Positions 1-64,000 of a stretch of DNA of 64,000 nucleotides are shown here, one piece after another (position 1 is the first letter of the stretch; each line of letters starts with the position of its first letter). The DNA is taken from IMG/VR virus record IMGVR_UViG_3300045988_112441; one strand, given 5' to 3'. Under the pieces are notes generated by a model. It was not told where the DNA came from. It worked only from the letters and a program-made list of their open reading frames with translations, and did no database searches. The position numbers were made by a program, and so were the translations under genes. The DNA comes from a virus.

Positions 1-78
1 GGTAAGACCTCCTGCTTATCTGTGTGAGTTTCAAAATTAGGTATATTATACCTTACTTCCTACTTTTTTTCAAGATGG

Positions 79-221
79 TCTATGCAAATCTCTATAAGTC
101 TATATTTATCGATATTGCGACATTATTTCGAAGTCGTTTTTGCCATTCCAAAATGGACTCTATGCAAATCTCTGTAAGTCTATATATCTTTTGAAGATTT
201 GGTGTCAAAATTGGTGTCAAA
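79..221. repeat. Direct repeats next to the integrase 3' end: two ~27-bp copies (79-105 and 159-185, TCTATGCAAATCTCT[A/G]TAAGTCTATAT) plus tandem TTGGTGTCAAA x2 (199-221)
   Basis: Read directly from the sequence. The position next to int suggests att-arm or recombination-directionality-factor binding sites. Confidence 0.5.
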
Positions 222-224
222 TAA

Positions 225-1391
225 TTAGGAAACAATCCTATTAAACTGTTTGATTGCCTCTGCTTCGGTCTCTTCTTTTAAGATATGAGTATACACTTTC
301 AAGGTTATATCGGGCGACGAATGTCCCATGAGGTATTGAACCGATTTAACATCCATCTTGGCTTTGACAAGCCGTGTACAATATTCGTGGCGCATACTAT
401 GGGCAGTGACTTCAGGCAATGGTTCATCATGGCAACTATTATAGGCTTTGATTAGTCCTTCAAAAATTCTAACAAGGTTTTTATTCGTATAGGGCCTTCC
501 AGTTTTTGCTATAAACAAGAAGTCGGCCTGCCCATCTATTATTCTCTCTGCTTTTACAATCGGACGTTGTTTTATCGCTTCTTCAAAAGCAATGATGGCG
601 TCTTTAGATAATGGGATAGTCCTTATCCCACTTTCTGTTTTTGTAGGTGCTAAATACAGCCCGCCGCTCTTTCCATCGTACACCATCTGATGAGATATAG
701 TAACAGTGTTGTTATCAAAATCAAATGACTTTTTTGTTAGCCCGCATAATTCTCCTGCTCGAAGTCCTGTCTCGTGCAAAAGCATCACCATGCCAACATG
801 CCTTTTATATACTCGACTAGATTTCATGAACTTGATCAGATTTTGATACTGCTCTTCTGTTAATATTTCTTTTTCTTTTGAGTCACATTTGACAACTGTA
901 TTTAATTTAAAAACGAATGGATTTCTAGGAATTATATTCTCATCAAACATTTCTTGAAATGCCGGTCTAGCTAAAGACATGACATCTCTGATTGTTGTAT
1001 AACAATATCCTTCGTTATCCAATTCTCGTGCAAATTGTTTTACATCGCGCACTAAAATATCAGTTGCATTCATTTCCCCAATTAGGTGATTCTGAAAGAT
1101 TTTCAAATTCTGCGATTTTGTTTTATAGCTGCTTGGCCTAATAGTAAGTTTTGTTTCTTCGAGATGTCTTTTTGCTAATTGGTATACTGTGATTTTTGAA
1201 GTAGACGTTGTACTCCAATTAAGTTTTTCTTGGATTTCAGCTTCTTTTTCTCTCAATTCTTTAAGTGAAGTGGCGTATATTATTGAGCGTTTTCCAAGTT
1301 TGTTTGTCCATCTATATTGGTATCTCCCATCCTTTCTCTGGCTCTCGCCGTCTTTTAAAACTTTGCCATTATTATCTTTACGTCTTATCAT
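225..1391 (-). CDS. int: Tyrosine site-specific integrase
   Basis: 388 aa. C-terminal tyrosine-recombinase R..H-x-x-R..Y motif (HSMRHEYCTRLV...LMGHSS...ITLKVYTHI). Confidence 0.85.
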   Translation of the reverse strand: MIRRKDNNGKVLKDGESQRKDGRYQYRWTNKLGKRSIIYATSLKELREKEAEIQEKLNWSTTSTSKITVYQLAKRHLEETKLTIRPSSYKTKSQNLKIFQNHLIGEMNATDILVRDVKQFARELDNEGYCYTTIRDVMSLARPAFQEMFDENIIPRNPFVFKLNTVVKCDSKEKEILTEEQYQNLIKFMKSSRVYKRHVGMVMLLHETGLRAGELCGLTKKSFDFDNNTVTISHQMVYDGKSGGLYLAPTKTESGIRTIPLSKDAIIAFEEAIKQRPIVKAERIIDGQADFLFIAKTGRPYTNKNLVRIFEGLIKAYNSCHDEPLPEVTAHSMRHEYCTRLVKAKMDVKSVQYLMGHSSPDITLKVYTHILKEETEAEAIKQFNRIVS

Positions 1392-1464
1392 GATGCAGAA
1401 CTCCTTACGTTATATAAGAAGCTCTGGTGTGACACCATGAGTATACCACATCAGAGCCTATATT

Positions 1465-1659
1465 TCAAACAGAATACGTTTGATCTATATATTTTTCGAG
1501 AGCTTTACGTTTGATAAGACGTTTATTCCCCACCCAAAGTACCAATGGACAGTTTTCATCATCAGTAATCGCTCTTAGTCGGCAGACCCCAATCCCCGTG
1601 TAAGCAGCCGCTTCATCTAACGTCAGAGTCGTCTTTTCCCAAATTGGGACTTCTTTCAT
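1465..1659 (-). CDS. Excisionase-like HTH DNA-binding protein
   Basis: 64 aa. LTLDEAAAYTGIGVCRLR...NKRLIKRKALEKYI resembles the Xis/MerR-type HTH. Sits immediately upstream of int. Confidence 0.5.
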   Translation of the reverse strand: MKEVPIWEKTTLTLDEAAAYTGIGVCRLRAITDDENCPLVLWVGNKRLIKRKALEKYIDQTYSV

Positions 1660-2483
1660 TCAATCACCCTCTCCATCTTCTCTTCCCCATACCTTGCCAC
1701 ACATACATTGTAAAGTAGCATGGCACGTGTCATAAGGCCAACTCCGCCGATACGAGGGGTCACTTTGATGTCTTCCATCTCATAAATATCATCGGCACAG
1801 TCGCCGTGTTGCTTTCCGTTCTCGTCATAGTTGATGCCAACATCGATGCAGACTTCAACCCGATCAAGACCAAACGGTGTGATAAAGTTGCGCTTGCCCA
1901 CAGCAGAGATGACCACATCGACCATTTCAAATCCAAGAGTAGTGGCCTTCATGCGGGAACCCGTGCTATTCACAGAGATCACATTACAGTGCCGTTTAAT
2001 CAGCATATCAACCAGCGGACGACCAACAATATCAGATTGACCGCATACGAGTACATTCTTGCCATCCAGATCGTAACCGATGGAGTCAAAAATCTTCATA
2101 ACGCCCAGCGGAGTGCAGGGCTGAAATTTAGATGTAGAATTAAAGCCATCAACGTCAAGTTCATCTGGAATACAAATATTTTTAGGGTCGATATGTTTTG
2201 GCAACGGAAGCTGAACAATGATACCGTCCACATATTCCCAATTATAATCTTCTAAGATCTTGTTGTTCAATTCATCTTCGGTAATATTTTCTGGCAGTTT
2301 GACAAGCTCCACTCCGATTCCAACCTCTTCACAGTCACGCAGCTTGCCGCGAATATAAGCATTGGATGCAGGGTTGTCCCCTACTTGATAAATATGTAAA
2401 ATAGGAGCATAGTCATCTTCTGCGATGACATTCTTGATTTTATTTTTGATATCCTGTGCGATAGATTTGCAGTCAATAATCAT
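1656..2483 (-). CDS. folD: Bifunctional methylene-THF dehydrogenase/cyclohydrolase FolD
   Basis: 275 aa. FolD-like: YQVGDNPASNAYIRGKLRDCEEVGI, CTPLGVMKI, GQSDIVGRPL. Confidence 0.85.
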   Translation of the reverse strand: MIIDCKSIAQDIKNKIKNVIAEDDYAPILHIYQVGDNPASNAYIRGKLRDCEEVGIGVELVKLPENITEDELNNKILEDYNWEYVDGIIVQLPLPKHIDPKNICIPDELDVDGFNSTSKFQPCTPLGVMKIFDSIGYDLDGKNVLVCGQSDIVGRPLVDMLIKRHCNVISVNSTGSRMKATTLGFEMVDVVISAVGKRNFITPFGLDRVEVCIDVGINYDENGKQHGDCADDIYEMEDIKVTPRIGGVGLMTRAMLLYNVCVARYGEEKMERVIE

Positions 2484-2495
2484 TGTGAGTCTCCT

Positions 2496-2906
2496 TTATA
2501 AGAATGTCTGAAATAGTTTCCTAAGCTTTGCGCTGAGAGCGTTATTTTCAAGATATGACGAAGAATTCAATCTGAACTTTCTGTACGGAACGTTTTCAGA
2601 TGATAGATAAACATCATAATTGATGTCGTCTATTGTGAAGGACTCATTAGTGACAACTTTGGCGGTCGGTAAAAGACATTCAAGCAATGAAATATCATAA
2701 TTGAAATCCTGACAAAGAGATTTACCAAAATCATCAATATCTGGAATCTTCTCATTATCGATATAGTCCCAAATATATTTTATTCCAGTTAGACCATCTT
2801 TCATGAGGCTATCCGTTTTTACCATTTTGTGTAGGTCTGTATCAATCAAAATAAATCTACTATAGAATCCAGAAAATCCTCCATTAGACTGTAAAAGCAG
2901 CTTCAT
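2496..2906 (-). CDS. Hypothetical protein
   Basis: ORF track; co-directional packed array. Confidence 0.4.
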   Translation of the reverse strand: MKLLLQSNGGFSGFYSRFILIDTDLHKMVKTDSLMKDGLTGIKYIWDYIDNEKIPDIDDFGKSLCQDFNYDISLLECLLPTAKVVTNESFTIDDINYDVYLSSENVPYRKFRLNSSSYLENNALSAKLRKLFQTFL

Positions 2907-3148
2907 ATGTTTTCTCCTTTATACTCACTACTACTATACAGAATATTTCGTAGCTGATTGATAAAACCATCAACAACGCATTCACTGCAATCTAAATTAA
3001 CCGTACACATGCCACAGCTATCAGTATAATGGTGCAGTAGATCTTCGATTGATCTTTTATAATATTCTGTTTGGTCTTTATAAAACCCTAATTCTACCGT
3101 AAATTCGCCGCTTTTATTTAACGTATTACCGCTATTATTTTTACTCAT
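2903..3148 (-). CDS. Hypothetical Cys-rich protein
   Basis: 81 aa with CGMC...CSEC. Confidence 0.35.
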   Translation of the reverse strand: MSKNNSGNTLNKSGEFTVELGFYKDQTEYYKRSIEDLLHHYTDSCGMCTVNLDCSECVVDGFINQLRNILYSSSEYKGENI

Positions 3149-3156
3149 TTATTACC

Positions 3157-3615
3157 TCAAATAAGATGAAGAAGCCATTGTTTGCTCCAATCGATATTTT
3201 TCATGTTCACCCAGCATTTCACGTCGCCATCTTTGAATAAATATTTCTGATTGAACTTTCTTAATGTAAAATGTGGCTCGCAGTCCGGCCATGAAAATTT
3301 GCCGGGACATCTCCACACAAGATATAAATCACCCGGAATTAGGTTTGACTTATCTGTTGTCATACAGCTCAACAAAAGTGTTTTAACGAATGGATTGTAT
3401 ATATCGACATAGGCTACTACGTTTAAACATGGGCGCATGACGTTATTTAGATAGGGATGAATGAAGTTTTTTGAGATTCTAAATCCAGGCTTAAACCCAT
3501 CTATATCAATCCAATATGCGATTTTCCATCTTGGAGTCCAATCTCCGTAATCTATTATCGTAAGGTATGGTCGGTAGTTCACAAAACAAATTTTACCATC
3601 CAAGTTCAACACCAC
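3157..3615 (-). CDS. Hypothetical Trp-rich protein
   Basis: ORF track. Confidence 0.4.
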   Translation of the reverse strand: MVLNLDGKICFVNYRPYLTIIDYGDWTPRWKIAYWIDIDGFKPGFRISKNFIHPYLNNVMRPCLNVVAYVDIYNPFVKTLLLSCMTTDKSNLIPGDLYLVWRCPGKFSWPDCEPHFTLRKFNQKYLFKDGDVKCWVNMKNIDWSKQWLLHLI

Positions 3616-4084
3616 TTTCGTTTACAATATAGATGCCGTTGTCTTTCAAATACTCAATAAACTCTTCATGTGGTAATTTATGGGCGAGCTCACAAATAGT
3701 GTAGTTACTTCTACCTTTTACCCACTTTGTTTCTTTTCTCAAGTTAGACCACTGATGTACACGAAATTCCTTACAACGCCATTTTAAATGAAAGGCATCT
3801 GCACACAAATCACAAATTGGTATTTCTACATAAAAGTCACCCGGATAGCGTTTTCTTCGCCACCACTCCATATCATAGAATACAATACCATAGAGTTCAG
3901 GATAATCTTCAAATCCATGTTCTCTAAGGTAAGCAAAACCCAATCCATTGATGGTCCATTCTGCCGGCCTTGGGACTGTATATCGAAGCTGCGATTCTGT
4001 ATGTGAGATACAGGCGTTGTTATATTTACCGTCGATGCCCATAATGTACCAGTCGGATCTATAATAGCCTATTTGTTTAGTCAC
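3593..4084 (-). CDS. Hypothetical protein
   Basis: ORF track. Confidence 0.4.
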   Translation of the reverse strand: MTKQIGYYRSDWYIMGIDGKYNNACISHTESQLRYTVPRPAEWTINGLGFAYLREHGFEDYPELYGIVFYDMEWWRRKRYPGDFYVEIPICDLCADAFHLKWRCKEFRVHQWSNLRKETKWVKGRSNYTICELAHKLPHEEFIEYLKDNGIYIVNESGVELGW

Positions 4085-4538
4085 AACTAATCACCTCCCC
4101 CGTATCATCACCCAACGGCCACGTGCATCCATAAAATGTTCCCAAATTTTCGATTTTAAAATAGTACCATTTTTTCGTCACGTAGTCATAAATACTGTAG
4201 CAAGTGCAGCGGCCATCCGGCCAATGGTTCTTTTTAATAGCATCAATATCAAGTTCTAAAAATCGTTTGATTTCGGATAATTTATATGAAGTAAAAATAT
4301 AATCCCATGGGCCACGCCAATGGATAAACCACATGTGCTCTACGGAGTTCGGCCATTCTACAGAAAATCGTTCGACTGGTTTACTTCTGCCAAAATTCTT
4401 ATATTGAAGAAAATAGTTGCTGATACCGTGTACACCAGTCCAATAATGGTCTTTAGTGCAGATGAAATGAGAATAGCTTTCCCATTCTGGATTTTGTATT
4501 TCCCAGTGATTCTTTTCGATTGAAAATCTATTGTCCAT
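4077..4538 (-). CDS. Hypothetical protein
   Basis: ORF track. Confidence 0.4.
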   Translation of the reverse strand: MDNRFSIEKNHWEIQNPEWESYSHFICTKDHYWTGVHGISNYFLQYKNFGRSKPVERFSVEWPNSVEHMWFIHWRGPWDYIFTSYKLSEIKRFLELDIDAIKKNHWPDGRCTCYSIYDYVTKKWYYFKIENLGTFYGCTWPLGDDTGEVISCD

Positions 4539-4602
4539 TCAATCTACCTCATAAAAGTCTAGTTTTACCGTATTTTTCGCTAATTTTTATAGCGATGATA
4601 CG

Positions 4603-5106
4603 TTATTTATTTACCATTCGTAACCGTTTCTCCATAAAGTCGTCCCATTTCATACCGAGAGGACTACCGTCAACATCCACACAGTTGCCATAATCATCAC
4701 GATAAACGGCAGGTTCTGTCGGCTTACCATAAAATGGAATAGATTCTTTTGGGACAATTTGAATTTCTTTGTTAGGATCATAATTAAAATCGTGAGTTCC
4801 ATCGCAAGCCACGATGTCCCCATCTGGCATTATATAAACCGGCTTGAAAAATTTCTTATTTAGATTATCAGATGTATCGAATGTGACACCAGTGATTTCC
4901 CACTCGTCATACCAATGTTTGCTCATTTTTCCACCACATATAAATATCTTCATTTCGGATTCGCAATCTAGTTTCTTTTTCAAAGAAGCATTCATTTGTA
5001 CTATCCCAAATTGCCATGACACAAATATTATCATTCCCGTATGGTTCATACCCATAATATTCGTGAAATTGAAGTAGTAGCCGAAATGTTTTGTTGTTCT
5101 GTCCAT
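4603..5106 (-). CDS. Hypothetical protein
   Basis: ORF track. Overlaps ORF 4907..5143 in another frame; the two may be one frameshifted gene. Confidence 0.35.
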   Translation of the reverse strand: MDRTTKHFGYYFNFTNIMGMNHTGMIIFVSWQFGIVQMNASLKKKLDCESEMKIFICGGKMSKHWYDEWEITGVTFDTSDNLNKKFFKPVYIMPDGDIVACDGTHDFNYDPNKEIQIVPKESIPFYGKPTEPAVYRDDYGNCVDVDGSPLGMKWDDFMEKRLRMVNK

Positions 5107-5166
5107 AAGCAGGGATTGGTTCGTCTTCAGTTTTTATCCACATCGAATTCTCCTAAAACATACATT

Positions 5167-5382
5167 TTAATTCCCAAAGATTTCGCTTCTTAAAATAGGA
5201 CGATCATAACTTCTTACCCAGTGTTCACACTCCGGGCATTTAATTTCATAGTACGGGTCAAGACTTCGTGCCATCAACATATCTTCACTATTATCAGACC
5301 AAAACTCACACCCGCAATCACATACAAAATGATACGCCAGCTTTACCGGTTCCTTTCTGTGTTCAATAATTTTGATTGCCAT
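5167..5382 (-). CDS. Small zinc-ribbon protein
   Basis: CDCGCEF...CPECEH. Confidence 0.4.
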   Translation of the reverse strand: MAIKIIEHRKEPVKLAYHFVCDCGCEFWSDNSEDMLMARSLDPYYEIKCPECEHWVRSYDRPILRSEIFGN

Positions 5383-5666
5383 TATTCTTCTCCTTCGCTC
5401 AAACTCTTTAAGACTTTCTGAATCCTATAGTATCTACCTAGCGGTGTTTCAAAAATAGACCTCAGCCATTCAAAGAAGGTCTGCTTGCCAAATACTTCAT
5501 TATAATCTGCAATATCAATTTGCTTTGCGGTTTCACCACATTCAGGACAAGTGTATCGCAACTCAAAATTGGCAGCTGTAGCATAATAGTCCTTATAGAT
5601 TGAGTCGAAATGTGTCGTCAGCATAAAAATCACAATGACAATGAGGACACTTGAATTCAACTGCAA
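5382..5666 (-). CDS. Small zinc-ribbon protein
   Basis: CPECGETAKQ; the true start may be an internal Met. Confidence 0.35.
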   Translation of the reverse strand: MQLNSSVLIVIVIFMLTTHFDSIYKDYYATAANFELRYTCPECGETAKQIDIADYNEVFGKQTFFEWLRSIFETPLGRYYRIQKVLKSLSEGEE

Positions 5667-5715
5667 ATTTTTGAGGTTCTTGCTCGTGGCCGCGCTTTAC
5701 AATTTTAGTTGCCAT
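5593..5715 (-). CDS. Small zinc-ribbon protein (trimmed to an internal Met)
   Basis: CPHCHCDF. A GGAGGTG RBS sits before the internal ATG, and the trimmed start removes the overlap with the upstream ORF. Confidence 0.3.
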   Translation of the reverse strand: MATKIVKRGHEQEPQKFAVEFKCPHCHCDFYADDTFRLNL

Positions 5716-5935
5716 CAGGCACCTCCACGGTAAAAATATTTTTGTTTGCTTCTTTCCAAGAAATAAACTCAGTCCCGGCAACTTCTGCTCTACATCTATA
5801 GCATCCAATCACATTATTCTCAGGAATATCCAAGTCAGGATTTTCAAAAGAAGCTACTCTAATCTTAGTTGTACAACCGCAGTTCTTACAAGGGAATACA
5901 ATTACTGGATTTTTCAAGCTGTCAGTTTTATGCAT
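5705..5935 (-). CDS. Small zinc-ribbon protein
   Basis: CKNCGC...CYRCRAE. Confidence 0.4.
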   Translation of the reverse strand: MHKTDSLKNPVIVFPCKNCGCTTKIRVASFENPDLDIPENNVIGCYRCRAEVAGTEFISWKEANKNIFTVEVPDGN

Positions 5936-5944
5936 ACTAATACC

Positions 5945-6157
5945 TCAATCTACAAACACAAATGGGGCACTAAAAAAGTTCTCCCCAACAATCATATTTT
6001 CTTCAGATAAAGAAACCTTGATAACTTCATCGTCAGTATGCGTTTCATCATATTCTGCTGTATCGCAGAGCTTGTTAAACTCTCCGTCATTCTTAACGAA
6101 CAGTGTTCCCTTCCCAAGCTCAATTGGTTTCTTTTCTTCTCGAATATGTGCTTTCAT
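5945..6157 (-). CDS. Hypothetical protein
   Basis: ORF track. Confidence 0.35.
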   Translation of the reverse strand: MKAHIREEKKPIELGKGTLFVKNDGEFNKLCDTAEYDETHTDDEVIKVSLSEENMIVGENFFSAPFVFVD

Positions 6158-6891
6158 GCCGCCTCGATTCTTTCTTTAGCAATCTTAAAATATTTTTGGT
6201 CAAGTTCTATACCAATGTAATTTCGTTCAAGATTTTTAGCAGCAATACCGCTTCCTCCAACTCCCATGCAGTTATCAAGAATGGTTTCACCCTTATTTGT
6301 GTAAGTGTTGATAAGCCACTCCATTAAAGCCACCGGTTTCTCGGTTGGATGGAGCATAACGGAGCTGTGTGCTCTTTGGAATGTCACCAGCGATTTCGGA
6401 TACTTCTTCGTATCTCCTACTCTCATTGCGGAGGCTTGATTTGTAGAATCGAAATTCCCATAATTGTTATTTTTACGGTTGCCTTCTTTATACTTGGTTC
6501 CCATACCATGAAGTGGCTCGCCTTCAGTGAATTGAGGATTATATGTAGGAAGCTTTCTATAAAAGACTACGATTTCTTCTGTACTACGAAGCGGCATTCT
6601 CTTTGCATTCAAGAACCCAGAAGAAAGAACTTTGTCCCAAACAAGATTATATCGCCACATCTTACGATTGCTTTCCATAAGATCGGCCATAAACATGCCA
6701 TCAGCGAATAGACAGATTGCACCATTATCCTTAATGATTCGGTTGTATTGTTCCCACAGCTTATCGAAAGGAATCACAGAATCCCATTTATTATGAGTGA
6801 CACCATAGGGCAAGTCACAAAGAATCATATCGATAGATTTATCTGTGATTTGTGGCATAATTTTCAAACAATCATCATTATAAAGTTCCAT
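6154..6891 (-). CDS. Orphan DNA methyltransferase (N6-adenine/N4-cytosine, beta class)
   Basis: 245 aa. An N-terminal DLPY (DPPY) motif and HPTEKP. No restriction-endonuclease partner nearby. Confidence 0.8.
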   Translation of the reverse strand: MELYNDDCLKIMPQITDKSIDMILCDLPYGVTHNKWDSVIPFDKLWEQYNRIIKDNGAICLFADGMFMADLMESNRKMWRYNLVWDKVLSSGFLNAKRMPLRSTEEIVVFYRKLPTYNPQFTEGEPLHGMGTKYKEGNRKNNNYGNFDSTNQASAMRVGDTKKYPKSLVTFQRAHSSVMLHPTEKPVALMEWLINTYTNKGETILDNCMGVGGSGIAAKNLERNYIGIELDQKYFKIAKERIEAA

Positions 6892-6938
6892 TCATTCACA
6901 TCCTCTTATTCCTCCCACCCACCCATAAAATTTACCTT

Positions 6939-7262
6939 TTACCGGAATGAATATTTCGTTCTAATCGAAGGTGTTTCTACACTTTTTGCAGGATTCTCCA
7001 GCGTTGCAGCCGATGCGATAATTTCACCGATGCTCTTCTGGAATTCCTGCAATTTCTTCAATTCGCTTTTAATATCAACTTTCACTTCGACATTTTCAAT
7101 AAACCCAATGTCCTCAAGACATTTACAGTAACCGGCAATCTCGTTATAGAAGATGTGGTCGTACTCTTCCAAAAGCGTGTGCTCGTCAAACAGCTTTACT
7201 TGCCATGCAATTCCAAATGGAGCTTCTTTCTCGTAATGAGATTCGATAATATAATACTTCAT
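6939..7262 (-). CDS. Hypothetical protein
   Basis: ORF track. Confidence 0.4.
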   Translation of the reverse strand: MKYYIIESHYEKEAPFGIAWQVKLFDEHTLLEEYDHIFYNEIAGYCKCLEDIGFIENVEVKVDIKSELKKLQEFQKSIGEIIASAATLENPAKSVETPSIRTKYSFR

Positions 7263-7328
7263 TATATATTCTCCTTACTTGATGCTGTCCTTAGCTTTAA
7301 CCCTCTTTAAAACATCAGCTTTATTCTC

Positions 7329-7862
7329 TTACTGTTTTCCGGTACTTCCAAAACCACCGGCTCCGCGCTCAGTTTCGTCCAATTCGGAAACTTCTTTAAA
7401 ATCAGCCTGCCAAAATGGAACAACTGCCATCTGAGCAATGCGATCACCATGAGTAATCATCTGCGGGATATTGGAGTGGTTATGTAGCGCAACGATATAC
7501 TCTCCACGGTAATCTTGATCGCACACGCCAATTTTGTTCGCAGGAGCAAGTCCAAGCTTAGTTGCCATACCGCTGCGAGCATAGATAGCGACATACCAAC
7601 CTTCCGGCGGAGCCATTCGCAGACCAGTATGAACCTTAACGGTTTCACCCGGCTGAATCATGATGCAGCGGTCACCATTCTTGTTTACCATCGTTGCATC
7701 ATCAAACCCGATATAAGCATACAGGTCTGCACAAGCAGCGTTTTTTGAGCCATAAGTCGGCAGATGAGCATCTTCGTGCAGTTTATTGATTTTAATGTTG
7801 GGGCGATACGGCATCCGACTCATGCCATAGCCAAGATTAGTAGTTGTGTTTCCTAAATCCAT
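7329..7862 (-). CDS. dut: dUTP diphosphatase
   Basis: dUTPase motifs: ARSGMA, GVCDQDYRGE, RGAGGFGSTG. Start trimmed to the Met just after the nrdG stop. Confidence 0.85.
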   Translation of the reverse strand: MDLGNTTTNLGYGMSRMPYRPNIKINKLHEDAHLPTYGSKNAACADLYAYIGFDDATMVNKNGDRCIMIQPGETVKVHTGLRMAPPEGWYVAIYARSGMATKLGLAPANKIGVCDQDYRGEYIVALHNHSNIPQMITHGDRIAQMAVVPFWQADFKEVSELDETERGAGGFGSTGKQ

Positions 7863-7863
7863 A

Positions 7864-8409
7864 TTATTTTCCTTTCTCTTCTGGAGTCCACCAAAGGACT
7901 GGATTATCTTTTCCTGCGCTCCTCCAAATATCAATCACCCTCTGATTTGAGCTTCCCATATATGGAAGAGAAATATCTTTTTTCGCCTCAATAAAAGGAC
8001 CATCAACAAGAACTGTTGTGTATGAAAAAATGTTGACAAGAATGACGCTATCCCATGATTCCATCCATTCTTGTCGCAGTTCTTCATATGTGTACCCCGT
8101 CCATAACCAGATATCTTTTTTTCGCCCAAACTCTTTGTAAACACATTTGCAGATACGAAAGATTGTAGTTCTATTCTCCGGCAAGAGTGGATCTCCACCA
8201 GTGAGAGTCAGTCCCTGAATGTAATCAGGTCGAAGTAAATCTACAATTTTATCAAGCGTTTCATCTGTGAATGGCTGACCACCATTCGGGTCCCATGTGG
8301 TAGGATTTTGACAGCCGGGGCAGTGATGGTTACATCCCGCGCAGAACAACGTGACTCTTACGCCTGGCCCATTCGCAATATCACATGGAACAATTTTAGC
8401 GTAGTTCAT
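7864..8409 (-). CDS. nrdG: Anaerobic ribonucleotide reductase activating protein (radical SAM)
   Basis: CAGCNHHCPGC cluster, GGDPLL. Confidence 0.8.
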   Translation of the reverse strand: MNYAKIVPCDIANGPGVRVTLFCAGCNHHCPGCQNPTTWDPNGGQPFTDETLDKIVDLLRPDYIQGLTLTGGDPLLPENRTTIFRICKCVYKEFGRKKDIWLWTGYTYEELRQEWMESWDSVILVNIFSYTTVLVDGPFIEAKKDISLPYMGSSNQRVIDIWRSAGKDNPVLWWTPEEKGK

Positions 8410-8789
8410 TTAACGCCCTCCATTTTTGCCCCACAGTAGGGACAATACTTAAAAGGCTTGTATTTCTCAGAGCCGATACAAGGTGTCTCGCGCGGATAGA
8501 AAAAATCTTCGTAAAACTGTTCGTTGCAATTAGAACAATGATATACAGAGTCTTCTTCGTCATCGCACGGCCAGTGATCCCAGTGTGCAATAGCACGAAC
8601 TGTATTAGATTCTGCTTTCGGAAGCCCTAATAGGTCTTCGCGTTCTTCTGCTAGGAAATCGGAATAGTCATCTCGTTCGTCATAAAAGCGCATGTGCTTC
8701 AAGCCACTGTCAATTTCGTCTAGTAAAGGAGTGATATCCGCCCATTGAGCGTTTTCAGGAATATATTTCGCCATCTTGAACCACCTCAA
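8406..8789 (-). CDS. Hypothetical protein with a C-terminal zinc ribbon
   Basis: CSNCNE...CPYCG. Confidence 0.4.
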   Translation of the reverse strand: MRWFKMAKYIPENAQWADITPLLDEIDSGLKHMRFYDERDDYSDFLAEEREDLLGLPKAESNTVRAIAHWDHWPCDDEEDSVYHCSNCNEQFYEDFFYPRETPCIGSEKYKPFKYCPYCGAKMEGVK

Positions 8790-8974
8790 TGCTTAAACGT
8801 CTGTAATGCTGCAAACACGACAATGGCAACGTTCACAACTCCACAAAAGAACTTCTGTGCTCTTTCGTCATCAAAACTTGCCTTGGACACTTCAACGATA
8901 AGCTGCTCACATCGGATGCAACAGCCCATCATAATTAGAGTTGCTAAGACAGCAATCGTAAAATCAATCCACAT
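8786..8974 (-). CDS. Small hydrophobic membrane protein
   Basis: 62 aa, mostly hydrophobic. Confidence 0.35.
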   Translation of the reverse strand: MWIDFTIAVLATLIMMGCCIRCEQLIVEVSKASFDDERAQKFFCGVVNVAIVVFAALQTFKH

Positions 8975-9272
8975 CGATTAGCACCTCCTCGATAGGAATA
9001 ATCTGACCATCAACGTAGTAGCACATCTGACCGTGCTCATTATAATAAGGAGACATATAGCCGTAGCCTGCGTAGCCTGCACCTTTTCCGAACAAATAAT
9101 ACATGATGTGTGTATCCTTGTCGTACACCATAGGAGTGTCACCGATACGATAGAACCAGCCATTCGCTACAGTTACATTCCCTACCGAGTCTTTCATCCT
9201 TGTACTGCATCCAGTCAGTATAATCGCTGCTAGAAGTACGCATACGGCAGTATTTTTGAAAATTTTAAACAT
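8964..9272 (-). CDS. Putative lipoprotein
   Basis: Signal peptide plus lipobox (LLAAIILTGCS) from an internal Met, with a GAAAGGAAAGG RBS. Confidence 0.45.
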   Translation of the reverse strand: MFKIFKNTAVCVLLAAIILTGCSTRMKDSVGNVTVANGWFYRIGDTPMVYDKDTHIMYYLFGKGAGYAGYGYMSPYYNEHGQMCYYVDGQIIPIEEVLIDVD

Positions 9273-9379
9273 ACCTTTCCTTTCTGTTAAAAGCGGAATT
9301 CTATTAAAAATCGCCAAAAACTTATTGCGATAACACGTTGATTAAATTTAACTAAAATCAGGATTGTTTTCATCCCCTG

Positions 9380-9709
9380 TCACATGCATCGCCAATAATC
9401 AGGCTTGCCGATAACATCGCAATTTAAATCGTACCATTGAGTGTTCCAGCCCATAAAACCAATTTCTGATGGTCCATCATTACCGTATCTGATGTAGACA
9501 TTATCAGAACAAAGTTTATTATTTACCACTGGTTCTCTATCTTTTACTCGAATCCACCGTGGATCATAATCAACTTCCTTATAGGATGAAATCTCGATGC
9601 TATGATAACAATTGGAAAGTTCCATACGAACATCATCTTCAATGGACTTAATATTTTCTTTATCGATATCATCAACTAAAAGTTCAATGGTCACTTTCCT
9701 CACGTTCAT
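9380..9709 (-). CDS. Hypothetical protein
   Basis: ORF track. Confidence 0.4.
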   Translation of the reverse strand: MNVRKVTIELLVDDIDKENIKSIEDDVRMELSNCYHSIEISSYKEVDYDPRWIRVKDREPVVNNKLCSDNVYIRYGNDGPSEIGFMGWNTQWYDLNCDVIGKPDYWRCM

Positions 9710-10022
9710 TCTCCTTTAAATACCGCCATGCATCAGGCACTTTTAAATAATCAAACACACCGTCCGGCATCCAATTTCCTTGCTTTGAATACCACACTCT
9801 AGTTTCTCGTTCTCCGTATTTTGCTATGACAGTGCTACAAGGCTTCGGAAGATTTATCGTCGGGACATTCCAGTCATCCAACTTAGTTTCCGGCCAGTCA
9901 ATTCGAGTGCCACACTGACCGCAATAACTATTTCGATTCCCATCTTCATTACAAAGATACTCGCCGCTGCCACAATACTGGCAAGCGATAATGCCTTCCT
10001 CTGCAAAAGGATTGTTAATCAT
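9684..10022 (-). CDS. Zinc-ribbon protein (trimmed to Met47)
   Basis: CQYCGSGEY...CGQCG. The trimmed start removes the overlap with 10015..10269. Confidence 0.35.
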   Translation of the reverse strand: MINNPFAEEGIIACQYCGSGEYLCNEDGNRNSYCGQCGTRIDWPETKLDDWNVPTINLPKPCSTVIAKYGERETRVWYSKQGNWMPDGVFDYLKVPDAWRYLKENEREESDH

Positions 10023-10269
10023 GTTCAGCCTCGATTTCTTTCCATCCAATAAAATCACAAACACAAAGCTTTTCTGGATCACATCTGTGGAGCAAGAATT
10101 TATTTTGTCCAGAAAGCCTAGATCCACCAGATACTTCTGCCACTTTATATTTGTCTTCAAATATTCCAGAAAGACTCCATTGTTCAGTAACAGATAGATC
10201 TACATCATGTTTAATGACATCGCAACCACATCCACGGCATTTAAAGATTTTCACTTGTTTCTTTTCCAT
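10015..10269 (-). CDS. Small zinc-ribbon protein
   Basis: CRGCGCD. Confidence 0.4.
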   Translation of the reverse strand: MEKKQVKIFKCRGCGCDVIKHDVDLSVTEQWSLSGIFEDKYKVAEVSGGSRLSGQNKFLLHRCDPEKLCVCDFIGWKEIEAEHD

Positions 10270-10280
10270 ACAGTCGCCTC

Positions 10281-10553
10281 CTAGAACGGCACTTTATCAG
10301 AAACAGGCATTATACAAAAACTCCTTAACGGAACTCCGTTCACCTGATTGGTTTGATGGGATACCGTTCCATACATTTCACCGTTTTTGCTTTCAGACCA
10401 GTGATATGTTACTGTTCTTTCTATTTCGTAATAAGTATCGTCACCAATTACCTCGCAAGACGCCCATTTGTCGGTCTCTACAAGAAGCAAGTATTTACCA
10501 GGCAAATTGAATGGAGGTTCAATATGAGAATAGTAATTATATGTATCTTTCAT
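10281..10553 (-). CDS. Hypothetical protein
   Basis: The ORF-track start at 10565 appears to be GTG; an ATG with an AGGTGG RBS sits at 10553. Confidence 0.35.
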   Translation of the reverse strand: MKDTYNYYSHIEPPFNLPGKYLLLVETDKWASCEVIGDDTYYEIERTVTYHWSESKNGEMYGTVSHQTNQVNGVPLRSFCIMPVSDKVPF

Positions 10554-10702
10554 AACGAACCCCACCTTTCACGGCCACAGGTGTCACAGACGAAGTGCCA
10601 CTTATCATGCCAACTATGGTTACCGTCATAGAGCATCACACCACCACATCGACTGCACTCGGGAAGGAACCAACGGAGTAGACGTTTCAAAAACTTAATC
10701 AT
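10550..10702 (-). CDS. Unlisted 50-aa zinc-ribbon ORF
   Basis: MIKFLKRLLRWFLPECSRCGG...CDTCGRERWGSL with an AAGGAG RBS. Fills the gap between neighbouring genes. Shorter than 60 aa, so absent from the ORF track. Confidence 0.35.
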   Translation of the reverse strand: MIKFLKRLLRWFLPECSRCGGVMLYDGNHSWHDKWHFVCDTCGRERWGSL

Positions 10703-10704
10703 CT

Positions 10705-11064
10705 TTACTCCTTCTTCTCAATAATATCAGCCCTTTCCATAGTCTCGAAGAAATCTTCCATAATGGCATCAGCCATCTTACCAGGAATTTCGGGAAGATC
10801 TAGTCCAAAGTCTCTAAAAGCACAGTGCAGACAGCCCCATGGAGTTAAGGCGAATTTTTCATAAAAATCATCATCGTCATCGTCAGGGTCGTTTTCTTTT
10901 GAGTCCAACATATTCGTCTCGTACTCAAACTGTCTCACTTCATTCTTAGTGAGCCATTTCTGCCACTTGCCACAAACAGAACAATACAGACCAATCTGGC
11001 TACCTTTGCTCTGGATAAAGAAGGATTTACTACCACACTTACATTTGAAGTCCATCTCAGCCAC
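10705..11064 (-). CDS. Zinc-ribbon protein with an acidic tract
   Basis: CKCGS...CSVCGKW; DPDDDDDD. Confidence 0.4.
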   Translation of the reverse strand: MAEMDFKCKCGSKSFFIQSKGSQIGLYCSVCGKWQKWLTKNEVRQFEYETNMLDSKENDPDDDDDDFYEKFALTPWGCLHCAFRDFGLDLPEIPGKMADAIMEDFFETMERADIIEKKE

Positions 11065-11257
11065 CTGCCTTTTCTACATTCTGAACCATGCAGCTCGTAC
11101 CGGGATGAGATTTTTCGAAACGATAATGCGCTTTATTCATAGCATCATTCTGATCCTGTGCCTTGACCATATATGTGTTGAATGCCTGATGTCCATCATC
11201 GTAGTACATTATTTCAACAGACCAATAATTCATATAGCTCCTTTCATGCCACCACAC
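11057..11257 (-). CDS. Hypothetical protein
   Basis: ORF track. Confidence 0.35.
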   Translation of the reverse strand: MWWHERSYMNYWSVEIMYYDDGHQAFNTYMVKAQDQNDAMNKAHYRFEKSHPGTSCMVQNVEKAGG

Positions 11258-11274
11258 CCACCCCGCTAGTTAGT

Positions 11275-11502
11275 TTACTTGCTTCGACTGCCCTTAATGA
11301 AGCACTCAAGCAAAATAAGAGCCAACCAAATACCTGTTGCAACCTTAACTGTAAAAGTGATGTTCAACAGCTTAAAAATCAGCCAGATAATACCAATCGT
11401 GGCAATCCACGAAGTAAAATATGTAGCCACCAGAATCAGAACAATTCTGAGAAAAGAACCAAGTGCCTTAAAGAAATTCTTCCACACTTCTATGCTAATC
11501 AC
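11275..11502 (-). CDS. Small membrane protein
   Basis: Two hydrophobic helices. Confidence 0.35.
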   Translation of the reverse strand: MISIEVWKNFFKALGSFLRIVLILVATYFTSWIATIGIIWLIFKLLNITFTVKVATGIWLALILLECFIKGSRSK

Positions 11503-11508
11503 CTCCGG

Positions 11509-11748
11509 TCAATCGTCCTCGATATGGACACAAGCTGGAACAACCACCTCAGAGTCGTACAGGCGGATTAGTACCCCATTTGCAAGTTTTACTGCATTTG
11601 CATGGCAGTTATCTTCTGTTATAGTAGAAACTTTCATGCATAATGTCTTATTGCTTCCGTAATAAAATGGCTTGCCTTGCTCGATACTTTCAAATTCAAC
11701 TGTTTCTTTTTCCTTTTTTAGAATTTTCATTTTATATAACCCCACCAA
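11509..11748 (-). CDS. Hypothetical protein
   Basis: ORF track. Confidence 0.35.
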   Translation of the reverse strand: MVGLYKMKILKKEKETVEFESIEQGKPFYYGSNKTLCMKVSTITEDNCHANAVKLANGVLIRLYDSEVVVPACVHIEDD

Positions 11749-11767
11749 CCCACCGCTTATACATTAT

Positions 11768-13969
11768 TTAATTGTCGCTCAAATGAACCACTCGATCTCG
11801 AATTTCCTGAGTGCGCCCCTGATTCCAAAAATTGGTTCCCAGGTAACCACAAGTACGTCTTACGACATTCATTTTGTTCTGGTCACGATTACCACAATTC
11901 GGGCACTCCCATATAAGCTTGTGGTTTTTCTCATCTTCTACAATTTTAATTTCGCCGTCGTAGCCGCAGCACTGGCAGTAGTCGGACTTGGTGTTCAGCT
12001 CCGCATACATGATGTTGTCGTAAATGAACTGCATAACACTAAGCACCGCAGGAATGTTCTGCTGCAGATTTGGCACCTCGATATAGCTAATCGCCCCTCC
12101 TGGAGAAAGCTTCTGGAACTCGCTCTCAAACTTTAGCTTAGTGAAAGCATCGATATGTTCACGGACAACGACATGATAAGAATTTGTTACGTAGTCATGG
12201 TCAGTAATATCTGGAATCATACCAAACCGCTTCTGCAAGCAACGTGCAAATTCATATGTAGTGGACTCCAAAGGAGTACCATACAGAGAGTAATCGATGT
12301 TTTCAGCGGCCTTCCACTCGTTACACTTATCATTCATGTGCCGCATAATTTCGAGAGCAAAAGGTTTAGCATCAGGATCGGTGTGGCTCTTGCCGGTCAT
12401 ATACTTCACACACTCATACAGACCGGCATAACCCAGGCTGATGGTGGAGTAGCCGCCGAAGAGCAACTTGTCGATCTTCTCGCCCTTCTTTAGACGAGCT
12501 AATGCACCGTACTGCCACAGGATAGGGGCCATATCAGAAGAAGTGCCGAGTAGACGCTTGTGACGAATCTGTAGAGCTCGATGACACAATTCGAGTCGTT
12601 CATCGAAGATTTTCCAGAATTTATCCTTGTCCCCTTCTGAACTGCAAGCCACGTCCACCAGATTGATGGTCACGACGCCCTGATTGAAGCGGCCATAATA
12701 CTTATGCCCCTTAACCCAATTCTTGGCACTAGCTACGTTCTCAGTGGTGCGGTCAGGAGTAAGGAAGGATCTACAGCCCATGCTAGGCCACACACCGCCT
12801 TTAAGCTCCTTCATAACCTTTGCGGAAATATAATCAGGAACCATTCGCTTGGCAGTACACTTAGCTGCCAGCTCAGTCAGGTAATAATACTTAGAATCAG
12901 AATGAATGTTATCCTCATCAAGAGCATAAATGAGCTTTGGGAAGGCCGGAGTGACCCATACACCAACTTCATTCTTTACACCCTGAATGCGCTGTTTTAA
13001 CACTTCTTCAACAATTAGAGCCAAATCATCACGAGTTTGACCTTCTGGAACTTCATCGAGGTACATAAACACGGTGATAAAAGGGGCCTGGCCGTTTGTC
13101 GTCATCAAAGTGACAACCTGATACTGGATGGTCTGCACGCCACGAGCAATTTCTTTATGTAAACGATCTTCTACAATTCGATTGATAGTTTCAGACTCCG
13201 GCATCTTATCGATTTCATTATTCTGAACCATCTCGTAAAATTCTTGGTGTACTTCACTTGTGATCTTCTTGCGGGAAACATCTACGAATGGAGCCAGATG
13301 TGAAAGTGTAATACTCTGACCTCCAAATTGCATCGAAGCTACCTGTGCAATGATCTGGGTGGCAATGTTGCAGGCGGTGGAAAAGCTGTGAGGTTTTTCA
13401 ATATAGGTGCCGGAGATGACGGTGCCGTTCTGGAGCATATCTTCAAGATTGACCAGATCGCAATTATGGCAGTGCATCACAAAATAATCTTTATCATGCA
13501 CATGAATTAAACCACTTTTGTGTGCATCTCGGATATCCTTTGGAAGTAGAAGTCTGTCAGTTAGTTCCTTAGATACCTCTCCGGCCATGTAATCACGTTG
13601 CGTGCTATTGATGGTTGCGTTCTTATTACTGTTTTCCTGATTGATTGCGTCGTTCTGGGCATCAAGAATTTCAAGAATACTTGCGTTGGTTTTCTCTTTA
13701 TCTCGAATTTCCTGACGATACTGCCGCCACTGACTATATGCATTTGCAACGTCAATAAACGGGCTATTTGCTAGACTGTCCACTACGATATCCTGAATCT
13801 GCTCAACAGAAAGAATGCCCGGCATGTCTGCGATATAGTCAGCAATCGCATTCGACACACGAGCGTCGATACTACCCGGTGTACAGGTCATCGCCTTCTC
13901 GACTGCATTCACAATCTTACTTTTATCAAAAGGGACTTCCGTTCCATCGCGTTTAATCACATATTCCAT
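11768..13969 (-). CDS. nrdD: Anaerobic ribonucleoside-triphosphate reductase
   Basis: 733 aa. C-terminal glycyl-radical motif RRTCGYLG and a Cys-rich zinc site. Confidence 0.9.
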   Translation of the reverse strand: MEYVIKRDGTEVPFDKSKIVNAVEKAMTCTPGSIDARVSNAIADYIADMPGILSVEQIQDIVVDSLANSPFIDVANAYSQWRQYRQEIRDKEKTNASILEILDAQNDAINQENSNKNATINSTQRDYMAGEVSKELTDRLLLPKDIRDAHKSGLIHVHDKDYFVMHCHNCDLVNLEDMLQNGTVISGTYIEKPHSFSTACNIATQIIAQVASMQFGGQSITLSHLAPFVDVSRKKITSEVHQEFYEMVQNNEIDKMPESETINRIVEDRLHKEIARGVQTIQYQVVTLMTTNGQAPFITVFMYLDEVPEGQTRDDLALIVEEVLKQRIQGVKNEVGVWVTPAFPKLIYALDEDNIHSDSKYYYLTELAAKCTAKRMVPDYISAKVMKELKGGVWPSMGCRSFLTPDRTTENVASAKNWVKGHKYYGRFNQGVVTINLVDVACSSEGDKDKFWKIFDERLELCHRALQIRHKRLLGTSSDMAPILWQYGALARLKKGEKIDKLLFGGYSTISLGYAGLYECVKYMTGKSHTDPDAKPFALEIMRHMNDKCNEWKAAENIDYSLYGTPLESTTYEFARCLQKRFGMIPDITDHDYVTNSYHVVVREHIDAFTKLKFESEFQKLSPGGAISYIEVPNLQQNIPAVLSVMQFIYDNIMYAELNTKSDYCQCCGYDGEIKIVEDEKNHKLIWECPNCGNRDQNKMNVVRRTCGYLGTNFWNQGRTQEIRDRVVHLSDN

Positions 13970-13980
13970 GTAATCACCTC

Positions 13981-15504
13981 TTACTCAGCATCCTGCGCAT
14001 CGTTCTTTTCAGAAACAATCGTCGAATCGCTTACAAGGTTCACATTCTTAGTGACCTTTGCATCGTAACTGTTGGCACGGACAATTTCCTTCATATCAAT
14101 GCCAGTTGCTTCACGAACGGCCTCAAAAGTCTGAGCCATGACTGCTGGGACATTGCCGGAAATCTCAGAAACACCATTTGCGTTACTGCCAATGATGGAA
14201 ACCTTGTCAATGGACGCCAGCGGCTTTGCAACCTCAGCTGCAATGCTAGGAAGAATCTTAATGATCATTTCACCCATAGCCGCACCATTGTACTGCTTGT
14301 AAGCTTCGGCCTTCTTCAGCATAGCTTCTGCTTCAGCAAGACCCTTCTGCCTGATGGCCTCAGCTTCCGCCATGCCAACCATACGGATGCCTTCTGCCTC
14401 CTGTTCCTTAGCGAACTTTGCGGATTCTGCAGAACGCTCTGCTTCGTACTTCTTTGCTTCAGCTTCCTTCTGACGCTTATACAGGTCGGCGTCTGCCTGC
14501 TTGCGAATCTCCGCATCCAGCTTTTGCTGACGAACTTCTGCTTCCTGAGCGGCCAACTCAACCATCTTCTTCTGCTTTGCAATAGCTGCGTCAGCTTCAG
14601 CTTCCTTAATTTCCTTATCACGCAGATTCATTTGAATCTCACCAGCAGCTTCTGCATCAGCATTTGCCTTATCAGCCTCCGCCTTCAGAGCGGCCTGAGT
14701 CAGAAGATACTCATTGTTGCGCTGTGCAATAGCGGTCTTGGATTCAATTTCCTTTTCATTTGATTCACGAGCAGTATCCGCCTTAGCACGAGCAATATCA
14801 CGAGCGGCTTCGGCCTTAGCAATCTCTGCCTGTTTCTTCACCAGCTCTTCCTGCTGAACACCAATTGCCTCAATGACACCATGATTATGACCCTGAGCAT
14901 CAATAGCATCCTTAATATCCTGAACATTGAAAGTAACAACTTCCAGACCCATCTTTGCTAAATCAGGACGAGCATTCTCAACAACGGAAATTGCCATCTG
15001 TTTACGATTGGTCAGGATATCATTGACAGTCATCTCAGAAACAATCTCTCGCAGATTGCCCTGAAGGACATCGTTGATCTTTTCGTTAATGCCATCTTCA
15101 CTCATGCCAAGGAAGTTGGAAATAGCAGCCTGCTGACGAGCACTAATATAAGTCTTTGCATCCTCACAACCGGCACTCTTAATCTCATCATCAGTTACAG
15201 TAGAGTTCTCAGAGTAAACCTGAACAGTAACAACAGAGTCCAGCCACAGAGAAACACCCTCTTTAGTCTTTACACCGGTTTCAGGAGTCTTGACATCAAT
15301 CTTGAGCAATCGCATATTCAGACGGTCAGCTCGCTGAATAACCGGAAGGACGAACACGCCACGACCACAGATAACTTTCGGCTTAGACAGTCCAAAACCT
15401 GTTACGACGATTGCCTGAGTAGGAGGAGCCTTCTTATAGCAAGTAAATGCAAAGGCGATCAGAAAGACAACAACGACAGGAATTGCAATAAACATCATAT
15501 TCAT
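13981..15504 (-). CDS. Flotillin-like SPFH/band-7 membrane protein
   Basis: 507 aa. N-terminal transmembrane helix, SPFH domain, then a long AEAEA/KQKK coiled coil. Confidence 0.75.
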   Translation of the reverse strand: MNMMFIAIPVVVVFLIAFAFTCYKKAPPTQAIVVTGFGLSKPKVICGRGVFVLPVIQRADRLNMRLLKIDVKTPETGVKTKEGVSLWLDSVVTVQVYSENSTVTDDEIKSAGCEDAKTYISARQQAAISNFLGMSEDGINEKINDVLQGNLREIVSEMTVNDILTNRKQMAISVVENARPDLAKMGLEVVTFNVQDIKDAIDAQGHNHGVIEAIGVQQEELVKKQAEIAKAEAARDIARAKADTARESNEKEIESKTAIAQRNNEYLLTQAALKAEADKANADAEAAGEIQMNLRDKEIKEAEADAAIAKQKKMVELAAQEAEVRQQKLDAEIRKQADADLYKRQKEAEAKKYEAERSAESAKFAKEQEAEGIRMVGMAEAEAIRQKGLAEAEAMLKKAEAYKQYNGAAMGEMIIKILPSIAAEVAKPLASIDKVSIIGSNANGVSEISGNVPAVMAQTFEAVREATGIDMKEIVRANSYDAKVTKNVNLVSDSTIVSEKNDAQDAE

Positions 15505-15523
15505 GTATTTTTCTCCTTGATTA

Positions 15524-15616
15524 TCTTAAAACAAATTTGGCAAAGCCAAAAATCAACATTGTAACAAACAGGGCAAATGCCGCAAATGGTTCTTCCCAGT
15601 TGTATCTCATTCTCAT
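15524..15616 (-). CDS. Unlisted 30-aa hydrophobic micro-ORF upstream of flotillin
   Basis: MRMRYNWEEPFAAFALFVTMLIFGFAKFVL with an AAGAGGT RBS. Resembles the small membrane partners of flotillin operons. Confidence 0.3.
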
Positions 15617-15629
15617 TTATGTAAACCTC

Positions 15630-16070
15630 TTAAAACTTGACCTCATCGGCACAATCAGGGACCACGGCAGTTTCGATGTTTGGAGCATGGATTTCTGGAC
15701 AGAAAACCAAATCATCCGTATAGTCGGGCTTTGCATGACGAGGAATGTAATCCGACATCGTAGTCAGCTTATCAGTTACCTCGTTAGGGACTTTCTTGAG
15801 CGTATCTACGACACTTTCAGCAACCTTCTGCTGTTCCTCTAAAAGCCGGATTTTATAGTCCAAATACCAACGTGCCTTCGTCAAATCTTGAAGCTGAGAA
15901 TTGCCATCTTTGTGACCTGCCCGGCTCAGATACTTACCAACATTCCAAAGATAAGCATCCTTGTCTAACTGCCACTCCCGTAGCACTTTGATTGCCTCAT
16001 AGGGATTGTCTGCACCGCCGTAATAAGACGGGTGCTCGACGTTCTTCTTGATTTCGTCAAGTGTTTGCAT
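15630..16070 (-). CDS. DUF3310-like phage protein
   Basis: HPSYYGG...NPYEAIKV...W...LWNVGKYL. Start trimmed to a Met preceded by an AAGGAGG RBS. Confidence 0.45.
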   Translation of the reverse strand: MQTLDEIKKNVEHPSYYGGADNPYEAIKVLREWQLDKDAYLWNVGKYLSRAGHKDGNSQLQDLTKARWYLDYKIRLLEEQQKVAESVVDTLKKVPNEVTDKLTTMSDYIPRHAKPDYTDDLVFCPEIHAPNIETAVVPDCADEVKF

Positions 16071-16773
16071 CAATAACCTCCTTGTTTTTTTCAATAGGCT
16101 TATAAACATCTGCCAACCGAGGATGACGGCCACAGCAGCCACGACCTTCTGGACAGAACGGATACTTCGGATTAGCCTCACAGGAAGGAACCATCCAGTT
16201 TGCTACTTCAGGACAAACCTGTGCAACTTCCTTCTTCATTTCTGTGAACATCTCGCGGATTTCTTTTTGAGCCCTAGAACAAAGTCGAAGATGACTCATC
16301 TCAATCAAAGCACGAGCGTTCATCGTGATGTAGAATTCTGTACAGCAAGCATTTGGCAGAACTGCACGAGCGTCTTCGTTTTTGGCATTATGATACTTCT
16401 TGAGAATCTGATAATCGGTATCAATGTCCGACATCATATTATCGAAAACATCAGCATCTTCACCGGTAAACGGATTTACATACTTGAATCCATCCTCGCT
16501 GCAATAACGCTGGCTGCGGCAGCTCATGCTAATATGTCGATGACGACTAATCTGTGCCAGAAGTGCGCGACTCACATCTTTGACATAGAACGTAAAGTTG
16601 ATGTGTTCAAGCACAGAATAATGACCGCTGGCCTTACATCCCTTAGCAATCTTATAATCGTCAGTCATTGAAGAATCATAACAAATACTCGCAGCTTCCT
16701 CTACAATATCTAAAGGATTCTTATCATTTGTAGGAACAACTCGCTGTGTGTACGCAATCAAATCAACAGTCAT
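16057..16773 (-). CDS. thyX: FAD-dependent thymidylate synthase
   Basis: ThyX motif: RHRHISMSCRSQRY. Confidence 0.8.
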   Translation of the reverse strand: MTVDLIAYTQRVVPTNDKNPLDIVEEAASICYDSSMTDDYKIAKGCKASGHYSVLEHINFTFYVKDVSRALLAQISRHRHISMSCRSQRYCSEDGFKYVNPFTGEDADVFDNMMSDIDTDYQILKKYHNAKNEDARAVLPNACCTEFYITMNARALIEMSHLRLCSRAQKEIREMFTEMKKEVAQVCPEVANWMVPSCEANPKYPFCPEGRGCCGRHPRLADVYKPIEKNKEVIDANT

Positions 16774-16783
16774 TCAACTCTCC

Positions 16784-17008
16784 TTAATATTCGTCCTGCC
16801 AGTTTTCAGGAATGTCGTTCTCACCAATTACGATGCAATTTTTAGGTGCGACATTTAAAGTGTACTTTCCATCTTGAACTTTAATCATTACGTTCATAAT
16901 GGAGACAACTTTATGAATGCTCCAAAGAACTCCGCGACCTTTTCGAGTTCTAGCTCTAAGAACTGTGTCGCCAATATGAATTTCTCTATTAAGAATATCG
17001 GTTACCAT
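16784..17008 (-). CDS. Hypothetical protein
   Basis: ORF track. Confidence 0.4.
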   Translation of the reverse strand: MVTDILNREIHIGDTVLRARTRKGRGVLWSIHKVVSIMNVMIKVQDGKYTLNVAPKNCIVIGENDIPENWQDEY

Positions 17009-17019
17009 TTAATCCTCCT

Positions 17020-17184
17020 TTACTTTAGAAGTGCAAACTTAAACCAATCTGGGAAGCTTGATACTGAAATCCAATATTTGATAAGACAAGATAATAGCCA
17101 CAACGCAATCATGATTCCGACCGCAATAAGATAATCCTTAAAAATCTTAATGAAAGCGATCCACATCTTAATCCTGTCTCTCAT
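17020..17184 (-). CDS. Unlisted 54-aa membrane protein (holin-like?)
   Basis: MRDRIKMWIAFIKIF...WLLSCLIKYW with a GAGGTGAGG RBS. Confidence 0.3.
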   Translation of the reverse strand: MRDRIKMWIAFIKIFKDYLIAVGIMIALWLLSCLIKYWISVSSFPDWFKFALLK

Positions 17185-17371
17185 TTACCTCACCTCTTTC
17201 AATCAACTCATCCACAGTAACCTCTCCACAGAGAACCTGTTTAAGCTGCTCTTCTGACAACTGATATGTAATCGGATCTCCACATTCAGTGGGATATCGA
17301 GCTAAGATTCTATAATACTCTGCAAGGGCTCGTTCCTTACGACCCTGCTCACGATGGTCAATACCAATCAT
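17168..17371 (-). CDS. Hypothetical protein
   Basis: ORF track. Confidence 0.35.
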   Translation of the reverse strand: MIGIDHREQGRKERALAEYYRILARYPTECGDPITYQLSEEQLKQVLCGEVTVDELIERGEVNERQD

Positions 17372-17616
17372 ATCGCCCCACCTCCTTCCTCAAATTCTTC
17401 ACTCTTTCCGGTCACGACATAGATGTCATCTTCGAGATCTTCTTTATCAACAAACGATATTTCTCCTAGCCGCAGACCGCACTTGTTACTTTCTGGTCTG
17501 TTGTCAATTATGTAGAAGTCGCCAGCATCACAAAGAACCTTATACCAGTGTCCTTTCTGCAAAGTGGCTTCTGCCGGGCCCCACTCTTTATAGTCCGTTC
17601 TGAAGTACATCCTCAT
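17368..17616 (-). CDS. Hypothetical protein
   Basis: ORF track. Confidence 0.4.
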   Translation of the reverse strand: MRMYFRTDYKEWGPAEATLQKGHWYKVLCDAGDFYIIDNRPESNKCGLRLGEISFVDKEDLEDDIYVVTGKSEEFEEGGGAI

Positions 17617-17963
17617 TAGAGCTCCTTGTAGGGTTCCATATCACCCTTCCAAATCTGAAAATAAGGATGTGCGTCAATGCCGTAAACCTGACCCTTCATA
17701 CCGGTACTGGTGATTTTGTAAGGCTTTCTGTCTTCAAGGCTATTGATAAAGTCCTGATACTGAGGACTCATCTTAAAGAAATCTTTCTTACCCTGAATCC
17801 TCTTTACCTTAATAGTGACCTCATCACCAATCTTTGGTTCCCACTCTTCAACTGGCATTCCAGCAAGAAAATCGGGCCCACCAGCCTTCTTGATTCGCCT
17901 GGCAAGGATTCGTGCTTTACGCTGCTCTCTGCGCCGGTCTTCTCGATTCATCGAATTACTCAT
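17616..17963 (-). CDS. Hypothetical basic protein
   Basis: ORF track. Confidence 0.4.
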   Translation of the reverse strand: MSNSMNREDRRREQRKARILARRIKKAGGPDFLAGMPVEEWEPKIGDEVTIKVKRIQGKKDFFKMSPQYQDFINSLEDRKPYKITSTGMKGQVYGIDAHPYFQIWKGDMEPYKEL

Positions 17964-18195
17964 ATTCTGTTCCTTTCAGCTTATCAAAGTAGGGATCGCC
18001 GTCTCGCTTCTCTAATAAGTTGAGCTCCCCGGCGGAGCCTACAGAATACAAACGAAAATTTTTAAAAATCTCAGCACCTTTAATAGTGGCTAGAGATGTA
18101 ATCACGTAAATGATATTGTGTTCTTCTGTACCATCCATAAGTTGAACTTCAAGTCGTTCTTTCTTTGGGATGGCTAGTTTTCGGAAGTCGTTCAT
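17956..18195 (-). CDS. Hypothetical protein
   Basis: ORF track. Confidence 0.35.
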   Translation of the reverse strand: MNDFRKLAIPKKERLEVQLMDGTEEHNIIYVITSLATIKGAEIFKNFRLYSVGSAGELNLLEKRDGDPYFDKLKGTEYE

Positions 18196-18450
18196 TTATT
18201 CCTCCGGCATTTTAAAAATCCTCTCATCACAACAATAGTCGTCAAAAATGTTTCCGATAATCTCGTAGCATCTTGACGCAGTATTATAACTACCAAGAAC
18301 AATTCCGCGTTCTCCCATACCTTGCCTTGCGTAAACATTAAGGTTTGCGGCATCAATGATTGCCATGCGGTCAAGATTTATAATTTCTCCACCTTGCGTT
18401 AAAAGTAGCATTTTAGTCCTCCGGCATATCGAAACTAACACGGCTCTCAC
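18196..18450 (-). CDS. Hypothetical protein
   Basis: ORF track. Confidence 0.35.
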   Translation of the reverse strand: MRAVLVSICRRTKMLLLTQGGEIINLDRMAIIDAANLNVYARQGMGERGIVLGSYNTASRCYEIIGNIFDDYCCDERIFKMPEE

Positions 18451-18637
18451 AAAGAGCAGTATTAATTTCTTGGATTACTTCTTTTGCTCGTTCTACTGTT
18501 TTATATTTACCAAGTCTCATCCATCCATCTTCATCAAAGGTATACGCTCTGATTACTGCTGATTCATCTACAATATGGATTCCAAAACATTTACCGGTGT
18601 CAACAACTCCGGTTTGATTCTGTGTTAAAATAAACAT
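18413..18637 (-). CDS. Hypothetical protein
   Basis: ORF track. Confidence 0.35.
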   Translation of the reverse strand: MFILTQNQTGVVDTGKCFGIHIVDESAVIRAYTFDEDGWMRLGKYKTVERAKEVIQEINTALCESRVSFDMPED

Positions 18638-18646
18638 TGTAAAACC

Positions 18647-18985
18647 TCACAAATCTGCAAGCTGTGCAGGAGAATTGATATCTGGACTATCCAAATCCAT
18701 CCCAAACTCCTTAGACATTTCATTCTTGATTCCCCAAAAGTAACCTTCGGATGGAGCGTAAACAATAGTCCACCATCCATACGCTTCTTTATTCTTAGGC
18801 GTGAATTCACGAGTTGGAATTCGATTGCCGCTGAAGCTAATTGTTGTGGTTTTGGATGGATTCTCAACACATTTGTTATCCAGAATCCGAAGAATGTGTT
18901 TAATAGACTTCTTGGAAAGATTCATGCCAGCCCTCCCGTTCAGCTTTCCACTGAGCATACTTATCATAAGCAATCTTTTGGGCAA
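18647..18985 (-). CDS. Hypothetical protein
   Basis: ORF track. Confidence 0.35.
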   Translation of the reverse strand: MPKRLLMISMLSGKLNGRAGMNLSKKSIKHILRILDNKCVENPSKTTTISFSGNRIPTREFTPKNKEAYGWWTIVYAPSEGYFWGIKNEMSKEFGMDLDSPDINSPAQLADL

Positions 18986-19304
18986 GCTCTCTATTCTCAG
19001 CGGTTACATAAATAGTCCATACCATTTCCTTATCGTAAGGAGCCGAATCAAAATAATTAGGTTCCCATTCTTTGTCTTTAATATCTTCAACATCTCTATG
19101 GGAACGGATTACGAGCCAGTCTCTATTTTTTTCGTAGTGATAAACCTTCCAAACGCCAATCGGATTTATAATACAATCCTCGTACTCTTCGACATCACCG
19201 TCGTAAGCTGCAGCGATTCTTCCCGCTTTTTCTTTATCTTCAGTAATAGTAATAATTCGATAATTTGAATATTTACCTTCGGTTACTGCGTAATAAGTTT
19301 TCAT
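18900..19304 (-). CDS. Hypothetical protein
   Basis: ORF track. Confidence 0.4.
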   Translation of the reverse strand: MKTYYAVTEGKYSNYRIITITEDKEKAGRIAAAYDGDVEEYEDCIINPIGVWKVYHYEKNRDWLVIRSHRDVEDIKDKEWEPNYFDSAPYDKEMVWTIYVTAENRELAQKIAYDKYAQWKAEREGWHESFQEVY

Positions 19305-19381
19305 AATCCTCTCCTTAGCCGTAGCTTACTTCATTCTTATCGTTTCCACCCATCCAATAAAAGGAATCTTTTAACTTGTTT

Positions 19382-20695
19382 TTAGGCATAAGACACCTCG
19401 TTCTTGTCATCTCTAAATCTTACAAAGGTCGGGAATTGCAGGGACTCAGCGCCAGTTTTCTTGTCACAGCTGACCTCTTTGTATTTACACTCAACAATCT
19501 TGCCAATGTAGTCATCAGGATTCGCCCACACAGTAGCTCTCGTAGCGTCATCAAAGCCAGAGCCAATGCGTAGCTCATTACCCTTGTAGTCCACAACGAG
19601 AGCTCCCGTCGTGCCAGCCAGACGGTTCTGACCTTCCTCAATCGCGATGATTCGCAGGTCAACAGTATAAAAACGTTTTACTTTCAGGCATCCATTATGT
19701 CGTGCCCGGCGGTAAGGGACATCTCTGTTACAGACAAGTCCTTCCCAGTCATTTGCAACAGCATAATCAAGCCATTTAGCAATCTGTGAATGGTCGGTTC
19801 CTTCGTAGACCATCTCGACAACTTCAATGTTTTGAAGATTGTGCTGCTTGATTTTCTCTTTCAGCTCAAGAAGCCGCTGTTTACGAACTGAATACCGTTC
19901 AACACATTCGTCATTTTCAAACTGTCTCTGTAGAACCATATCGAAAATTACGAACTTGATGCAGCTCTTATCTGTAGAATCGCTGTTAATAATGCCTGTC
20001 CCAACAACGAAATTTTTGTTATCTGACAGACCATCGACATTCTTACGAATTAACTCTCCATCAAATACATAACCAAAATAGCCAGTATTTTTAATATCGT
20101 TGATAATGTGGTCAAGTCCAGTAAACTTTTGCGCCTGTCTGGAAATGAACTGACCATTGATAAAGGTGCCGCGCACTCCATTTAATTTGCGCGATACAAA
20201 AATCATTTCATCCCGCTTCAGTTTAACCTTGTCAATCGGATATCCCTGCTGTACCTCCCAGACAGGAACAATCTCTTCGCCGTACACCTTATTGATGGTA
20301 GCTGCCTCGACTCCGATCGGCAGGTTCTTAGTGAACAGTCGTTTCAGAAACTCTTCGTATTCAGGATTTTTATGTAAATAATTCTGGATTGTTGCGATGG
20401 ATGTATCAGAGCCTGTATTGTGACTAGCACCCATAATATAAAGGTATCCGCAGCTGAGATACTGAACATCGAAATCCGGCCTTGCGGTTACCTTCTTATT
20501 GATCTTTGCATTAGACAGGCCAGTAACAATTGCCGGGTCAAGCAGGAATCGGAAGAATGCCATTAACTCATCAGCTTCATCTCCAAAATCCTTACGTGCA
20601 TCCAGCAAAATGCGGGTCTTGTCCGTCTTTTTCTTTGCTTTCTGCAATGCCTTAACCATCGCATCAAGCTTACCTATGAGCTCTTTATCTGTCAT
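19382..20695 (-). CDS. lig: ATP-dependent DNA ligase
   Basis: 437 aa. Adenylation motif SRKLNGVRG (KxDG/KxNG), nucleotidyltransferase fold and OB-fold tail. Confidence 0.8.
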   Translation of the reverse strand: MTDKELIGKLDAMVKALQKAKKKTDKTRILLDARKDFGDEADELMAFFRFLLDPAIVTGLSNAKINKKVTARPDFDVQYLSCGYLYIMGASHNTGSDTSIATIQNYLHKNPEYEEFLKRLFTKNLPIGVEAATINKVYGEEIVPVWEVQQGYPIDKVKLKRDEMIFVSRKLNGVRGTFINGQFISRQAQKFTGLDHIINDIKNTGYFGYVFDGELIRKNVDGLSDNKNFVVGTGIINSDSTDKSCIKFVIFDMVLQRQFENDECVERYSVRKQRLLELKEKIKQHNLQNIEVVEMVYEGTDHSQIAKWLDYAVANDWEGLVCNRDVPYRRARHNGCLKVKRFYTVDLRIIAIEEGQNRLAGTTGALVVDYKGNELRIGSGFDDATRATVWANPDDYIGKIVECKYKEVSCDKKTGAESLQFPTFVRFRDDKNEVSYA

Positions 20696-20708
20696 AAAGC
20701 CTCCTTGT

Positions 20709-20726
20709 GTATCCTGTGTTATATAG
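20709..20726 (-). promoter_or_regulatory. Conserved 18-bp element GTATCCTGTGTTATATAG, copy a, just upstream of the ligase RBS
   Basis: One of at least seven near-identical copies of GTATCCTGT(G/A)TTA(C/T)ATAG, each just 5' of the RBS of a minus-strand gene. Confidence 0.5.
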
Positions 20727-20727
20727 T

Positions 20728-20768
20728 TATAGCTAATAAAGAAAGGCTTGTCGTTACGAGCAAGCCTT
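20728..20768 (-). terminator. Hairpin AAGGCTTG-N10-CAAGCCTT with flanking T-rich tracts
   Basis: 8-bp perfect stem, followed on the minus strand by TCTTTATT. Lies between the helicase and ligase operons. Confidence 0.4.
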
Positions 20769-20777
20769 CTCTTTCTC

Positions 20778-20795
20778 GTATCCTGTGTTATGCAT
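20778..20795 (-). promoter_or_regulatory. Conserved 18-bp element, copy b (GTATCCTGTGTTATGCAT)
   Basis: Sequence identity with the other copies. Confidence 0.4.
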
Positions 20796-20839
20796 CTAAA
20801 GAGAGAATTTTAAGCCTACGGGATGGAGACTTTTTATAA

Positions 20840-20857
20840 CTATATTATACAGGATAC
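20840..20857 (+). promoter_or_regulatory. Conserved 18-bp element, inverted copy c (CTATATTATACAGGATAC)
   Basis: Reverse complement of the element. Confidence 0.35.
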
Positions 20858-20868
20858 GAATATAATTG

Positions 20869-23800
20869 TCAATGCTTTTCTGAAAATTCTTTCCGTAAAA
20901 ATTCCTTCAAGAACGTCCGCTTGTATGGCACCCTCGAAGTCTTTACAGCCCGATCAAGAGCATGAGTTTCGGCGCAAATCACACAATACTTCTTGGCACG
21001 AGTAATGGCCGTATAGAGCCATTCTCTCGTCAGCATCAGGTATGCAGAGTTGTCCATACCAACAATCACATACGGAGCCTCACTGCCCTGTAGTTTATGA
21101 CAACTTAAAGCATAAGCAAGTTCAAGCGTTGCCCAGATGTTATTCCCACCAAAGTAATGCGGAATGAAGATCGTTCCCCATTGGTCAAAATCAACCAGAA
21201 TAAAACTAGTCTCAATCTTTCGGATAATGCCACGGTTTCCGTTGAACACCGGACACTTCTCTTCCTTTTTCTTTGTCTTGAGATTGTATGTGTGAAGTTC
21301 ATAATTGTTCTTGTTGATAATGACTTGATCGCCCTCACGCAGAGTATACACTCTATCCTTGCCATCACCATAGATTGTGACCTTTGCTTCTGCTTGACCA
21401 CGACTCGGATTCACAATTTCCTGAATAGCATTATTGACTTCATAAGTACAGATACTACCACGCAGCTTCTGTGGAAGTACAATCTGAATCTTCGCACTAT
21501 CATTCCCTACCTTATTATATAAGGTACGGTACTGATTGATGATGTGATTGAATGACTCACTTGCATCTTTATAGATATCAAGCTCCAAATCACGAAGTTC
21601 ACCACGAATCTCACTACCAGCCCAGCCATAAGGCACCAATTGCGTAGCATTGCGAACCTTGATGCTCTCCGTGATAATTGCAGACTTAGCTGCCTGACGA
21701 TGGATCTTAGTCAACCGAGCCACAGGAACAACCTTAGATGCAAGCATATCCTTGAAAATGTTACACATACCGATGCTCTCAAGCTGTCCGTCATCACCAA
21801 TCATGATGAATCGCTTTCCGGTCTCGATTGCCTGAATCAAGTCATAGAACAACTGAGCTCCAACCATAGATGTCTCATCCAGAATGATAATATCTTCTTC
21901 AAGAGGATTGTCCTTGTTATGAATGAAACCACCATTCTCAATATCATAACCAAGAAGACGATGAATGGTCTTCCCGTCCTGACCAGTAATCTCCTGCATA
22001 CGAGCTGCGGCACGTCCAGAGAGTGCAGTCTGAGCGAAAGACTTACCGTGAAGGACCTTTAGAACACCAGCGACAACGGTACTTTTACCGGTGTTGCCTG
22101 TGACACAAATTCTTCCATTATATCTTATCAGAAACATATGAGACGGAACCGTAAAACAATACTTATATCCATCGCTTGAACGAACAATATCAATATCGCT
22201 TTTACTGCCTTTTGTCATAAGAGAAACTTTTCCATTCGAGTGTTGCACAATATGAACATTATACTCTGTGACCATTCTACCGTGCCGTTCAATATTTGAT
22301 TCATGTACAACAGAACGATAACCACAAGAAGAAAATGCGAACTGAACAAAATCTGCCGTTTCTTTAATCAGTGTACTAAAATCTTTCCGTCTCCCCTCTT
22401 TTACGTGACCGTCCCAATTTAGAATCTCATCGCAAATCACCTCTAGCTGATGATGATTACAGCTATACCAATACGAAGTAAATCTTTTTTCTTTTCTTGG
22501 AGCATAAAAGACAAAGTTCGAATATTCCAAGTCTTTTGGATTCCACTGATGCTCATCAAAGTATCTACCACTTTCCAAAAGAAGTCTTCTCATGCGAAGT
22601 TTCTTTCGCTCTTTTTTTACGTTTACTCTACACCAAGCTGATTTATGATCCTTCAAAAACGACCCATCGCAAATAACAGCACACATTAGTCTAATATCAG
22701 CATCGCTCAAATCGATTCCTGGACCATCATAATTGAACGTTGTTATAAAATGTCCGTTAAACCCAGACTTTCGTTTAACATTTCTTTGATACAACTCCCA
22801 CATTGGGATTTTAGCTAAATTGTTTTTGCTGGTCAAGTAAACAACATTATGCTCTGCACTCAATAGTTGATTGATACTGCCCGACTTGTTTTTCATGTGA
22901 TATAGATATTCACATTTAAATTTTACATATTTCTCAGGCTCAACAAGCGTTGTAGTCCCATTTTCATTATATTGAAGAACTTTGTCGCCCTTAACATAAT
23001 CTTTTATTTTTTTCCATTGGATACCATTAAAGAACTCCATCTCTGCATCAAGGCATCCGCCGTAACCTGTTAAGATACAGACGTTGCTAGAGCATACCTT
23101 TTTAATAGCATCTCTCTGCTCTTCAGTGTACTCGATACCAAGTTCATCCTCGGCCTCATTGATTGTTGCATCCATATTTCGACCAATCGGCTCAACAGGA
23201 ACATCCGCCAGACGCTTGATTTCCTTCGCAATACTATCTTCCAGATTCCACACTCTAGTTAAAGCAAATTCCTGACGGTCATCGCTCCACCAAAGCGTTT
23301 CACGAGCATCATGCAAATGGAAAAGTGCCCTTTTGATGACTTCTTGGTCACCCTCATTCAAATCAAGTTCCTTAATACAGCTATTGATTGTCTGGTTTGC
23401 CGAGATGATAGAGTTGCCTTCTTCGGCACGGCCAGCAAGAAAGTGCATGACGTAAGCTTCAATTCTAAATTGCGAATTGTGTTTCAACCCCATATTCAGA
23501 GCTAGAGCGTCAGCCTTCTTCCAGCCGATGCCATACACATCGTCAATCAGGACGTAAGGATTCTCTTCAATCTTTCTCACCAGAGTGTCTGCACCATGAT
23601 ATTGACGGACAAGCTTTTCAATAGCACTAGGGGTCAGACCGTACTCAATTAGCTTTGTGTACGCATCACTGTTATCAATGTTGTTTTCATAAGTATCAAT
23701 GATCTTTTGAGCTCTGCCTTCCGTAATACCACTAACAGTGCAAAGCGACTTGATATCACCATTCTTGATAATCTCATACGGATTTTCGAATGCTTCATAA

Positions 23801-24162
23801 AGTATCTCAAACTGATGGTCGGTCAGGATATAATGGAGAAAGCTTTTCTGTTCTTCCGGGTCAGTAATCTCTTGAAACTCATTCATATAAATGATTTTAT
23901 ACTGGTCACCAAACTTTTCATGATGAACATACTCACCACAGAACGAATAAGTTTTATTCATATCGAGGCTAGGAACGTTGCCCTTTAACCGGAGGTCACT
24001 GTATCGACTCATAACAGGATTTCCCTGCTTGACTTTTACCACCTCGGCAGAGAAAGTGGCGAAGCCGCCGGGCTCCACCTCCCTCCCATCTTTCGGATAA
24101 AAGACTCGTTTTATCCTGATGTAGCAACGGATCATATTTTCATTGAATTTTTTATCTGCCAC
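20869..24162 (-). CDS. RecD-like SF1 DNA helicase with an intein in the Walker A P-loop
   Basis: 1097 aa. N-terminal HhH-like domain. GYGG|C...intein...N|TGKST. Helicase motifs DETSMV, IMIGDDGQL, HKLQGSEA, ITRAKK. Confidence 0.8.
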   Translation of the reverse strand: MADKKFNENMIRCYIRIKRVFYPKDGREVEPGGFATFSAEVVKVKQGNPVMSRYSDLRLKGNVPSLDMNKTYSFCGEYVHHEKFGDQYKIIYMNEFQEITDPEEQKSFLHYILTDHQFEILYEAFENPYEIIKNGDIKSLCTVSGITEGRAQKIIDTYENNIDNSDAYTKLIEYGLTPSAIEKLVRQYHGADTLVRKIEENPYVLIDDVYGIGWKKADALALNMGLKHNSQFRIEAYVMHFLAGRAEEGNSIISANQTINSCIKELDLNEGDQEVIKRALFHLHDARETLWWSDDRQEFALTRVWNLEDSIAKEIKRLADVPVEPIGRNMDATINEAEDELGIEYTEEQRDAIKKVCSSNVCILTGYGGCLDAEMEFFNGIQWKKIKDYVKGDKVLQYNENGTTTLVEPEKYVKFKCEYLYHMKNKSGSINQLLSAEHNVVYLTSKNNLAKIPMWELYQRNVKRKSGFNGHFITTFNYDGPGIDLSDADIRLMCAVICDGSFLKDHKSAWCRVNVKKERKKLRMRRLLLESGRYFDEHQWNPKDLEYSNFVFYAPRKEKRFTSYWYSCNHHQLEVICDEILNWDGHVKEGRRKDFSTLIKETADFVQFAFSSCGYRSVVHESNIERHGRMVTEYNVHIVQHSNGKVSLMTKGSKSDIDIVRSSDGYKYCFTVPSHMFLIRYNGRICVTGNTGKSTVVAGVLKVLHGKSFAQTALSGRAAARMQEITGQDGKTIHRLLGYDIENGGFIHNKDNPLEEDIIILDETSMVGAQLFYDLIQAIETGKRFIMIGDDGQLESIGMCNIFKDMLASKVVPVARLTKIHRQAAKSAIITESIKVRNATQLVPYGWAGSEIRGELRDLELDIYKDASESFNHIINQYRTLYNKVGNDSAKIQIVLPQKLRGSICTYEVNNAIQEIVNPSRGQAEAKVTIYGDGKDRVYTLREGDQVIINKNNYELHTYNLKTKKKEEKCPVFNGNRGIIRKIETSFILVDFDQWGTIFIPHYFGGNNIWATLELAYALSCHKLQGSEAPYVIVGMDNSAYLMLTREWLYTAITRAKKYCVICAETHALDRAVKTSRVPYKRTFLKEFLRKEFSEKH
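22093..23055 (-). mobile_element. Intein (about 321 aa) with a LAGLIDADG-type homing endonuclease domain, inside the helicase P-loop
   Basis: The host P-loop reads ILTGYGG-[CLDAEM...VTGN]-TGKST. Intein starts with Cys and ends with Asn followed by Thr. Internal LMCAVICDGSF and FAFSSCGY motifs. Confidence 0.7.
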
Positions 24163-24174
24163 TTTATAACCCTC

Positions 24175-27100
24175 TTACGCTATCTCTCTATCATGCAGCC
24201 ACTGCTTATAAGGCTTCATCTTCTCAACAATGTACGAATTTTCTTTTCTCTTGCAAAGGATTGCAAGATCGTTACCCTTTGAAATCAGACTTGAATATCG
24301 TGCATACTGAGATGCCCAACAAATCATTTCGACAATACCACCTGTCGTGTAAACATGTAAGTACGCAAACTGGTTGCCACGTTTATCCTTCTTTTTTTGG
24401 ATATCTACGATGACACAAATAGCAGTTGCCTTACCGCCATCCTCTACAGTATCAAGACCAGCATCAATATAGGTGCAAGCATCCTTAATGGGATTGCTAG
24501 TCAAAAACATTGAAAGAGTTTCAAATTCCCACATGTGCTCGTCTTGCATATACTTTTCAGCAAACGCCTGCATAAATGCATTCCGCTTTTTGTCTTTTTC
24601 TTTCTTTCGATTCCATGTGCCCGCTTCCCAGCGCTCCCTTCTTACCTTATTATATAAGGCAAGTCTGGTTGGTTTGTCTTTAACAGAGTCCGTATCAATG
24701 CCGTATTCGTCTTTAAGAATGGAAATCTTAGGGAGAGACGCCATCTCATGGAATCCTTTCTCTTTATACTCATTCTCAAAAACCATATTTGCAAAAGTGA
24801 TTAAGATTTTTTTCTTATCCTTTGTCGGGATAGCGCCAGCCTTAATCAACTTGACAACATTTGAGGTTCCAATCTTACCACCGTTTGCTCTCTGAACAAA
24901 GTCTGCCAGTCCAGAATATGGACGGTCTGCAATCACTCCTGAAGCGACACTCTCACCCATTCCCTTAATGGCTTTCAAACCAAACAGGATTGTGTGCTTT
25001 TCCGCATCAGCCTTAAATTCCATATCAGACTTGTTGACACTTGGAGGAAGGACACGAATATGTAGACGGTCGCATTCGTTGATAAACACACCCATTTTGC
25101 CAGAATCGTCTTCCTTGGTAATCATACACGCAGCCATGAAATACTCAGTATAATGAGTTTTCAGGTAAGCCGTCAGGTAAGAAAGAAGTCCATACGCAAC
25201 TGCGTGGCCTCTATTAAAGGAATAAGAAGCCTGCTTCAAGATTAGTGCCCACATCTCAGAAATCTGGTAATCATTCCATCCTTTCTTGTGAAGACCATCT
25301 CGGAACTGAACTTCCAAGGATGCCATAACATCTTTCTTTTTCTTGCCGATAGCACGACGAGCATTGTCAACCTCAGTTTCAGGGAATCCTGCATAGCGGA
25401 ATACCGCTAGTGCCTGTTCCTGATAAAGAAGAATGTATTGCGTCTTAGCAAAAAGCTGTTTGATGTCAGGATGGAGTAGTTTGATAGTCTCTGGATGAAG
25501 TTTATTGGAGCAATACGTCGGGAAGCTGTCCTTAGTACCAGGACGATTCGCTGCGTTCACAACAATGATATCCTCAGCATTATCGCACTTTGCTTCAACA
25601 CACATCTTTCGTGCTTCTGCAGATTCCATCTGGAAAATGCCAATTGTGTTGCCCGACTTGTAGACGGTATCATAGACAGCCTTATCACTTAGATCAAGAT
25701 GGTTGATATCGACATCTTCCCATGTTAATCCAGCCATCTTTAACGTATCGTCAATAATGTCCAGATTCTCAAGACCAAGGAAGTCCATCTTGACCAGCGA
25801 CAAATCATCCATGGCATTGTGCATCTCAAGTTGGCACATCTGATTGCCTTCTCTGTCCATACAAAGAGGACAATATTCAATGACAGGCTTGGGCGTAATC
25901 AATGTACCGGCAGCATGGCGACCCATACTCTTAGGCAGACCCTCAAGACGCATAACGTATTTGAACCATAGAGGAAACTTGTCATATACATTAGAAAGCT
26001 GTTCACTCTTTCCGAGGATATCCTTTAGTAGAACTTCCTTTTCAACTTCTTCGCCAAGATCATCCAGCGTTTTTACAGTCGGAATTAACTTGGCGACCTC
26101 ATTACGTAATTCATACGGAATCTGCATATAATACGGGCTTTCTGGGTCTTCGTTCAGAACTTTGCCAATATCTTTGATGGCAACTTTTGTAGACAAAGAG
26201 TTAAACGTAGCGATAGGAGCAACATTTTCTTTGCCGAAAAGTTCTTCTGCAATAGCAATAAGTTCCTTTCGACGACGTTTAGAGACATCGAAGTCGAAGT
26301 CGGCCAGGCTCTTTCTACCTTTGTTTGCAAAGCGAGAGAAGTCAAGATCCCAACGAACAGAGTCAATCTGAGTAACATTCTCCATAAAAAGGCAAAGACA
26401 ATTTGCGCCAGAACCACGAGAGTACCCACGAGGAATTTTGCGTTCATCAGCCTTTTTGCAAAGCATATACAGCATAATGAAATAGTCAATATAATCAACA
26501 TACTTCAAAACATCCAGTTCCATCTCAATACGATTCCGCCGGGTTTGCTGTTCCACTTCACTCATCCACCCGAATTTTTTATTAAAAGTGGCATATACAA
26601 GGTGCCGAAGATAATCAAAATGAGAATCAAATTTTCCCTCAATTTTCACTTCTGGCATCTGGTTCGGCTGTCCAAGACCGATATCGATATCATCAATCAT
26701 GTCTGCGATTTTCACAGACATCTCACAGCCTTTTTTGATAAAGTCCTCATCAAACTGCTTTGATAGCGTTCTCAAAACATCGTTTTCAGTCTGAAGATAG
26801 CAGTCAACGTAGCTTTCACCAACTTCTCGGCCTTCTCCAATCTCAACAAAGACAGAGTGTGCATCAATATCTTCTTTAGAAAGCATGTGAGCATCGGTCG
26901 TAATGGTATACGGCAAGTCGTATTTCCTAATAAACGCCGCAATTTTTGCATTGGCCTCAGCTTGATCTGGCGTATCATGTGACTGTACTTCCATAAACAC
27001 GTCATCAAAGATCCATTCCAGTTTGTTCCATAACTGCCATGCTTCAGTCTCGTTGCCATCAACAAGTAATCTACTCATTCGACCAACTTGACAGGCTGTA

Positions 27101-27519
27101 AGACAGATGATACCTTTACCCCACTCGTTCTGTTCAATAATGTTCAAAGAAGTTCGAGGCTTTTTATACATACCATCAACGCAAGCATTTGAAACAATCT
27201 TAAATAGATTTTTTAAACCGGTCTCGTTCTTTGCTAGTAAAACAAGATGGTAACGAGGTTGTTTATAGTCTTTTGTATCGGCTTTCTCTGCCTGATTATC
27301 TACTTCATAGACTTCACAGCCGATGATAGGCTTAATACCTGCTTCCTTGCAAGCCTTAACTTGGTCAACAAAAGAGTGCATTTTTCCGTGGTCTGTAACC
27401 GCGATTGCTTTCTGGCCATTTTCTTTGGCAAAGTTTACAAGTTCCTTGACGGTAAGAATAGAGTCAAGTAACGAACCCTGCGCTGTATGTACATGAAGAT
27501 TTACAAAATTATCTGACAT
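24175..27519 (-). CDS. dnaE: DNA polymerase III alpha subunit
   Basis: 1114 aa. N-terminal PHP domain (HVHTAQGSLLD...VTDHG), polymerase core and OB domain. GGAGG RBS. Confidence 0.9.
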   Translation of the reverse strand: MSDNFVNLHVHTAQGSLLDSILTVKELVNFAKENGQKAIAVTDHGKMHSFVDQVKACKEAGIKPIIGCEVYEVDNQAEKADTKDYKQPRYHLVLLAKNETGLKNLFKIVSNACVDGMYKKPRTSLNIIEQNEWGKGIICLTACQVGRMSRLLVDGNETEAWQLWNKLEWIFDDVFMEVQSHDTPDQAEANAKIAAFIRKYDLPYTITTDAHMLSKEDIDAHSVFVEIGEGREVGESYVDCYLQTENDVLRTLSKQFDEDFIKKGCEMSVKIADMIDDIDIGLGQPNQMPEVKIEGKFDSHFDYLRHLVYATFNKKFGWMSEVEQQTRRNRIEMELDVLKYVDYIDYFIMLYMLCKKADERKIPRGYSRGSGANCLCLFMENVTQIDSVRWDLDFSRFANKGRKSLADFDFDVSKRRRKELIAIAEELFGKENVAPIATFNSLSTKVAIKDIGKVLNEDPESPYYMQIPYELRNEVAKLIPTVKTLDDLGEEVEKEVLLKDILGKSEQLSNVYDKFPLWFKYVMRLEGLPKSMGRHAAGTLITPKPVIEYCPLCMDREGNQMCQLEMHNAMDDLSLVKMDFLGLENLDIIDDTLKMAGLTWEDVDINHLDLSDKAVYDTVYKSGNTIGIFQMESAEARKMCVEAKCDNAEDIIVVNAANRPGTKDSFPTYCSNKLHPETIKLLHPDIKQLFAKTQYILLYQEQALAVFRYAGFPETEVDNARRAIGKKKKDVMASLEVQFRDGLHKKGWNDYQISEMWALILKQASYSFNRGHAVAYGLLSYLTAYLKTHYTEYFMAACMITKEDDSGKMGVFINECDRLHIRVLPPSVNKSDMEFKADAEKHTILFGLKAIKGMGESVASGVIADRPYSGLADFVQRANGGKIGTSNVVKLIKAGAIPTKDKKKILITFANMVFENEYKEKGFHEMASLPKISILKDEYGIDTDSVKDKPTRLALYNKVRRERWEAGTWNRKKEKDKKRNAFMQAFAEKYMQDEHMWEFETLSMFLTSNPIKDACTYIDAGLDTVEDGGKATAICVIVDIQKKKDKRGNQFAYLHVYTTGGIVEMICWASQYARYSSLISKGNDLAILCKRKENSYIVEKMKPYKQWLHDREIA

Positions 27520-27860
27520 CTATTCTCCTTCCACCATTAAAACTGATTACGTTCCTTCAGGCGCTTAATCCAACGCTTGCGCTTTTCATCGGCAGTAATA
27601 TTTGCGTGCTCAAAAAAAATCATAAATACGGTCATCGTCGTCATCAAACAACGCATATAGGCAATTGAGTACATCGCCATATTCTTCATTCAAATCAGCC
27701 CACGCTTCACGAATACTTACTGGTGTAGGGTTCTTTTCTATCACGAGCCCGGCGAAGCTTTAATGCCGCCTTTGCAACTTCAGAAGCCTCTTCTGACAAC
27801 TGCGCTAAAATTTCATTCTCGTCGATATAATCAAGGACTCGCAGACCTTTATTTCTATCT
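27520..27860 (-). pseudogene. Fragmented small gene (three consecutive reading frames, no ATG start)
   Basis: Protein-like segments ...ILAQLSEEASEVAKAALKLRRARDRKEP / TPVSIREAWADLNEEYGDVLNCLYALFDDDDDRIYDFF / EHANITADEKRKRWIKRLKERNQF lie in three frames. One join is at an A8 run (27612-27619). Confidence 0.3.
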
Positions 27861-28622
27861 TTAACCATCACTCTTCACCTTGTCTCCAAACTTAATAATG
27901 TCATCAAAAAGCATCACATAGTCATCAGTGTATTTATTTCCATGGAAGTGACCAAAATACCAGAACGGTTTACAATCGTTAGGATAACATTCGTATATAT
28001 CATCAAAGAATATTTCAGTTGACTGGTCTACTGTGCTTTGATCAATACCACCGATAAACAATTCAGTTGGAATGAACCGGAATGGACAGGTATGCGTGAG
28101 CATAACATCAATATCATCGATTTGAGGGTCATGTGTAATATTCCAGATCTTTTTCTTAGTCTTTTCACTCGGCTGTTCATTCGGCCACCAGTTCCATCCA
28201 CGTTCCAACCGATAATATTTATCTACGGAATAAGCTCCGCCGCAAACAAGACAGTTCAGAATTTCCCTATCAGCAAGAATCTGGTAAACTTCGCCATCAA
28301 TAGCAAAATACTGATTGGGATAATGTGGGTCATGCCACACTTTTCCGCAAATATCTCCACTGATTTCCTTTGTCTTATAGCCATCCTTACGAGACGGGCG
28401 GCGTTCGTGATTTCCATGAATGCAGAATAAATTCGCAGGGATGTCCGCAGCAATGGTCTTAATGCTCCATTCACGAGAATCATCCTTGCCGTAGTAATTC
28501 AAACCAACATCGCCAAGGCAGATAATCCAATCATTCTTTCCAAGATTGTGTCTAATGCAAAACTTATTTAGCTTTAAGAGACGATTAAAGTCGCCGTGAA
28601 TATCGCCTGTAATATAAACCAT
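27861..28622 (-). CDS. Calcineurin-like metallophosphoesterase
   Basis: GDIHGD, GDVGLNYYG, GNHE motifs. Confidence 0.7.
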   Translation of the reverse strand: MVYITGDIHGDFNRLLKLNKFCIRHNLGKNDWIICLGDVGLNYYGKDDSREWSIKTIAADIPANLFCIHGNHERRPSRKDGYKTKEISGDICGKVWHDPHYPNQYFAIDGEVYQILADREILNCLVCGGAYSVDKYYRLERGWNWWPNEQPSEKTKKKIWNITHDPQIDDIDVMLTHTCPFRFIPTELFIGGIDQSTVDQSTEIFFDDIYECYPNDCKPFWYFGHFHGNKYTDDYVMLFDDIIKFGDKVKSDG

Positions 28623-28631
28623 ATACTCACC

Positions 28632-28880
28632 TCACTCAAAATCTTCTTTATCAATCACATAAGTTCGTGGATAAAACCTATCGTTTCTATCACCGAAAAT
28701 ATCAACAAAGTAGACTTTAACAATCTCAAACTTACGATTACACTCTTTGCTTTTTAGCATTTTAACTGCATCTCTTGCATTTTCAGCGTAGATTTCTCTG
28801 TGTAAGTTGTGATATTTCTTGAGCGTATAATTATATGTACGGTAATCAATTTTGTAATATCTATATCGTCGTTTTTCCAT
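28632..28880 (-). CDS. Hypothetical protein
   Basis: ORF track. Confidence 0.4.
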   Translation of the reverse strand: MEKRRYRYYKIDYRTYNYTLKKYHNLHREIYAENARDAVKMLKSKECNRKFEIVKVYFVDIFGDRNDRFYPRTYVIDKEDFE

Positions 28881-28883
28881 TTT

Positions 28884-29207
28884 TCATTCAAAATCAAGAA
28901 CAATCATATCTCCCATACCTTCATAGAAAACATGATCCATCTTAAATTTCTCACTAACCGATCCGTGGTCAGTTTCGATACAAATCTCCCAATCTGGATG
29001 CTGCTCTGCAAATTTATCAAGAATATGAGTCAATTCATCCGGTTCAATAATATGAGCACCATCATTTAAAATCTGATTAAATGCTGTATCTTCCCGAAGT
29101 GGTTCTAAATCTGCAATAGTATGTGCAAGTGATTGATGTGCTTTGTCAAGCAAATTTAATGGCAAATCGTAATTACCAACTTTATTCATTGTCAACCAAC
29201 TCTCCAT
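28884..29207 (-). CDS. Hypothetical acidic protein
   Basis: ORF track. Confidence 0.4.
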   Translation of the reverse strand: MESWLTMNKVGNYDLPLNLLDKAHQSLAHTIADLEPLREDTAFNQILNDGAHIIEPDELTHILDKFAEQHPDWEICIETDHGSVSEKFKMDHVFYEGMGDMIVLDFE

Positions 29208-29523
29208 TCTTTACTTTTACAGCCTTATCGTCCCAATATTCATCAGCCCCAACCTTTCTAGAAGCAGTGCCAAAATGCTCTTTCCACTCAGGAAGACTCT
29301 CATTGATGGCATCAAACTGAATACCCCAATCAAAGCAAGCCTCCATTGCATCATACAAAAGCTTTCCTTCCCGACAAGTCCAGAGAATCAGACCAGCACC
29401 GTGCTTCTGTTCCTGAATTGCTTGATAAATGACATTCCAGTTTGGTTCACCGATATCAGGATAATTATTCTCACAGAGAGTGCCATCAAAGTCGATGGCG
29501 ATAGCACGTTTCCAATTTCCCAT
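29182..29523 (-). CDS. Small HAD-like phosphatase-fold protein
   Basis: IAIDFDGTL (DxDGT motif I). Confidence 0.35.
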   Translation of the reverse strand: MGNWKRAIAIDFDGTLCENNYPDIGEPNWNVIYQAIQEQKHGAGLILWTCREGKLLYDAMEACFDWGIQFDAINESLPEWKEHFGTASRKVGADEYWDDKAVKVKNGELVDNE

Positions 29524-29524
29524 A

Positions 29525-31249
29525 TCAAATCACCTCAAAATCAACAATCTGCGCCTGCGGAGTAACTTTGTTTCCGTACTGATTTAAAGACAACCGGCAT
29601 ACAGCATTGATGTATTTTTCTTCCTGATCACCATAGAAGTCATTATTGATCCAGCCAATCATCCGGCCATTATCTGCAAAGCACACAAAATCAATGCCTT
29701 TTTCTTCATCAGAATACTTCCACATATTGCCGTTCTTGCCCATCGGAGCACATCCACTATGAATCAGCGGAATATTTTTAATGTAGAAATATGGCTCTGA
29801 GATTCCCTGTGCCCAGATTTTATGCATTTCATACATGGTCTTCGGCAATGCAACAGTCAGCCTACTATAGTCAAAATCAAAGTCAACCACGATTGCTTTG
29901 CTCATCGTGACATCTTTAAGCAGCTCATTACAATCCGCAATCGCCTTTGGCACGTTTTCTTTCTTGATTTTCACACCAGCAGCATTATCATGACCAAGAA
30001 CTGACTCAAAATCTCCGGTACTCATCAGGAACTCCTTTAAACTTTCAATCGGAGAGCCGTCAGGATTTCTCATTGAACCACCGTAATAGTCCGGTTCATC
30101 AGCAAAAGTACGAAGCAATACGCACGGTTTTGCATACATTTCGGCCAGCTTGATTGCCACAACACCAGTCAGAGTGTTATCAAGAATGCCAGTGGAGTTG
30201 CAGAAGAGAATCTTATTCTGGTCTGCACCATGCTTTTCAATCAGTTCCTGCAACTCTGCAACAGCCTTATCCTTAGTTTTGTTTTGCTGATATTTACAAG
30301 AAGAACACTCACGAGCTACATGCTGCGCCAGAGTCTCATCAATCGTGATACCGGCATTCTTGCCACGAGTCGGAGTGTACTGGAACGTCTGTTCCTCACC
30401 GACCATCGCACGGAACATCCGCTTCTTCTGCTCGGATGAGCCAACACGAATCAGTGCGTTCATCATCGGAACGACGTAGAATTGAACATCATTGATAGTC
30501 GGGTCACCCTTGATGTTGAAGCTATTCGCCTCAACCAAAGCACAAATCATCGGATTTACAATTCGTGCCAGACCTTTCGTGCAAATGCGCTTTGTCTCAT
30601 GCGAGTGCATATCCATGACATCACCGATGTTTCCAACAGCCACCAGATCAAGATACCGGTCTGCAACATCAGTCCAATTATCCTCATCAACAGCCTGAAG
30701 GAACTTATATACCACGCCAGCACCAGACAGTTCCTTGTTAGGATATGTACCATTCTGGTTATTGACGATTACTGCGTAAGGATTCTCTCTGTCGCAGATG
30801 TGATGGTCAAGAATCAGAATATCGATGCCCTTATCACGAAGTTCCTTGCATTGCTCAACATCGTTACTGCCAGCGTCAGGAATAATCAGCAGAGTGGTTT
30901 CAGGTGGAACTTCGATTTCTTTAGAGAGTCCATGTTCCTTACCACTATGATGCAGAACATTGATTTTTCCAAAATAACCAATCGCCTTCAGGTACTGGAA
31001 CATCATTGAGGCACTTGTGAAACCATCCACATCACAGTCTACAAGGATAGAGATGATAGATTTTTTCCAAAGGTGTTTATTCAACATCATGACAGCATAC
31101 TCGATATTGTCCAATTCCCACGGAGAATTCAAGCAAGAATCATCCAGATTCATGTAGGTCTTATAATCCTTGACCCCTCTGTTCTCCATAATCGTTCCAA
31201 TCGGGTCTGATAGGTCGTTCCTACTCCCCTTCCAGAGTTTTACATTCAT
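29525..31249 (-). CDS. DHH-family RecJ-like ssDNA exonuclease
   Basis: DCDVDG and ILDHH motifs; 574 aa. Confidence 0.7.
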   Translation of the reverse strand: MNVKLWKGSRNDLSDPIGTIMENRGVKDYKTYMNLDDSCLNSPWELDNIEYAVMMLNKHLWKKSIISILVDCDVDGFTSASMMFQYLKAIGYFGKINVLHHSGKEHGLSKEIEVPPETTLLIIPDAGSNDVEQCKELRDKGIDILILDHHICDRENPYAVIVNNQNGTYPNKELSGAGVVYKFLQAVDEDNWTDVADRYLDLVAVGNIGDVMDMHSHETKRICTKGLARIVNPMICALVEANSFNIKGDPTINDVQFYVVPMMNALIRVGSSEQKKRMFRAMVGEEQTFQYTPTRGKNAGITIDETLAQHVARECSSCKYQQNKTKDKAVAELQELIEKHGADQNKILFCNSTGILDNTLTGVVAIKLAEMYAKPCVLLRTFADEPDYYGGSMRNPDGSPIESLKEFLMSTGDFESVLGHDNAAGVKIKKENVPKAIADCNELLKDVTMSKAIVVDFDFDYSRLTVALPKTMYEMHKIWAQGISEPYFYIKNIPLIHSGCAPMGKNGNMWKYSDEEKGIDFVCFADNGRMIGWINNDFYGDQEEKYINAVCRLSLNQYGNKVTPQAQIVDFEVI

Positions 31250-32268
31250 TTAATTCTCCTAACACAGTTTTCAATCAATGCCTTAAATTTTTCAGGATTA
31301 TCAGTCGGGGCTTCCTTTTCATCCAGAATCCCTTTATCATCTACTACAGCATACACACTTACGCCATCGACAAATCGATTAGCGAGAACCATAAGCTCAC
31401 TAAGCTGAACGTCTTTATCAAATACAAAACAAATATCAACGCAAAGACGTGTTAAAATTTCAATTTGATTCTGTGAAACCTTCTTACCGCCAGTCGCCAC
31501 ACAGTTGTAGACATCCATGTTCCACATCTGCATGACAGACTTTTCAGCTTCACCAACATATACCAGACCTTCATTCTTAATGTACGGCTCTGTCTTATAC
31601 AGGCCATACAGAATACGGTTTCTGGCACACGGCTCAAGATATAGATACTTTAATTCACCTTCAGGCGGCTTACCAAAATATCTTCCCTTTACACCAACCA
31701 AAGTACCAATTTCATCTCTGATTGGAATCGTGATTCTATTTGTTAGTTCATCAAAACCAATCTCAAACTCCCGTTGTGTCTCGTAAGATATCCCATCGTC
31801 AGCAAAAATCTGGTTAACATAAGGTTTGTAATAACCGAGGATGGCTTCGGAGATGGGGACTATCGGACGGTCATCCTCGTGTTCTTCACCTTCATTTTGC
31901 ATGGTGATGAGTTCTTTTAGAATCAACATACTTTTAGGAAGGTCTTCCTCGAAGTTGTGATAGTAGTCAAGTCCAACCCATTCGCAGATTTGCTTAATAG
32001 CTTTTGGGAAAGACAGTTCCAGAAAGAACTGGACGACAGAAATCAAATCATAACTGGTCTTTCCATTGACAATGTCTCGTGTGTAATCTACCGCAGTAAG
32101 ATTTTCATTCTCGTAGATACAGAGTGCCGTCCTATTGTCACCATCTGGATTCGCACACTGGTAATACCCAGCTTTGTGACTAATATGATGACACCCAAGC
32201 TCTTCCAGAATCGGCTCAATCTGCTGTTCTTCAAGAATGTAATTTTTCAAATCTGCGATATTTACCAT
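31246..32268 (-). CDS. DNA primase (zinc-finger/Toprim-like)
   Basis: N-terminal CHHISHKAGYYQCANPDGDN zinc-binding region. Sits between RecJ and DnaB. Confidence 0.5.
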   Translation of the reverse strand: MVNIADLKNYILEEQQIEPILEELGCHHISHKAGYYQCANPDGDNRTALCIYENENLTAVDYTRDIVNGKTSYDLISVVQFFLELSFPKAIKQICEWVGLDYYHNFEEDLPKSMLILKELITMQNEGEEHEDDRPIVPISEAILGYYKPYVNQIFADDGISYETQREFEIGFDELTNRITIPIRDEIGTLVGVKGRYFGKPPEGELKYLYLEPCARNRILYGLYKTEPYIKNEGLVYVGEAEKSVMQMWNMDVYNCVATGGKKVSQNQIEILTRLCVDICFVFDKDVQLSELMVLANRFVDGVSVYAVVDDKGILDEKEAPTDNPEKFKALIENCVRRIK

Positions 32269-32277
32269 TGTAGTTCC

Positions 32278-33801
32278 TTACTTTCTGGTGCAGACACCGA
32301 CCTCTTTCCAGACATTCTGGTTCAAATTCACTTCAAACATGATTTTCTTTTTCTCACCAAAACGGTTTTTATCGATGTTTCCAACGTAATACCGCTTATC
32401 TGGATTCAGCCGATGGGCACAGTCACCGCCCCACTCAGGGTCATGAGAGATGTATTGATACTTTGCGAATTTATCTTTCGGAATTTCCTTGAATAGAACC
32501 ATCGTCCAAGCAACATGCTTAATCATTTTTGACTCAGCAATGTTGTTTGAATTCAGCTCATCAGGAAGATACTCATGAGCATTTTCAGCCAACTGAATAC
32601 TGCCATAGATAAAGATCTTCAGGTTTTTCGCAATCTCTTCAAGCTCTGTGGCCGTGACCTTGAACGCTGCCCATTCACCAATCGAAGCGATGTCGTTCTT
32701 TAGAGTATCGTAGAACACATACTTAACTCCCTGAGTGAGAGCTGCCTTCTGGATTTCAAATCGTAGGGACTTGTCACTATAATCAGCAGAAACATCTTTT
32801 GCGATAATCAAGCCTTGTGATTCGCTCTCAATCCACTGGCAAACATCAAGCACATTGCGATACTCTTCGCTTTCCTCATAGACGCGAGCTGTGAATTCAT
32901 CAATGCTTTCTATGTATTCCCCGTCTTCGTTTTGCTTTCGGAAGATGAAGTTTCCATTTGCATCCCGGTACATTCCAAGGGTGATTTCTCGTTCATCCTT
33001 GTGAAAGCGATGACCATGCAACTCTTGAAACTCAGGATTATTGATGGCAGTGACTAGCAAGCAATACCGGACGGATTCAAGATCCATCTCATTCAGCAGC
33101 AGAAGAGCTTTCTGCTTTTGAACCAATGTGACGTAAGCAACAATCGCCATCATGTATCTAGTCTTGCCAGCGTTAGATGGCATACCATTGAACATCACAG
33201 TACCCAGCTTCAATCCTCGGAACAAATCATTCATGATTGGGTACTGGAACGGCAAGCCCATATCAGGAACGCTCAGACGTTCATTGACCATCGGCAACAG
33301 ACTGTTATTCAAAATCTCAGCATCGTCGTTTGTGATGATGACAGTATTGATCTTGTCGGCCTTGCCACGAATCAATTTGTAAATGTCCTGAGCGCCAAAC
33401 ATTTCAAATTGCCGATGCTTCAAGATTCCTTCGATGTTAAATCCGTTTCTCTGATACTCACGAAGCAACGAATATTTCTTTAGGATATTGAAATATCCCT
33501 TGATGTCCTCGTCATTCGCAAGGCTCATGTAGTATTCAATGGTTGACCAGCCCTTCAACCGCTTGTATTGAGACAGTCTGGACTCGTCTTCGGCCATAAA
33601 TGTTAAAACAGATGTTTTGTTGAATTCTTGAGTCCGAGTTTCGTAAATGATTAACGCCGCATCGTAGAAAAATTTTGTTGCTTCATCGGCAAAATCGTAC
33701 TTGCTCTTGACATAATGCCCATACTCGACCAAATAGTCAGGATGCTTGTAAATTGCGCCAACAAATAGAATTTCATTCGGGATATTTGAAATGAGTTCCA
33801 C
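32278..33801 (-). CDS. DnaB-like replicative DNA helicase
   Basis: 507 aa. N-terminal DnaB-like domain, Walker A GMPSNAGKT and a RecA-like core. Confidence 0.7.
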   Translation of the reverse strand: MELISNIPNEILFVGAIYKHPDYLVEYGHYVKSKYDFADEATKFFYDAALIIYETRTQEFNKTSVLTFMAEDESRLSQYKRLKGWSTIEYYMSLANDEDIKGYFNILKKYSLLREYQRNGFNIEGILKHRQFEMFGAQDIYKLIRGKADKINTVIITNDDAEILNNSLLPMVNERLSVPDMGLPFQYPIMNDLFRGLKLGTVMFNGMPSNAGKTRYMMAIVAYVTLVQKQKALLLLNEMDLESVRYCLLVTAINNPEFQELHGHRFHKDEREITLGMYRDANGNFIFRKQNEDGEYIESIDEFTARVYEESEEYRNVLDVCQWIESESQGLIIAKDVSADYSDKSLRFEIQKAALTQGVKYVFYDTLKNDIASIGEWAAFKVTATELEEIAKNLKIFIYGSIQLAENAHEYLPDELNSNNIAESKMIKHVAWTMVLFKEIPKDKFAKYQYISHDPEWGGDCAHRLNPDKRYYVGNIDKNRFGEKKKIMFEVNLNQNVWKEVGVCTRK

Positions 33802-33818
33802 TCATCCACCTCCCTCTT

Positions 33819-34511
33819 TTATATCTCATCGAGAATTGCACTTATATCAATTTCATTCTCGTTTTTACTCTGTTTCGGTGCTGTTTTCATACGTTTCAGT
33901 ACCGTTTCAGTCAGATTTTCCTTCATTTTTTCTTCGCTTTCACTGCGAATCGAAGCTAGTCTTTCTTTTCGATCGAGATAACTAGGATATTGAGCCAATA
34001 AAACAGCCAAGTCGTAATTCCATCGCTGACTCATATCACAACCCTTTGCTTCTTTCTCGGCAACTATCTTATCTAGTCGGGGTTTCGCTAGAACCCACAT
34101 ATCGTAAAGTTCTAGCGGAGGAATAGAACCTCTGTATTTGTAATAATTACCGGAAATTAACTGCGCAAGTTTCGAGTAGAAGCTACCAGGAACAACCGCC
34201 GGGGCGTATATATCTCGAATATGGTCGAAAAGAATCTTTTTCTCTTCCTGTTTGATATGTGCAAGCTCACGATTGTGGTCTTGTTCTCTCTTTTTGGAAA
34301 GAAGATCATCGACCTTTTTATCCGTAGTGTCATTCACTTTGTCAAAAAATGCCCTTAGCAGGTCATCTGTCCAAGGGCGTTTTTGATTTTTCTTTTTTTC
34401 TACAAAACAATCCTTATGATAAAAACCAGTCTTGTCGTAGAAAAATGTGCTACGGTCTCGCTCGATGAAAATGTTCTTCCCGCAAATCTTGCATTTACGG
34501 GTTAGTTCCAT
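33819..34511 (-). CDS. Hypothetical replication-associated protein (N-terminal zinc binding)
   Basis: CKICGKN...HKDC. Sits between DnaB and the Sak4-like ATPase. Confidence 0.35.
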   Translation of the reverse strand: MELTRKCKICGKNIFIERDRSTFFYDKTGFYHKDCFVEKKKNQKRPWTDDLLRAFFDKVNDTTDKKVDDLLSKKREQDHNRELAHIKQEEKKILFDHIRDIYAPAVVPGSFYSKLAQLISGNYYKYRGSIPPLELYDMWVLAKPRLDKIVAEKEAKGCDMSQRWNYDLAVLLAQYPSYLDRKERLASIRSESEEKMKENLTETVLKRMKTAPKQSKNENEIDISAILDEI

Positions 34512-35659
34512 TAAGCCAGTTCCTTCTCCATGATTGCGGCGACCTTCTTCAGTTCCTCAATATCAGTCATAGAACGGAACGCGGTAGACAGGCCAGCCGC
34601 CTTAACAGCCTTCTGTGCTGCGCTCTTCTTCACAGGAGAAGCGGAAGCAATCAGGTCGTTCAGCTTTGCCTTGATGTCATCCATAGAAGGCTCTTTACTA
34701 TCAGAACTCTTATCTGCCGGAACATCATCCGGCTCATCGTTTTCGATACCAAGGTCACGCATACTCAGCTTAACCTCAGTCTTAACAGCATCGTTTAAGC
34801 CGTTTTTGATGACGTTCTCCCGATTCTTTGCGCTACTAGAGATAATATCCTGATACTCAAGCAGGGTCAGATCCTCAACGACCTCACCGCCCTTATGCAT
34901 ACCGGTACGATCCTTATCGAAGAAAGCGAGCTGCTGACCATCCTGAAAATACAGGCGGAACTCAGTATCAACGTTGTACTCCTGACCAGCAAACCCATCA
35001 GGAATCTTACGACCAGTAGGCTCACTTACGATAGAACCATTCACAACCTTAGTATGCTTCTCGTCCTTCTCTCGGCAAACAACGATGTAGTTTACACCAG
35101 ATGCATTCAGATCCAAAATCAGAGACTGACCCTTGAAGTTCAGGGTATTGAAATCCTTGAGCTCCATGCCAGCACCCTCAATCTTAACTGCCTTTTCATC
35201 ACCAGTCAGACCCTGAGATGCGGCCTTAACCTTGGCACGCTTCTGCGAGAAGGCGGTGAGGCCCTGGGTAGCAGTCATCTTGAGGATGGAAGCGGAGTCA
35301 ACAACCAGAGCGTCTGCACGGAACGGCTTACTGTCTGCATCCAGATAAACATCTCCATTCTCATCCTCGATATCCTCATCGTTGGTAACCATCTTGATAT
35401 AATCCTGAACTTCTGCCAGAGACTGGGTGTAAACAATCAACAGATTATCAGGATTCACACCATTGGCTTCCAGCTCCTCGGTGTAATTATCAATAGAACC
35501 ATTTTCGGTATCCAAATACAGAACACGGAACGGCTTACCGTCTGCATTCTTCAAATAGCACAGCTGCATAGCAGTACGAGACTTACCAGTTCCCTGTTCA
35601 CCATAAATCAGCATATGAAGCTTCTTACGAACAGCAGATGCCTTACGAATCATAGCCAT
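34511..35659 (-). CDS. AAA_24/Sak4-like RecA-fold ATPase
   Basis: LIYGEQGTGKSRTA Walker A plus LYLDTENG. Confidence 0.5.
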   Translation of the reverse strand: MAMIRKASAVRKKLHMLIYGEQGTGKSRTAMQLCYLKNADGKPFRVLYLDTENGSIDNYTEELEANGVNPDNLLIVYTQSLAEVQDYIKMVTNDEDIEDENGDVYLDADSKPFRADALVVDSASILKMTATQGLTAFSQKRAKVKAASQGLTGDEKAVKIEGAGMELKDFNTLNFKGQSLILDLNASGVNYIVVCREKDEKHTKVVNGSIVSEPTGRKIPDGFAGQEYNVDTEFRLYFQDGQQLAFFDKDRTGMHKGGEVVEDLTLLEYQDIISSSAKNRENVIKNGLNDAVKTEVKLSMRDLGIENDEPDDVPADKSSDSKEPSMDDIKAKLNDLIASASPVKKSAAQKAVKAAGLSTAFRSMTDIEELKKVAAIMEKELA

Positions 35660-35687
35660 ATATGTAAATTCCTCTCTAAATCTTTTA

Positions 35688-35981
35688 TTAAACTTTCAAA
35701 CACTCATACCACGGATCACCCGTTTCAACTGCATGAGCAACATAATCCAACTGACGGGTGATGTTATCCACACTATCAACCAGAAGGTCTTTACACCCTA
35801 CCGGAACAGCACCACCATTGCATTCCGCGTCGGCTTTAGCTTCTGCAATAATCTCAGGATGCGTAGTAAACACAATAGACATCATCGGAGAGTCTTCTTC
35901 AGGTTCCTTTTCAAGCGCTTCGATGTAGACAATGTAAAATTTCATACCATTATAAGCGGTATACTCAAGAGTATTCTGCAT
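35688..35981 (-). CDS. Hypothetical protein
   Basis: ORF track. Confidence 0.4.
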   Translation of the reverse strand: MQNTLEYTAYNGMKFYIVYIEALEKEPEEDSPMMSIVFTTHPEIIAEAKADAECNGGAVPVGCKDLLVDSVDNITRQLDYVAHAVETGDPWYECLKV

Positions 35982-35996
35982 AACTAAACTCCTTAT

Positions 35997-36014
35997 GTAT
36001 CCTGTATTGCATAG
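35997..36014 (-). promoter_or_regulatory. Conserved 18-bp element, copy d (GTATCCTGTATTGCATAG)
   Basis: 15 nt upstream of the ATG at 35981, followed by an AAGGAG RBS. Confidence 0.45.
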
Positions 36015-36030
36015 CTAATGCTAAAATAAA

Positions 36031-37131
36031 TTAACCCCAGTCGTCCTCTTCCTCATTTGCAGGAGTTGCAGTAGACTTGTTGGAACCACCCCACCAAGAA
36101 GTGTCGTTCTCAGCAGCCTTGCCGTCGAAGTCCTTCTTAGCCTGAGTATTGGCAGCAATCTTTGCCCGTGCCTCGGAGATATTGTCCTCTGTGTAAGTAG
36201 GTTCCGCATCCTTGTCGCCAGGGTTCGGATCAAAGGAATCAGGATTAACGCCCTCAATATACAGCTTACGAACTGCCGGAGTGCTCTGGCGCTTCATCTT
36301 ATTAGGACCACCCCAGATATTCTCGGTCTCAACTTCCTCAACCTTCTGCTGATTGACAATGGGGCCAAAACACTCAAAGCTAGTATAAGACTTCAGACGC
36401 TTACGAATAGAATCAGCCAGAACCTTATTCTGAGTGTTTGCCTTATAGTCAATGAAAAGCTCTGCGTCCTCAATGGTGTTGTAGTTCACAATTTTTGCAT
36501 CAACAACTACTTCATCATCCTCATCACTCTTGCGGCAACCAGTGTAAACAATGGTCTGAGTAAACAGAGCCAGCTCCTCGAAACCCTCTGCATCGAAGTC
36601 GATTTCCTTAGAGCTCAGAGACACCTGAGTAGGAACGAAGCGAATTTGGTGCTTGCCGTTGTAAGTGCTGTACTCGATGTTACCACGGACATACACATTG
36701 TCACCATCATGCAGGTTATCAGAGATCTCCTTGGCTGCATCGAAGTCAGTCAGAGTCTTGTTATCATTGACGACCTTACCAGACTCATTCGTCTTCTTGG
36801 TAACACCGACCTTAACGCCAATCATATCATAGCCTTCCGGTGCAACATAAGTCAGACGATCCTTCCAAGCAACTTCCTTCTTATCCTTCTCGATGCCCTT
36901 GTCCTTATCGGCACGGCGGAAGAAGTAAACCTTATCACGAGGCATACCATCAAGATCAACATAAAAAGTGTTTTCATTGGAAGTCTGAACGCCAAAGCTC
37001 AGGACACGGCGCATAGCACCATTCTTAGTCTCCTTCTCGTTATAGAAGTTGCTACGCTGGGTGCCGGTGACCTTACCAGCCATCTCAAAAGAACCACGGG
37101 TCTGAGGAAGATTAAAAATTCTATCTGCCAT
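36031..37131 (-). CDS. Putative ssDNA-binding protein with an acidic C-terminal tail
   Basis: 366 aa ending ...ANEEEDDWG, an SSB-like tail. Sits next to the Sak4-like ATPase. Confidence 0.35.
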   Translation of the reverse strand: MADRIFNLPQTRGSFEMAGKVTGTQRSNFYNEKETKNGAMRRVLSFGVQTSNENTFYVDLDGMPRDKVYFFRRADKDKGIEKDKKEVAWKDRLTYVAPEGYDMIGVKVGVTKKTNESGKVVNDNKTLTDFDAAKEISDNLHDGDNVYVRGNIEYSTYNGKHQIRFVPTQVSLSSKEIDFDAEGFEELALFTQTIVYTGCRKSDEDDEVVVDAKIVNYNTIEDAELFIDYKANTQNKVLADSIRKRLKSYTSFECFGPIVNQQKVEEVETENIWGGPNKMKRQSTPAVRKLYIEGVNPDSFDPNPGDKDAEPTYTEDNISEARAKIAANTQAKKDFDGKAAENDTSWWGGSNKSTATPANEEEDDWG

Positions 37132-37276
37132 ATCAAGTCTCCTTTATATAATTTTGTTTCATTGATAATCACTTATGTTTCTTTTTATTGTCTTGAATCA
37201 ATTCATGCACTATTCATTTTATGTGTTATCCTCCGTCTGGTTTATTGATGGCTTATATTTCATACGGCACTCGCCG

Positions 37277-37489
37277 TTAGAAATCGTCCTTTAAAGGATT
37301 ATGTACAAACATTGCGCCGAGCACTATTGGGAGCCGTTCTGAACATTCAGGGCACAAATCAAAACTCAAAAGCGAACCATCAAGTTGGCTACCATAAGAG
37401 TATTGATGCTCAAAACTGATTCCCTGCTCGCTACCTATCGGCTTGATTTCACGACCACACCAGTTACATATTTTCTTACATGTGTTCAT
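37277..37489 (-). CDS. Small zinc-ribbon protein
   Basis: CNWCGRE...CPECSER. Confidence 0.4.
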   Translation of the reverse strand: MNTCKKICNWCGREIKPIGSEQGISFEHQYSYGSQLDGSLLSFDLCPECSERLPIVLGAMFVHNPLKDDF

Positions 37490-37506
37490 ACGGCATCACC
37501 CCATTT

Positions 37507-37794
37507 TTAATATTCTCTATCACGGAACATCTTAGATTGAGCACGAGTCAGTCTGTTATTCCGGCCATACTTAGGTCTGAATACGGACTGTAGCTTGTTG
37601 TTTGCATATTCGAGGTCACTCTCCAGAATCTTGGCAGCTTCTTCAATGTAGTCTCGAATGGCACAATATTGGTCATTGCTGATACAGTGCGTCTTTAGAT
37701 AATCAAGCATATCGACGGCCTGATTTTTCAAAAGAAGCGTATCTTCAAGCTGTGTCTTGCGCCGTTGGAAGAAATCTATATTCATAGGCATCAC
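37507..37794 (-). CDS. Hypothetical protein
   Basis: ORF track. Confidence 0.4.
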   Translation of the reverse strand: MMPMNIDFFQRRKTQLEDTLLLKNQAVDMLDYLKTHCISNDQYCAIRDYIEEAAKILESDLEYANNKLQSVFRPKYGRNNRLTRAQSKMFRDREY

Positions 37795-38018
37795 TCCTCT
37801 AACAGATTTTCATACATGCTTCGCAATTTTTCATAGGCGACGGCTCGTTTAAGAATCATCTCGTAGGCGTGAGTAGTGTGTTCACGAGGACACCACTTTC
37901 CGCCCTCCTTGCCAAGTCGGATTTGATTCTCAAGAATTTTTTTTGCTTCATCAAAAGTCATCTTTTCGATTCGTTTCTTACTGGCATTTTTCCATTCGTC
38001 TAGTTCCATAGGAATCAC
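37791..38018 (-). CDS. Hypothetical protein
   Basis: ORF track. Confidence 0.4.
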   Translation of the reverse strand: MIPMELDEWKNASKKRIEKMTFDEAKKILENQIRLGKEGGKWCPREHTTHAYEMILKRAVAYEKLRSMYENLLEE

Positions 38019-38254
38019 TCCTTTTTGGCAAATTTACTCCAATCCATCTTGTGATGACAATCAGAACACTCACACTCGAACTTTTCCAGCTTCGTCACAC
38101 AAAACGGACAGAGATACGTGTTCTTATCCTTCTGGAAGATAGGACTTGCCGGAAGGCTCAAGGAGCCGTGATCGATAGTTACATTGATAGGAATTTTGCT
38201 GTTCATCATGTCACCTCTTGTTTGAATTAGCCTTTTATGAGATTTTCTTATCAA
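38015..38254 (-). CDS. Small zinc-ribbon protein
   Basis: CPFCVTKLEKFECECSDCHH. Confidence 0.4.
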   Translation of the reverse strand: MIRKSHKRLIQTRGDMMNSKIPINVTIDHGSLSLPASPIFQKDKNTYLCPFCVTKLEKFECECSDCHHKMDWSKFAKKE

Positions 38255-38727
38255 GTTTTCGTAACTCTAACTTACTGGGAAGAAAATTTCTACAGAAGTA
38301 TGCACTTCCAAAAGACACTCCCTCGACAGGGCTGTCTGCGTGTTTAGGGTCCATGAATCCTATTCGAGAATCAAAACACAGCATCTGTACATCATTTTTG
38401 AAGATGTCAAATCGTGTCTTACCCTGAATACTATTTGCAGGAAGTAGTAGAGCAAACGGCTTTTTAAGCTCATAGGCTCTACGCAATACTTCATCCTTCC
38501 TACTAAAAGGAGGGTTTGAAATCATAATATCCCAATATTCCGGTTCGTATGTAAAGAAATCTTGTCCGTTATCAATGTGGCTATATTCTACTTTATATCC
38601 AGCATTTCTGAACACCTGCACAAAGGCAGACCACTCTTTATCAAACGGACACCAAATCACTGTTTTACTCGACGGGGGGCAAATTCAAGCAATGGAATAA
38701 CCGCGTAAACCGGTGTGTATCGCTCAT
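38235..38727 (-). pseudogene. Phage Dam-like N6-adenine DNA methyltransferase interrupted by a +1 frameshift in a G6/C6 tract
   Basis: C-terminal part has the NPPF motif (IMISNPPFSRKD...LLLPANS). An ATG at 38727 encodes MSDTHRFTRLFHCLNLPP and runs into poly-G 38674-38679. Deleting one G yields a contiguous protein of about 160 aa with a WCPFD (DPF-like) motif. Confidence 0.5.
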
Positions 38728-38777
38728 CGCCTACCGCAGATCGGTCAGCTGTTAAATATCCTTTATTTTCTGGCAAA

Positions 38778-40242
38778 TTATCCTCCTTGCTTTTCTGGAA
38801 AATGCTTCTTAGTTACTGCAACGCAGAACGGTTCAATTTCAGATCCCCAGATAGCAGTACCATCACCATACGTACTTTCAAAGACAAGCGGAAAGCCACC
38901 GATTCCATCAAAAAGACTGCCAAGCGTAGGATTCTCACCGATATACGGCTTCATTTTCTGGAAAATCCAATACCACTGAGGCAATGCAATCGAATTGCCG
39001 AGCGCCTTGTAACGAGGAGAATCAGCTGGTTTGTGCTTTTTACCATTCTCATCAACCCACTCGCCAATATCAGTCCATCCATCAGGGAACCCTTGAAGTC
39101 GTTCACACTCGACAGGAGTCAGGCGACGAACAATCCATTGCAGATTCTTCGTTTCCTTCTCTGCAATCAAGTCAGTAGCATCCTTGTAGTCACGAGATTT
39201 CATCGTACTAGCTTGTTCACTTTCCTTGTATTCACCAATGCGTTGCATTGCAAAGGTTTTCTTTTCAGCAACAAGCGGCATATTATTGCCACCAGTCCCC
39301 CATTGAGCCGTACAAGCCGGACTTGTGTCGCCCTGTTGAGTGTATCGAGCATCCTGACTGTGACTCTCAAACACCACCGGCGAAATCTTTTGTTTTGAAT
39401 TATGTAAAGAGGTGTTGTCTGCCAAGCAAATTAACGTTTGATCTTGCAATGTAGAAAGCGTTGCGCTCTTCTCGATTTGTACCAGTGCGCCTTTGCCACC
39501 ACCTTCGCATCCTGAACGAATCTTTAAAGTGTAGGCAACAGCATTACGGTCAATAGTGTTTATAGTGAAAGCAGTATCTTCTTTTACACCAGTCCCATTC
39601 ATGTTGGTTTCTCTGTCAATCATGTTTCCGACGATACAAAAGCTTTTTTCTCCCACCACTCGATCATTTCCAACAATGCATTTTTCAGCAATTCTGGCAG
39701 CACCTTGCCACGTCGGGATGCTCTCGTCAGAATTCCCTGGCACGCCCGTGCGCTCAAATAATATCTTTGCGGCACGTTGTCCTCCAAAATCCATGACAAG
39801 CGCGATTCTTTGACGACGTTGGGGCACTCCCCAGTATTGAGCATCGAAGAGTCTCCATGCCAAAGACCATCCATTACCGGAAATTGCGCCGGATTTAGAC
39901 CATTTTCCACCTTTTTCCGAAGGTTTAGGAATTGTAGCGTCTGCTTCGACGATGTGTGCAAATTCTTCCAAGACACATCGGAAGTCTTCTCCGTTGTTTG
40001 AGGAGAGTGCTCCTCTAACATTTTCCCAGATTGCAAATTTTGGATATTCTCCATTGGTGGTATCCCTCATTTCTTTTATCACACGAATCATTTCCATAAA
40101 TAGACCAGACCGTTCTCCAGCCAAACCTGCCCGCTTACCGGCAATAGAAAGATCTTGGCTAACAAGGTGAACCACCAGTGATACACGAGACAGGTTCAAT
40201 CTTAGAACCATCAATCTCGCAAATACTTCCATAATGTTTCAC
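38778..40242 (-). CDS. C5-cytosine DNA methyltransferase-like gene, motif order IV-X then I-II, disrupted at the catalytic Pro-Cys codon
   Basis: Motifs in order: ENV (VI), QRRQR (VIII), TRD, RLTPVECERLQGFP (IX), GNSIALP (X), then LFDGIGGF (I) and SEIEPFCVAVTKKHFP (II) at the C-terminus. The GGSPC part of motif IV lies in an upstream frame (GTG at 40242 with a GGAGG RBS). A 4-nt TTAG insertion at 40159-40162 ends that frame with TAG. The ATG at 40232 then gives a protein that reads VSQDLS where motif IV should read PCQDLS. Confidence 0.65.
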
Positions 40243-40259
40243 CAAACCACCTCCTTTTC

Positions 40260-40277
40260 GTATCCTGTGTTACATAG
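40260..40277 (-). promoter_or_regulatory. Conserved 18-bp element, copy e (GTATCCTGTGTTACATAG)
   Basis: Just upstream of the GAAAAGGAGGTGG RBS of the C5-methyltransferase gene. Confidence 0.5.
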
Positions 40278-40383
40278 CTAAATCTCAGAGAATAAGCGAA
40301 AAACAATAGACGTATCAACGTCATATTATTTCAACGCTTATAAAACAAAAGTTCTAGCGGGTTTTATGTACGCCCTTTCGGGC

Positions 40384-40464
40384 TGGTGGGACATGTCGGA
40401 CTTGAACCGTGATACATATGCTCAGTTATGAGCTGAGTTCTCTAACCAATTGAGATAATGTCCC
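40384..40464 (-). tRNA. tRNA-Met/Ile2 (anticodon CAT), atypical
   Basis: Perfect acceptor (GGGACAT/ATGTCCC), D-arm and anticodon arm (CTCAG-CTCATAA-CTGAG), and an encoded CCA. The variable region is about 9 nt and the T-stem has only 3 bp (mismatches at 49:65 and 50:64). Confidence 0.45.
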
Positions 40465-40653
40465 ATAAAAACCAGTTAAATAGCTGCAACTATTCAACTG
40501 GGCACCTTCCTTATAAAACACTATTGCATCTATATCATATAGACGAGGAAGGAATAACAGCGATGCACATTTCCTATATCTCGCCCCTTTCGGGGTGGTA
40601 TCTCGCACAGGCGCGGCCGGATCTGACCGCCAAAGATCCTACCCATACGAGAT

Positions 40654-40728
40654 TGGAGCAGCGAAAGGTAGTCGAAACCTCATCCTCAGCTTGGAAGGCT
40701 GATGTACTAGCCGTTGTACGACCGCCGC
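40654..40728 (-). tRNA. tRNA-Gly (anticodon TCC) with a G3:U70 pair
   Basis: Full cloverleaf: acceptor GCGGCGG/TCGCTGC with G3:U70 and G7:U66, D-arm GTAC-AACGGCTA-GTAC, anticodon loop CTTCCAA, T-arm GAGGT-TTCGACT-ACCTT, U73 and CCA. Confidence 0.6.
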
Positions 40729-40831
40729 ATGAAAACCCAGCTTACAAAACACTACTGCACCATCACTGGCGAGCTGGGAATAATAGTGGTCAAAGGATAT
40801 CAACAAACGGTACGCAACCATTCTATGACCG

Positions 40832-40916
40832 TGGTGCCACAGGCGAGACTCAAACTCGCAAGCCTTTCGGCGTCTACCCCTAAAATAGATGTGTAGGTCA
40901 ATTCCACCACTGTGGC
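40832..40916 (-). tRNA. tRNA-Leu (anticodon TAG), class II
   Basis: 85 nt. Acceptor GCCACAG/CTGTGGC, anticodon stem TCTAT/GTAGA, loop TTTAGGG, variable arm CGCCGAAAGGCTT, T-arm GCGAG-TTTGAGT-CTCGC, A73 and CCA. Confidence 0.65.
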
Positions 40917-40923
40917 ATATAAA

Positions 40924-40997
40924 TTGCGCCGGAAAGAATCGAACTTTCGCAATCGGGACTTCAAAGGACCCTGCCTTAACCGCTTGGCTACGACGCA
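40924..40997 (-). tRNA. tRNA-Gln (anticodon TTG)
   Basis: Acceptor TGCGTCG/CGGCGCA, Gln-like D-arm GCCAAGCGGTTAAGGC, anticodon loop CTTTGAA with a U:U mismatch in the stem, T-arm GAAAG-TTCGATT-CTTTC. No encoded CCA. Confidence 0.6.
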
Positions 40998-41093
40998 TTA
41001 TATACTTGGCTTGCTGTGTCCTATTGCTCCATTTTTGGAGAGCCAAGAATAATAGGAAAGGTATTTTATGAAAAGCATGTTGGGAAACCAACT

Positions 41094-41166
41094 GGTCGAA
41101 AACGTCAGATTTGAACTGCAACTCCTGCTCCCAAAGCAGGCGTGTTACCATTACACCACGTTCTCG
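41094..41166 (-). tRNA. tRNA-Pro (anticodon TGG), atypical
   Basis: C1:G72 acceptor (CGAGAAC/GTTTTCG), A73 and CCA. Anticodon arm CCTGC-TTTGGGA-GCAGG. One extra nucleotide at positions 8-9, and a weak T-stem. Confidence 0.5.
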
Positions 41167-41169
41167 ATA

Positions 41170-41257
41170 TGGTGCCGCAGGTGGGATTCAAACCCACGAT
41201 CCATATTTCAGGCGTCCCGGTTTAAGCGGGAAATGTATGTCACTCCATCACTGCGGC
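41170..41257 (-). tRNA. tRNA-Leu (anticodon TAA), class II-like
   Basis: 88 nt. Acceptor GCCGCAG/CTGCGGC, anticodon stem TCCCG/CGGGA, loop CTTAAAC, 17-nt variable region, T-arm GTGGG-TTTGAAT-CCCAC, A73 and CCA. Confidence 0.5.
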
Positions 41258-41263
41258 ATATAT

Positions 41264-41295
41264 AGAAGCTGTATTTTTTTACAGCTTCTTTTTTA
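41264..41295 (+). terminator. Strong rho-independent terminator on the plus strand (antisense to the tRNA/HNH array)
   Basis: AGAAGCTGT-ATTTTTTT-ACAGCTTCT followed by TTTTTAT; 9-bp perfect stem. On the minus strand it is followed by ATATAT, so it is not a terminator in that orientation. Confidence 0.55.
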
Positions 41296-41301
41296 TCAAC
41301 G

Positions 41302-42198
41302 TTAATTTTCCTCTTTACTGTTCATATCTAATTTTCTGTATGGTAAATCATAATACTTGCACCATTTACGTATGGCATTTCCTGATACTCCATATTTTCT
41401 TCCAACATCTTGAAAGGACATTGAAGCTGTGTCTACCATCAATTGTTCTTTATCAGGAAAATCAATGCGTTTACTGTAAGGATTTCCTTTTAAACAATTT
41501 TTACAGAGACATCCTTTTGCACGCGGACTCATTTCTTTTCCGCATATTGAACAATATTTGATTTTTCTTCTTTTTCTTTCTTTTTTCTCACGGATAACCT
41601 TTTCACGTGGAATTTGAGTTACGTTGTTTTCAATCATTAGTTGCCTTGCTTTGTCATACCACACTCTCGCAGAATAATAAATTCCAACTTTTTCAAGAGC
41701 GGCATTTATAGTTGATGTTGTTTTTAACGCATCAAGAAAATCTTTATCGCTCACAGTCTTGTATTTCCCGATATTATTTTTGCACCAATTATCAGTTTGT
41801 GCATGACAATTCGGGCAAAGCAACTGAAGATTGTCTAATTCATTATTTATGTGGTTTCCGTCAATATGATGTACTTGCAATGGAATCTGTTTGCCCATCT
41901 ATTCAGAGTTTCCACAACATTCACACTTATATGGTTTGATAGAAAGAAGTGCGGATTTTAAATCCTTTATTCGTCTTCCATTTTTAAAACGAGACAAATC
42001 CACGTTCCCTTTATTCTAGCCCTGCCCAGTGAAATGAGAAGTATTTATATTGTGCGCTTTTGCATAATCTTGAAGTACGTGATTCGTACTTCCACCATTT
42101 TTTGAATATCCAAGCTTCTCCGCAACCGCAGCCTAACTTTTGCTTTCCTCAAAAGCTTGCTCAATTTCTTCTTTTGTAAGTTTATCAATCTTTTTCAT
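41302..42198 (-). CDS. HNH homing endonuclease as one continuous 299-codon frame with three in-frame TAG codons
   Basis: GGAGG RBS before the ATG at 42198. Frame reads MKKIDKLTKEEIEQAFEESKS-TAG-38 aa (KLGYSKNGGSTNHVLQDYAKAHNI...)-TAG-38 aa (...KPYKCECCGNSE)-TAG-MGKQIPLQVHHIDGNHINNELDNLQLLCPNCH... TAGs at 42133-35, 42016-18 and 41899-901. No other stops or frameshifts; ORF-track coordinates confirm they share one frame. Confidence 0.7.
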
Positions 42199-42390
42199 AA
42201 AATGCCTCCAACATCTAATAAATGAATATTCGGACTCTGGTGCCAAGGACGGTATTCGAAACCGCATGTGTTTCCACAGCGAGGTTTGGGCTCGCCCTGT
42301 CTCCCATTTGCAGCACCTTGGCATATATTGCCGGTCTTTCCCGGCTGTCAGCCCCGCTCAGGGCATTTTCGGAGGAAGAAAATGTCTTAA

Positions 42391-43059
42391 TTACTCATTA
42401 CCAAGCGTATCAGCGATATCCTTGAAGTCATTCCACTTGATTTTGACAATTACTCGATTACCTCTGCGGTCTTTCAACTCAACCTTTGGACGACCAACCA
42501 GACCTTCCATATAAATGTCATCAATCGAAACCGTAGACTTCGGATGTTGACACACAAACTTGATACCGTCTCGAATCGTCCCTGTAAACAAAATAGGAAC
42601 TACTTGGATACCAAACATCTGAGCAGTCTTTTCAACCCACTCTCTACTCTGGTAGTTATCACCAACCAGGGCATCGAACAAGATGAACCACTCATCAGGT
42701 CGGTATCCATGACCACATCCTTGAATTTTGCCACCATAACCCTCTCCAAAGAGGATTACTTCTTTATCACCGTAAGTCTGTTCAAACAATTCCTCTGCTT
42801 CAGAAGTACCGAAAATTTCATTTAGTGCATCCACCAAATTCTTAGGAAGTTCGGCACGTTCAGTTCGTCCGGCAAAGCTGACTTTATGACCGTCCCAGCA
42901 AACACGCACATTCGTGCCATCCACTTTCTCAGTAAATTCCCACTCATTATTTTGTAGGAACTCAATGGTTTCATTACGAAAATCACCGATAATCAGCTTT
43001 TTAGTGCCTTCGATATCACGATTAAACACCGTTTCGATTTTTTCGTAGGTTTTCATCAA
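42391..43059 (-). CDS. RNA ligase (ATP-dependent nucleotidyltransferase, Rnl-like)
   Basis: 222 aa. Lys-adenylation motif TEKVDGTNVRV. Size and fold resemble small phage/bacterial RNA ligases. Confidence 0.6.
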   Translation of the reverse strand: MMKTYEKIETVFNRDIEGTKKLIIGDFRNETIEFLQNNEWEFTEKVDGTNVRVCWDGHKVSFAGRTERAELPKNLVDALNEIFGTSEAEELFEQTYGDKEVILFGEGYGGKIQGCGHGYRPDEWFILFDALVGDNYQSREWVEKTAQMFGIQVVPILFTGTIRDGIKFVCQHPKSTVSIDDIYMEGLVGRPKVELKDRRGNRVIVKIKWNDFKDIADTLGNE

Positions 43060-43132
43060 AAATCACCTCAAAATTCTAACGTATTTTCGTTAATTATTTT
43101 AACGAAAATCACGATAAAATGTCTATTTTAAT

Positions 43133-45345
43133 TCAGCTCTTCTGCTGACTTGCGTAGAACTCATTCCGCAGCTGAATAATACCCTTTTTGCAGAAAGATT
43201 CCTGGTCTTTCTCTCGTTGTTCACGCATCCAACCATAAAACAGGTTATCCTCAGCAGTAAATAACTTTGCGGTATTTTCATAATAGCCACGTTTCTGAAC
43301 GCTCTGCATGACACCACGCAAGAACTTCCAGTGCTTATAATAAGGAAGCTTCATCTTAAACATGAAATTGTTGCTGTCTCGCAAAACAAAGCCTTCAACG
43401 TGTTCAAAGCCATGATGCAGATAGTTCTCGTTCATGACTTCCTCGTACCAAGGATAGAATTCACTCCAGTTCTCAAAGGTCTTAACCTTCTCCTTAATCT
43501 GCAGATGACACTTCTCAGCTACACGCTTCAGATCATCGTAATCCATCACACTGAAGTTCATATCATTCGCAACAATATCCAGCAAAACAATATGCGGTTT
43601 CTTATATTCAATGATATGAGCATCATTCACAGGATCAATCACCTCGAAGATGATAGAACCATTCTCTTTTGCAACTTCTTTCAGATTCTTACGGTCTTCA
43701 TCAGAAGTCGTATCCATGAGAATCTTTCGGAACATATCTGCAAAAGGCCCTTCAGGAGTGGATTTACTTGCAATGAACAGACCATCCTGTTCTGCATCAT
43801 ACGAAATGATACCAAGAAATCCATTCTCTTTTAAATATGCAGTCACCGGGAACTTCAAAGTGTTCTGTAGGTTTCCAATTCTCGTTTCATTCCGCTCATC
43901 AACCGCAAAGAATTTATCATAGCTTCGAGCTACAATCTTATTCGTCTTTGTGTTAATGAACAATCCCCTTGCTTTGGTAGAAACCTCATCCCAATGCTTC
44001 TTATAAAATGCTTCACGAGAGAAGTTGAAAGAAGAAATATCTCCGAATCGCTTCTCAAACACATATTTGCTTTGACGCATCTTACCAACAAGTTCTGCGT
44101 TATCGAACTCAGTTTTCATTTCAACGGCAGTTTCAGTCTTTGGCTCCTCTTTTCGGAACACATCGTTCTTGGTTTCTACACACTTGATTGACTGACCGTG
44201 TTCAAGTTCCACGCAACGAAGATATCCGCCAAACTCGATTTTTCCTTCGAGGTTGTAGCACCGATGCCCCATATCAATAGGAACATCCTGCACATTCCGA
44301 TGACCGAAGATCTGAATGTAGCTATCCGGCATCGATTTTTCCCAAGACTCAGCCACGGTTAGCATATCAGGATAGCGACCTACACCTTTAATCATCTGAT
44401 CAGCAGATACAAAAGGAAGAAAATAAGGCAGATAGCTCAGGCCACCATGACTTACAAAATACCGCTTACCATCATACTCAAAGTAGGCACACTGGCCGAC
44501 TCTGGAATAGATCTTACGAGCAGTGTTCTTGTCAATACCGGCTTTAAAGAGCTGCGGACGAGTGTAGTTTGCAAACTCTTCACTCTGAACCGGTTCATCA
44601 TGCCCCACTTGTTCAGACAACGCTCGTGATTCCCTTCCAAAAGGATCACATTCTTGCGGTTGTTATTTACAACATCACACAAGAACTTGAATACTTCAAC
44701 GTTTTCGATGCCACGATCGAGATAATCACCAACGAAGATATAAAGTTCGTCGTCCTTCATCTCACCAAGGTATTCACTTAAACAAGTATAGCAGCCATGA
44801 ATATCACCGATGACATGAACCTTCTTCCACTGGTTGAAGTCATTCGGATAGTAGTTCAAATCGGACATCACATCCGTAGTAGAAGGAAGAACCGTCACGC
44901 CAGAAGGAACTTTTTGAGTAGCAAACCGAGCGTACATCTTATCAATGGCCGCTTCAGGAACTCGCTTCAGCCATTCTCTCTGAGCGTTTCTTCGTTTGCA
45001 TTCCTCGATCGGAAGATCCGTCATGTCAATAACATACATCCGATAACGATACTGTTTTGCAAGATTCTTATAACGATTCATTTCGACCGTCTTGGAATTC
45101 GTTGCATCAATCACGGTAAACTCACCATGACTCATACGCACCTCAAGCAGTTTGAAAAGCATCTCCCATACAACATCATCATTCTGCGGAGAAATCTCCA
45201 TCTGCCCGGCAGGTGTTTCCTGTGCGCTCTGGCACATAAGGCGAAGTGTATCAGCACTCAATACGTACTGCTCAAGATTATGCTCTTTAATATAGGTGGA
45301 CTTCCCACAACCTGGTGCTCCACGGAACAGCAAAAGCGTTCTCAT
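43133..45345 (-). CDS. Pnkp-like polynucleotide kinase/metallophosphatase/ligase-like adenylyltransferase, encoded in two overlapping frames
   Basis: ORF 44452..45345 has a P-loop kinase (FRGAPGCGKST) plus GDIHG/GDYLDRG/GNHE. ORF 43133..44620, in the -1 frame, continues with FVSHGG, GHRN and a KENGF ligase-like motif. The 169-nt overlap contains T_TTA_AAG in phase (44542-44548) and a G4 run. Confidence 0.6.
44542..44548 (-). promoter_or_regulatory. Candidate -1 ribosomal frameshift heptamer T_TTA_AAG inside the Pnkp overlap
   Basis: In the zero frame of the upstream ORF (tct tta aag). A -1 slip enters the downstream frame (ttt aaa gcc...). Confidence 0.3.
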
Positions 45346-45366
45346 CTACATTTCCCTTTCTAATAA

Positions 45367-45384
45367 GTATCCTGTGTTACATAG
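45367..45384 (-). promoter_or_regulatory. Conserved 18-bp element, copy f (GTATCCTGTGTTACATAG)
   Basis: 21 nt upstream of the Pnkp ATG. Confidence 0.5.
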
Positions 45385-45390
45385 TTACAA

Positions 45391-45417
45391 TGTTAAAATC
45401 AAGGGGCAGAAGCCCCC
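45391..45417. terminator. GC-rich hairpin GGGGC-AGAA-GCCCC with T-tracts on both sides (bidirectional terminator)
   Basis: Downstream of gene 45423..46349 and upstream of element f. Same terminator-then-element layout as between helicase and ligase. Confidence 0.5.
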
Positions 45418-45422
45418 TGTTT

Positions 45423-46349
45423 TTAATTTTTGTGGAAGTATTCGACCCAGCCCTTGTATCCTTGTCGAAAACTGATATACGCAACCTTGCTGCACTTTCT
45501 TCCGATAATGTCCGCAAGAGGATATTTACCATTTCCGAAACTAAGTTCTGCAAGATTAAATTCTGGATGAGTTTTACAGTAGTTATAAACCTTGACATAC
45601 TCGCCGTTTCTGGTCAGATGTCTTCGGTCTAAAGCCTTTGAATGATATCTTCTTTCGAGAATATCATTCAAGCGCGTGAAATAACTATGAATCGTATTCG
45701 TAGACATTTTTGAATCACTGTCTGCACCAGTTCTATCCTCTGTTTTGCGAAGAATGTAATCACCATTTATGACATAAAACGTTCTGTATCCTCCCATATT
45801 TGGAGCATCGTATTGTTTCATTTCATAACACTGCTTAATGATATTCATCAATCTCGCGTCAACACCGGTCTTATTCAGAACAGTACATGATTCAAAATCA
45901 ACATCGTTAATTGTCAGATTAGAAACCTCTTCGGAAGTAAGACCAATCCAGTACAGCACGGCAATCACGTTCATACGAATCTGATATGGTTCTTCATACT
46001 TGTCCAAGAAATCAACAAACTCATCAGCTGACGCAAAATACTTGTCCTCGTACATATTGTCTGAACTCACGTCGCTCTCCGAGAATTCAGCTAAGTCATA
46101 CATGCTCGCTCGATACTCACTTTTGATGTAACCTGTAATTATTGACTTTACATTTCTGAACGACCGACTTGAATTCACCCAATTGTATTTGGCAAACATC
46201 TTTACAAAATCATCTTTTGTGAAGTCAAACAACTCATACCCACGCTCGGCCTCGTAATCCATAACATGGTTAAGTGTCGATACAACAAACTCACCGCTTC
46301 TATCAGAATACTTTTCGGCAAAAGCTTTGATTTTTTCTTCAGTAAGCAT
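45423..46349 (-). CDS. Hypothetical protein (possible divergent tyrosine-recombinase-like fold)
   Basis: 308 aa. LTSEEVSNLTINDVDF and HSYFTRL...RRH...Y segments resemble recombinase boxes, but only weakly. Confidence 0.3.
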   Translation of the reverse strand: MLTEEKIKAFAEKYSDRSGEFVVSTLNHVMDYEAERGYELFDFTKDDFVKMFAKYNWVNSSRSFRNVKSIITGYIKSEYRASMYDLAEFSESDVSSDNMYEDKYFASADEFVDFLDKYEEPYQIRMNVIAVLYWIGLTSEEVSNLTINDVDFESCTVLNKTGVDARLMNIIKQCYEMKQYDAPNMGGYRTFYVINGDYILRKTEDRTGADSDSKMSTNTIHSYFTRLNDILERRYHSKALDRRHLTRNGEYVKVYNYCKTHPEFNLAELSFGNGKYPLADIIGRKCSKVAYISFRQGYKGWVEYFHKN

Positions 46350-46402
46350 AGTGGCACACTCCTTCTTATTATATGTAGTGTACCATTAAACCTTATAAAA
46401 AA

Positions 46403-46822
46403 TCAAGCAAATGCGGCAAAATTCTGAAATTCCATAGTATGTTGTACGCCGCTCAGGAATGCTGCGAGCAAAAACGGCTCATCCTTACATCTTGCCATTG
46501 CAATCATATTCATTTGACGCTCCGACAAGACACCAAGTTTCTTAATGAACTGTCCTTTGTTAAGTGTATCAGTCTCTTCACAGAGAACGATACTGTCAAC
46601 CTCTAGGAAATCACAATCTTCCTTTGCGAGTAAAACATGAACCGGAGAGCGCTTGTATATTCTGGAAGACAACGGATTTCCTTTAATTGTGGGACTAAAG
46701 AAGTTGCGCTTATTGTTGCTCGTCACAACGAACGGTCGAATACCGCGCTGCTGATGACCTGTCGCATTGGACAAATCGACCAACCAAACCTCTCCGACCT
46801 TTGGGTCAGTATTGTTGTCCAT
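46403..46822 (-). CDS. MazF/PemK-family endoribonuclease toxin-like protein
   Basis: 139 aa. GEVWLVDLSNATGHQQRGIRPFVVTSNN...PLSS...HVLL...VDSIVLCEE matches the PemK/MazF fold signature. No MazE-like antitoxin ORF adjacent. Confidence 0.6.
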   Translation of the reverse strand: MDNNTDPKVGEVWLVDLSNATGHQQRGIRPFVVTSNNKRNFFSPTIKGNPLSSRIYKRSPVHVLLAKEDCDFLEVDSIVLCEETDTLNKGQFIKKLGVLSERQMNMIAMARCKDEPFLLAAFLSGVQHTMEFQNFAAFA

Positions 46823-46840
46823 AGTTTTTTCTCCTCTACA

Positions 46841-46880
46841 ATAATGTAGCTCCGTTCCATAGCTACATTATACAGGATAC
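46841..46880. promoter_or_regulatory. Palindrome ATAATGTAGCT-N9-AGCTACATTAT overlapping inverted element copy g (CTACATTATACAGGATAC, 46863-46880)
   Basis: 11-bp inverted repeat upstream of the MazF-like gene; operator-like. Confidence 0.4.
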
Positions 46881-46914
46881 AACCACAGAAGTCAAGAGGT
46901 TTTTGAAAATATTT

Positions 46915-47271
46915 TTAGTGCCCGTACAACTCAGGATTCTCTGATACGAACACACTGGTATCATCGAAGATCATCTCATACGCTTTCTCTTTATCGCCCG
47001 GCCTAAGCTCTATCCTCCTTACTTCGTGGCACTCCTGCCGCAGCTCAATGTGACTTTCGTTTCCCAAAAATCCAATGCCTTTGACAATTCCATGCGTCTC
47101 TATACCAATGTCGTCCATCTTTTTGCAGATCATGTGAACATCCACACCATTGCAAATAAAACAGACCCACACTCGCTTTTTTCTTATGTACTTCAAAAAG
47201 TTCTCAACCTGTATAACTCCCAAAACCTTTTTCTCACTCATCGAAATACCGCCTTCCGCTCGCATAAACAA
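46915..47271 (-). CDS. Hypothetical protein
   Basis: ORF track. Confidence 0.4.
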   Translation of the reverse strand: MFMRAEGGISMSEKKVLGVIQVENFLKYIRKKRVWVCFICNGVDVHMICKKMDDIGIETHGIVKGIGFLGNESHIELRQECHEVRRIELRPGDKEKAYEMIFDDTSVFVSENPELYGH

Positions 47272-47364
47272 CTTTCAAGATATATTATACACATCTTTTT
47301 GTTTTAGTCAATATATTAAACATCTTTTCGTTGTATTATTTATTAAAATTTTAGATGATGCCAT

Positions 47365-47991
47365 TTATTCAGCATCATCCACAACCAGCTTCGCATCATA
47401 ATAAAACCTGTGTGCGCCAAATTGTCCAGCAAAGGTTGCTCCGCGCTCGTGCCAACTTCCGGCAGCTGCCGCCGGGGCCACAAACCATTGAATTGGTTTG
47501 TCTGAAATTTTAGCGCCGTAATCAAACACCATAGATACCGCCAACTCGTTCTCTGCCGTTACCTTCCTATTATATAAGGTACTGTATCCATACTTTCTGA
47601 AGACCTGCTGGATGGTCAGGCCATCAAGTACGGCAGAATCATAAAGACATTGAGCGACAGCCATCTGACCTTCTAAGCTATCAGCACCTGCTTCACAGGC
47701 GACAATCTGCTCGGCAAGAGCACGCTCATCATCAGTGAGTTCGTGTTTACCCTGGCTGAAGTTCACTACCCGCGTCTCGATAACGGTTTCTACAATGACT
47801 TCTGGCTCCTTTTCTTCTTGCCGTACAATACTTACTGCCGGAGGACTACTATTATAAAGGTACGAATTACTCCGATTCTGAATCCCTGGGCTGATCTTCG
47901 ATACCAGACTCCCTGTCAGCAGGCATATTATACATATAATAGTAATATTTTGCTCACGATTTATTAACAAATTAGAGCTAATAAGAATCAC
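47365..47991 (-). CDS. SleB-like cell-wall hydrolase (Hydrolase_2) with an N-terminal membrane anchor; candidate lysin
   Basis: TDDERALAEQIVACEAGADSLEGQMAVAQCLYDSAV...QQVF. Confidence 0.55.
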   Translation of the reverse strand: MILISSNLLINREQNITIICIICLLTGSLVSKISPGIQNRSNSYLYNSSPPAVSIVRQEEKEPEVIVETVIETRVVNFSQGKHELTDDERALAEQIVACEAGADSLEGQMAVAQCLYDSAVLDGLTIQQVFRKYGYSTLYNRKVTAENELAVSMVFDYGAKISDKPIQWFVAPAAAAGSWHERGATFAGQFGAHRFYYDAKLVVDDAE

Positions 47992-48012
47992 TTCCTTTCG
48001 AAAATATTGGTT

Positions 48013-48204
48013 TTATAAGCTGCGCAAAAATTCATACAGCTCAATTTCACCTTGCAGCCAAACGACATCTCCGCCAGCCTTCAAATACACCGAATAGATC
48101 TTATCAGGATGCTCGAAGATAGATTCTACCTTCTTAGCTGCGTTCCGATCAATAAGTACACTACTCATAGTCTTATTCTCCTTCTTCAAAACGCATATCC
48201 ACAC
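48013..48204 (-). CDS. Hypothetical protein
   Basis: ORF track. Confidence 0.35.
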   Translation of the reverse strand: MWICVLKKENKTMSSVLIDRNAAKKVESIFEHPDKIYSVYLKAGGDVVWLQGEIELYEFLRSL

Positions 48205-48521
48205 ACATTATTATGCAGCGGCGGGTCAATCTCGAATGCTGTGTCACTCTCAGCATCATATTTAAACCACCTCGTCAATTCTGGTCTTGGATACAGACCT
48301 TCCTCGTATCCTTCAACGACTGCGTAGTTGTAACAATGTTCAAAGATGTCAGTCACGTTTTCCTTAACAACTCGAATAGCCTCTGCTAAATCTGTAAAGA
48401 ATCCAGCAATCCAACTGTCGTCCGGCATCCAGTAGATGCCTTTGGTATTTGACACTGGCGAACTAAATTTCGCATTCTGCTCGTTCTTAAACGAGTCAAT
48501 CATTGTTACGGTATAAATCAT
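48186..48521 (-). CDS. Hypothetical protein (trimmed to the Met with an AAGGTG RBS)
   Basis: The trimmed start removes the overlap with the upstream ORF. Confidence 0.35.
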   Translation of the reverse strand: MIYTVTMIDSFKNEQNAKFSSPVSNTKGIYWMPDDSWIAGFFTDLAEAIRVVKENVTDIFEHCYNYAVVEGYEEGLYPRPELTRWFKYDAESDTAFEIDPPLHNNVCGYAF

Positions 48522-48522
48522 T

Positions 48523-48741
48523 TTAAAACACCTTATTATCAAAATGTACTCTATCTTCAACTGGTTCCTGTAACCATACAATCCATTCAAATTTATTCTT
48601 GGGATAACGGTCTGGATACTTCTGAATGTTCTCAAGAAACTTTTCAAGCCCCATAATGTCTATCTTTCTAATTGCGTCAAGTCGAGTCACTTCATGTTTG
48701 TTCTTTTCATGATTTGTTTCGCTCATAATATTTTCCTCCAT
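48523..48741 (-). CDS. Hypothetical protein
   Basis: ORF track. Confidence 0.4.
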   Translation of the reverse strand: MEENIMSETNHEKNKHEVTRLDAIRKIDIMGLEKFLENIQKYPDRYPKNKFEWIVWLQEPVEDRVHFDNKVF

Positions 48742-48754
48742 TAAATCTTAGTTT

Positions 48755-48985
48755 TTATTCGACTCGCTTATTCCACGCTTCGATAAGGTCGGCTTTGATT
48801 CTTTCCTTGTCTTTTTCAGAGGAATCAAAGTAGTAAGTTTTGCTTTCCATGAAAACATGGCAGTTGCACCTATTTTCTTTGTTTCCTCTCGTAACATACA
48901 TCCATCGTGTTTGGCGATAACTGCCCTCTGCAACGGTAACTTCTCCACCACAAAAAGGACACGGCTTTAATTTATATTCACTCAT
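48755..48985 (-). CDS. Zinc-ribbon protein (Lar-like restriction-alleviation candidate)
   Basis: MSEYKLKPCPFCGGE...C; resembles the Lar family. Confidence 0.35.
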   Translation of the reverse strand: MSEYKLKPCPFCGGEVTVAEGSYRQTRWMYVTRGNKENRCNCHVFMESKTYYFDSSEKDKERIKADLIEAWNKRVE

Positions 48986-49032
48986 AACTATGTCTCCCTA
49001 AATCTCAGCTTTTATTAGACATACCTTTTCAC

Positions 49033-49248
49033 TCAAAAGTTATCCAAATCATTTTTAGCAGCTAACACATTGTAATGAATTTCATGCTCGTGTCCTTTTA
49101 CAGAATCATTTAATCTTTTAGCGATCCTTTCCGCTCCTTGTTTTGAAAATTGCCAACTTGCCGTTTTCTCTTTTGTCCATCCATCTATACATTTATATTT
49201 TTTGTACTCAATACCATTTTTTGTGGTTTTAATTACATAGAATTTCAT
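49033..49248 (-). CDS. Hypothetical protein
   Basis: ORF track. Confidence 0.4.
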   Translation of the reverse strand: MKFYVIKTTKNGIEYKKYKCIDGWTKEKTASWQFSKQGAERIAKRLNDSVKGHEHEIHYNVLAAKNDLDNF

Positions 49249-49279
49249 AGAATCCTCCTAGAACTTAACTTTTATCACA

Positions 49280-49579
49280 TCAACTACGTTCTTTAATCAA
49301 ACCATTATCCGATGCCTCTGCTCTTAATTTTATGAGTTCTTTCTTTGTTTCAAAATTTTTCTCATATCTTTCCATAAAAGCCCGAACGTTCATGTTCTTC
49401 TGGTTATTCGGAAAGATAAATTCATCTAAAATACCATCTTTTGTTACCGTATAAATATCCTTTGATGTATACTGTTTTTTCAATTTCACCTCAAAGCCAT
49501 GTTTTAATAGCCAAGAGATAGCTAGTTCCTCTTGTTTATTAAAGTCCCATTTTTTATTTTCAAGTCCTTGTAAATTCAT
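49280..49579 (-). CDS. Hypothetical protein
   Basis: ORF track. Confidence 0.4.
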   Translation of the reverse strand: MNLQGLENKKWDFNKQEELAISWLLKHGFEVKLKKQYTSKDIYTVTKDGILDEFIFPNNQKNMNVRAFMERYEKNFETKKELIKLRAEASDNGLIKERS

Positions 49580-49684
49580 AAGTCCACCTCATTCCATGCT
49601 TGCGCATTCTGTGATTATGCAAAGTTTAACAGCATAACCAGTTGTCGTTAAGCTTTTTACAGCAATTTCATAAGAACCCGGATT

Positions 49685-49900
49685 TTATCGACCATTGTGT
49701 ATTGCATTTTCGATCTTGCCATTGATAGAATCGATTTCACGCATCAGCCTACAACGATAGTTTCCGTTCTTATCAAGTCTGAAACACAAATCCTCATCGT
49801 CACTCTTGTAACCAATATAGCATCCAGACCGACACAAGCTCGTCGCATCAAGCGCATCTTGTATAACTCGTGCTTCATTGAGAGTCAAATCAATCTTCAT
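49685..49900 (-). CDS. Hypothetical protein
   Basis: ORF track. Confidence 0.35.
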   Translation of the reverse strand: MKIDLTLNEARVIQDALDATSLCRSGCYIGYKSDDEDLCFRLDKNGNYRCRLMREIDSINGKIENAIHNGR

Positions 49901-49915
49901 TGTTGTCCACCACCT

Positions 49916-50203
49916 TTATTCTTCTGCCTTTCCACCAACTCCGGCGATAAACACCCGATGCTTTCCATTCTCGTCACGCTGCCAATCACCACCAAGCATC
50001 TCAATCGTATTCAAGACTGTATGGTAAATCTCAACGGAATCCATTGCCTTTTCTTCATCTCCAAAATCATTGGTATGAATCCAACGCCAATTATTATCCA
50101 ACCAGCTGACAACTTTCATAACACCAGCCCGCAGTTCTTTTTCTTTCGTGTTTGTCATTTTTTCACTCCTTTGTTTTACATATCCTGGTTCACAGCATTC
50201 CAT
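49916..50203 (-). CDS. Hypothetical protein
   Basis: ORF track. Confidence 0.4.
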   Translation of the reverse strand: MECCEPGYVKQRSEKMTNTKEKELRAGVMKVVSWLDNNWRWIHTNDFGDEEKAMDSVEIYHTVLNTIEMLGGDWQRDENGKHRVFIAGVGGKAEE

Positions 50204-50685
50204 ACCTCAGTCGAAATCATGTCGTTCTCATCGGATAGGCGACTAATCCAAGCATTGAGCACTTCACGGTACACTGTCATATTTGGACAAAAATGACTGT
50301 TGGTGAATACCGGCATATCGTCATTACACAGAATTCTCATGATGGCAGCGCACACAGCGGCAGATCTCGATACGCCAGCAGCACAATTCACGCAGAACCA
50401 ATCGGTCTTATCTGCTTCGTGGTTATCCAAGACAAATTTCACAATATTCCTAGCTTGAACATCCGTAATGCATGTACCTTCCAGATCAGTAGTACAATCA
50501 TCAAACTTCAGCGGTAGAAAAGTAATATTACCCTCACACTTATGAAAATCAATATGATGGCCATTAGCTTCAGTGATTGAGATAAACCGAATCCGTTCAA
50601 AATGTGGCTGTCGGATAAAGTCTTCTGCATCTTCTGCGCTCATCACCGAGAATTTCCATTTTCTTCGATACATAGTAATAATCAT
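50176..50685 (-). CDS. Dual-specificity/protein-tyrosine phosphatase-like (CX5R)
   Basis: CVNCAAGVSRS active-site signature. Confidence 0.55.
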   Translation of the reverse strand: MIITMYRRKWKFSVMSAEDAEDFIRQPHFERIRFISITEANGHHIDFHKCEGNITFLPLKFDDCTTDLEGTCITDVQARNIVKFVLDNHEADKTDWFCVNCAAGVSRSAAVCAAIMRILCNDDMPVFTNSHFCPNMTVYREVLNAWISRLSDENDMISTEVWNAVNQDM

Positions 50686-50870
50686 TTCTCATCATCCTTC
50701 TTTAACAACACTTGTTTTAAATATTCTGGTGTTAGTTCTCTTATCGTTCCATCTTCCTCTTGAATCATTGGCACTTTATATTCTGACGATAACGGAACAT
50801 TATACTTTTTACAAAGACTCAGGAACAATTCACGATTAAACATCAAGCTCTCCTTCAACAAATACTCCAC
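50682..50870 (-). CDS. Hypothetical protein
   Basis: ORF track. Confidence 0.35.
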   Translation of the reverse strand: MEYLLKESLMFNRELFLSLCKKYNVPLSSEYKVPMIQEEDGTIRELTPEYLKQVLLKKDDEK

Positions 50871-51238
50871 GAGTCATTCCATGCACTCAATTCTTCTAAC
50901 TCATTCCAAATCTGGTCAGAAATATCTTTAATAACAGGATGCTTCTTTACCTGTTCCCATACAATTCTTGTTTCTTCTACGGTAAAATCCCCATAAATAT
51001 TGTTAAACCACTTTACTAGAACCGGATTAGTACCTTCCGGGAAAACAATCTTTTCATGTTCTGTGTTATCAGAACTCATAAAACCAAACCAATAATCGAG
51101 TGATCCGTCAACTTCAGAATCTCTTTTCTCTTTAATATATTTACTTTCTACTCCACCAAAAATTTTTGCAACCTCACACAACTCTCTGTCAAATCGTGGA
51201 TAGCTAGAGCTTCCAGAATAACGATAACCCATACCCAT
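50855..51238 (-). CDS. Hypothetical protein
   Basis: ORF track. Confidence 0.4.
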   Translation of the reverse strand: MGMGYRYSGSSSYPRFDRELCEVAKIFGGVESKYIKEKRDSEVDGSLDYWFGFMSSDNTEHEKIVFPEGTNPVLVKWFNNIYGDFTVEETRIVWEQVKKHPVIKDISDQIWNELEELSAWNDSWSIC

Positions 51239-51259
51239 AATTATTTTCCTCCAAAGAAT

Positions 51260-51535
51260 TTAGGTTTTATTGTTTTCATAAAGTTTTAACATAATTTCTA
51301 GCGAAACAGAATCCAGACTACCATATTGAACCAAATTAAGCGCCATGTAAAAATTCCTTCGAATATTAAAGTCCACTACGTCCTTTATCTCACCGCCTTT
51401 TTGAGCGTGATACAAAATATTATTTAACTTAAACAGTTCCTGATAACTTAACTTGACAACGGCATCACCATCCGTATCTTTTGGATTTTCATTTCCATTA
51501 AAACTCAGAATATTCATATTTGCACCTCCAGTCAA
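51260..51535 (-). CDS. Hypothetical protein
   Basis: ORF track. Confidence 0.4.
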   Translation of the reverse strand: MTGGANMNILSFNGNENPKDTDGDAVVKLSYQELFKLNNILYHAQKGGEIKDVVDFNIRRNFYMALNLVQYGSLDSVSLEIMLKLYENNKT

Positions 51536-51735
51536 ATATCCAAGTCTTTAAAATCAACCACTTCTGATTCACCATCATATTCAATATCTACATTCGATAA
51601 ATATGTTTTGTACGTCTTTTCACGACGTATAGCAGCTTCCATACTCGGACGTCGAATATCATAAAGCAACTGTTTAAGTTCTTCATCCGTCAAATTGTAC
51701 TCTTCTTGCAACATACTCATATCCACACCTCTCAA
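51532..51735 (-). CDS. Hypothetical protein
   Basis: ORF track. Confidence 0.35.
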   Translation of the reverse strand: MRGVDMSMLQEEYNLTDEELKQLLYDIRRPSMEAAIRREKTYKTYLSNVDIEYDGESEVVDFKDLDI

Positions 51736-51821
51736 TCAAAACGCAAACGGATTGTTATCCACTGTTGTTATCAGTGCCACATTCAAAATAAACATTACAA
51801 ACGCGGTCATTCCATATTACC

Positions 51822-52010
51822 TCAATCTCTAAATTCAATATCTACAACAATATTCTCAGGCTCTGTCATGTACCTTCGTGCCAACAGCTCTACCATACGT
51901 TCCTTGTCACCAAGATTGCTTTCTCGTAAAATATACGAAGCAACTTGCTTGCCTCTGTACAAAAATACGGCCCAAGCGCTTCTCCTTAGCGGATTTGAAA
52001 CACCAATCAT
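51822..52010 (-). CDS. Hypothetical protein
   Basis: ORF track. Confidence 0.35.
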   Translation of the reverse strand: MIGVSNPLRRSAWAVFLYRGKQVASYILRESNLGDKERMVELLARRYMTEPENIVVDIEFRD

Positions 52011-52351
52011 TCCATCGCTTCCTCCAGAGAGGTAGTCACATCACCAAAGTCAAAATCCAGAGCACCAATCATATCATCCAGAGCATCCACAGTATCAGAC
52101 AGATTCGTGCAAGCATTATCTGCTTTATCGTACCGCTCACTCCCCTGCAAATTCTCCGGCATGTTATCACGATACTCTTCTTCTTCCCATTGGATATCCT
52201 CAACATCGGATTTTACACTTTCGACCTCAGATACAAGTTCTTCCAGCTTCTTACGGATGGAATCAAAGCGGTCAATGGTCTGTTTTATAGCTTTTCTACG
52301 AGTGTTATTCATTTTCAAATCTCCTCTCAATCTACAATACCAAGCTTGCAA
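52007..52351 (-). CDS. Hypothetical acidic protein
   Basis: ORF track. Confidence 0.4.
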   Translation of the reverse strand: MQAWYCRLRGDLKMNNTRRKAIKQTIDRFDSIRKKLEELVSEVESVKSDVEDIQWEEEEYRDNMPENLQGSERYDKADNACTNLSDTVDALDDMIGALDFDFGDVTTSLEEAME

Positions 52352-52728
52352 ATGTTTTTCGGATCAGTAATGTAGCCAAATGTCAATGTATTACGAAGAT
52401 ATCCCTTGTATTCAAATCCACGGTCACGAGCCGCCAGACGGCACACATCCCGAATCGCAGATTCTCTCGGCCAAGAAATACCAGCCAACTGATACTTCCA
52501 CTGAAGATCTCTCAGCTTCTGCCACTCAATCACAGGTTTTTTCTCATCCTCGAAACACAAACCATTCTGTACCGCATACTTTAGAGCATCGCACCGTTTA
52601 CTCTCTTCCGATGTGCAAATGCCCCAATCATTTTCAAGACGACGATACGCCCTGTTAAATGGTGCTTGCTTTGCCGCATCAATACCAAACGCTGCTCCAA
52701 GCAGACCCAAACCAAGTAACAGTCCCAT
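52327..52728 (-). CDS. Hypothetical secreted protein
   Basis: N-terminal signal-like LLLGLGLLGAAFG. Confidence 0.4.
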   Translation of the reverse strand: MGLLLGLGLLGAAFGIDAAKQAPFNRAYRRLENDWGICTSEESKRCDALKYAVQNGLCFEDEKKPVIEWQKLRDLQWKYQLAGISWPRESAIRDVCRLAARDRGFEYKGYLRNTLTFGYITDPKNICKLGIVD

Positions 52729-52743
52729 ATTTTAAACCTCCAT

Positions 52744-53427
52744 TTATGCTGTTTCCAATTCTCTTTTAACCAACGGACGACGTTTCGTTGCGTTTTTTAA
52801 CCAATCGTTTCCACTAGGGGCTTGTCTATCCACTCTTGTATTGCGACCACAACCAATCGGACACACCCGGCGGTAATCATCAGCTGTCTTGCAGCCAAGA
52901 GATTCAGCTTCGTCCAGTGCTTTTCGCACATAAGCCCATGTATTACCGCCCAGATCAGAACACTTTCCAATTACAGCAAGTACGAGTTTATCACCCATGC
53001 GTTCAACATATTCTGCCAAAGCCTTCTTTCCTGTAGCACTGAGCTTCCCAATATTCTCTCGAAAAACATCCTCGACAGATTTCGTCGTTGTCGTCTCATC
53101 ACAAGACGAAGACGATATCTTATCTTTTTCTTTCTCTTCTTCTTTTTCTAGCTTGGTTTTGCTTGCGCTTGCTTCGCTTTGCTTACGCTTGCTTGATGAG
53201 CCACCAGCTTTACCAGAAATCCTCTTACCTTCGATGTATTCGGCATCTTTATCCAAATCTCTCTTCACGGCAGGCCACACATACCGCTCATTTCCGTTGA
53301 GTTCAGGCTCCGTTCCAGACGATTTATATTTCATCATCGCCAGTACCAGACGCCCCACCTCGGCAGCACTAATGGGTTCAAAGTAGCTCTCGTAAGTATC
53401 CCAGATTTTAATATAAGTATCAGCCAT
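52744..53427 (-). CDS. Putative replication initiation/replisome-organiser protein (DnaD-like C-terminal region)
   Basis: Low-complexity S/K/E linker, then TWAYVRKALDEAESLGCKT. Position next to the integrase. Confidence 0.3.
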   Translation of the reverse strand: MADTYIKIWDTYESYFEPISAAEVGRLVLAMMKYKSSGTEPELNGNERYVWPAVKRDLDKDAEYIEGKRISGKAGGSSSKRKQSEASASKTKLEKEEEKEKDKISSSSCDETTTTKSVEDVFRENIGKLSATGKKALAEYVERMGDKLVLAVIGKCSDLGGNTWAYVRKALDEAESLGCKTADDYRRVCPIGCGRNTRVDRQAPSGNDWLKNATKRRPLVKRELETA

Positions 53428-53435
53428 AACACACC

Positions 53436-54275
53436 TCAGTCTTCCAAGCTGTGTGTATTCACACCATAAAAAGTCTTCTTATAATATTCTTTTGCCTTAT
53501 CCTCATCAAAACCAACGTACCGTAATGTAATATCCTGACTACTATGATTCAACTGACCCTGAATCCAAGACAATGCCTGGTTATCATCCTTATTAAGACA
53601 CATCTCACGATAACCAAATGTCTTACGGCAAGAATGAGATGCAATCTTATAATTAAGACCCAAATCTTTGCCAGCGTTACGAAGAATACGAGCAAAAGAA
53701 TCAACATCAATAGGATCACCGGCCTTTTTGGGTTCTGCAATATGAGGAATACCAGTTTTCCCATCTCCACCATTTGTCCTCAACGACTTTTTCCAGCTCC
53801 CCTGCCGAGACGGAAACATCCAATCGTCATATCCAAGTTTCGCAATCTTAATATATGTTTCAACAATATCCCTCGCTTCTGGAGTAAGGATGATTTCTCG
53901 ATACTTGGACGTTTTTTCTTCAACGATACACACTCCAGCGTCTTCAACCACTTCAATTTTTCCATTATAAAGGCAATAAGACATATCGGAAACTTTCAAT
54001 TTGAGTAAATCACTAGCACGTAACCCGGTTGCGATACCTACGTTAAATAGACACCAATTGCGATATTGCTTTTTATCCCAGAAGTATTCCGAAATCATTT
54101 GAACATCATCCAAGCTTCTAATTGGAGAAATATTACGCTTACGCTTCTGCTTACTTCTTGTAACACCACGTTTTTTAGCCGGAACAGAAGGTTTCGGATT
54201 AAAATAAATCAATTTAGGTATCTGTTCTTCTTTTCTTTCAACAACTGCGCTCATTATATTCACCTCAAACTCCAT
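53436..54275 (-). CDS. Tyrosine recombinase/integrase (second copy)
   Basis: GLRASDLLKLKVSDM, HSCRKTFG, LNHSS...TLRYV (R..H-x-x-R..Y). Confidence 0.75.
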   Translation of the reverse strand: MEFEVNIMSAVVERKEEQIPKLIYFNPKPSVPAKKRGVTRSKQKRKRNISPIRSLDDVQMISEYFWDKKQYRNWCLFNVGIATGLRASDLLKLKVSDMSYCLYNGKIEVVEDAGVCIVEEKTSKYREIILTPEARDIVETYIKIAKLGYDDWMFPSRQGSWKKSLRTNGGDGKTGIPHIAEPKKAGDPIDVDSFARILRNAGKDLGLNYKIASHSCRKTFGYREMCLNKDDNQALSWIQGQLNHSSQDITLRYVGFDEDKAKEYYKKTFYGVNTHSLED

Positions 54276-54489
54276 ACTTCAAACAATACTTACCGTAAGA
54301 TAATCCTTCAGCATCTGCCATTCTTACAATCTCAACAAATGTTGGTTTATGTTTCTTTTTATTCTTGCATCGAATGGATGCCTCATTTCTTATTATCTTA
54401 CGACATTCATCACAATAGAGCTTTCCACATTTAGGACCATACCATGTAATGCCACAGCGATTACACGTTATGTTTCCATATACCATCAT
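54265..54489 (-). CDS. Small zinc-ribbon protein
   Basis: CNRCGITWYGPKCGKLYCDEC. Confidence 0.4.
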   Translation of the reverse strand: MMVYGNITCNRCGITWYGPKCGKLYCDECRKIIRNEASIRCKNKKKHKPTFVEIVRMADAEGLSYGKYCLKYGV

Positions 54490-54758
54490 AATTTACACCT
54501 CAAACTTGTCAATTTTCCAATGATGTCGATAGTAATTTCCAGAATTCCCACTAACAACGGACACCTTACATGAATCACACCACGTTTCGTCCTGTTTCAC
54601 ACTATTTCCTTACGAATCCCGGCAGTCCTTATAAAGCAAGAACATCTTTTCAGACAACTTCTCTTTATCTTTGTTAATAGTAATAATATTACCTTCTGCG
54701 TAAAAATCGCTAGAGTCGATACATTCGTGTAAAATATGAATCGTCATTTTTATATACC

Positions 54759-55382
54759 TCAATTCTTTTCAAACAGATCGTTACGAACCTTCGGAGTAAA
54801 TTGACGCGAGTCAAGCTGTTCAATAGCAGCCTCAAGCCGACCATGGCCCCAATCATCGTTATTTCGATGGTTCATCACAATCTCAAGCAGAAGCTTTGCA
54901 TCCTTAGCTTCTCTGCGCTTCCGGCGAGCTCTTTTAAGTTCTGCCATAAGCTGATAGCCTTGCGCTGCATTTACAGTTTTGAACTCTATTGCGTGTTCAA
55001 TATCAGCAATCTCATCGCTAGCCGCAGTTAAATCACTGTAGACTTTGGCATATAAATCATCGAGGCTGGTCATTGTTTTGTCTGTGACCTCAAGATTTTT
55101 CTTCAACTCTATCAGCCATTCAGAATCTTCCATGTGAAATGCGTATGTATTTGGCTTTACAGCCGGAGCCGTTATATTCGGACTCTTGCCTGCGATGGTA
55201 GCTTCATCCATAGATTTTGGTGCATAGCGTCCGTTCTTATACCCAGCGGGAAGTTTATTGATTTCACAGATTGCCAGCCCCTTTGATTCAAACTGCAATG
55301 CCAGATTGATATCACAGGTGGCGCAGATTCGACCTCCCTTCCGTTTCATAATATAGTTATGACCATTCGAGATTACATACAT
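54759..55382 (-). CDS. Hypothetical protein
   Basis: ORF track. Confidence 0.4.
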   Translation of the reverse strand: MYVISNGHNYIMKRKGGRICATCDINLALQFESKGLAICEINKLPAGYKNGRYAPKSMDEATIAGKSPNITAPAVKPNTYAFHMEDSEWLIELKKNLEVTDKTMTSLDDLYAKVYSDLTAASDEIADIEHAIEFKTVNAAQGYQLMAELKRARRKRREAKDAKLLLEIVMNHRNNDDWGHGRLEAAIEQLDSRQFTPKVRNDLFEKN

Positions 55383-56690
55383 TTACTTATTCTCCTGTCC
55401 TTTCATCAGCTGCTTCACAGTCTTCTTAAATAGCGCGAGATTCTTTTCATTTTCGATAAACACCTTAGTCTTCGTATGCGGTGCCTTACCGTGTGCCTTT
55501 TCGTAAGCCACAAACAAATTATTCATTTTCTTATAGCCAATATGCTCATAAATCAGAGTGTAAGTGTGCTTATATTGTGGCTTGTCACCAAGTTTTTCCG
55601 CCAGAGGCATCATGATTGGAAAAAGGATCTTCGCCGTCTCACTCTGTTTCTTGTTCTTAAGTTTTTTGTTAACGACTTCTTTAGCTACCACATCAATCAC
55701 AGGAGTAACGTTCATATTTGTTTCAGAAACTGCTTCGACAGCCTTTGGAGTCGGACGAAGTTCATTCTGATTCTGATGCAGACGCTCGATAGATGCTACG
55801 TACATATCTGCAACAACAGCCTCCATGATAGATTTCCAAGTGGAATCCTCTTCGATAATGTCGATTATTGAAATTTTCCCACTACGATTCGTTCTCTTAA
55901 TATACTTTGCACGAGCATCTTCCAAAACAAAACCATAATTACGATTCAGATATTCATAGATCTTGTGAAGCGTTTCTTTATTTGTGTAACCTTTAGTATT
56001 TGCAATCACACCAATCTTGCTATACAAATCTTTACGCCAGTCACTCATTTCATCCCGAAACACATTGCGAGGAGTATAGCTCTTAGCACGAATCGAATTA
56101 TCCATCTGCTTATCCTTAATCTGATGGACACACTGAGACACGCTGCTGATTACATTCAGTGCTTCGTTGCTAGTAGCACGAGCTTCCTCAATTTGGTCAC
56201 CGAGCTCCTTGCGAGTGGAATCAAGTTCACTCTGAAGGTTCTTCATACTATCAAACAGAGCGTGAAGTCTTACATCAATAAATTCTTTACTCAGTGCAGC
56301 ATCCATCTGAGGCGTAGCCAGAACGGTGTCACCACGCATCAAGGATTCCATGATGTCCCAGCAGAAATCCATGAACGCATCTGCTTTCGGCTGACGTGAC
56401 AGACGGCAGATTTCCATAACACCACGCAAACTGTAAACAATATATTCACGTTCCTTCGTGATTCCGCCCTCAACTTTCCTCAGTTTGAGGAATGTTGAAA
56501 GAGGGTCAAGACGATCCGTATTCTTAACATGGATGTTTTGAATTGCCTTATTAGGATTATTGTACTCTAGCGCTGCACCAATTTGTTCACGAGTCATGTA
56601 ATACTGATGCTTGTCATTCTGGTACACATCCACATTCAGTACACCAAAGGGCTTAGAGGTTATTACGGTCATAGGATTATTAGTAGTCAT
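55383..56690 (-). CDS. Phage antirepressor-like protein (ORF6N/Bro-N-type N-terminal domain)
   Basis: FGVLNVDVYQNDKHQYYMTREQIGAALEY resembles an ORF6N/Bro-N domain; 435 aa. Confidence 0.45.
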   Translation of the reverse strand: MTTNNPMTVITSKPFGVLNVDVYQNDKHQYYMTREQIGAALEYNNPNKAIQNIHVKNTDRLDPLSTFLKLRKVEGGITKEREYIVYSLRGVMEICRLSRQPKADAFMDFCWDIMESLMRGDTVLATPQMDAALSKEFIDVRLHALFDSMKNLQSELDSTRKELGDQIEEARATSNEALNVISSVSQCVHQIKDKQMDNSIRAKSYTPRNVFRDEMSDWRKDLYSKIGVIANTKGYTNKETLHKIYEYLNRNYGFVLEDARAKYIKRTNRSGKISIIDIIEEDSTWKSIMEAVVADMYVASIERLHQNQNELRPTPKAVEAVSETNMNVTPVIDVVAKEVVNKKLKNKKQSETAKILFPIMMPLAEKLGDKPQYKHTYTLIYEHIGYKKMNNLFVAYEKAHGKAPHTKTKVFIENEKNLALFKKTVKQLMKGQENK

Positions 56691-56709
56691 TTTTGTTTAC
56701 TCCCTACAC

Positions 56710-56961
56710 TCACTCTTTAATCATAAGTTGTTCTTTAGTCCATCGCATCATCTTAGTGCATTCATCTGTAGACGTATTTTCCCAGATAAAGACTCTGCCT
56801 TCGCCAGTTTCTTTATCAATTTCCGTGCAAGACAAATCAATTTGAACGCCATCTTCTCTCTGAAGATAAATGTAAATTCCTGGATAATCTTTATAATCTC
56901 CATCAGCTTCAGCAACCAGTTTTCCAATAGGCGTATCAATTTCAAATCTCTTTTCATTCAT
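56710..56961 (-). CDS. Hypothetical protein
   Basis: ORF track. Confidence 0.4.
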   Translation of the reverse strand: MNEKRFEIDTPIGKLVAEADGDYKDYPGIYIYLQREDGVQIDLSCTEIDKETGEGRVFIWENTSTDECTKMMRWTKEQLMIKE

Positions 56962-56990
56962 ATTACCATCTCCTTAGAAGAACTGTTTTA

Positions 56991-57251
56991 TCAAATCTCT
57001 ACGATTTTCCACCAGTCGTATACGTCACAAGCATCAATACGAATATCACCTTTTAATCGCAAAACACTAAAATTCTGTTCACCGTTTTCATCTTTATAAT
57101 ATTTACAATAATGATTTACAAGAATATCGTCCACTTGTTTGTTCATTTCATTTTCCGCCTCAAGAATCGTATTAAAACCCTTTTTATAAACAACTTCTGG
57201 GAGAAATGAATTCTCACCTTTTGCAATATAAATATTGATAAGCAAAAACAT
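56991..57251 (-). CDS. Hypothetical protein (trimmed to the Met with a GAGGAGG RBS)
   Basis: The trimmed start removes the overlap with 57266..57478. Confidence 0.35.
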   Translation of the reverse strand: MFLLINIYIAKGENSFLPEVVYKKGFNTILEAENEMNKQVDDILVNHYCKYYKDENGEQNFSVLRLKGDIRIDACDVYDWWKIVEI

Positions 57252-57265
57252 TTTGTTTCCTCCTC

Positions 57266-57478
57266 TTAAAACTGATACTTCCAAAAGATTCGTGCGTTGC
57301 CGGTAATATCTTGCAAGCAAGAAATGTACTCCCGGAACGAAATCAGCCCTTGTATTTTTATAACCCATGCTCGCTTTGCACGAACTGCAATCGCTGGATC
57401 GTACTTCACAGCATCATCAAATGCACTGTCGGTCATCTTACGTTCAAAGTAACGAATTTCGTTGATATTCATAATCAT
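57266..57478 (-). CDS. Hypothetical protein
   Basis: ORF track. Confidence 0.35.
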   Translation of the reverse strand: MIMNINEIRYFERKMTDSAFDDAVKYDPAIAVRAKRAWVIKIQGLISFREYISCLQDITGNARIFWKYQF

Positions 57479-57678
57479 TTCTCCTCTGTCTCACTCAGTT
57501 TCTTTTCAAAATCTTCGAGTTCTTCATAATCTTCATCTGTGAGATAATCGTCGATCTCAATATCCAAAAGGATATAACACTGCGCCTGCAAAGCAACATA
57601 CGCATCATCCGCACTCATTCCATTTTCAATAAGAACCTGTGCTGCTTCCATGAGTTTATCATTCATAGTTCGTTCCAT
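57475..57678 (-). CDS. Hypothetical acidic protein
   Basis: ORF track. Confidence 0.35.
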   Translation of the reverse strand: MERTMNDKLMEAAQVLIENGMSADDAYVALQAQCYILLDIEIDDYLTDEDYEELEDFEKKLSETEEK

Positions 57679-57695
57679 TTTCTAAAACCTCGATT

Positions 57696-58013
57696 TTATT
57701 TAATTTCAATATTCATTTTGCTAAATAAATATTTAGCAGATTCTTCAATCGCATCAATAGACCAAACATTAGGATTACACACACCAAGAATTTTATCGCC
57801 AGAAGCATTGTAACGTGCATCACAAAAATGCCACCAGCTATTATCGCCAGCATCATATTCATAATAAACATCCACATCAATTTCAGGGTGACCATCTACA
57901 TGATATTTAATCTGATCTTTATCATTAAATGTATCCGGTTTGTATCCACGTCCATTCCATCCAGAAGGATTCATTTTAGAAAGAAAATCTCTTGCAATCT
58001 CACGTGCCGTCAT
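57696..58013 (-). CDS. Hypothetical protein
   Basis: ORF track. Confidence 0.4.
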   Translation of the reverse strand: MTAREIARDFLSKMNPSGWNGRGYKPDTFNDKDQIKYHVDGHPEIDVDVYYEYDAGDNSWWHFCDARYNASGDKILGVCNPNVWSIDAIEESAKYLFSKMNIEIK

Positions 58014-58203
58014 AAGTTAATGCCCCCAAAATAAAAGCTTTTTCTGAATCAAAAGGTTTTAGTAACTCACATTTGTTGGTTTCTTCATTAAAAATACCAA
58101 CTGTCACACCTTCTCTTAACCAATATGAAAGTGTATCAAGAGCTTCCTTAACTTCGTCCACTGAATGATCCCATCCGCAATTTTGGATAATCATAACTCT
58201 CAC
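58000..58203 (-). CDS. Hypothetical protein
   Basis: ORF track. Confidence 0.35.
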   Translation of the reverse strand: MRVMIIQNCGWDHSVDEVKEALDTLSYWLREGVTVGIFNEETNKCELLKPFDSEKAFILGALTYDGT

Positions 58204-58218
58204 TCCCTTAATTCCTCA

Positions 58219-58437
58219 TTATATTATTATCTTATCCTCACCAAGCGTTTCGGTTTCATACGTTGCATAGACAAGCTCTGTCGGCTTGCTGTAACACATT
58301 TTCATCCAGTTAAGTTCTGCGTTACGCAGCTCTTTTGTAGGATAGACTTCATGCCCTCTATATGTATCGCCGTACATAAAGTGTCTGACAGAGTATTCAA
58401 GATGGTAATACATTATTTTTCTCTCAGCTCCTCGCAC
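58219..58437 (-). CDS. Hypothetical protein
   Basis: ORF track. Confidence 0.35.
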   Translation of the reverse strand: MRGAERKIMYYHLEYSVRHFMYGDTYRGHEVYPTKELRNAELNWMKMCYSKPTELVYATYETETLGEDKIII

Positions 58438-58610
58438 ACTTTAGCAATGATAGCAAGACCATTACGACGAAAATCAGCATTGTAAGGATTTTGTGCCATA
58501 ATATCTAGCGAATGCAACAAATTTTCTAAATCAAGGTTATACTCAACACCTGCTACATCGCAAAGCGTCTCCGTCATTTGTTTAATGTCATATTTTATAG
58601 TAATTCTCAT
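58413..58610 (-). CDS. Hypothetical protein
   Basis: ORF track. Confidence 0.35.
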   Translation of the reverse strand: MRITIKYDIKQMTETLCDVAGVEYNLDLENLLHSLDIMAQNPYNADFRRNGLAIIAKVCEELREK

Positions 58611-58625
58611 AATAAAACTCTCCTT

Positions 58626-58862
58626 TTACATCAATTTGTTAGAAATATCAAATGCTTTCCATCTGAAACCAAATTCATCCGTCCAAACCTGTGCCTCGAG
58701 TTCGTCACTATCATAATAAGCCAGAACATTAGGAAGGTCAGAATACATTGCATGGCATTCTTTCGAATCATCCACGATATATTTCATAACTTCTTTTTCG
58801 TTTTGAAAAAACTCAGGCTCAAAAATTTCACCTTTAGAACCACATTTGATAACACACCACAT
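58626..58862 (-). CDS. Hypothetical protein
   Basis: ORF track. Confidence 0.4.
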   Translation of the reverse strand: MWCVIKCGSKGEIFEPEFFQNEKEVMKYIVDDSKECHAMYSDLPNVLAYYDSDELEAQVWTDEFGFRWKAFDISNKLM

Positions 58863-58865
58863 AAC

Positions 58866-59360
58866 TTATACCTTACTAAAATTTGCATTAAAAAGAATCT
58901 CATTACCATATTCAGTAAGAGTATCCTTAAACCACTTTTCGTTCTTTTTCCACCACGACTCAGCTTGTTGCGAAGTCAATACAATTCCTTTTTTCTTCGC
59001 TGCATCAATAACGTCATCGATACACCAACGAGTTTCAGCAAACTAATACTGATTTACGTCATCATCCTTTTCCTGTTCGTCTTCAATATAGTTATGGCAA
59101 TAGTTGGTGTAGAAATCCACATCAAAAAGTGTGATAGTCATATCATTGCCGCTTAATTCACGTTCAACGTCAGCTACTTCTTCTCTGAGATACAGCTCAG
59201 ACATAATACCGTCTTCATGTTCCTGAATCCATTTCTCTGTAATATTGAACTTTTTCGCCAGTTCATCGACCTCAAACACCCATGTGCCATAATTCGTGTT
59301 TTCAGTGCCATACTTCACCATATAATCAGCAATCTGACGTTCCATCATATTATCATCCAT
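58866..59360 (-). CDS. Acidic protein (paralog of 63089..63412) with a TAG stop followed by a 58-codon in-frame protein-like extension
   Basis: The ORF-track product (105 aa, ...FDVDFYTNYCHNY...VNQY) ends at TAG 59043-45. The same frame continues: FAETRWCIDDVIDAAKKKGIVLTSQQAESWWKKNEKWFKDTLTEYGNEILFNANFSKV, ending at TAA 58866-68. The extension has no ATG of its own and exactly fills the intergenic gap. Confidence 0.4.
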
Positions 59361-59389
59361 GGTATTTCCCTCCTAAAATTCAACATTTA

Positions 59390-60289
59390 TCAAAAGCGCC
59401 AGCTAGTTGTAACAACCTTTTTTGCTTCGCCTTCTTCGTATTTGTTATTTTTAATAGCTTCTTCTAAACCATTACCTGCATTGTAGGCCATACCATTTTG
59501 AACAAGATCATCTCCAAGAAAACCACCACAAGAATCAATTTCAACCCAATTGGATTCGGCGCTTTCTTCGACATCATCTTCTACAAAACCATCCTGTTCA
59601 TAAAGCGTATACCCATACACTTCACCAGTCAGATAGTTGTTATATGCCTCAACGTCAAGTTCCATATTTTTTTCAGCAATAGCTTTATTCTTTTCGTTAA
59701 AGTCAGAAAGAACAGTAACAATCCATCCAGCGCAACTTGAATCAAACGTATCATTGTAAGGATATGTCCGATCTCCGCAGCTCATCGTGATTACGCTGTG
59801 TTCGTAAATCCAAAGAGGAAGCCAAACCACTTTCTTTTCAAGCAATTTCATACAATCACGAATGGAAAAATCTCCTCTTGAATACTGAACAAGATCATCA
59901 TAAAACAGATTTCTCCAAGAATATTCTTCTTCATTTGGAATCCAATCGTTTGACTCAAAATCATTGACGCAAATTGCCCAATAATCATTATCGTCATCCT
60001 GGTCGTGATATTGAACTGCACATGTATCAAATAACTTTTTGTTTACAAGTGCATCAAGAACTTCCTTGTCGTCGCAATACTTCCAAACAAGGTTATTCCA
60101 AAAACTTTCCGGTGTATCTGCTTCAATAAAGTCTCCAAGTTTATAATTCCCATAAAAGCAAGCCATAATAGAATCATGGTCATAATCACGAGGGTTACAC
60201 TCTTCGCCATTGTCTGCCCAAATATGTAAACAATAATTTATATCGTTGTCTGTCCATTTTATGGTTTCATTATCATAGCAATATAACAT
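59390..60289 (-). CDS. Highly acidic protein (possible DNA-mimic/anti-restriction candidate)
   Basis: 299 aa, very rich in D/E with aromatic residues; no catalytic motif. Confidence 0.4.
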   Translation of the reverse strand: MLYCYDNETIKWTDNDINYCLHIWADNGEECNPRDYDHDSIMACFYGNYKLGDFIEADTPESFWNNLVWKYCDDKEVLDALVNKKLFDTCAVQYHDQDDDNDYWAICVNDFESNDWIPNEEEYSWRNLFYDDLVQYSRGDFSIRDCMKLLEKKVVWLPLWIYEHSVITMSCGDRTYPYNDTFDSSCAGWIVTVLSDFNEKNKAIAEKNMELDVEAYNNYLTGEVYGYTLYEQDGFVEDDVEESAESNWVEIDSCGGFLGDDLVQNGMAYNAGNGLEEAIKNNKYEEGEAKKVVTTSWRF

Positions 60290-60308
60290 ATTTAAAATCT
60301 CCCTTTTA

Positions 60309-60503
60309 TCAATCTTTTTCTTTCACAAAAATCATCAGCATATTGAACTCTGGTGTGATGAAGTCAACCGTGTAGCGTCTTGCTTCTGAAATTTCAAGAA
60401 GAGAATTATTATTGTAACATTCAATTTCTTCGCCTGAATTACAATCACAAAGCGTAAAGCTAATGTCATCCGGAATAATTGAAAGTAAAGTAAGCAGTTC
60501 CAT
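60309..60503 (-). CDS. Hypothetical protein
   Basis: ORF track. Confidence 0.35.
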   Translation of the reverse strand: MELLTLLSIIPDDISFTLCDCNSGEEIECYNNNSLLEISEARRYTVDFITPEFNMLMIFVKEKD

Positions 60504-60516
60504 ATTCCATCACCTC

Positions 60517-60789
60517 TTATGCACTAGCCTTTTCTTCAAAAGCGTACCAATCAGACCAAATCTTATCGACCTCGCCATTCTTAAAACCGTTCTTGTAATC
60601 AGTGAACTCAACATAATAGTTGCTTGTCCACTCATTCAGATAGTGTTCATAGATGGCTGCGACTCCACGCTTTGTTTCAACGACAAAACTATCAACCAGA
60701 ACACCTTCAACATAAGCACCAGTGTATTGTGCTTTATTCTGGTGCATCCAACGGCCAAGAGTACCCGCATCCAAATAAAAACGTGTCAT
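60517..60789 (-). CDS. Hypothetical protein
   Basis: ORF track. Confidence 0.4.
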   Translation of the reverse strand: MTRFYLDAGTLGRWMHQNKAQYTGAYVEGVLVDSFVVETKRGVAAIYEHYLNEWTSNYYVEFTDYKNGFKNGEVDKIWSDWYAFEEKASA

Positions 60790-60802
60790 AATTCATTCTC
60801 CT

Positions 60803-61051
60803 TTACTCTGCAATCATCATAGCAAGAACCGGCTCGCCAGAATCCTTCAATTGAAGTTCTAGAATATCACCATCATCAACGATTTCGCACTTATTAAGAT
60901 AATCTTGAAGGAAGAACATCTGACATTCTTGCCAGAAGATTTCTCTCGGGTTTTCGTTCTCATCTACAAATACATCCTTGTGATGGAAAGATCCGTTCCA
61001 AACCCAACTTTCACCATCAAAACAAGCGTGGACTTCTCTCAGATCCCACAT
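60803..61051 (-). CDS. MWDL-family small protein (tandem paralog 1)
   Basis: Starts MWDLREV. Upstream region shares ATCCCACATAGTTAATCCTCC with the next copy. Confidence 0.4.
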   Translation of the reverse strand: MWDLREVHACFDGESWVWNGSFHHKDVFVDENENPREIFWQECQMFFLQDYLNKCEIVDDGDILELQLKDSGEPVLAMMIAE

Positions 61052-61053
61052 AG

Positions 61054-61299
61054 TTAATCCTCCAAAGTTTTAGAATGTCTTAAAATAATAATTTCTTTCA
61101 TTTCTTCTTTATCTCTTGCGGTAGGAAGAACAAAAAAGGAAGAATACTCTGGAAAATAAAAAGAAATACAAAAACTAAGTATCATATACATGATTGTGAA
61201 GTAATGACCTGTTTGTTTGTTCTTGAACTTTGCTCTTCCGATTTTATATTCTTCAGAGTATTCATCTTTAATTAAATCCCACATAGTTAATCCTTCCAA
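61054..61299 (-). CDS. MWDL-family small protein (tandem paralog 2)
   Basis: Starts MWDLIKDEYSEEYKIGRAKF. Confidence 0.4.
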   Translation of the reverse strand: MEGLTMWDLIKDEYSEEYKIGRAKFKNKQTGHYFTIMYMILSFCISFYFPEYSSFFVLPTARDKEEMKEIIILRHSKTLED

Positions 61300-61508
61300 A
61301 AGTTGAGTTTCTTTTTGATTGTCATCTCAATTTCGTCTTTATCACCGTCAGATAGAATCTTATTATCGTACTCGGAATAGCAAAACATAACGCTACGGCC
61401 ATTATATTTATACATAACCATTGCTGTTTTTAATTGTTTGTCACGAAAAAAGGTTGCACACCCAATTCCATATTTTTTAGAATATTCATTTTCAACTAGA
61501 TCCCACAT
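61287..61508 (-). CDS. MWDL-family small protein (tandem paralog 3)
   Basis: Starts MWDLVENEYSKKYGIGCATF. Confidence 0.4.
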   Translation of the reverse strand: MWDLVENEYSKKYGIGCATFFRDKQLKTAMVMYKYNGRSVMFCYSEYDNKILSDGDKDEIEMTIKKKLNFWKD

Positions 61509-61512
61509 TTTA

Positions 61513-62025
61513 TCACCTCAAAATCTCCTTGAGCATCTTTACCATACCTTCGTAATCTTTATCATCGGCACCCAGCATACGAACCGTCATATCAAAATCA
61601 ACTGTCTGACAATCACTGAAATCGTATTGTTCAATATCATTACTACAAGTGTCAGGGTAATGTTCTTCGAGCCGGTCTTTCGTACCACAGTCACAGAAGG
61701 TTCCAGAATAATAATCACTGGCCGACTCACCTGTTTTCATATACACACGGATACCATCTGTGACAATCACTTTAGCGAACCGCTTCATATCTTCTGGCGT
61801 AAAGGTCTTATCCATAACATCATACGAATAGACCATGTAACAAGTTTTATCAGGCTCATAAATATCCTGTTCCTTATCTGCACCAAACGCTCTAGCGTAT
61901 CCACCAGCCCATCCACCACAAAACACAAGAATTTCTTTTCCCGCTTCGATAGCTGCCATATATTCCTCTTCAGGAATCGCTACAATTCTTCCGTTAGGAA
62001 AAATAAAACCTTCAAATTCTCTCAT
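61513..62025 (-). CDS. Hypothetical protein
   Basis: ORF track. Confidence 0.4.
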   Translation of the reverse strand: MREFEGFIFPNGRIVAIPEEEYMAAIEAGKEILVFCGGWAGGYARAFGADKEQDIYEPDKTCYMVYSYDVMDKTFTPEDMKRFAKVIVTDGIRVYMKTGESASDYYSGTFCDCGTKDRLEEHYPDTCSNDIEQYDFSDCQTVDFDMTVRMLGADDKDYEGMVKMLKEILR

Positions 62026-62029
62026 TTTA

Positions 62030-62239
62030 TCACTCCTCTGCGTCTTTTACCGTAACACTATCAATGTCCGTCGGATTCGGATTATCTGGTTCAATCTCAC
62101 CGGCAACAAATCTATCTTTCGCAATTTCATAAGCATCATCTTTGTTGTCTGCTTCTACAAACGTTGTGTAAGTAACTCTTGTTTCAATAGTAACGTAATA
62201 GCCGTTCATTTTACACACTCCCAACATTCTTGAATCCAT
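62030..62239 (-). CDS. Hypothetical protein
   Basis: ORF track. Confidence 0.35.
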   Translation of the reverse strand: MDSRMLGVCKMNGYYVTIETRVTYTTFVEADNKDDAYEIAKDRFVAGEIEPDNPNPTDIDSVTVKDAEE

Positions 62240-62483
62240 AAAGGCTATAACCTTTACATTTGAAATACCGCATCGCTTTGTTAATCTGAGAAGAGCTTGC
62301 TGTCGAATGGCTTTTTAGGTATGTATTCTTATATTCACACAGCTTCTTATACTCATCACTTTCACGATGGGCTTTCAGCTTTTTGCAATGGTCGTGGCAA
62401 CCAGGATAACGCTCCGGTGCCACGCAATAATGGCATGGATCAGTCAATTTCTGCCACCTCCCCAGCTTCATAAAAAGCAACAA
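62211..62483 (-). CDS. Cys/His-rich zinc-binding protein
   Basis: CHYC...CHDHCKK. Confidence 0.35.
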   Translation of the reverse strand: MLLFMKLGRWQKLTDPCHYCVAPERYPGCHDHCKKLKAHRESDEYKKLCEYKNTYLKSHSTASSSQINKAMRYFKCKGYSLYGFKNVGSV

Positions 62484-62622
62484 CGTAGGATTGAGCTATT
62501 CTTTTATCCTTCCATCTATACGGAGTAATAATAACCTTGCCGCTCATCCATGTTTGTTCAACATGATACCAGCCATCAATATAAACAATCTTCATTCTTT
62601 TGTATTTCATATTCCACCTATC

Positions 62623-62910
62623 TCATTTATTAGACTTGCACTGATATTTGCGTTCAATCATCTCTGCATCAGCGCAAGTCATACCGTAATACCAACGCAC
62701 ATCAACAACGGATTCAACCCAGTTTCCAGTCTTGCGGTTCTTTATGACACGAACCTCTTCAACATCTTTGTGAATCTGTGTGCCTGGCTTCGGGAGATAA
62801 GTCAAAACACTTTCTTCAGAATGTTCCAAATCGTAAGAGCCAACAAATGTGCAATCACGTTTGATCAAATCAAAAATTTTCTTGCGGTTCTGTTTAGACA
62901 GGTTTCTCAT
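62623..62910 (-). CDS. Hypothetical protein
   Basis: ORF track. Confidence 0.4.
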   Translation of the reverse strand: MRNLSKQNRKKIFDLIKRDCTFVGSYDLEHSEESVLTYLPKPGTQIHKDVEEVRVIKNRKTGNWVESVVDVRWYYGMTCADAEMIERKYQCKSNK

Positions 62911-63092
62911 ATTGCAAACTCCTTTTCTCTTGTAAACTTAATCACCAACGCATTCACGTTGGCTGCTTCAATCGTGCTTGCTCTTGCATCCTCGTGATTG
63001 CCAGCTCTGAGGAACGAAACACTCTGATCCATCAGCTTACGCCGATATGAAGAAAGAGCTGCGAGAACGATATTCTTTTCAGTGTTGGTCAT
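62907..63092 (-). CDS. Hypothetical protein
   Basis: ORF track. Confidence 0.35.
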   Translation of the reverse strand: MTNTEKNIVLAALSSYRRKLMDQSVSFLRAGNHEDARASTIEAANVNALVIKFTREKEFAI

Positions 63093-63412
63093 ACAATCTC
63101 ACTCCAATTTTTATCCTCTACATTGGGACAAAATTTTGTATAAAAATCAACGTCAAAAGTTTTCACATAAAAATTAGAGCCTTCTTGTAGAGTACATTCC
63201 ACATCAGCAACCGATTCGTGTTCATAAAGTGAATCAAAAATCTCTCCACAATAGGCCGCAACAAACATTTTGCTTACGTTAAATTCTTTTGTGATTTCGT
63301 CAATATGAAAAATCCAATTGCCTTCTGTAGTATTTTTTGTACCTTCTTTGACCATCCATTCGGCAATCTGCTTCACAACTTTGCTTTCGTCCATTTTTAT
63401 CACCTCAATCAA
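63089..63412 (-). CDS. Acidic protein, paralog of 59043..59360
   Basis: Shares ...W.F..DE..K.FN...F...FDVDFYT.. with the 59043 gene. Confidence 0.4.
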   Translation of the reverse strand: MIEVIKMDESKVVKQIAEWMVKEGTKNTTEGNWIFHIDEITKEFNVSKMFVAAYCGEIFDSLYEHESVADVECTLQEGSNFYVKTFDVDFYTKFCPNVEDKNWSEIV

Positions 63413-63642
63413 AACTGAACCACTTCATGTTTGACTTTCTCCAGCATCTCTTTCTCTTGTTCTTCAAGACGCTCAACCTCATATAAAACGCTGTGAATAC
63501 CATAAATAATCAATTCACGATCTCGTTCACGGTTCGCTTTGTTTTCAAGGTTGCTTTTACAACTTCCTTTGCATAATTCGATTTCTCTAAGAACAAGATT
63601 ATCGATTGCGTATTTTAGAATCCGTTTATCTTTCTCAGTCAT
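63409..63642 (-). CDS. Hypothetical coiled-coil protein
   Basis: ORF track. Confidence 0.35.
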   Translation of the reverse strand: MTEKDKRILKYAIDNLVLREIELCKGSCKSNLENKANRERDRELIIYGIHSVLYEVERLEEQEKEMLEKVKHEVVQF

Positions 63643-63651
63643 ATTATCACC

Positions 63652-63819
63652 TCAATCTTCGTAAAATGCTTTCTTATTCTGACATTTGTAGAATGCAATT
63701 ACCTCGTGAACATACTCAGGATCGTCATGAATTCGCAACGAAAATACTTCGTTTGCTTTCTTTTTGGTGCATCCAAACTCCCAGCAAAACGCTTCAATAA
63801 AATCTCTCCGAATGTTCAT
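63652..63819 (-). CDS. Unlisted ~55-aa Cys-containing ORF
   Basis: MNIRRDFIEAFCWEFGCTKKKANEVFSLRIHDDPEYVHEVIAFYKCQ... Confidence 0.25.
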   Translation of the reverse strand: MNIRRDFIEAFCWEFGCTKKKANEVFSLRIHDDPEYVHEVIAFYKCQNKKAFYED

Positions 63820-63842
63820 TTTTTTGTTACTCCTGCTCCATC

Positions 63843-64000
63843 GTTACGCAAATCAAAGGCTCATCAGGATATGCTTCTTCGTCAGAAAAACACACACCCT
63901 TTGACACCCCCTGACCTGAAGTTCTTTCCAGTCTCCGAATTCAGTATTGGTATACATTCCAAAAACCAATTCGGTATTTTCGTCATAGCCAAACTCTTTC
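63843..64000 (-). CDS. Partial CDS (C-terminus only; continues beyond the window)
   Basis: ...KEFGYDENTELVFGMYTNTEFGDWKELQ... is open to the window edge. Confidence 0.3.

Follow-up and report, generated by a model that had tools for sequence, protein, structure and literature searches.

The window analysed here, a stretch of 64,000 nucleotides, belongs to a prophage integrated in Faecalibacterium prausnitzii chromosomes. Seven copies of one box were found in it, either as direct copies (D-type boxes and one middle box, M) or as inverted copies (P-type boxes). The features are as follows.

19382-20695, ATP-dependent DNA ligase gene, behind the D-type box at 20709
20709..20729, minus strand, D-type box of the ligase gene, TAACTA-TATAAC-ACAGGATAC; Shine-Dalgarno (SD) sequence 2 nt on; invariant in 25 relatives
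20743..20768, minus strand, intrinsic-terminator-like hairpin and T-run, between the middle and ligase-proximal boxes
20778..20798, minus strand, middle box M, TAGATG-CATAAC-ACAGGATAC; a hairpin terminator then follows
20837..20857, plus strand, P-type box in promoter P1, coding strand GTATCCTG-TATAAT-ATAGTTA, N6 being the -10 hexamer
20844..20872, minus strand, promoter P1, TTGACA-17-TATAAT, 12/12 consensus matches
35997..36017, minus strand, D-type box of the replication operon, TAGCTA-TGCAAT-ACAGGATAC; SD 3 nt on
40260..40280, minus strand, D-type box TAGCTA-TGTAAC-ACAGGATAC, preceding the C5 DNA methyltransferase gene (38778-40232)
40289-40322, weak hairpin and weak promoter-like site near the D-type box at 40260
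45367..45387, minus strand, D-type box of the Pnkp/RNA-ligase genes, TAACTA-TGTAAC-ACAGGATAC
45402..45418, minus strand, terminator-like GC-rich hairpin and T-run, ending the mazF-like/sroF-like operon
45423..46349, minus strand, 308-aa MrpR/YopR/SroF-like integrase-fold protein without Arg I and HxxR, the candidate binder
46403..46822, minus strand, MazF/PemK-like toxin gene, first in the P2 operon
46860..46880, plus strand, P-type box in promoter P2, coding strand GTATCCTG-TATAAT-GTAGCTA
46867..46895, minus strand, promoter P2, TTGACT-17-TATAAT, 11/12 consensus matches

Sequence and number of the boxes

A sequence-only reading of this DNA had described seven copies of an 18-bp element. Scanning the window with the degenerate 18-mer gave 3 exact matches and 7 at up to 3 mismatches (plus strand at 20709, 20778, 35997, 40260 and 45367; minus strand at 20840 and 46863), the chance levels by dinucleotide shuffles being 0.00 and 0.13, respectively. 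The seven copies were thus borne out, with about 0.1 expected by chance. The element is real and repeated, but the conserved unit was found to be 21 bp long, asymmetric and bipartite, TAGCTA-N6-ACAGGATAC (7 matches at up to 2 mismatches; about 1.15 by chance even at up to 3), and the T-rich 5' flank probably belongs to it. The 9-mer ACAGGATAC occurs exactly seven times in the window, always at a box site, for a chance expectation that we estimate at about 0.5. All of the copies are intergenic, N6 is free, and the box occurs in both orientations; by our reading, P-type and D-type sequences are complementary at 19 of 21 positions. The palindromic core (10 of 13) proposed earlier falls in the part varying between relatives, and is therefore not a conserved feature.

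Direct and inverted copies

Each of the five direct copies points the same way as the genes. The earlier placement before a ribosome-binding site held for four of them, at 2-9 nt from the SD sequence instead of 5-25 nt; behind the copy at 20778, a terminator hairpin was found in place of the ribosome-binding site. We agree that, with such SD gaps, the direct copies are too near the start codons for ordinary -35/-10 promoters, and no usable host promoter was detected at the four SD-proximal copies in the window. The first gene behind the box at 35997 (35688-35981) opens an SPbeta-like replication operon extending down to 20869. Hairpins with T-runs precede the copies at 20709 and 45367, as had been noted from the sequence, and a weaker one precedes the copy at 40260; the box at 45367 is located 14 nt past the terminator of the repressor operon. 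No sigma-A promoter was visible at the D-type sites 10-25 nt after terminators (20709, 45367 and, more weakly, 40260).

Both inverted copies lie within canonical sigma-70-type host promoters that the sequence-only reading had overlooked: the box fills the 3' part of the spacer and N6 carries the -10 hexamer. P2 is the promoter of the mazF-like and sroF-like genes. Together with PX, a promoter of the relatives, P1 and P2 make three strong sigma-A promoters in which the P-type box spans -21 to -1. For P1, the 5' half of the spacer varied among 25 relatives with the box conserved, and for all three promoters the 5' half varies with GTATCCTGT constant; in their combined profile, the information content is about 0.1-1.2 bits per position where the spacer varies and 2 bits within the box. 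As the conserved GTATCCTGT precedes the transcription start, it is constrained as DNA.

Conservation in relatives

The box is present family-wide in F. prausnitzii prophages of about 130 kb, and stays invariant as its flanks drift. The middle box reads TAGCTA-TATAAT-ACAGGATAC in most relatives, and lies 38 bp downstream of the P1 box. Inverted pairs keep a gap of 38-39 bp at three loci with unrelated intervening sequences, flanking promoters or initial transcribed regions. At one locus of the relatives, a strong promoter, TTGAAT-17-TGgTATAAT, is flanked by a box directly against the -35 and by a D-type box covering about +4 to +24; this D-type box is therefore not itself the promoter. The relatives also carry a gene for a YonO-like RNA polymerase (tblastn 9e-23 against SPbeta YonO; Pfam RdRP 3.7e-15), which is preceded by a D-type box.

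The candidate binding protein

The 308-aa protein is encoded by the second gene behind the box-bearing promoter P2, and belongs, as a catalytically dead member, to the MrpR/YopR/SroF family. A 78%-identical homologue passed the curated Pfam cut-off for MrpR_N_CB, and MrpR_C_cat is precomputed on nearly all of 77 homologues (E<=1e-5 for P0065). By Foldseek against the PDB, the top six hits were SroF-DNA, MrpR, SroF-Sar and YopR, ahead of Cre, at TM-scores of only about 0.27 with an AF2 model that is poor past residue 180. Arg I and HxxR are lost and Tyr is kept, as in MrpR (PMC10516654); the two other recombinases of the window retain all three. Identity to YopR was only about 23% in a MAFFT alignment, and the direct sequence match to MrpR was not significant (phmmer against the PDB; hhalign E=0.08). 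The homologues found were all at least 74% identical, and their boxes were unchanged. Within the window, no other sequence-specific regulator was recognised and no sigma factor was found.

The SPbeta and phi3T repressors of this family have an integrase fold but no catalytic activity, and their monomers bind long asymmetric boxes that are dispersed over lytic promoters; phi3T SroF, binding as a monomer, contacts 24 of 26 bp (bioRxiv 10.1101/2025.11.27.690993). The asymmetry, the free N6 and both orientations of the present box are as predicted for a monomeric binder of a long box.

Interpretation of the boxes

We consider, with a probability of roughly 0.6, that the boxes constitute an SPBRE-like multi-copy operator set for the MrpR/SroF-like repressor of the phage. 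Among the three options raised by the sequence-only reading, an operator for a phage regulator is favoured, because a candidate regulator of a multi-copy-box family is encoded behind a box-bearing promoter and because three host-type promoters keep the same conserved box in their non-transcribed spacer; a polymerase promoter is made less likely for the gene-proximal copies, and an RNA-level 5'-UTR element is unsupported. As an integrated prophage of F. prausnitzii, the phage needs a maintenance repressor. By analogy with its relatives, the 308-aa protein may clamp the boxes as a monomer, and its binding would be repressive. At P-type boxes it would occlude P1, P2 and PX; since P2, a putative autoregulated repressor promoter, drives the repressor gene, negative autoregulation would be implied. 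D-type boxes may act as roadblocks, stopping transcription just past its start or blocking read-through, often as a back-up to a terminator, at what would be lytic operons (RNA repair, methyltransferase, replication, ligase and, in relatives, the YonO-like polymerase). The whole set would hold the prophage silent. Against an operator set, the layout of a terminator followed by a D-type box without a sigma-A promoter resembles a dedicated promoter, a pure roadblock needs neither strict co-orientation of D-type boxes with genes nor closeness to the SD, and SPBRE of SPbeta is mostly in a single orientation, with an inverted pair at yosX only.

The boxes might instead be operators for a protein other than the SroF-like one, which we think unlikely. 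Position and analogy are all that link the SroF-like protein to the boxes, and the window holds many small ORFs without a recognisable domain; the candidates would be a catalytic-looking 279-aa recombinase (53436-54275), an Xre-type HTH protein of the relatives, or an unrecognised small early protein. SPbeta, too, has an Xre-type 'putative repressor', yonR. However, an asymmetric box without a dyad fits neither a dimeric HTH protein nor the core site of a recombinase, and the Xre-type gene, which stands beside the integrase in relatives, has its own distinct TGTTACA repeats upstream and no box within 21 kb. The box-bearing promoter belongs to the SroF-like gene, whose family is known for scattered long asymmetric boxes.

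The main competing account, which we regard as rather improbable, takes the D-type boxes as promoters for the YonO-like single-chain polymerase of the relatives. With start sites within ACAGGATAC or immediately behind it, leaders would be very short, and the same enzyme or factor would occlude early promoters at the inverted copies. The direct boxes do form a conserved 21-bp sequence, in a single orientation 13-30 nt ahead of start codons, at several sites within 10-25 nt after a terminator without a sigma-A promoter; such a polymerase is encoded in the phage family, and the promoter sequence of YonO is undefined (PMC5467207). Contrary to this account, the inverted copies are in exact register with the host -10 at three promoters and would fire antisense into upstream genes, and one D-type box covers approximately +4 to +24 relative to a strong host promoter. 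From the middle box at 20778, RNA synthesis would stop at the hairpin after only about 45 nt, and the fixed inverted pairing at 38-39 bp has no rationale for promoters. In SPbeta, YonO transcribes the late operon only, from a single start site (PMC5467207), whereas the boxes precede early and middle genes, with none in about 16 kb of late-arm sequence sampled, and the YonO-like polymerase gene itself has a D-type box.

An action of the direct copies in RNA is much less probable still. They would be sites in the 5' UTR for a translational regulator, or processing sites, for example for a MazF-like endoribonuclease, whose gene is present in the window; at two loci, an RNase III substrate might arise by their pairing with the P-type sequence in read-through RNA, in keeping with the 19/21 complementarity. 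The direct copies are always sense and 2-9 nt from the SD, but the conserved P-type boxes lie ahead of their transcription starts, no Rfam matches were obtained, and leader folding was no better than for shuffled sequences (z -0.4 to +1.5). A complementary partner is lacking in the vicinity of three of the window's five direct copies. The motifs recognised by MazF enzymes measure 3-7 nt, against 21 nt for the box. Inverted pairs and three genes of the tyrosine-recombinase family could suggest recombination sites such as invertons, a reading with hardly any probability, as most boxes are single, the pairs stand 38-39 bp apart and not around a crossover spacer of 6-8 bp, no box has internal dyad symmetry, and the inverted arrangement was seen in none of more than 40 unique promoter contexts.

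Comparison with known systems

Overlap of operators with early promoters and autoregulation of the repressor promoter, both proposed here, are also features of the lambda CI/Cro system. In lambda, HTH dimers bind 17-bp operators with dyad symmetry, which are grouped in two control regions; in contrast, the present boxes are asymmetric and scattered over tens of kb, and their candidate binder is an integrase-fold protein. Promoters of the T7 class and of YonO are similar in that about 20 conserved bp lie directly upstream of genes, often after a terminator and with short leaders, but the present box is also found within host promoters, inverted and in register, and immediately behind one host promoter, and is absent from the late-gene regions sampled. 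Where a strong constitutive promoter has the site between its -35 and -10 and is soon followed by a terminator (P1, PX), the arrangement recalls the lambda Q binding element and promoter-proximal terminator at pR'; however, no Q-like protein was found, most boxes are outside promoters, and D-type boxes come after terminators.

The closest likeness is to the SPBRE-MrpR system of SPbeta and phi3T, although the box sequence is unrelated: SPbeta has an A/T-rich core, AAAATATGTATA, by our own scan, and phi3T a 26-bp A-tract box (bioRxiv 10.1101/2025.11.27.690993). Unlike SPBRE, the present box is bipartite and accommodates the -10 hexamer in its free N6, occurs in two orientation classes and in inverted pairs with the fixed gap, and often comes after a terminator without a visible promoter. 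The repressor operon consists of two genes, the MazF-like toxin gene first, against the six-gene sroA-F operon, and neither arbitrium genes nor a LexA box was found in the window. Common to both are the large size and temperate lifestyle of the phage, a divergent YonO arm, a syntenic yorF-yorL-type replication operon, an integrase-fold repressor that has kept Tyr without Arg I and HxxR, a long asymmetric box in many copies that are only intergenic, and, among the targets, the operons for replication and for the repressor itself and the gene of the phage RNA polymerase. The two placements are also the same, because SPBRE in our SPbeta scan either fills the spacer of TAGACA-17-TATAAT promoters or abuts the SD just past the promoter. 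ChAP-seq of MrpR gave peaks at the yorE (replication operon), yorM and yonP-yonO promoters and at that of its own operon; analogously, boxes are found here ahead of the syntenic replication operon, of the gene next after the polymerase/helicase block, of the YonO-like gene and of the repressor operon. The mechanism has so far been described only in SPbeta-type phages of Bacillus, and here it would operate in a large, widespread prophage of Faecalibacterium prausnitzii, a host of the class Clostridia.

A conserved bipartite box

The boxes, 21-bp elements of the form TAGCTA-N6-ACAGGATAC, are most likely a putative operator set for an SPbeta-type integrase-fold repressor of a widespread Faecalibacterium prausnitzii prophage. 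All seven copies proposed in the sequence-only reading were recovered at the same coordinates and strands, three as exact matches and seven at up to three mismatches, against 0.00 and 0.13 in shuffled sequence. The 9-mer ACAGGATAC occurs seven times in the window and never away from the box sites (about 0.5 estimated by chance), and the bipartite 21-bp unit gave seven matches at up to two mismatches, against about 1.15 expected at up to three. The copies are spread over 26 kb of the window, and all (7/7) are intergenic. Five of them, the direct copies (D-type), read TAGCTA-N6-ACAGGATAC. The claim that the element stands before a ribosome-binding site held for four of these five, in which a Shine–Dalgarno (SD) sequence after 2–9 nt and a start codon follow; it failed for the copy at 20778 (the middle box), which is followed by a terminator hairpin instead. 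The two inverted copies (P-type) lie inside host-type promoters and match a reverse-complemented direct copy at 19 of 21 positions.

A motif search in relatives had also been proposed. Scanning of IMG/VR with a pattern that left out the TAGCTA block identified a family of 115–140 kb contigs carrying the element at the orthologous places before the ligase, Pnkp and methyltransferase genes, and also at places beyond the window. The TAGCTA block was nearly invariant at the family sites and missing from chance matches. Further boxes in the relatives are located at a third box-bearing promoter (PX), at a promoter sandwiched between two boxes and upstream of a gene for a YonO-like RNA polymerase. 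In the alignment of the P1-to-ligase region from 25 relatives, the −35 hexamer of promoter P1 and the box are conserved, while the nine spacer bases in between vary freely. P2 and PX follow the same pattern, with a variable spacer 5′ of the box and the box itself kept. Among divergent phages the outer blocks are unchanged, and N6 reads TATAAC, TGTAAC, TGCAAT, CGTGAC, AGTAAT, TACAAT, TATGAC or TATTAC. As the outer blocks are fixed and the middle hexamer is variable, the unit is bipartite and asymmetric. The 13-bp imperfect palindrome noticed earlier spans the variable N6, and the conserved blocks are asymmetric; it was rejected as a dimer site. These observations altogether indicate that the box is a genuine, conserved regulatory element.

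The phage and its host

Nearly all genes of the window lie on the minus strand and form a replication, nucleotide-metabolism and RNA-repair region. The region codes for Pol III alpha, RecD2, ligase, RecJ, primase, DnaB, a C5 methyltransferase, Pnkp, two RNA ligases, NrdD, ThyX, FolD and dUTPase, together with seven tRNAs. At the left end of the window are a Tn916-type Xis and an integrase. Past the integrase, three contigs run on into bacterial housekeeping genes, with PriA 99% identical to that of F. prausnitzii UT1, indicating that the element is an F. prausnitzii prophage. No close annotated relatives were found in the phage collection, which gave short matches only. Replication genes of the window are homologous to and syntenic with SPbeta yorI, yorJ, yorK and yorL; a 366-aa protein matches the Pfam family YorF, and an mtbP homologue is also present. 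In the relatives, a 927-aa YonO-like RNA polymerase is encoded on a divergent arm. An ORF-poor stretch of about 2 kb separates this arm from the early arm (about 4300–6290 on contig L016; 4907–7690 on L039), and is reminiscent of the long non-coding stretch that SPbeta has upstream of yonK.

Several other features were observed. The seven tRNA genes (Met, Gly, three Leu, Gln and Pro; 40384–42322) are interleaved with an HNH endonuclease gene (41302–41898) and adjoin the genes for Pnkp, an Rnl1-type ligase and an Rnl2-type ligase (42391–43059); cluster and repair genes together resemble a module for tRNA supply and repair. In relatives, Pnkp and Rnl1 form a single 736-aa protein with kinase, phosphatase and ligase domains. 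In the window, a 1-nt deletion near 44602 splits this fusion into ORFs 44452–45345 and 43133–44620 with a 169-nt overlap; the split may reflect a pseudogene, a programmed frameshift or an error of sequencing. In one divergent relative (L114), a TnpB/Cas12f-like gene (12936–14225) has been inserted between the genes for RNA repair and that for the methyltransferase.

Placement of the boxes relative to host promoters

The two inverted copies are held by the following promoters.

Box-bearing host-type promoters in the window
P1: 20872..20844, minus strand; TTGACA-17-TATAAT, 12/12 consensus matches; holds an inverted copy
P2: 46895..46867, minus strand; TTGACT-17-TATAAT, 11/12 consensus matches; holds an inverted copy

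P1 and P2 are two of only four coding-strand promoters with at least 11/12 consensus matches in the 40 kb scanned (15000–54999). In both, the −10 hexamer comes immediately after GTATCCTG, which makes up the 3′ half of the spacer. The combination of −35 and −10 elements spaced by 16–18 bp, A at −11 and T at −7 was found for the two inverted copies only. The direct copies have no −35 at 16–18 bp; in the window their N6 reads TGTAAC, TGCAAT or CATAAC, and in relatives CGTGAC or AGTAAT. With no −35, no TGn extension and an unconserved middle hexamer often without A-11 or T-7, the direct copies were rejected as ordinary host promoters.

A host-type promoter overlaps or just precedes the box at P1, P2, PX and the sandwiched promoter, and weakly at 40260; no sigma-A promoter was visible at the boxes at 20709, 35997 and 45367 or at that of the YonO-like gene. 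D-type boxes always point the same way as the genes and are close to the SD sequence, and several lie 10–25 nt past a terminator without a visible host promoter. The box of the YonO-like gene in relatives is also D-type, 30 nt 5′ of the ATG. At the sandwiched promoter of relatives, a strong one (TTGAAT-17-TGgTATAAT), one box abuts the −35 and a D-type box lies at about +4 to +24; this D-type box cannot itself be the promoter. Inverted box pairs were found at three non-homologous loci (P1 with the middle box, PX with its D-type box, and the sandwiched promoter), and the gap is always 38–39 bp.

Some further features of the promoter regions were noted. A palindrome with 11-bp arms, ATAATGTAGCT-N9-AGCTACATTAT (46841–46871), spans the −10 region and start site of P2, and its GTAGCT/AGCTAC core is kept in relatives. 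Since its left arm is upstream of the predicted start, it does not represent a hairpin in P2 RNA; possibly it is a degenerate second site for a protein. P1 would produce a leader of about 95 nt (20743–20838, minus strand), ending at a strong terminator ahead of the ligase gene. A 5′ hairpin that is conserved (GUCUCC-N5-GGAGGC), an invariant stretch CUUAAAAUUCUCUCUUUAG and the middle box all lie within this leader, which may work as an attenuator or be a small RNA. It had no Rfam match, and its fold was not significant (z = −1.67). Two strong host-type promoters of the coding strand, TTGACT-16-TATAAT (47284–47311) and TTGACA-16-TATGAT (54485–54512), have no box, so that part of the early region would escape the regulator.

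A candidate binder of the integrase fold

The operon of P2 consists of a MazF-like gene followed by the gene for a 308-aa SroF-like protein (45423–46349, minus strand). Several lines of profile and model-based evidence place this protein in the MrpR/YopR/SroF family, with a predicted tyrosine-recombinase fold of CB and CAT domains. With the Pfam profile MrpR_N_CB, the window protein reached 21.6 bits, short of the cut-off of 27, which the 78%-identical homologue P0066 passed with 27.7. MrpR_C_cat has precomputed matches on nearly all 77 homologues (E ≤ 1e-5 for homologue P0065). Foldseek search against the PDB, using an AlphaFold model that is confident only at residues 1–180 and of low confidence in the C-terminal half, gave as the best six matches structures of phi3T SroF with DNA, SPbeta MrpR, the SroF–Sar complex and YopR; Cre ranked behind. 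Direct comparison with MrpR was not significant by phmmer against the PDB or by hhalign against YopR. The link to the MrpR family comes from the Pfam profiles, the fold search and the loss of catalytic motifs.

In a MAFFT alignment, at about 23% identity so that single positions are tentative, the Arg I position reads G-L-T in the 308-aa family and G-L-A in MrpR, against G-L-R in both true recombinases of the window; the HxxR segment is missing in both the 308-aa family and MrpR, and a C-terminal Tyr column is common to both. Loss of catalytic residues with Tyr kept agrees with Table 3 of PMC10516654. Three tyrosine-recombinase-family genes are present in the window (225–1391, 45423–46349 and 53436–54275), and every catalytic motif is kept in the other two proteins. 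One of these is the 388-aa integrase (225–1391), accompanied by the Tn916-type Xis at 1465–1659; the other, a 279-aa recombinase (53436–54275) with all catalytic motifs, adjoins a DnaD-like/DUF6291 gene.

Single-sequence and profile searches returned the same 77 homologues, all at least 74% identical, and the boxes are unchanged in the most divergent phages. Among GTDB representative genomes, no match to the repressor was found. No sigma factor or RNA polymerase was detected among essentially all minus-strand ORFs of the window by Pfam and PHROGs, and no classical HTH repressor was found in the window; 'Serglycin' and proline-rich matches in these ORF scans were discarded as artefacts of linkers. 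The MrpR family is further marked by a partner antirepressor, Sar, controlled by LexA and by a tie to arbitrium (AimR/AimP). LexA boxes are not enriched in the window (10 loose matches against 18 expected), and Pfam detected no AimR-like protein in the window, which covers about half of the phage genome. We infer a link between the 308-aa protein and the box; as judged from matching site anatomy, the protein would bind the box as a monomer and repress lytic promoters.

The MazF/PemK-like toxin gene (46403–46822) that heads the putative repressor operon has no recognisable antitoxin. In Bacillus arbitrium phages the lysis–lysogeny circuit works on the host MazEF system, and the linkage of a MazF-like gene to the repressor operon may accordingly be meaningful.

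Other readings of the box

Less likely, the D-type boxes are promoters for the YonO-like phage RNA polymerase. Such promoters would account for the order terminator–box–SD and for the strict D-type orientation, the direct copies being one conserved, uniformly oriented sequence that heads transcription units. However, the inverted copies sit in register inside host promoters, one D-type box lies at +4..+24 of a host promoter, the copy at 20778 would be in a futile position, the inverted pairs keep a fixed gap, and the late-arm sequence sampled has no boxes. By eye, we know of no resemblance of the box to T7-type or AR9 late promoters. Moreover, SPbeta YonO uses one late promoter (PMC5467207). 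If the polymerase reading were true, the box would define a promoter class of YonO-type polymerases.

It is possible that the boxes are operators of a different binder, such as an Xre-type HTH protein. A 173-aa protein of this type is encoded after the integrase on L120, the phage-form junction of a relative (11738–12259), but no box is nearby. Upstream of its gene (11626–11690) are three TGTTACA repeats of its own, including the palindrome TGTTACAGTAACA; the protein probably acts independently, as a second regulator on operators of its own.

We consider it improbable that the gene-proximal boxes serve both as promoters of the YonO-like single-chain, two-barrel polymerase and as clamp sites of the integrase-fold repressor. 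In that case every lytic operon would be headed by one 21-bp sequence contested by the repressor and the phage polymerase. This would explain both the terminator–box–SD order and the strict orientation, and a YonO-class polymerase would for the first time have a promoter sequence, a point left open by Forrest et al. 2017.

Function at the RNA level, raised earlier as a 5′-UTR element, is not supported, since Rfam gave matches to tRNAs only and the folding of the leaders is no better than that of shuffled sequence. An RNA duplex between P-type and D-type copies as an RNase III site could form at the ligase and PX loci only, the D-only sites having no partner, and is therefore not general. An inverton or recombination site was rejected.

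Implications of the repressor reading

F. prausnitzii is among the most abundant human gut commensals, and the approximately 130-kb prophage is common, a single repressor variant occurring in 753 blocks of the sequence collection. If the boxes are operators of the integrase-fold repressor, Bacillus arbitrium phages are not alone in having master repressors of this fold with long, scattered operators, and such repressors would extend to human-gut Clostridia. The repressor carries the label 'integrase' or 'tyrosine recombinase' in public databases, so that one may easily take it for an enzyme of integration. The box provides a sequence handle to map the lysogeny-controlled regulon, to predict genes silenced in lysogens and to design induction or engineering experiments. 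The unusual cis-architecture, with the −10 in the free spacer, inverted pairs at a fixed 38–39 bp and boxes behind terminators, could reveal how a monomeric DNA clamp blocks transcription.

Comparison with SPbeta and phi3T

MrpR is the SPbeta master repressor that has lost recombinase activity, and it binds the repeated element of SPbeta (SPBRE) in about 10 promoter regions, including those of yorE, yorM, yonP and its own operon (PMC10516654). SroF of phi3T binds as a monomer that encircles DNA and touches 24 of the 26 bp in an asymmetric box, and its boxes are scattered over distant parts of the phi3T genome (bioRxiv 10.1101/2025.11.27.690993). SPBRE and the box described here share many long asymmetric copies, intergenic only, over distant genome parts. 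As for the MrpR family, the putative repressor belongs to a temperate SPbeta-like phage and its own operon promoter carries a box (−21..−1 of P2); the YonO-like gene has a D-type box, and yonP-yonO of SPbeta is an MrpR target. The SPbeta core AAAATATGTATA and the phi3T box CAGTAATTTTATTTTTATTCTTAATG do not resemble TAGCTA-N6-ACAGGATAC, as expected for a repressor only about 23% identical; this dissimilarity concerns site homology rather than the way the site works. By our scan of SPbeta, the box fills the spacer of TAGACA-17-TATAAT promoters or sits just past the promoter and abuts the SD sequence, and these two placements parallel the P-type and D-type classes. SPbeta boxes are mostly oriented one way, whereas those of the present phage fall into two orientation classes. 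The cis-architecture of this putative operator set has some distinctive features within a known type of repressor system.

Follow-up and report, generated by a model that had tools for sequence, protein, structure and literature searches.

A RecD2-type phage helicase in the DNA analysed here, a viral stretch of 64,000 nucleotides that we call the window, very probably carries a mobile intein in its Walker A loop, one that combines a canonical HINT splicing domain with a double-motif LAGLIDADG endonuclease. The element is of an ordinary selfish kind, not a new one; P-loop inteins and RecD inteins are already known (PMC4760082). Its family is large and poorly annotated, and its catalytic residues are unusual. 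The initial annotation had proposed that the Walker A motif of a RecD-like helicase is split by an intein bearing a LAGLIDADG homing endonuclease, and this proposal is upheld by a natural allele that lacks the insert, by the predicted fold of the insert, and by relatives in unrelated host proteins. The features of the gene are as follows.

20869..24162, minus strand: precursor gene, RecD2/YrrC-type SF1B helicase plus intein; single continuous ORF, 1097 aa, GTG start
23056..24162, minus strand: N-extein, aa 1-369, ending ...ILTGYGG, the first Walker A half
22093..23055, minus strand: intein, 321 aa / 963 nt, Cys1 ... Thr319-Gly320-Asn321; precursor residues 370-690
22741..23055, minus strand: N-terminal part of HINT, intein aa 1-105; block A CLDAEMEFF, block B S66-A-E-H69; beta-strands 7-84 in the structure model
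22243..22740, minus strand: LAGLIDADG domain, intein aa ~106-271, two alpha-beta-beta-alpha-beta-beta halves
22657..22704, minus strand: LAGLIDADG motif 1, DADIRLMCAVICDGSF, predicted catalytic Asp130; model helix 118-130
22402..22455, minus strand: LAGLIDADG motif 2 (corrected), HHQLEVICDEILNWDGHV, predicted catalytic Asp215; model helix 201-215
22093..22242, minus strand: C-terminal part of HINT, intein aa 272-321; block F YKYC300FTVPSH306MFLIR311, block G NGRICVT319-G320-N321; model strands 276-320
20869..22092, minus strand: C-extein, aa 691-1097 plus stop, starting Thr+1-GKST, the second Walker A half

The host gene and its intein-free allele

Pfam identifies OB_YrrC, HHH_RecD2, AAA_30/AAA_19, SH3_13 and UvrD_C_2 in the helicase, and the spliced sequence has the RecD2/YrrC domain order, OB - HHH - 1A (Walker A/B) - SH3 - 2A/UvrD_C. 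The RecD2 model TIGR01448 matches the precursor at 8.8e-139 with the match broken at aa 369/691; its score on the unspliced protein is 463.8 bits, where the cutoff is 500. PHROG 4412 (exonuclease V) matches the helicase at 7e-171. In a megablast search with the entire gene, GenBank phages yielded zero matches, and thus the helicase gene has no close cultured relative there; the phage population is uncultivated, and its hosts are probably anaerobes.

The boundaries of the insert can be read directly from the codons. The P-loop had been described as split into GYGG and TGKST by 321 residues running from Cys to Asn, with Gly in the penultimate position and Thr at +1, and this is what the DNA encodes: the Cys1 codon (23053-23055, reverse complement of TGC) follows GGT TAC GGC GGA (GYGG), and the Asn321 codon (22093-22095, reverse complement of AAC) is followed by ACC GGT AAA AGT ACC (TGKST). 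Excising the insert in silico restores GYGGTGKST and leaves a predicted spliced helicase of 776 aa; the Pfam AAA_30 match, at 94 bits before, now scores 116 bits and spans the junction. The 963 nt of the insert contain no stop and no frameshift. Nor does the T-G-N/S-G-K-S junction itself pass for a Walker A motif, as its spacing is incompatible with GxxxxGK[ST]. Within the 64,000-nt window, no second intein copy was found.

Nature supplies the corresponding empty site. A natural intein-free allele, P0040, is 776 aa long and 95% identical, aligns end to end with the N-extein, and has a contiguous GLGGCGKST; because its contig, L002, lacks exactly 963 nt relative to the window, the insert is not a product of chance. 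The P-loop is likewise contiguous in P0041, P0049 and P0054. In other words, an in-frame insertion occupies a conserved site and is precisely missing from close homologues. In genome annotation, the helicase should be entered as a precursor that contains an intein and matures to a product of 776 aa.

Predicted fold of the insert

In the structure model, the insert folds as HINT plus double LAGLIDADG, with the HINT domain formed by the N- and C-terminal segments. Sequence models applied to the window copy detect none of this: Pfam on the insert alone returned zero families at E<=1, including Intein_splicing, Hint and Hom_end_hint; NCBIfam gave nothing relevant (a 17-bit YcgN match was dismissed as noise); and a single-sequence phmmer search of the PDB gave zero matches. 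A 39-aa C-terminal peptide was also run against the PDB and found only chance glycosidase matches. The Pfam search for Hint and LAGLIDADG_3 recommended in the initial annotation is therefore negative for the window insert, and the absence of Hint-domain similarity, which had been named there as grounds for rejecting an intein, holds for sequence models and fails for structure and family-profile comparison. Read literally, that rule would have wrongly killed the intein call. A family profile of the N-terminal HINT region, searched against the PDB, has a sole match, AceL NrdHF, at E 1e-6; the alignment used for the PDB profile search, A2, was HINT-only (endonuclease deleted), and the ranking of mini-inteins was based on this search together with the full structure model. 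Among 16 family relatives, one matches Pfam Intein_splicing (E 0.0094); LAGLIDADG_3 (PF14528), which does not match the window copy, is found in eight of 16 aligned relatives, with a best E of 4.7e-6.

The endonuclease domain has the pseudo-dimeric alpha-beta-beta-alpha-beta-beta(-alpha) fold in the structure model. Two LAGLIDADG blocks had been named at the outset, and they fared differently. LMCAVICDGSF is indeed the first helix, with Asp130, a position that is Asp in 175 of 179 family members (the sample for all residue counts given here, except that +1 residues were counted in 178). FAFSSCGY (aa 239-246), in contrast, is without a conserved acidic residue, belongs to the second helix of the C-terminal half-domain (231-243), and has at Cys244 a position that varies in the family (C, L, T, I and others). 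The true second motif is HHQLEVICDEILNWDG (aa 201-216, D215), with the core EILNWDGH, and is strongly conserved (W214 179/179, D215 174/179, G216 172/179). Both LAGLIDADG helices terminate in an acidic residue followed by Gly (VICD130-G and NWD215-G).

The same arrangement is seen in PI-SceI (Sce VMA1), PI-PfuI, PI-TkoII/PkoII and TliVMA/PhoVMA, class 1 inteins that share with the window the order HINT-N, double LAGLIDADG, HINT-C, as well as Cys1, a terminal Asn, a +1 nucleophile, and insertion in an ATPase or other conserved site, although they share 11-14% sequence identity with the window intein. Asp F:4 and a His-Asn end are found in the VMA and archaeal inteins, and several carry extra DNA-recognition regions, whereas the window intein is compact at 321 aa, with Cys F:4 and Gly-Asn.

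Could the insert be something other than an intein, either a nested LAGLIDADG/WhiA-like DNA-binding module that the helicase employs or a group I intron that is in frame and contains an endonuclease ORF? WhiA-type LAGLIDADG domains do occur among the structural matches, and phage genes often carry group I introns. Here, however, the LAGLIDADG unit lies inside a complete HINT fold that has Cys1, Asn321 and Thr+1, identical modules occur in unrelated proteins, the reading frame is open throughout, and Rfam, run on 20869..24162, found no intron and no RNA family of any kind. We regard a non-intein origin as scarcely credible.

The intein family and the probable splicing route

The family is phage-borne and very large: a family profile search (150 of ~10,000 matches listed) gave 1169 50%-identity clusters at E<=1e-30. 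Full-length relatives are 40-51% identical, have the same ends, and reside in many unrelated hosts: terminase, dNMP kinase, guanylate kinase, DnaC-like, PhoH, DnaB, T2SS ATPase, dNK and RtcB proteins. To judge from these sequences, the intein module is independent of its host protein. Most members are inserted in the Walker A loops of NTPases that are unrelated to one another, and almost every member ends in T-G-N. This intein family largely escapes standard domain libraries, and one "PhoH-like" PHROG consists largely of it, so misleading names spread to unrelated proteins.

Several residues are close to invariant: C1 (177/179), H69 (179/179), C300 and R311 (178/179 each), T319 and G320 (168/179 each) and N321 (178/179). 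The +1 residue is C, S or T in 177 of 178 members, with Cys in 99 and Thr the rarest at 11. At its junctions the window copy has C1, H69, N321 and T+1. The penultimate His, usual in inteins though not obligatory, is replaced by Gly320, and at the block F His position Gly occurs in 92 members, His in 52 and Ser in 21, the window intein having His306.

How would such an intein splice? Translation yields a 1097-aa precursor, its ATP-binding loop interrupted between GYGG and TGKST. By the chemistry we propose, the two HINT halves would co-fold, excise the 321 residues as a 37-kDa intein, and ligate GYGG to TGKST, giving a 776-aa helicase; its layout matches that of natural intein-free alleles. The most likely start is an N-to-S acyl shift at Cys1, aided by Ser66 and His69 of block B, after which the N-extein would be transferred to Thr+1, and cyclisation of Asn321 would free the intein. 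This is the class 1 route, and it is the most likely one because the family keeps Cys1; that Cys1 rather than Cys300 is the first nucleophile is likewise most likely, with the conservation of Cys1 as its sole basis. Since the family has neither a penultimate His nor a conserved block F His, Asn cyclisation must be assisted otherwise; invariant Arg311 is the best candidate, and His306 may also help in the window allele. There is precedent for both departures: phage class 1 inteins with penultimate Gly splice (PMC5050341), and AceL NrdHF, which has a T-G-N end, splices efficiently without either C-terminal His (PMC7891396).

The conserved block F cysteine raises a second, considerably less probable possibility, a class-3-type route in which Cys300 (F:4), activated by His69 and Thr319, would attack the N-terminal junction to form a block F branched thioester, the N-extein would then pass to Thr+1, and Cys1 would be dispensable or would act as a relay or redox switch. 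C300, in YKYCFTVPS, stands where class 1 inteins have Asp F:4 (VFDLTVPG in Ssp DnaB). The whole class 3 triad of C300, H69 and T319 is near-invariant, and the 21-residue spacing from C300 to N321 equals that in Msm and Mle DnaB (PMC5222942); +1 Ser or Thr is also typical of class 3 (PMC5222942). Canonical class 3 inteins (MP-Be DnaB, Msm/Mch DnaB-1, Dra Snf2), which are mainly phage- or helicase-associated and mostly have LAGLIDADG domains (PMC7891396), share Cys F:4, Thr G:5 and His B:10 with the window intein; unlike it, they have Trp B:12, usually His G:6, and no required N-terminal nucleophile. In the window, Trp B:12 is replaced by Val71, and the position is V, I, C, L, F or M across the family, never Trp.

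The nearest solved relative also speaks for this possibility. It is the split intein AceL NrdHF-1-1 (PDB 6zgq; Hoffmann et al. 2020, PMC7891396), which was found on a putative phage contig and is an atypical class 3 intein with Met at B:12. With the window family it shares block B Ser-x-x-His (Ser B:7), a non-Trp hydrophobic residue at B:12, Cys F:4 followed by x-x-x-Pro-Gly/Ser, a C-terminal Thr-Gly-Asn, and the lack of both the F:13 and G:6 histidines. AceL has Ala1 and proven use of Cys F:4, whereas the window family has Cys1; it is also naturally split, with a free-standing GIY-YIG gene between its halves and the RNR NrdF as host, whereas the window intein is contiguous, has a LAGLIDADG domain, sits in a helicase P-loop, and is only ~18% identical. 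Within the family, P0249 has Gly1, the lone such exception, yet retains Cys F:4.

Against the Cys300-first route stands Cys1 itself, as the definition of class 3 excludes a required nucleophile at position 1, where the residue varies (PMC2807308, PMC7891396), and the window intein has a nucleophile there; the missing Trp B:12 and the frequency of Cys at +1, rare in class 3, weigh in the same direction. Moreover, a polyphyletic set of class 1 inteins is known to have Cys F:4 (PMC3196547, which cites Tori and Perler 2011; that paper is cited here through PMC3196547, PMC4031507 and PMC5222942), so Cys F:4 alone does not imply a class 3 route. One tentative idea, which we hold with low confidence, is that in a family that keeps Cys1 alongside the full Cys(F:4)-His(B:10)-Thr(G:5) triad, Cys300 is already at work as a nucleophile, perhaps in a relay, and loss of Cys1 would accordingly be tolerated, as in AceL and perhaps P0249. 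If true, it would bear directly on the disputed origin of class 3 inteins, by divergence from class 1 or by convergence from a protease (PMC7664689).

Whichever residue attacks first, the family, with thousands of compact members that combine a T-G-N end, Cys1 plus Cys F:4, and C/S/T at +1, is a ready set for studying Asn cyclisation without either histidine and for asking if the two chemistries, class 1 and class 3, can exist side by side. New splicing tools might also come from it.

Probable recent mobility, integrity and phage relatives

Comparison of filled and empty alleles reveals two tracts that flank the insert.

23059..23088, minus strand: upstream dense-substitution tract, extein codons -11 to -2, relative to intein-free L002
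22087..22092, minus strand: downstream tract, codons +1/+2, ACC GGT (Thr-Gly) versus TGC GGC (Cys-Gly) in the intein-free allele

In the upstream tract, the window and L002 disagree at 7 of 10 codons (SNVCILTGYG vs NNIAIVTGLG), against a gene-wide nucleotide identity of ~92%, and the tract is common to the window and the intein-bearing L003. The empty site in L002 reads ATCGTCACAGGTCTTGGTGGA / TGCGGCAAAAGTACCGTTGTC and is the putative endonuclease target. Between the window and L003, dS is 0.061 in the intein and 0.31 and 0.35 in the exteins, a roughly five-fold lower synonymous divergence that comes from few substitutions, the intein figures representing only 11 synonymous and 8 non-synonymous changes; intein dN/dS is 0.17. 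GC3 is 31.5% in the intein and 43-45% in the exteins.

We read the junction tracts as probable co-conversion during homing, and these tracts, the presence/absence polymorphism, the low intein dS and dN/dS, the deviating GC3 and, in comparison with Enterocloster phage PMBT24, an intein more alike than its exteins are together signs that the intein was recently mobile. The freed intein, using Asp130 and Asp215, would cut intein-free helicase alleles at the Walker A site during co-infection, and repair would copy the intein and a few flanking codons into the cut allele, a cycle that we infer from the population data. The window and its relatives offer a clean natural case of ongoing intein homing, in which one can see filled and empty sites, a short junction tract, and an intein that is apparently younger than the gene that hosts it.

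Is this copy still active? A decayed, non-splicing remnant in a phage whose helicase is inactive or dispensable seems very unlikely to us. A Walker A loop split by 321 residues cannot bind ATP. The window copy does deviate at position 6, with Met in place of the Thr found in 176 of 179 relatives, its Thr+1 is uncommon, and decayed phage inteins exist, Arth_1007 for example (PMC3196547). Every invariant family residue is nevertheless intact in the window copy, the frame is open, the low dN/dS comes from two intein-bearing phages, and the intein-bearing allele cluster has 348 member sequences. Met6 also occurs in the P0039 intein (97.5% identical) and is therefore a lineage trait rather than a private lesion. 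It is possible, given Met6 and the rare Thr+1, that the window allele is a slow or conditional splicer.

Among phages, mycobacteriophages offer a parallel by description (Kelley et al. 2016, PMC5050341): class 1 inteins without penultimate His, such as Bethlehem gp51 RDF with penultimate Gly, and P-loop terminase inteins. Like the window intein, they are phage-borne, with LAGLIDADG domains and Gly G:6 (theirs splicing-competent), prefer the "classic" NTPase P-loop, and vary in presence/absence among related phages; their hosts are actinobacteriophages, and TerL1-a is inserted between the Walker Lys and Thr, whereas the window family inserts one residue before G-K-[ST]. Members of the same family, 43-46% identical over their full length, are found in the "exodeoxyribonuclease V" of Enterocloster phage PMBT24 (OQ326496.2, WDQ45496.1) and in its relatives CB457/CB473. 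PMBT24 has its intein at the same Walker A position, in a RecD-like helicase that likewise adjoins DNA polymerase III alpha, and its intein is 43% identical to that of the window, its exteins only 24%. The PMBT24 intein, in a record without intein annotation, is 331 aa long and is followed by Cys at +1.

Host helicase and exact boundaries of the insert

The evidence supports an authentic intein that is intact and was mobile until recently; its splicing is predicted from its sequence. Read from the window sequence, the junction codons are GGT TAC GGC GGA / TGC CTT GAT (GYGG/CLD) on the N-terminal side and ACA GGC AAC / ACC GGT AAA AGT ACC (TGN/TGKST) on the C-terminal side, and therefore the insert is exactly 22093..23055.

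Interrupted helicase gene
20869..24162, minus strand: helicase precursor ORF, uninterrupted, GTG start, 1097 aa
22093..23055, minus strand: intein insert, 963 nt (321 aa), precursor residues 370-690

These codons bear out the junction residues of the initial annotation: the insert starts with Cys and ends with Gly-Asn, Thr follows in the helicase, and deletion regenerates GYGGTGKST. By its domain content (Pfam OB_YrrC, HHH_RecD2, AAA_30, SH3_13 and UvrD_C_2), the host protein is a RecD2/YrrC-type SF1B helicase; its TIGR01448 match (8.8e-139) is interrupted at 369/691, and AAA_30 scores 116 bits without the insert, in a match that crosses the junction, versus 94 bits with it.

Both filled and empty alleles were found with the spliced 776-aa helicase as query. 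Cluster P0039 (1097 aa, 97% identical, 348 member sequences) carries the intein, whereas cluster P0040 (776 aa, 95% identical across 100% of the query, 2046 member sequences) reads ...AIVTGLGGCGKSTVV... at the insertion site, uninterrupted. The more distant P0041, P0049 and P0054 (54-82% identical) are likewise contiguous there, so that the proposed comparison with intein-free homologues found none of these four with an insertion at this spot. Among the best 120 helicase clusters, insert-sized length is confined to P0039 and P0082, and the DNA of the intein-free contig L002 is shorter by exactly 963 nt than both the window and the intein-bearing contig L003. Together, the empty site and a HINT/LAGLIDADG structural model uphold the original reading of a LAGLIDADG intein in the P-loop of a RecD-like helicase. 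P-loop NTPase inteins are a classic case, with RecD, PhoH, RtcB, DnaB and terminase inteins catalogued (PMC4760082, PMC5050341), and the window's intein therefore belongs to a known kind of element.

A module in unrelated hosts and its predicted fold

The suggested Pfam search for Hint and LAGLIDADG_3 was negative for the insert alone (no family at E<=1), NCBIfam gave nothing meaningful, and the insert as a single-sequence query matched no PDB sequence. The sole library match was PHROG 32482, labelled 'PhoH-like phosphate starvation-inducible', at 6e-47; because positions 76-405 of this 589-position profile cover the whole insert, and are intein sequence, the profile was made from intein-bearing PhoH proteins. 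A strong 'PhoH-like' match is thus to be expected for any protein with this intein, the window's helicase included.

With the insert as query, a set of 5.8 billion proteins and the GenBank phages yielded full-length relatives at 40-47% identity in unrelated host proteins: terminase large subunits, dNMP, guanylate and deoxynucleoside kinases, DnaC-like loaders, PhoH, DnaB/primase-helicases, a T2SS ATPase, RecD-like helicases and RtcB ligases. In every case similarity opens at Cys (C-V-D-x-x-T-E-F/Y-F) and closes at [IV]-T-[GK]-N, with the first half of Walker A before it and [S/C/T]-G-K-[S/T] after it. The recurrence of these ends across unrelated hosts marks the family as a discrete module of fixed extent. 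A family profile searched against 1.84 billion cluster representatives matched 9985 proteins at E<=1e-3, 5341 at 1e-10 and 1169 at 1e-30; 79 of the 173 full-length representatives examined have RecD2-like helicase length and insertion position. The family HMM found no second copy in the window. It is mildly noteworthy that the family escapes curated domain models and also annotation, the intein being unannotated as such in all 180 GenBank phage records it matches.

The AlphaFold2 model, built from a 16-sequence alignment, is confident (pLDDT 93.0, pTM 0.91). Its top Foldseek matches in the PDB are endonuclease-bearing inteins, namely TliVMA (1.2e-15), PI-SceI (5.6e-13) and PI-PfuI (7.8e-13), then PhoVMA and PI-TkoII, with I-DmoI and I-Tsp061I lower (~1e-5). 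The modelled architecture is HINT-N, then a double LAGLIDADG domain, then HINT-C.

Modelled elements of the intein (aa)
1-105: N-terminal part, beta-rich
118-130 and 149-161: helices of the first alpha-beta-beta-alpha-beta-beta unit; LAGLIDADG helix 1 is DADIRLMCAVICD130-G (118-130)
201-215 and 231-243: helices of the second such unit; LAGLIDADG helix 2 is HHQLEVICDEILNWD215-G (201-215)
276-320: C-terminal part, five strands

Of the two blocks initially named as LAGLIDADG-like, LMCAVICDGSF falls in helix 1 and stands, but FAFSSCGY is ruled out as motif 2: it belongs to the second helix (231-243) of the C-terminal half-domain, and its Cys244 position is never acidic, varying among C/L/T/I/S/V in 179 relatives. 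Motif 2 itself is conserved (W214 179/179, D215 174/179, G216 172/179). Of the 16 relatives in the alignment, 8 match Pfam LAGLIDADG_3 (best 4.7e-6); the window's copy does not.

Splicing chemistry

Conserved residues in 179 family members (+1 residue: 178 full-length members)
Cys1: 177/179
Ser/Cys/Thr at block position B:7: 179/179
His B:10: 179/179
Cys F:4: 178/179
Arg311: 178/179
Thr G:5: 168/179
Gly G:6: 168/179 (His in only 4)
Asn G:7: 178/179
+1 residue: Cys 99/178, Ser 67/178, Thr 11/178

The window's copy has all invariant family residues intact; its oddities are Met6 (Thr in 176 relatives) and Thr+1. The nearest solved relative is the AceL NrdHF split intein, a class 3 intein with Ala1, Ser65 (B:7), His68 (B:10), Met70 for Trp (B:12), Cys124 (F:4) before a Pro128-Gly129 kink, and C-terminal Thr144-Gly145-Asn146; it lacks both C-terminal histidines, and G145H inactivates it (Hoffmann et al., PMC7891396). 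The window's intein shares the corresponding features (S66, H69, V71, C300-F-T-V-P304-S305 and T319-G320-N321), and its family likewise lacks both C-terminal histidines but, unlike AceL, has Cys at residue 1.

Class 3 is defined operationally by the absence of an N-terminal nucleophile plus a WCT triplet (PMC2807308, PMC5222942, PMC7891396). By this definition the family agrees with class 3 in Cys F:4 and Thr G:5 and departs from it in retaining Cys1 and in having no Trp at B:12. Cys F:4 is already known, polyphyletically, in class 1 inteins (PMC3196547). True class 3 inteins vary at position 1, whose near-invariance as Cys here argues for the class 1 route, most likely initiated at Cys1; we consider a class-3-like or relay mechanism unlikely. 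On the class 1 route Cys300 would stand in place of the usual Asp F:4. Asn321 would have to cyclise without His at G:6 or F:13, invariant Arg311 being a candidate helper; penultimate-Gly phage class 1 inteins, e.g. Bethlehem gp51, splice well (PMC5050341).

Because Cys1 and the class 3 triad occur together here, and AceL is the nearest solved relative, the family is a candidate for testing the origin of class 3. That it actually links class 1 and class 3, Cys300 already acting as a relay nucleophile so that loss of Cys1 is tolerated, seems to us improbable; simple divergence of class 3 from class 1 has been argued against (PMC7664689).

Two members are unusual. P0249 (480 aa) has Gly at position 1 (NGSG/GVDCDTEFF) and keeps Cys F:4, T-G-N and Cys+1; it would either fit the class 3 definition or be a dead or erroneous copy, and its sisters P0019, P0022 and P0023 have Cys1. 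P0287 (345 aa) is a free-standing derivative that starts M/GVDCQTEYF, ends ...FISGD/GNIN and has Phe for Cys at F:4, with Cys1 and the terminal Asn also lost; it looks like a former intein, now a stand-alone LAGLIDADG protein.

Probable homing footprint and genomic surroundings

Presence of the intein varies among phages whose helicase genes are ~92% nt-identical, and these filled and empty alleles give an unusually clean homing footprint. Between them, 7 of the 10 codons from -11 to -2 differ, as do both +1 and +2 (S-N-V-C-I-L-T-G-Y-G-G/T-G filled versus N-N-I-A-I-V-T-G-L-G-G/C-G empty); divergence then returns to background, and the tract is common to both intein-bearing contigs. This dense tract would be the pattern expected from co-conversion off a foreign donor during homing. 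The window's flank resembles those of more distant helicases (P0049: SSNVCILTGFGGTGKT), and cluster P0082 (1077 aa) has an intein of the same family and site, 51% identical, with Thr+1, exteins only 50% identical (55% in the search with the spliced helicase) and similar flanks (SS-x-V-x-I-x-TGFGG), so that a lineage of this type could plausibly have been the donor.

When the window is compared with L003, synonymous divergence reaches 0.31 in the N-extein and 0.35 in the C-extein but only 0.061 in the intein, which is therefore younger than the divergence of its carrier genes; intein dN/dS is 0.17, a value based on few substitutions (11 synonymous, 8 non-synonymous). GC3 is 31.5% in the intein versus 43-45% in the exteins, and intein GC lies within the lowest 6% of equal-sized windows. 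Enterocloster phage PMBT24 carries the same intein family at the same site, in a helicase adjoining DNA polymerase III alpha, and the inteins are 43% identical versus only 24% for the exteins. Taken together, these patterns suggest an element that is, or recently was, mobile.

All large ORFs of the window lie on the minus strand. The replication module around the helicase comprises a primase-like protein, RecJ, a metallophosphatase, DNA polymerase III alpha, the helicase, ATP-dependent DNA ligase, ThyX, an SPFH/flotillin protein and the anaerobic reductase NrdD.

Located genes
29525..31249, minus strand: RecJ
24175..27519, minus strand: DNA polymerase III alpha, directly upstream of the helicase (also L003 1208-4552)
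19382..20695, minus strand: ATP-dependent DNA ligase, downstream of the helicase
16057..16773, minus strand: ThyX
13981..15504, minus strand: SPFH/flotillin-like protein
11768..13969, minus strand: NrdD with ATP-cone
40387..41257, minus strand: five-tRNA cluster

NrdD, the SPFH/flotillin-like protein and ThyX suggest a strictly anaerobic host, probably a gut Firmicutes. The closest cultured relatives of the helicase are in Thomasclavelia and Enterocloster phages (24-37% identity), and megablast found no close phage genome. Within the helicase gene Rfam detected neither an intron nor any other RNA; the tRNA cluster (gathering threshold) comprises the only Rfam RNAs reported. The polymerase region is a gene-module indel between otherwise ~92%-identical phages. 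In intein-free L002 (5333-6000) the upstream neighbours are again DUF7446 and a 107-aa ORF, with only a 76-aa ORF between them and the helicase. Both the window and L003 encode a ligase of 437 aa; that of L002 (8412-9818) has 468 aa.

Follow-up and report, generated by a model that had tools for sequence, protein, structure and literature searches.

A circularly permuted phage cytosine-5 methyltransferase gene with a conserved TAG-plus-one junction at its catalytic Pro-Cys

The window analysed in this work, a stretch of 64 kb from a phage genome of approximately 135 kb, carried on its minus strand a circularly permuted C5-methyltransferase gene, interrupted directly after the catalytic Pro-Cys by an in-frame TAG plus one extra base. 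The junction was conserved, purifying selection switched at the TAG from one reading frame to another, and synonymous sites were constrained in its vicinity. With somewhat more confidence than doubt, programmed recoding is considered the best explanation for the junction, most likely as a +1 ribosomal frameshift at UGU_UAG_N; the ribosomal nature of the event, its +1 direction, its product and its purpose were inferred from sequence comparison. The host was inferred exclusively from GenBank relatives, which were phages of Faecalibacterium and Ruminococcus.

The gene is opened by a GTG at 40242 (frame A), meets the TAG at 40161-40159 and resumes in the +1 frame with QDLSIAGKR… down to 38778. 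Its features were as follows (positions of the window):

40250..40256, minus strand: Shine-Dalgarno (SD) sequence AAGGAGG of the methyltransferase gene, 7 nt 5' of the GTG start
40162..40242, minus strand: frame A, GTG plus 26 codons (VKHYGSICEIDGSKIEPVSCITGGSPC), covering the region of motif III plus motif IV as far as the catalytic Pro-Cys
40162..40176, minus strand: conserved element GGT GGT TCA CCT TGT, immediately 5' of the stop, with an SD-like GGUGG and an anti-SD-like UCACCU
40158..40161, minus strand: proposed recoding site, in-frame TAG (40161-40159) plus extra C (40158), 4 nt missing from intact alleles
38778..40157, minus strand: frame B, from CAA at 40157 (QDLSIAGKR…) to the stop at 38778, 459 codons plus stop
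39620..40054, minus strand: nested ORF of 144 aa, in +1 relative to the main gene, with GAGGGA ahead of its own ATG
38796..38915, minus strand: C-terminal block, motif I (LFDGIGGF, 38892-38915) and motif II (SEIEPFCVAVTKKHFP, 38796-38843)
Repaired protein, residue positions of the motifs: IV 23-31, VI 68-74, VIII 140-148, IX 371-385, X 414-420, I 442-449, II 466-481

The GTG start with a GGAGG ribosome binding site, proposed in the first-pass annotation of this DNA, was borne out (AAGGAGG at 40256-40250), and the 27 codons of frame A ended in GGSPC. The listed ORF of 484 aa with an ATG start (40232..38778) opens with an out-of-frame MEVFARLMVLRLNLSRVSLVVHLVS. The relatives carrying the junction shared the start-region sequence GGAGGTG(A/G)TTT(A/G)G-GTG, their frame A was always 27 codons long, and the start codon was GTG in approximately 92% of 99 pattern matches, the remainder being mostly chance matches. 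Intact relatives read …CCNTGC-CAAGA…, with respect to which the window has exactly 4 bases more (writable as TTAG or TAGC), in agreement with the earlier proposal of a 4-nt insertion that shifts the frame and puts a TAG directly behind the catalytic Cys. Most intact alleles had a CTG start, with a TGA two codons 5' of it.

Permuted order of the methyltransferase motifs

The repaired protein matched Pfam PF00145 with E = 4e-37 (128.8 bits, cut-off 22) and the family phrog_116, “DNA methyltransferase”, with 5.9e-75. All the catalytic motifs were found (LFDGIGGF, GGSPC|Q, ENV, QRRQR, RRLTPVECERLQGFP as motif IX, and GNSIALP) and each of them aligned to its M.HhaI counterpart, the PC and the Q of motif IV being split between two frames in the window allele. 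Frame B encodes motifs V-VIII, a long modular target-recognition region, and motifs IX, X, I and II before the stop; motif X precedes motif I in one frame, and the motif set is complete and single. Motifs I-II, which form the AdoMet-binding start of a canonical C5-methyltransferase, are at the C-terminus here, and pN/pS of this block was 0.07-0.08.

The phmmer alignment to M.HhaI placed residues 441-485 of the query on HhaI residues 16-58, residues 4-89 on 58-136, residues 125-148 on 146-169, and residues 370-419 on 271-308, which locates the breakpoint of the permutation at residue 58 of M.HhaI, between motif II and motif III. This alignment confirmed the motif order that had been read from the window, with IV–X ahead of I–II in a single frame. 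Judged from these sequences, the gene is a naturally circularly permuted DNA (cytosine-5) methyltransferase, the permutation being exact and the activity predicted. The AlphaFold2 model of the enzyme, built on a shallow alignment, had a pLDDT of 29. The permuted segments may fold into a single Rossmann-type domain, as the activity of engineered Class B permutants indirectly suggests. The long modular target-recognition region suggests a multispecific enzyme of the anti-restriction type.

A fusion of two methyltransferase fragments had been put forward as another way of explaining the motif order, and found no support: the I–II block ends where the N-terminus begins (HhaI residue 58), and the permuted order was present in all the relatives examined. 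These comprised 80 of 80 IMG/VR relatives, intact-PCQ alleles (P0105, P0120, L054), deep lineages (L329, L195, L444) and the Faecalibacterium phage FP_Toutatis. Engineered permutants with the same breakpoint also counter a fusion; the most active ones, which came close to the wild type, had been made to begin between motifs II and III (PMC5944983).

Gene callers now annotate genes with the junction as N-terminally truncated methyltransferases lacking the catalytic Cys, and the methylation capacity and the anti-restriction repertoires of gut phages are mis-scored as a result.

The junction and selection on the reading frames

The TGT-TAG-N-CAR junction was found in more than 150 independent contigs and in 84 unique haplotypes, in all of the latter after exactly 27 codons. 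The mean pairwise difference at four-fold sites between these haplotypes was 0.57, near saturation, and amino-acid identity was as low as 0.40. Within the same phage group, 28 of 80 IMG/VR loci had the frameshifted junction, across differing target-recognition backgrounds, and PC-TAG-N-QDLS was also present in 6 TAGC loci that had diverged strongly, as well as in at least 120 loci with TAGA or TAGT. The TAG plus one base cannot be regarded as damage, because hundreds of diverged phages keep it; rather, given the conservation of the interruption, expression of the gene appears to require that the reading frame be changed in a programmed manner.

A sequencing or assembly artefact of the window contig was also considered, the first-pass annotation having named an assembly artefact at the 4-nt insertion as grounds for refutation. 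A frameshift in a C6 homopolymer next door (38674-38679) marks an error-prone type of site, but gives no direct support, and the junction itself lies outside any homopolymer. Its identical recurrence in independent assemblies, from many samples, assemblers and collections, refuted an artefact, the probability of which we consider negligible.

In the 99 pattern matches, the base after the TAG was A in 58, C in 37, T in 4 and never G; a part of the TAGC rows were chance matches outside methyltransferase genes. Searches for versions of the junction with TAA or TGA found none, and those in PCQxFS-type methyltransferases gave nothing or one chance match only. The homologue comparison recommended in the first-pass annotation did yield relatives with an intact PCQ, but no intact version of the window's own GTG-start allele in IMG/VR or the JGI metagenomes; no intact gene encoding PC-S-QDLS was found in IMG/VR. 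From this distribution, the junction seems to have arisen once and to be confined to the PCQDLS family and to TAG, and with a single origin, part of the local conservation could reflect linkage.

Selection on the two frames was complementary. Upstream of the TAG, pN/pS was 0.20 in frame A and 1.6 in the +1 frame (53 unique haplotypes), and frame A had stops in 0 of the 53; in the first 40 codons after the junction, it was 0.24 in frame B and approximately 2 in the other two frames. Wrong-frame values around the junction ranged from 1.6 to 2.5. In the window's own clade, frame A showed 9 synonymous vs. 3 non-synonymous variants, and over the whole gene pN/pS was 0.14 in the frameshifted group vs. 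0.16 in intact alleles. GGSPC was invariant in 84 of 85 profiled haplotypes, and its Cys never varied.

Constraint also extended to synonymous sites in the 12-15 nt before the TAG (GGTGGTTCACCTTGT), where the four-fold-site difference was 0.11 vs. 0.57 elsewhere. Codons -5 to -1 had a synonymous entropy of 0.00-0.51 bits vs. 1.3-2.1 for comparable nearby codons, and the Cys codon before the TAG was TGT in 100% of the haplotypes. This suppression of synonymous variation was limited to the 5 codons before the TAG, and no synonymous constraint was detected 3' of the junction. A 3' stimulatory structure was rejected, as downstream synonymous sites were unconstrained and the predicted folds differed among lineages. 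UUCACCU can pair with AGGUGAA of the start region, with the SD or with a local GGUG, the covariations being too few to choose among them.

These data did not support the initial interpretation of the gene as inactivated and catalytically dead: the junction was kept in 84 haplotypes with near-saturated synonymous sites, purifying selection acted on the GTG frame before the TAG and on the +1 frame after it, GGSPC and its Cys were kept, the 15 nt before the TAG were constrained, and an intact copy of this allele was not found. Another reading is a successful null allele, in which the insertion would switch the methyltransferase off, to the advantage of the phage against methylation-dependent restriction, and would be spread by recombination while exchange with functional alleles keeps the rest of the gene intact. 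The gene is indeed a mosaic: in L003, an N-terminal module of the intact kind is joined to a body that hardly differs from that of the window gene. The adjacent N6-adenine methyltransferase gene of the window has a broken frame as well (at the C6 run), and other null mutations were present at low frequency in both allele groups; among these, single nonsense mutations (L016, L018, L078) indicate that loss of the enzyme is sometimes tolerated. However, haplotypes near synonymous saturation had open frames with pN/pS of approximately 0.2 on both sides of the junction, the 27 codons of frame A, useless in a null allele, were still under selection with GGSPC essentially unchanged, no intact copy of the N-terminal module was found as a recombination donor, and the synonymous-site constraint was localised at the junction. 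A null allele is consequently regarded as very unlikely.

A third frame was also under selection. The nested ORF was open and conserved in 223 fetched loci and was also present in 141 GenBank phages, and its ATG was kept in 77 of 81 haplotypes. Codon-position entropy inverted over residues 151-195 of the main protein, and pN/pS in residues 151-197 was 1.35 in the main frame vs. 0.16 in the +1 frame: the nested ORF is under purifying selection of its own where the main frame is not. Constraint was restricted to its C-terminal 75 aa approximately (…ESRLSWILEDNVPQRYYLSARACQGILTRASRRGKVLPELLKNALLEMIEWW), and the structure prediction showed three confident C-terminal helices. Searches for family or fold matches gave none, and no report of this ORF was found in the literature searched. 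Its segment YLSARACQGIL resembles motif IX (RLTPVECERLQ) only loosely. The ORF recurred in the +1 frame of methyltransferase genes with canonical motif order, those of Streptococcus phage Javan191 and Vibrio phage CP-T1. This frame (C) could encode a separately initiated protein nested in the C5-methyltransferase genes of phages of several bacterial phyla, a second subunit or a regulator. The nested gene would represent a widely conserved, unannotated protein in a large class of phage C5-methyltransferases, and may account for some aspects of how specific these enzymes are or how they are regulated.

Proposed recoding and other ways of making the enzyme

In the recoding proposed here, ribosomes would initiate at the strong ribosome binding site and GTG, read 27 codons to the catalytic Pro-Cys and meet the UAG, where some of them would change frame at UGU_UAG_N rather than terminate. 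Most likely, the U of UAG would be skipped in a +1 shift and AGC read as Ser, giving …GGSPC-S-QDLSIAGKR…; in most relatives the codon after the shift would be AGA, inserting Arg. Such an event would separate the catalytic Cys from the conserved Gln by one additional residue. As had been anticipated in the first-pass annotation, decoding of the TAG alone would not restore the frame, the interruption being TAG plus one base.

Several features may favour the shift. UAG followed by A, C or U is possibly a slowly decoded stop, the P and E sites would hold wobble-paired codons (UGU and CCU), and the conserved upstream element GGUGGUUCACCU is a probable contributor. For tRNA-Cys (GCA), pairing is impossible both on GUU, after a +1 shift, and on AGA, after a +4 hop. 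Because the tRNA cannot re-pair from UGU to GUU, the junction is not a classical slippery site, and a shift there would need to work by occlusion. A +4 hop with tRNA-Cys re-pairing on AGC, which would produce the canonical PCQ, was undermined by the TAGA relatives, in which AGA is unpairable.

The default product would be a peptide of 27 aa, the full-length enzyme being a minor product. The likely purpose would be to keep the output of methyltransferase low, or to tie it to termination efficiency; sister alleles with an intact PCQ would seemingly reach a low output through their CTG start. Recoding may report on RF1 or on how efficiently termination proceeds, or it may be a safety device that holds a potentially harmful multispecific methyltransferase at trace levels.

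The enzyme could instead consist of two pieces, with the 27-aa peptide released at the TAG, the large part translated separately, for instance by termination-reinitiation at a frame-B GTG formed by GGT GGT 5-6 codons upstream, and both assembling non-covalently into an active form. Precedents exist: when M.MpeI is split between motifs II and III, its fragments complement each other (PMC5944983), and M.EcoHK31I naturally consists of two chains (PMC2836561). Fragmentation is also tolerated in the family of the window gene, some relatives being split in the target-recognition region by TAA, AAGGAGG and TTG (L053, L056-58, L068). The frame-B GTG was present in 73 of 79 haplotypes, and in codons -5 to -1 conservation of the third position in frame A equals conservation of the second position in frame B. 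However, this GTG had no SD, L195 and L444 lacked any frame-B start there and yet had full-length repaired ORFs, and frame B upstream of the junction contained stops, had a pN/pS of 1.6 and encoded a variable peptide (VVHLV, VAHRV, EAHPV, AVRPV). The break would also fall inside the catalytic loop, right after the nucleophile. A two-piece enzyme was thus judged unlikely. An independent start for the large part was rejected: there was no conserved start with an SD, and the frame-B GTG was missing in some intact genes.

Reading of the TAG might also depend on a dedicated tRNA encoded elsewhere in the phage genome of approximately 135 kb or in the host, either an amber suppressor acting together with a shift or a tRNA whose enlarged anticodon loop reads UAGN as a four-base codon, and the synthesis of methyltransferase would then be tied to the expression of that tRNA. 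The stop was always TAG and never TAA or TGA, the fourth base was free among A, C and T, as for a UAGN quadruplet, TAG very seldom served as a stop in the window (2 of 71) and the gene adjoins a phage tRNA cluster. Against this, the 64 kb of the window had no tRNA with a CUA anticodon or an 8-nt loop and no long ORFs interrupted by TAG, and the neighbouring tRNA sets were identical in phages with intact and with frameshifted alleles. We hold a dedicated tRNA to be less likely still than a two-piece enzyme. The idea of a special adjacent tRNA in frameshifted phages was discarded, since the same set, including the tRNA-Met(CAT) just upstream, accompanied intact alleles; the Rfam search of the region detected tRNAs only. 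Genome-wide reassignment of TAG was likewise rejected for the 64 kb covered of the approximately 135-kb genome, where no TAG-interrupted long ORF and no suppressor tRNA were found. The TAG link to other findings that the first-pass annotation pointed out had no support in the window as a sign of genome-wide recoding: TAG ended 2 of 71 long minus-strand ORFs and there was no CUA tRNA.

A broader and more tentative proposal, to which we give slightly less than an even chance, is that one gene is built to be read in all three forward frames: frame A, frame B reached at the Pro-Cys by an ancient UAG-dependent +1 shift without re-pairing, and the nested frame C, the enzyme being the first natural permutation of Class B, a class hitherto produced by protein engineering alone.

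Comparison with known systems

The closest known system is prfB, the gene for release factor 2, where a programmed +1 frameshift occurs at CUU_UGA_C and is stimulated by an SD-like element at a distance of 3 nt to the P-site codon. prfB and the junction have in common an early in-frame stop at the shift site, a target frame at +1, a wobble-paired P-site codon, an SD-like purine-rich element upstream, constraint on the 5' side, no 3' structure and a short unshifted peptide. They differ in the stop (UGA vs. UAG, which is read by RF1), in re-pairing (CUU re-pairs to UUU, whereas UGU cannot re-pair in +1) and in the spacing of the SD-like element (3 nt vs. approximately 7 nt from GGUGG to UGU), so that the junction falls outside the prfB-type site. 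Unlike prfB, it has no obvious autoregulatory logic, and lies inside a catalytic motif of a phage DNA methyltransferase.

Stop-dependent +1 frameshifts without re-pairing occur at antizyme UCC_UGA_U and at AAA_UAA/UAG of Euplotes. As in the shift proposed here, the ribosome skips the first base of the stop with no re-pairing of the P-site tRNA, and in Euplotes UAG can also serve as the shifty stop. Both systems are eukaryotic, however, and have other stimulators (polyamines plus a pseudoknot, or genome-wide context). In the literature searched, there was no example of a bacterial or phage frameshift at UGU_UAG and no report of recoding at a PC motif. If the frame change is confirmed, UGU_UAG_N would be a new and abundant bacterial/phage recoding site, restricted to UAG, without re-pairing, with a 5' signal only and sited within a catalytic motif, and its hundreds of natural variants would provide a ready system for the study of stop-triggered +1 shifts in Bacillota.

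Among methyltransferases, the multispecific enzymes of the Bacillus phages SPR, phi3T and rho11s have the canonical motif order and no recoding, in contrast to the permuted, junction-bearing and putatively multispecific enzyme of the window. The natural permuted enzymes M.BssHII, M.Alw26I, M2.Eco31I, M.Esp3I and M2.BsaI resemble it in having the ten motifs on one chain in rotated order. M.EcoHK31I shares with the window gene a second polypeptide encoded wholly in another frame inside a C5-methyltransferase gene (PMC2836561). The N-terminal part is dispensable or unconstrained in both cases (the first 42 aa of EcoHK31I beta, PMC2836561; approximately the first 60 aa of the nested ORF), but EcoHK31I beta supplies the motif IX missing from alpha (PMC2836561), whereas the main frame of the window gene has its own motif IX.

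The engineered cp62M.MpeI and cp58M.SssI, assigned to “Class B”, the most active class, share with the window gene the breakpoint between motifs II and III (PMC5944983). A 2018 survey of REBASE found no natural Class B enzymes. On the basis of its sequences, the methyltransferase family described here is a natural Class B permutation, abundant in gut phages, and the topology found to be optimal in protein engineering (PMC5944983) is already present in nature.

Permuted organization of the methyltransferase gene

The gene was best explained as a phage C5-methyltransferase with a natural Class B permutation (new N-terminus between motifs II and III), whose synthesis would need a conserved UAG-dependent frame change at the catalytic Cys; its third frame carries a conserved, putative gene nested within it. 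The first-pass annotation had described a permuted methyltransferase interrupted at its PC by 4 nt creating a TAG, and this was confirmed on the minus strand:

40256-40250, minus strand: SD AAGGAGG, 7 nt before GTG 40242
40242-40162, minus strand: frame A, VKHYGSICEIDGSKIEPVSCITGGSPC, opening at GTG 40242
40161-40159, minus strand: in-frame TAG ending frame A, followed by the extra base C at 40158
40157-38778, minus strand: frame B, from CAA 40157 to the stop at 38778, beginning QDLSIAGKR

Frame B, offset by +1 from frame A, carries QDLSIAGKR, ENV, QRRQR, a long variable region, RRLTPVECERLQGFP, GNSIALP, LFDGIGGF and SEIEPFCVAVTKKHFPEKQGG, in this order, before the stop. ORF finders called a 484-aa ORF in frame B from ATG 40232, the first 25 residues of which are out-of-frame sequence; the repaired protein (frame A joined to frame B, 4 nt removed) had 486 aa and matched Pfam PF00145 at 4e-37. 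Searched against solved structures with phmmer, its residues 4-89 aligned to M.HhaI 58-136 (motifs III/IV-VI), 125-148 to 146-169 (motif VIII), 370-419 to 271-308 (motifs IX-X) and 441-485 to 16-58 (motifs I-II), bearing out the suggested order of motifs IV-X followed by I-II. The C-terminus ends and the N-terminus starts at the same M.HhaI residue, 58, so that the gene is an exact circular permutation and not two adjacent truncated genes; the proposed fusion of two methyltransferase fragments is not supported by the relatives recovered either, all of which had this order. These included dozens of database proteins, 80 IMG/VR loci from phage genomes of ~130-138 kb, GC-rich and other distant lineages, and the isolated Faecalibacterium phage FP_Toutatis. 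The start codon at the homologous position was ATG (loci L001 and L054, and FP_Toutatis), GTG or CTG, confirming that the protein truly begins at M/V/L-K-H-Y-G-D-I.

The natural permuted C5-methyltransferases known from REBASE in 2018 were all permuted in the variable region, and the engineered cp62M.MpeI and cp58M.SssI, with the N-terminus between motifs II and III, had top, wild type-like activity (PMC5944983). The window family has the breakpoint of these engineered permutants and is thus a natural example of Class B topology, of which no report was found in the literature searched.

Several relatives carried insertions or breaks, the gene being prone to mobile elements and tolerant of rearrangement. 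An intein (PF14890) lay inside motif VI (ENV|C…HN|C) of a close relative (database protein P0089), and an HNH endonuclease was inserted in motif IX of protein P0108 and loci L066-L069, as an in-frame HNH/HTH homing endonuclease (…RLQGFPE[~180 aa]GWTDIG…) in P0108, L066, L067 and L069. Target-recognition modules were gained and lost among relatives. Five loci of a TAG-junction sub-clade (L053, L056, L057, L058, L068) were split at about codon 239, in the target-recognition region, by a TAA followed by AAGGAGG and an in-frame TTG restart; this is a putative natural two-ORF form of the enzyme. Mobile-element insertions, module turnover and a split with its own RBS fit a gene that is probably functional and under selection.

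The neighbouring methylase gene was also interrupted:

38235-38776, minus strand: N6-adenine methyltransferase gene (EcoRI-methylase-like, NPPF motif), TTG start at 38776

It was frame-broken at a C6 run (38674-38679), where most related loci had one more C and read through (…EFAPPSS(E/K)AVIWCPFD…). The broken form was common to 3 haplotypes, the window included, and could reflect homopolymer phase variation or sequencing error.

Distribution of the TAG junction and selection around it

Among the closest 80 loci, 52 had an intact GGSPCQDLS and 28 the window junction, always as …ACTGGTGGTTCACCTTGT TAGC CAAGA…; these included the split variant and alleles with several different target-recognition backgrounds. 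IMG/VR and JGI metagenomes yielded no intact version of the GTG-start allele. With a relaxed pattern, PC-TAG-C-QDLS was recovered with other Pro codons in 6 loci, whose genes were ~55-70% identical to the window gene, together with at least 120 further loci with TAGA (at least 114) or TAGT (at least 5) on phage contigs of 22-135 kb. These matches showed the junction to be far older than the window's phage group. Nearly all the matches listed had a strong SD (GGAGGTGATTTAG), GTG, exactly 27 codons, TGT, TAG, one base and CAR GAY. The only canonical-order case among them was locus L332 (IMGVR_UViG_3300021400_001327, locus position 6099), with PC-TAG-C-QDLS and motifs I-II upstream in the same frame; this gene is further disrupted downstream. 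In total the junction was seen in more than 150 contigs, a recurrence for which an assembly artefact cannot account.

In 84 unique haplotypes, whose lowest amino-acid identity over the 57 codons around the site was 0.40, the mean pairwise four-fold-site difference was 0.57 in general and 0.11 at codons -5 to -2. Upstream of the TAG, pN/pS among unique haplotypes was 0.20 in frame A, with zero haplotypes having a stop, and 1.6 in frame B, with stops in 10 of 27 columns; downstream it was 0.24 in frame B and about 2 in the other two frames. The 27 frame-A codons had 9 synonymous and 3 non-synonymous variants in the window's own clade, and whole-gene pN/pS was 0.14 in this clade vs. 0.16 in intact alleles. 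Of 85 haplotypes profiled, 84 kept G-G-S-P-C unchanged, and the Cys was the same in all. Synonymous entropy was low at GGT GGT TCA CCT TGT (0.38, 0.51, 0.22, 0.49 and 0.00 bits) and high elsewhere; the per-codon profile revealed no constraint 3' of the junction. Selection on a 27-codon ORF that a null allele would have no use for, a retained catalytic Cys and a local nucleotide signal make such an allele inadequate as an explanation. The earlier interpretation was right about a permuted gene with 4 nt that create TAG at its PC, and wrong on its main point: selection on both frames and conservation of the junction argue against a dead gene, and so against a catalytically dead product of a tiny insertion.

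Single nonsense mutations (CAA to TAA, TGG to TGA, GGA to TGA) were present in three otherwise intact copies, two with the TAG junction (L016, L018) and one without (L078), indicating outright enzyme loss at low frequency in both allele groups. CTG was the only possible start in 49 of the 52 intact alleles (L002-L082, locus position ~4001), with an in-frame TGA two codons upstream and an out-of-frame ATG 7 nt upstream (…GGAGGAATGAAAACTG…), so that the intact enzyme would need either a weak CTG start or a +1 slip on AAA_A. Recoded alleles would join a strong RBS to a recoding step of low efficiency, and low or conditional expression is a plausible purpose.

Proposed frame change at the catalytic cysteine

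Frame B is closed or unconstrained upstream of the site, so the frame change must come at the very end, after Cys decoding. The simplest event would be a +1 shift while UGU occupies the P site and UAG the A site, AGN being read next: AGC (Ser) in the window, mostly AGA (Arg) among relatives and occasionally AGT. The window product would be GGSPC-S-QDLS…. The junction resembles known stop-dependent +1 sites in several ways. The UAG may be a slowly decoded stop, its fourth base being A, C or U and never G among the matches listed; the P and E sites hold wobble-paired codons (TGT in 100% and CCT in 92% of haplotypes), and an SD-like GGUGG lies upstream, with constraint on the 5' side only. Against the +1 shift, tRNA-Cys has no re-pairing possible in the new frame, 7 nt and not 3 nt separate the SD-like element from the P codon, and the product would gain one residue between Cys and Gln, an insertion that no intact gene in IMG/VR was found to encode. 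A 4-nt bypass would give the exact PCQ, and AGC pairs with the Cys anticodon at two positions, but it fails for the commoner TAGA and was rejected.

A conserved UUCACCU was complementary to the initiation region (AGGUGAA), the SD (AGGUGA) and the neighbouring GGUG (4-5-bp hairpin). Its pairs were mostly invariant with few compatible changes (such as U-A to C-G in 2 haplotypes, vs. 4 mismatches).

An enzyme of two chains, the 27-aa peptide and a large fragment re-initiated at a frame-B GTG from GGT GGT, is unlikely: the methyltransferase family tolerates splitting and this GTG was present in 73 of 79 haplotypes, but it has no SD, the intact genes at L195 and L444 lack any start there, and the catalytic loop itself would be broken.

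Immediately ahead of the methyltransferase gene were seven phage tRNA genes (Met-CAT, Gly-TCC, Leu-TAG, Gln-TTG, Pro-TGG, Leu-TAA, Leu-CAA), the ARAGORN-predicted tRNA-Met being 81 nt in the window and 77 nt in relatives:

40384-41257 and 42238-42322: tRNA cluster
41302-41898, minus strand: HNH-endonuclease-like ORF between two tRNA genes

Decoding of the junction by a dedicated suppressor or quadruplet-reading tRNA would explain the TAG-only usage and the free fourth base, but is improbable given that none was found within the 64-kb window of a genome ~70 kb longer and that neighbouring tRNAs were the same with either allele type. TAG was nearly absent as a stop on the minus strand of the window (71 stop-to-stop ORFs with 100 or more codons: 38 TAA, 31 TGA and 2 TAG); genome-wide TAG reassignment found no support in the window.

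Nested reading frame within the methyltransferase gene

A further ORF under purifying selection lay inside the gene, +1 relative to its main frame:

39620-40054, minus strand: nested +1-frame ORF, ending …ESRLSWILEDNVPQRYYLSARACQGILTRASRRGKVLPELLKNALLEMIEWW…

Codon-position variability was inverted at main-frame residues 151-195 (entropy 0.3-0.76 at position 1, 0.05-0.18 at position 3), and pN/pS at residues 151-197 was 1.35 in the main frame vs. 0.16 in the +1 frame. The values were 0.17 vs. 0.54 at residues 125-150 (motif VIII), and 0.07-0.09 vs. 1.4-2.4 elsewhere in the gene. The nested ORF was open and conserved in 223 fetched loci, and an ATG of its own was present in 77 of 81 haplotypes, frequently preceded by GGGAGG. 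By tblastn it was found in 141 GenBank phages whose hosts span several bacterial phyla (Vibrio, Mycobacterium, Escherichia, Streptococcus, Pasteurella and others), in each case beneath an annotated C5-methyltransferase, and again +1 to the annotated gene in Streptococcus phage Javan191 and Vibrio phage CP-T1. In FP_Toutatis (L454, MG711466.1 6463-7874) a G9 tract located between motifs VI and VIII joins the enzyme's N-terminal part to the nested module, accounting for the two methyltransferase CDSs annotated there in GenBank; G10 in the near-identical metagenome contig L001 gives a full-length permuted methyltransferase.

The nested ORF had no match in Pfam, NCBIfam or PDB. Its predicted structure was confident only for the last ~60 residues, three helices that matched no known fold. 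The module may be a subunit, a regulator or other. The nearest known parallel is the M.EcoHK31I beta chain, which is encoded in another frame within the alpha gene and whose first 42 residues are dispensable (PMC2836561).
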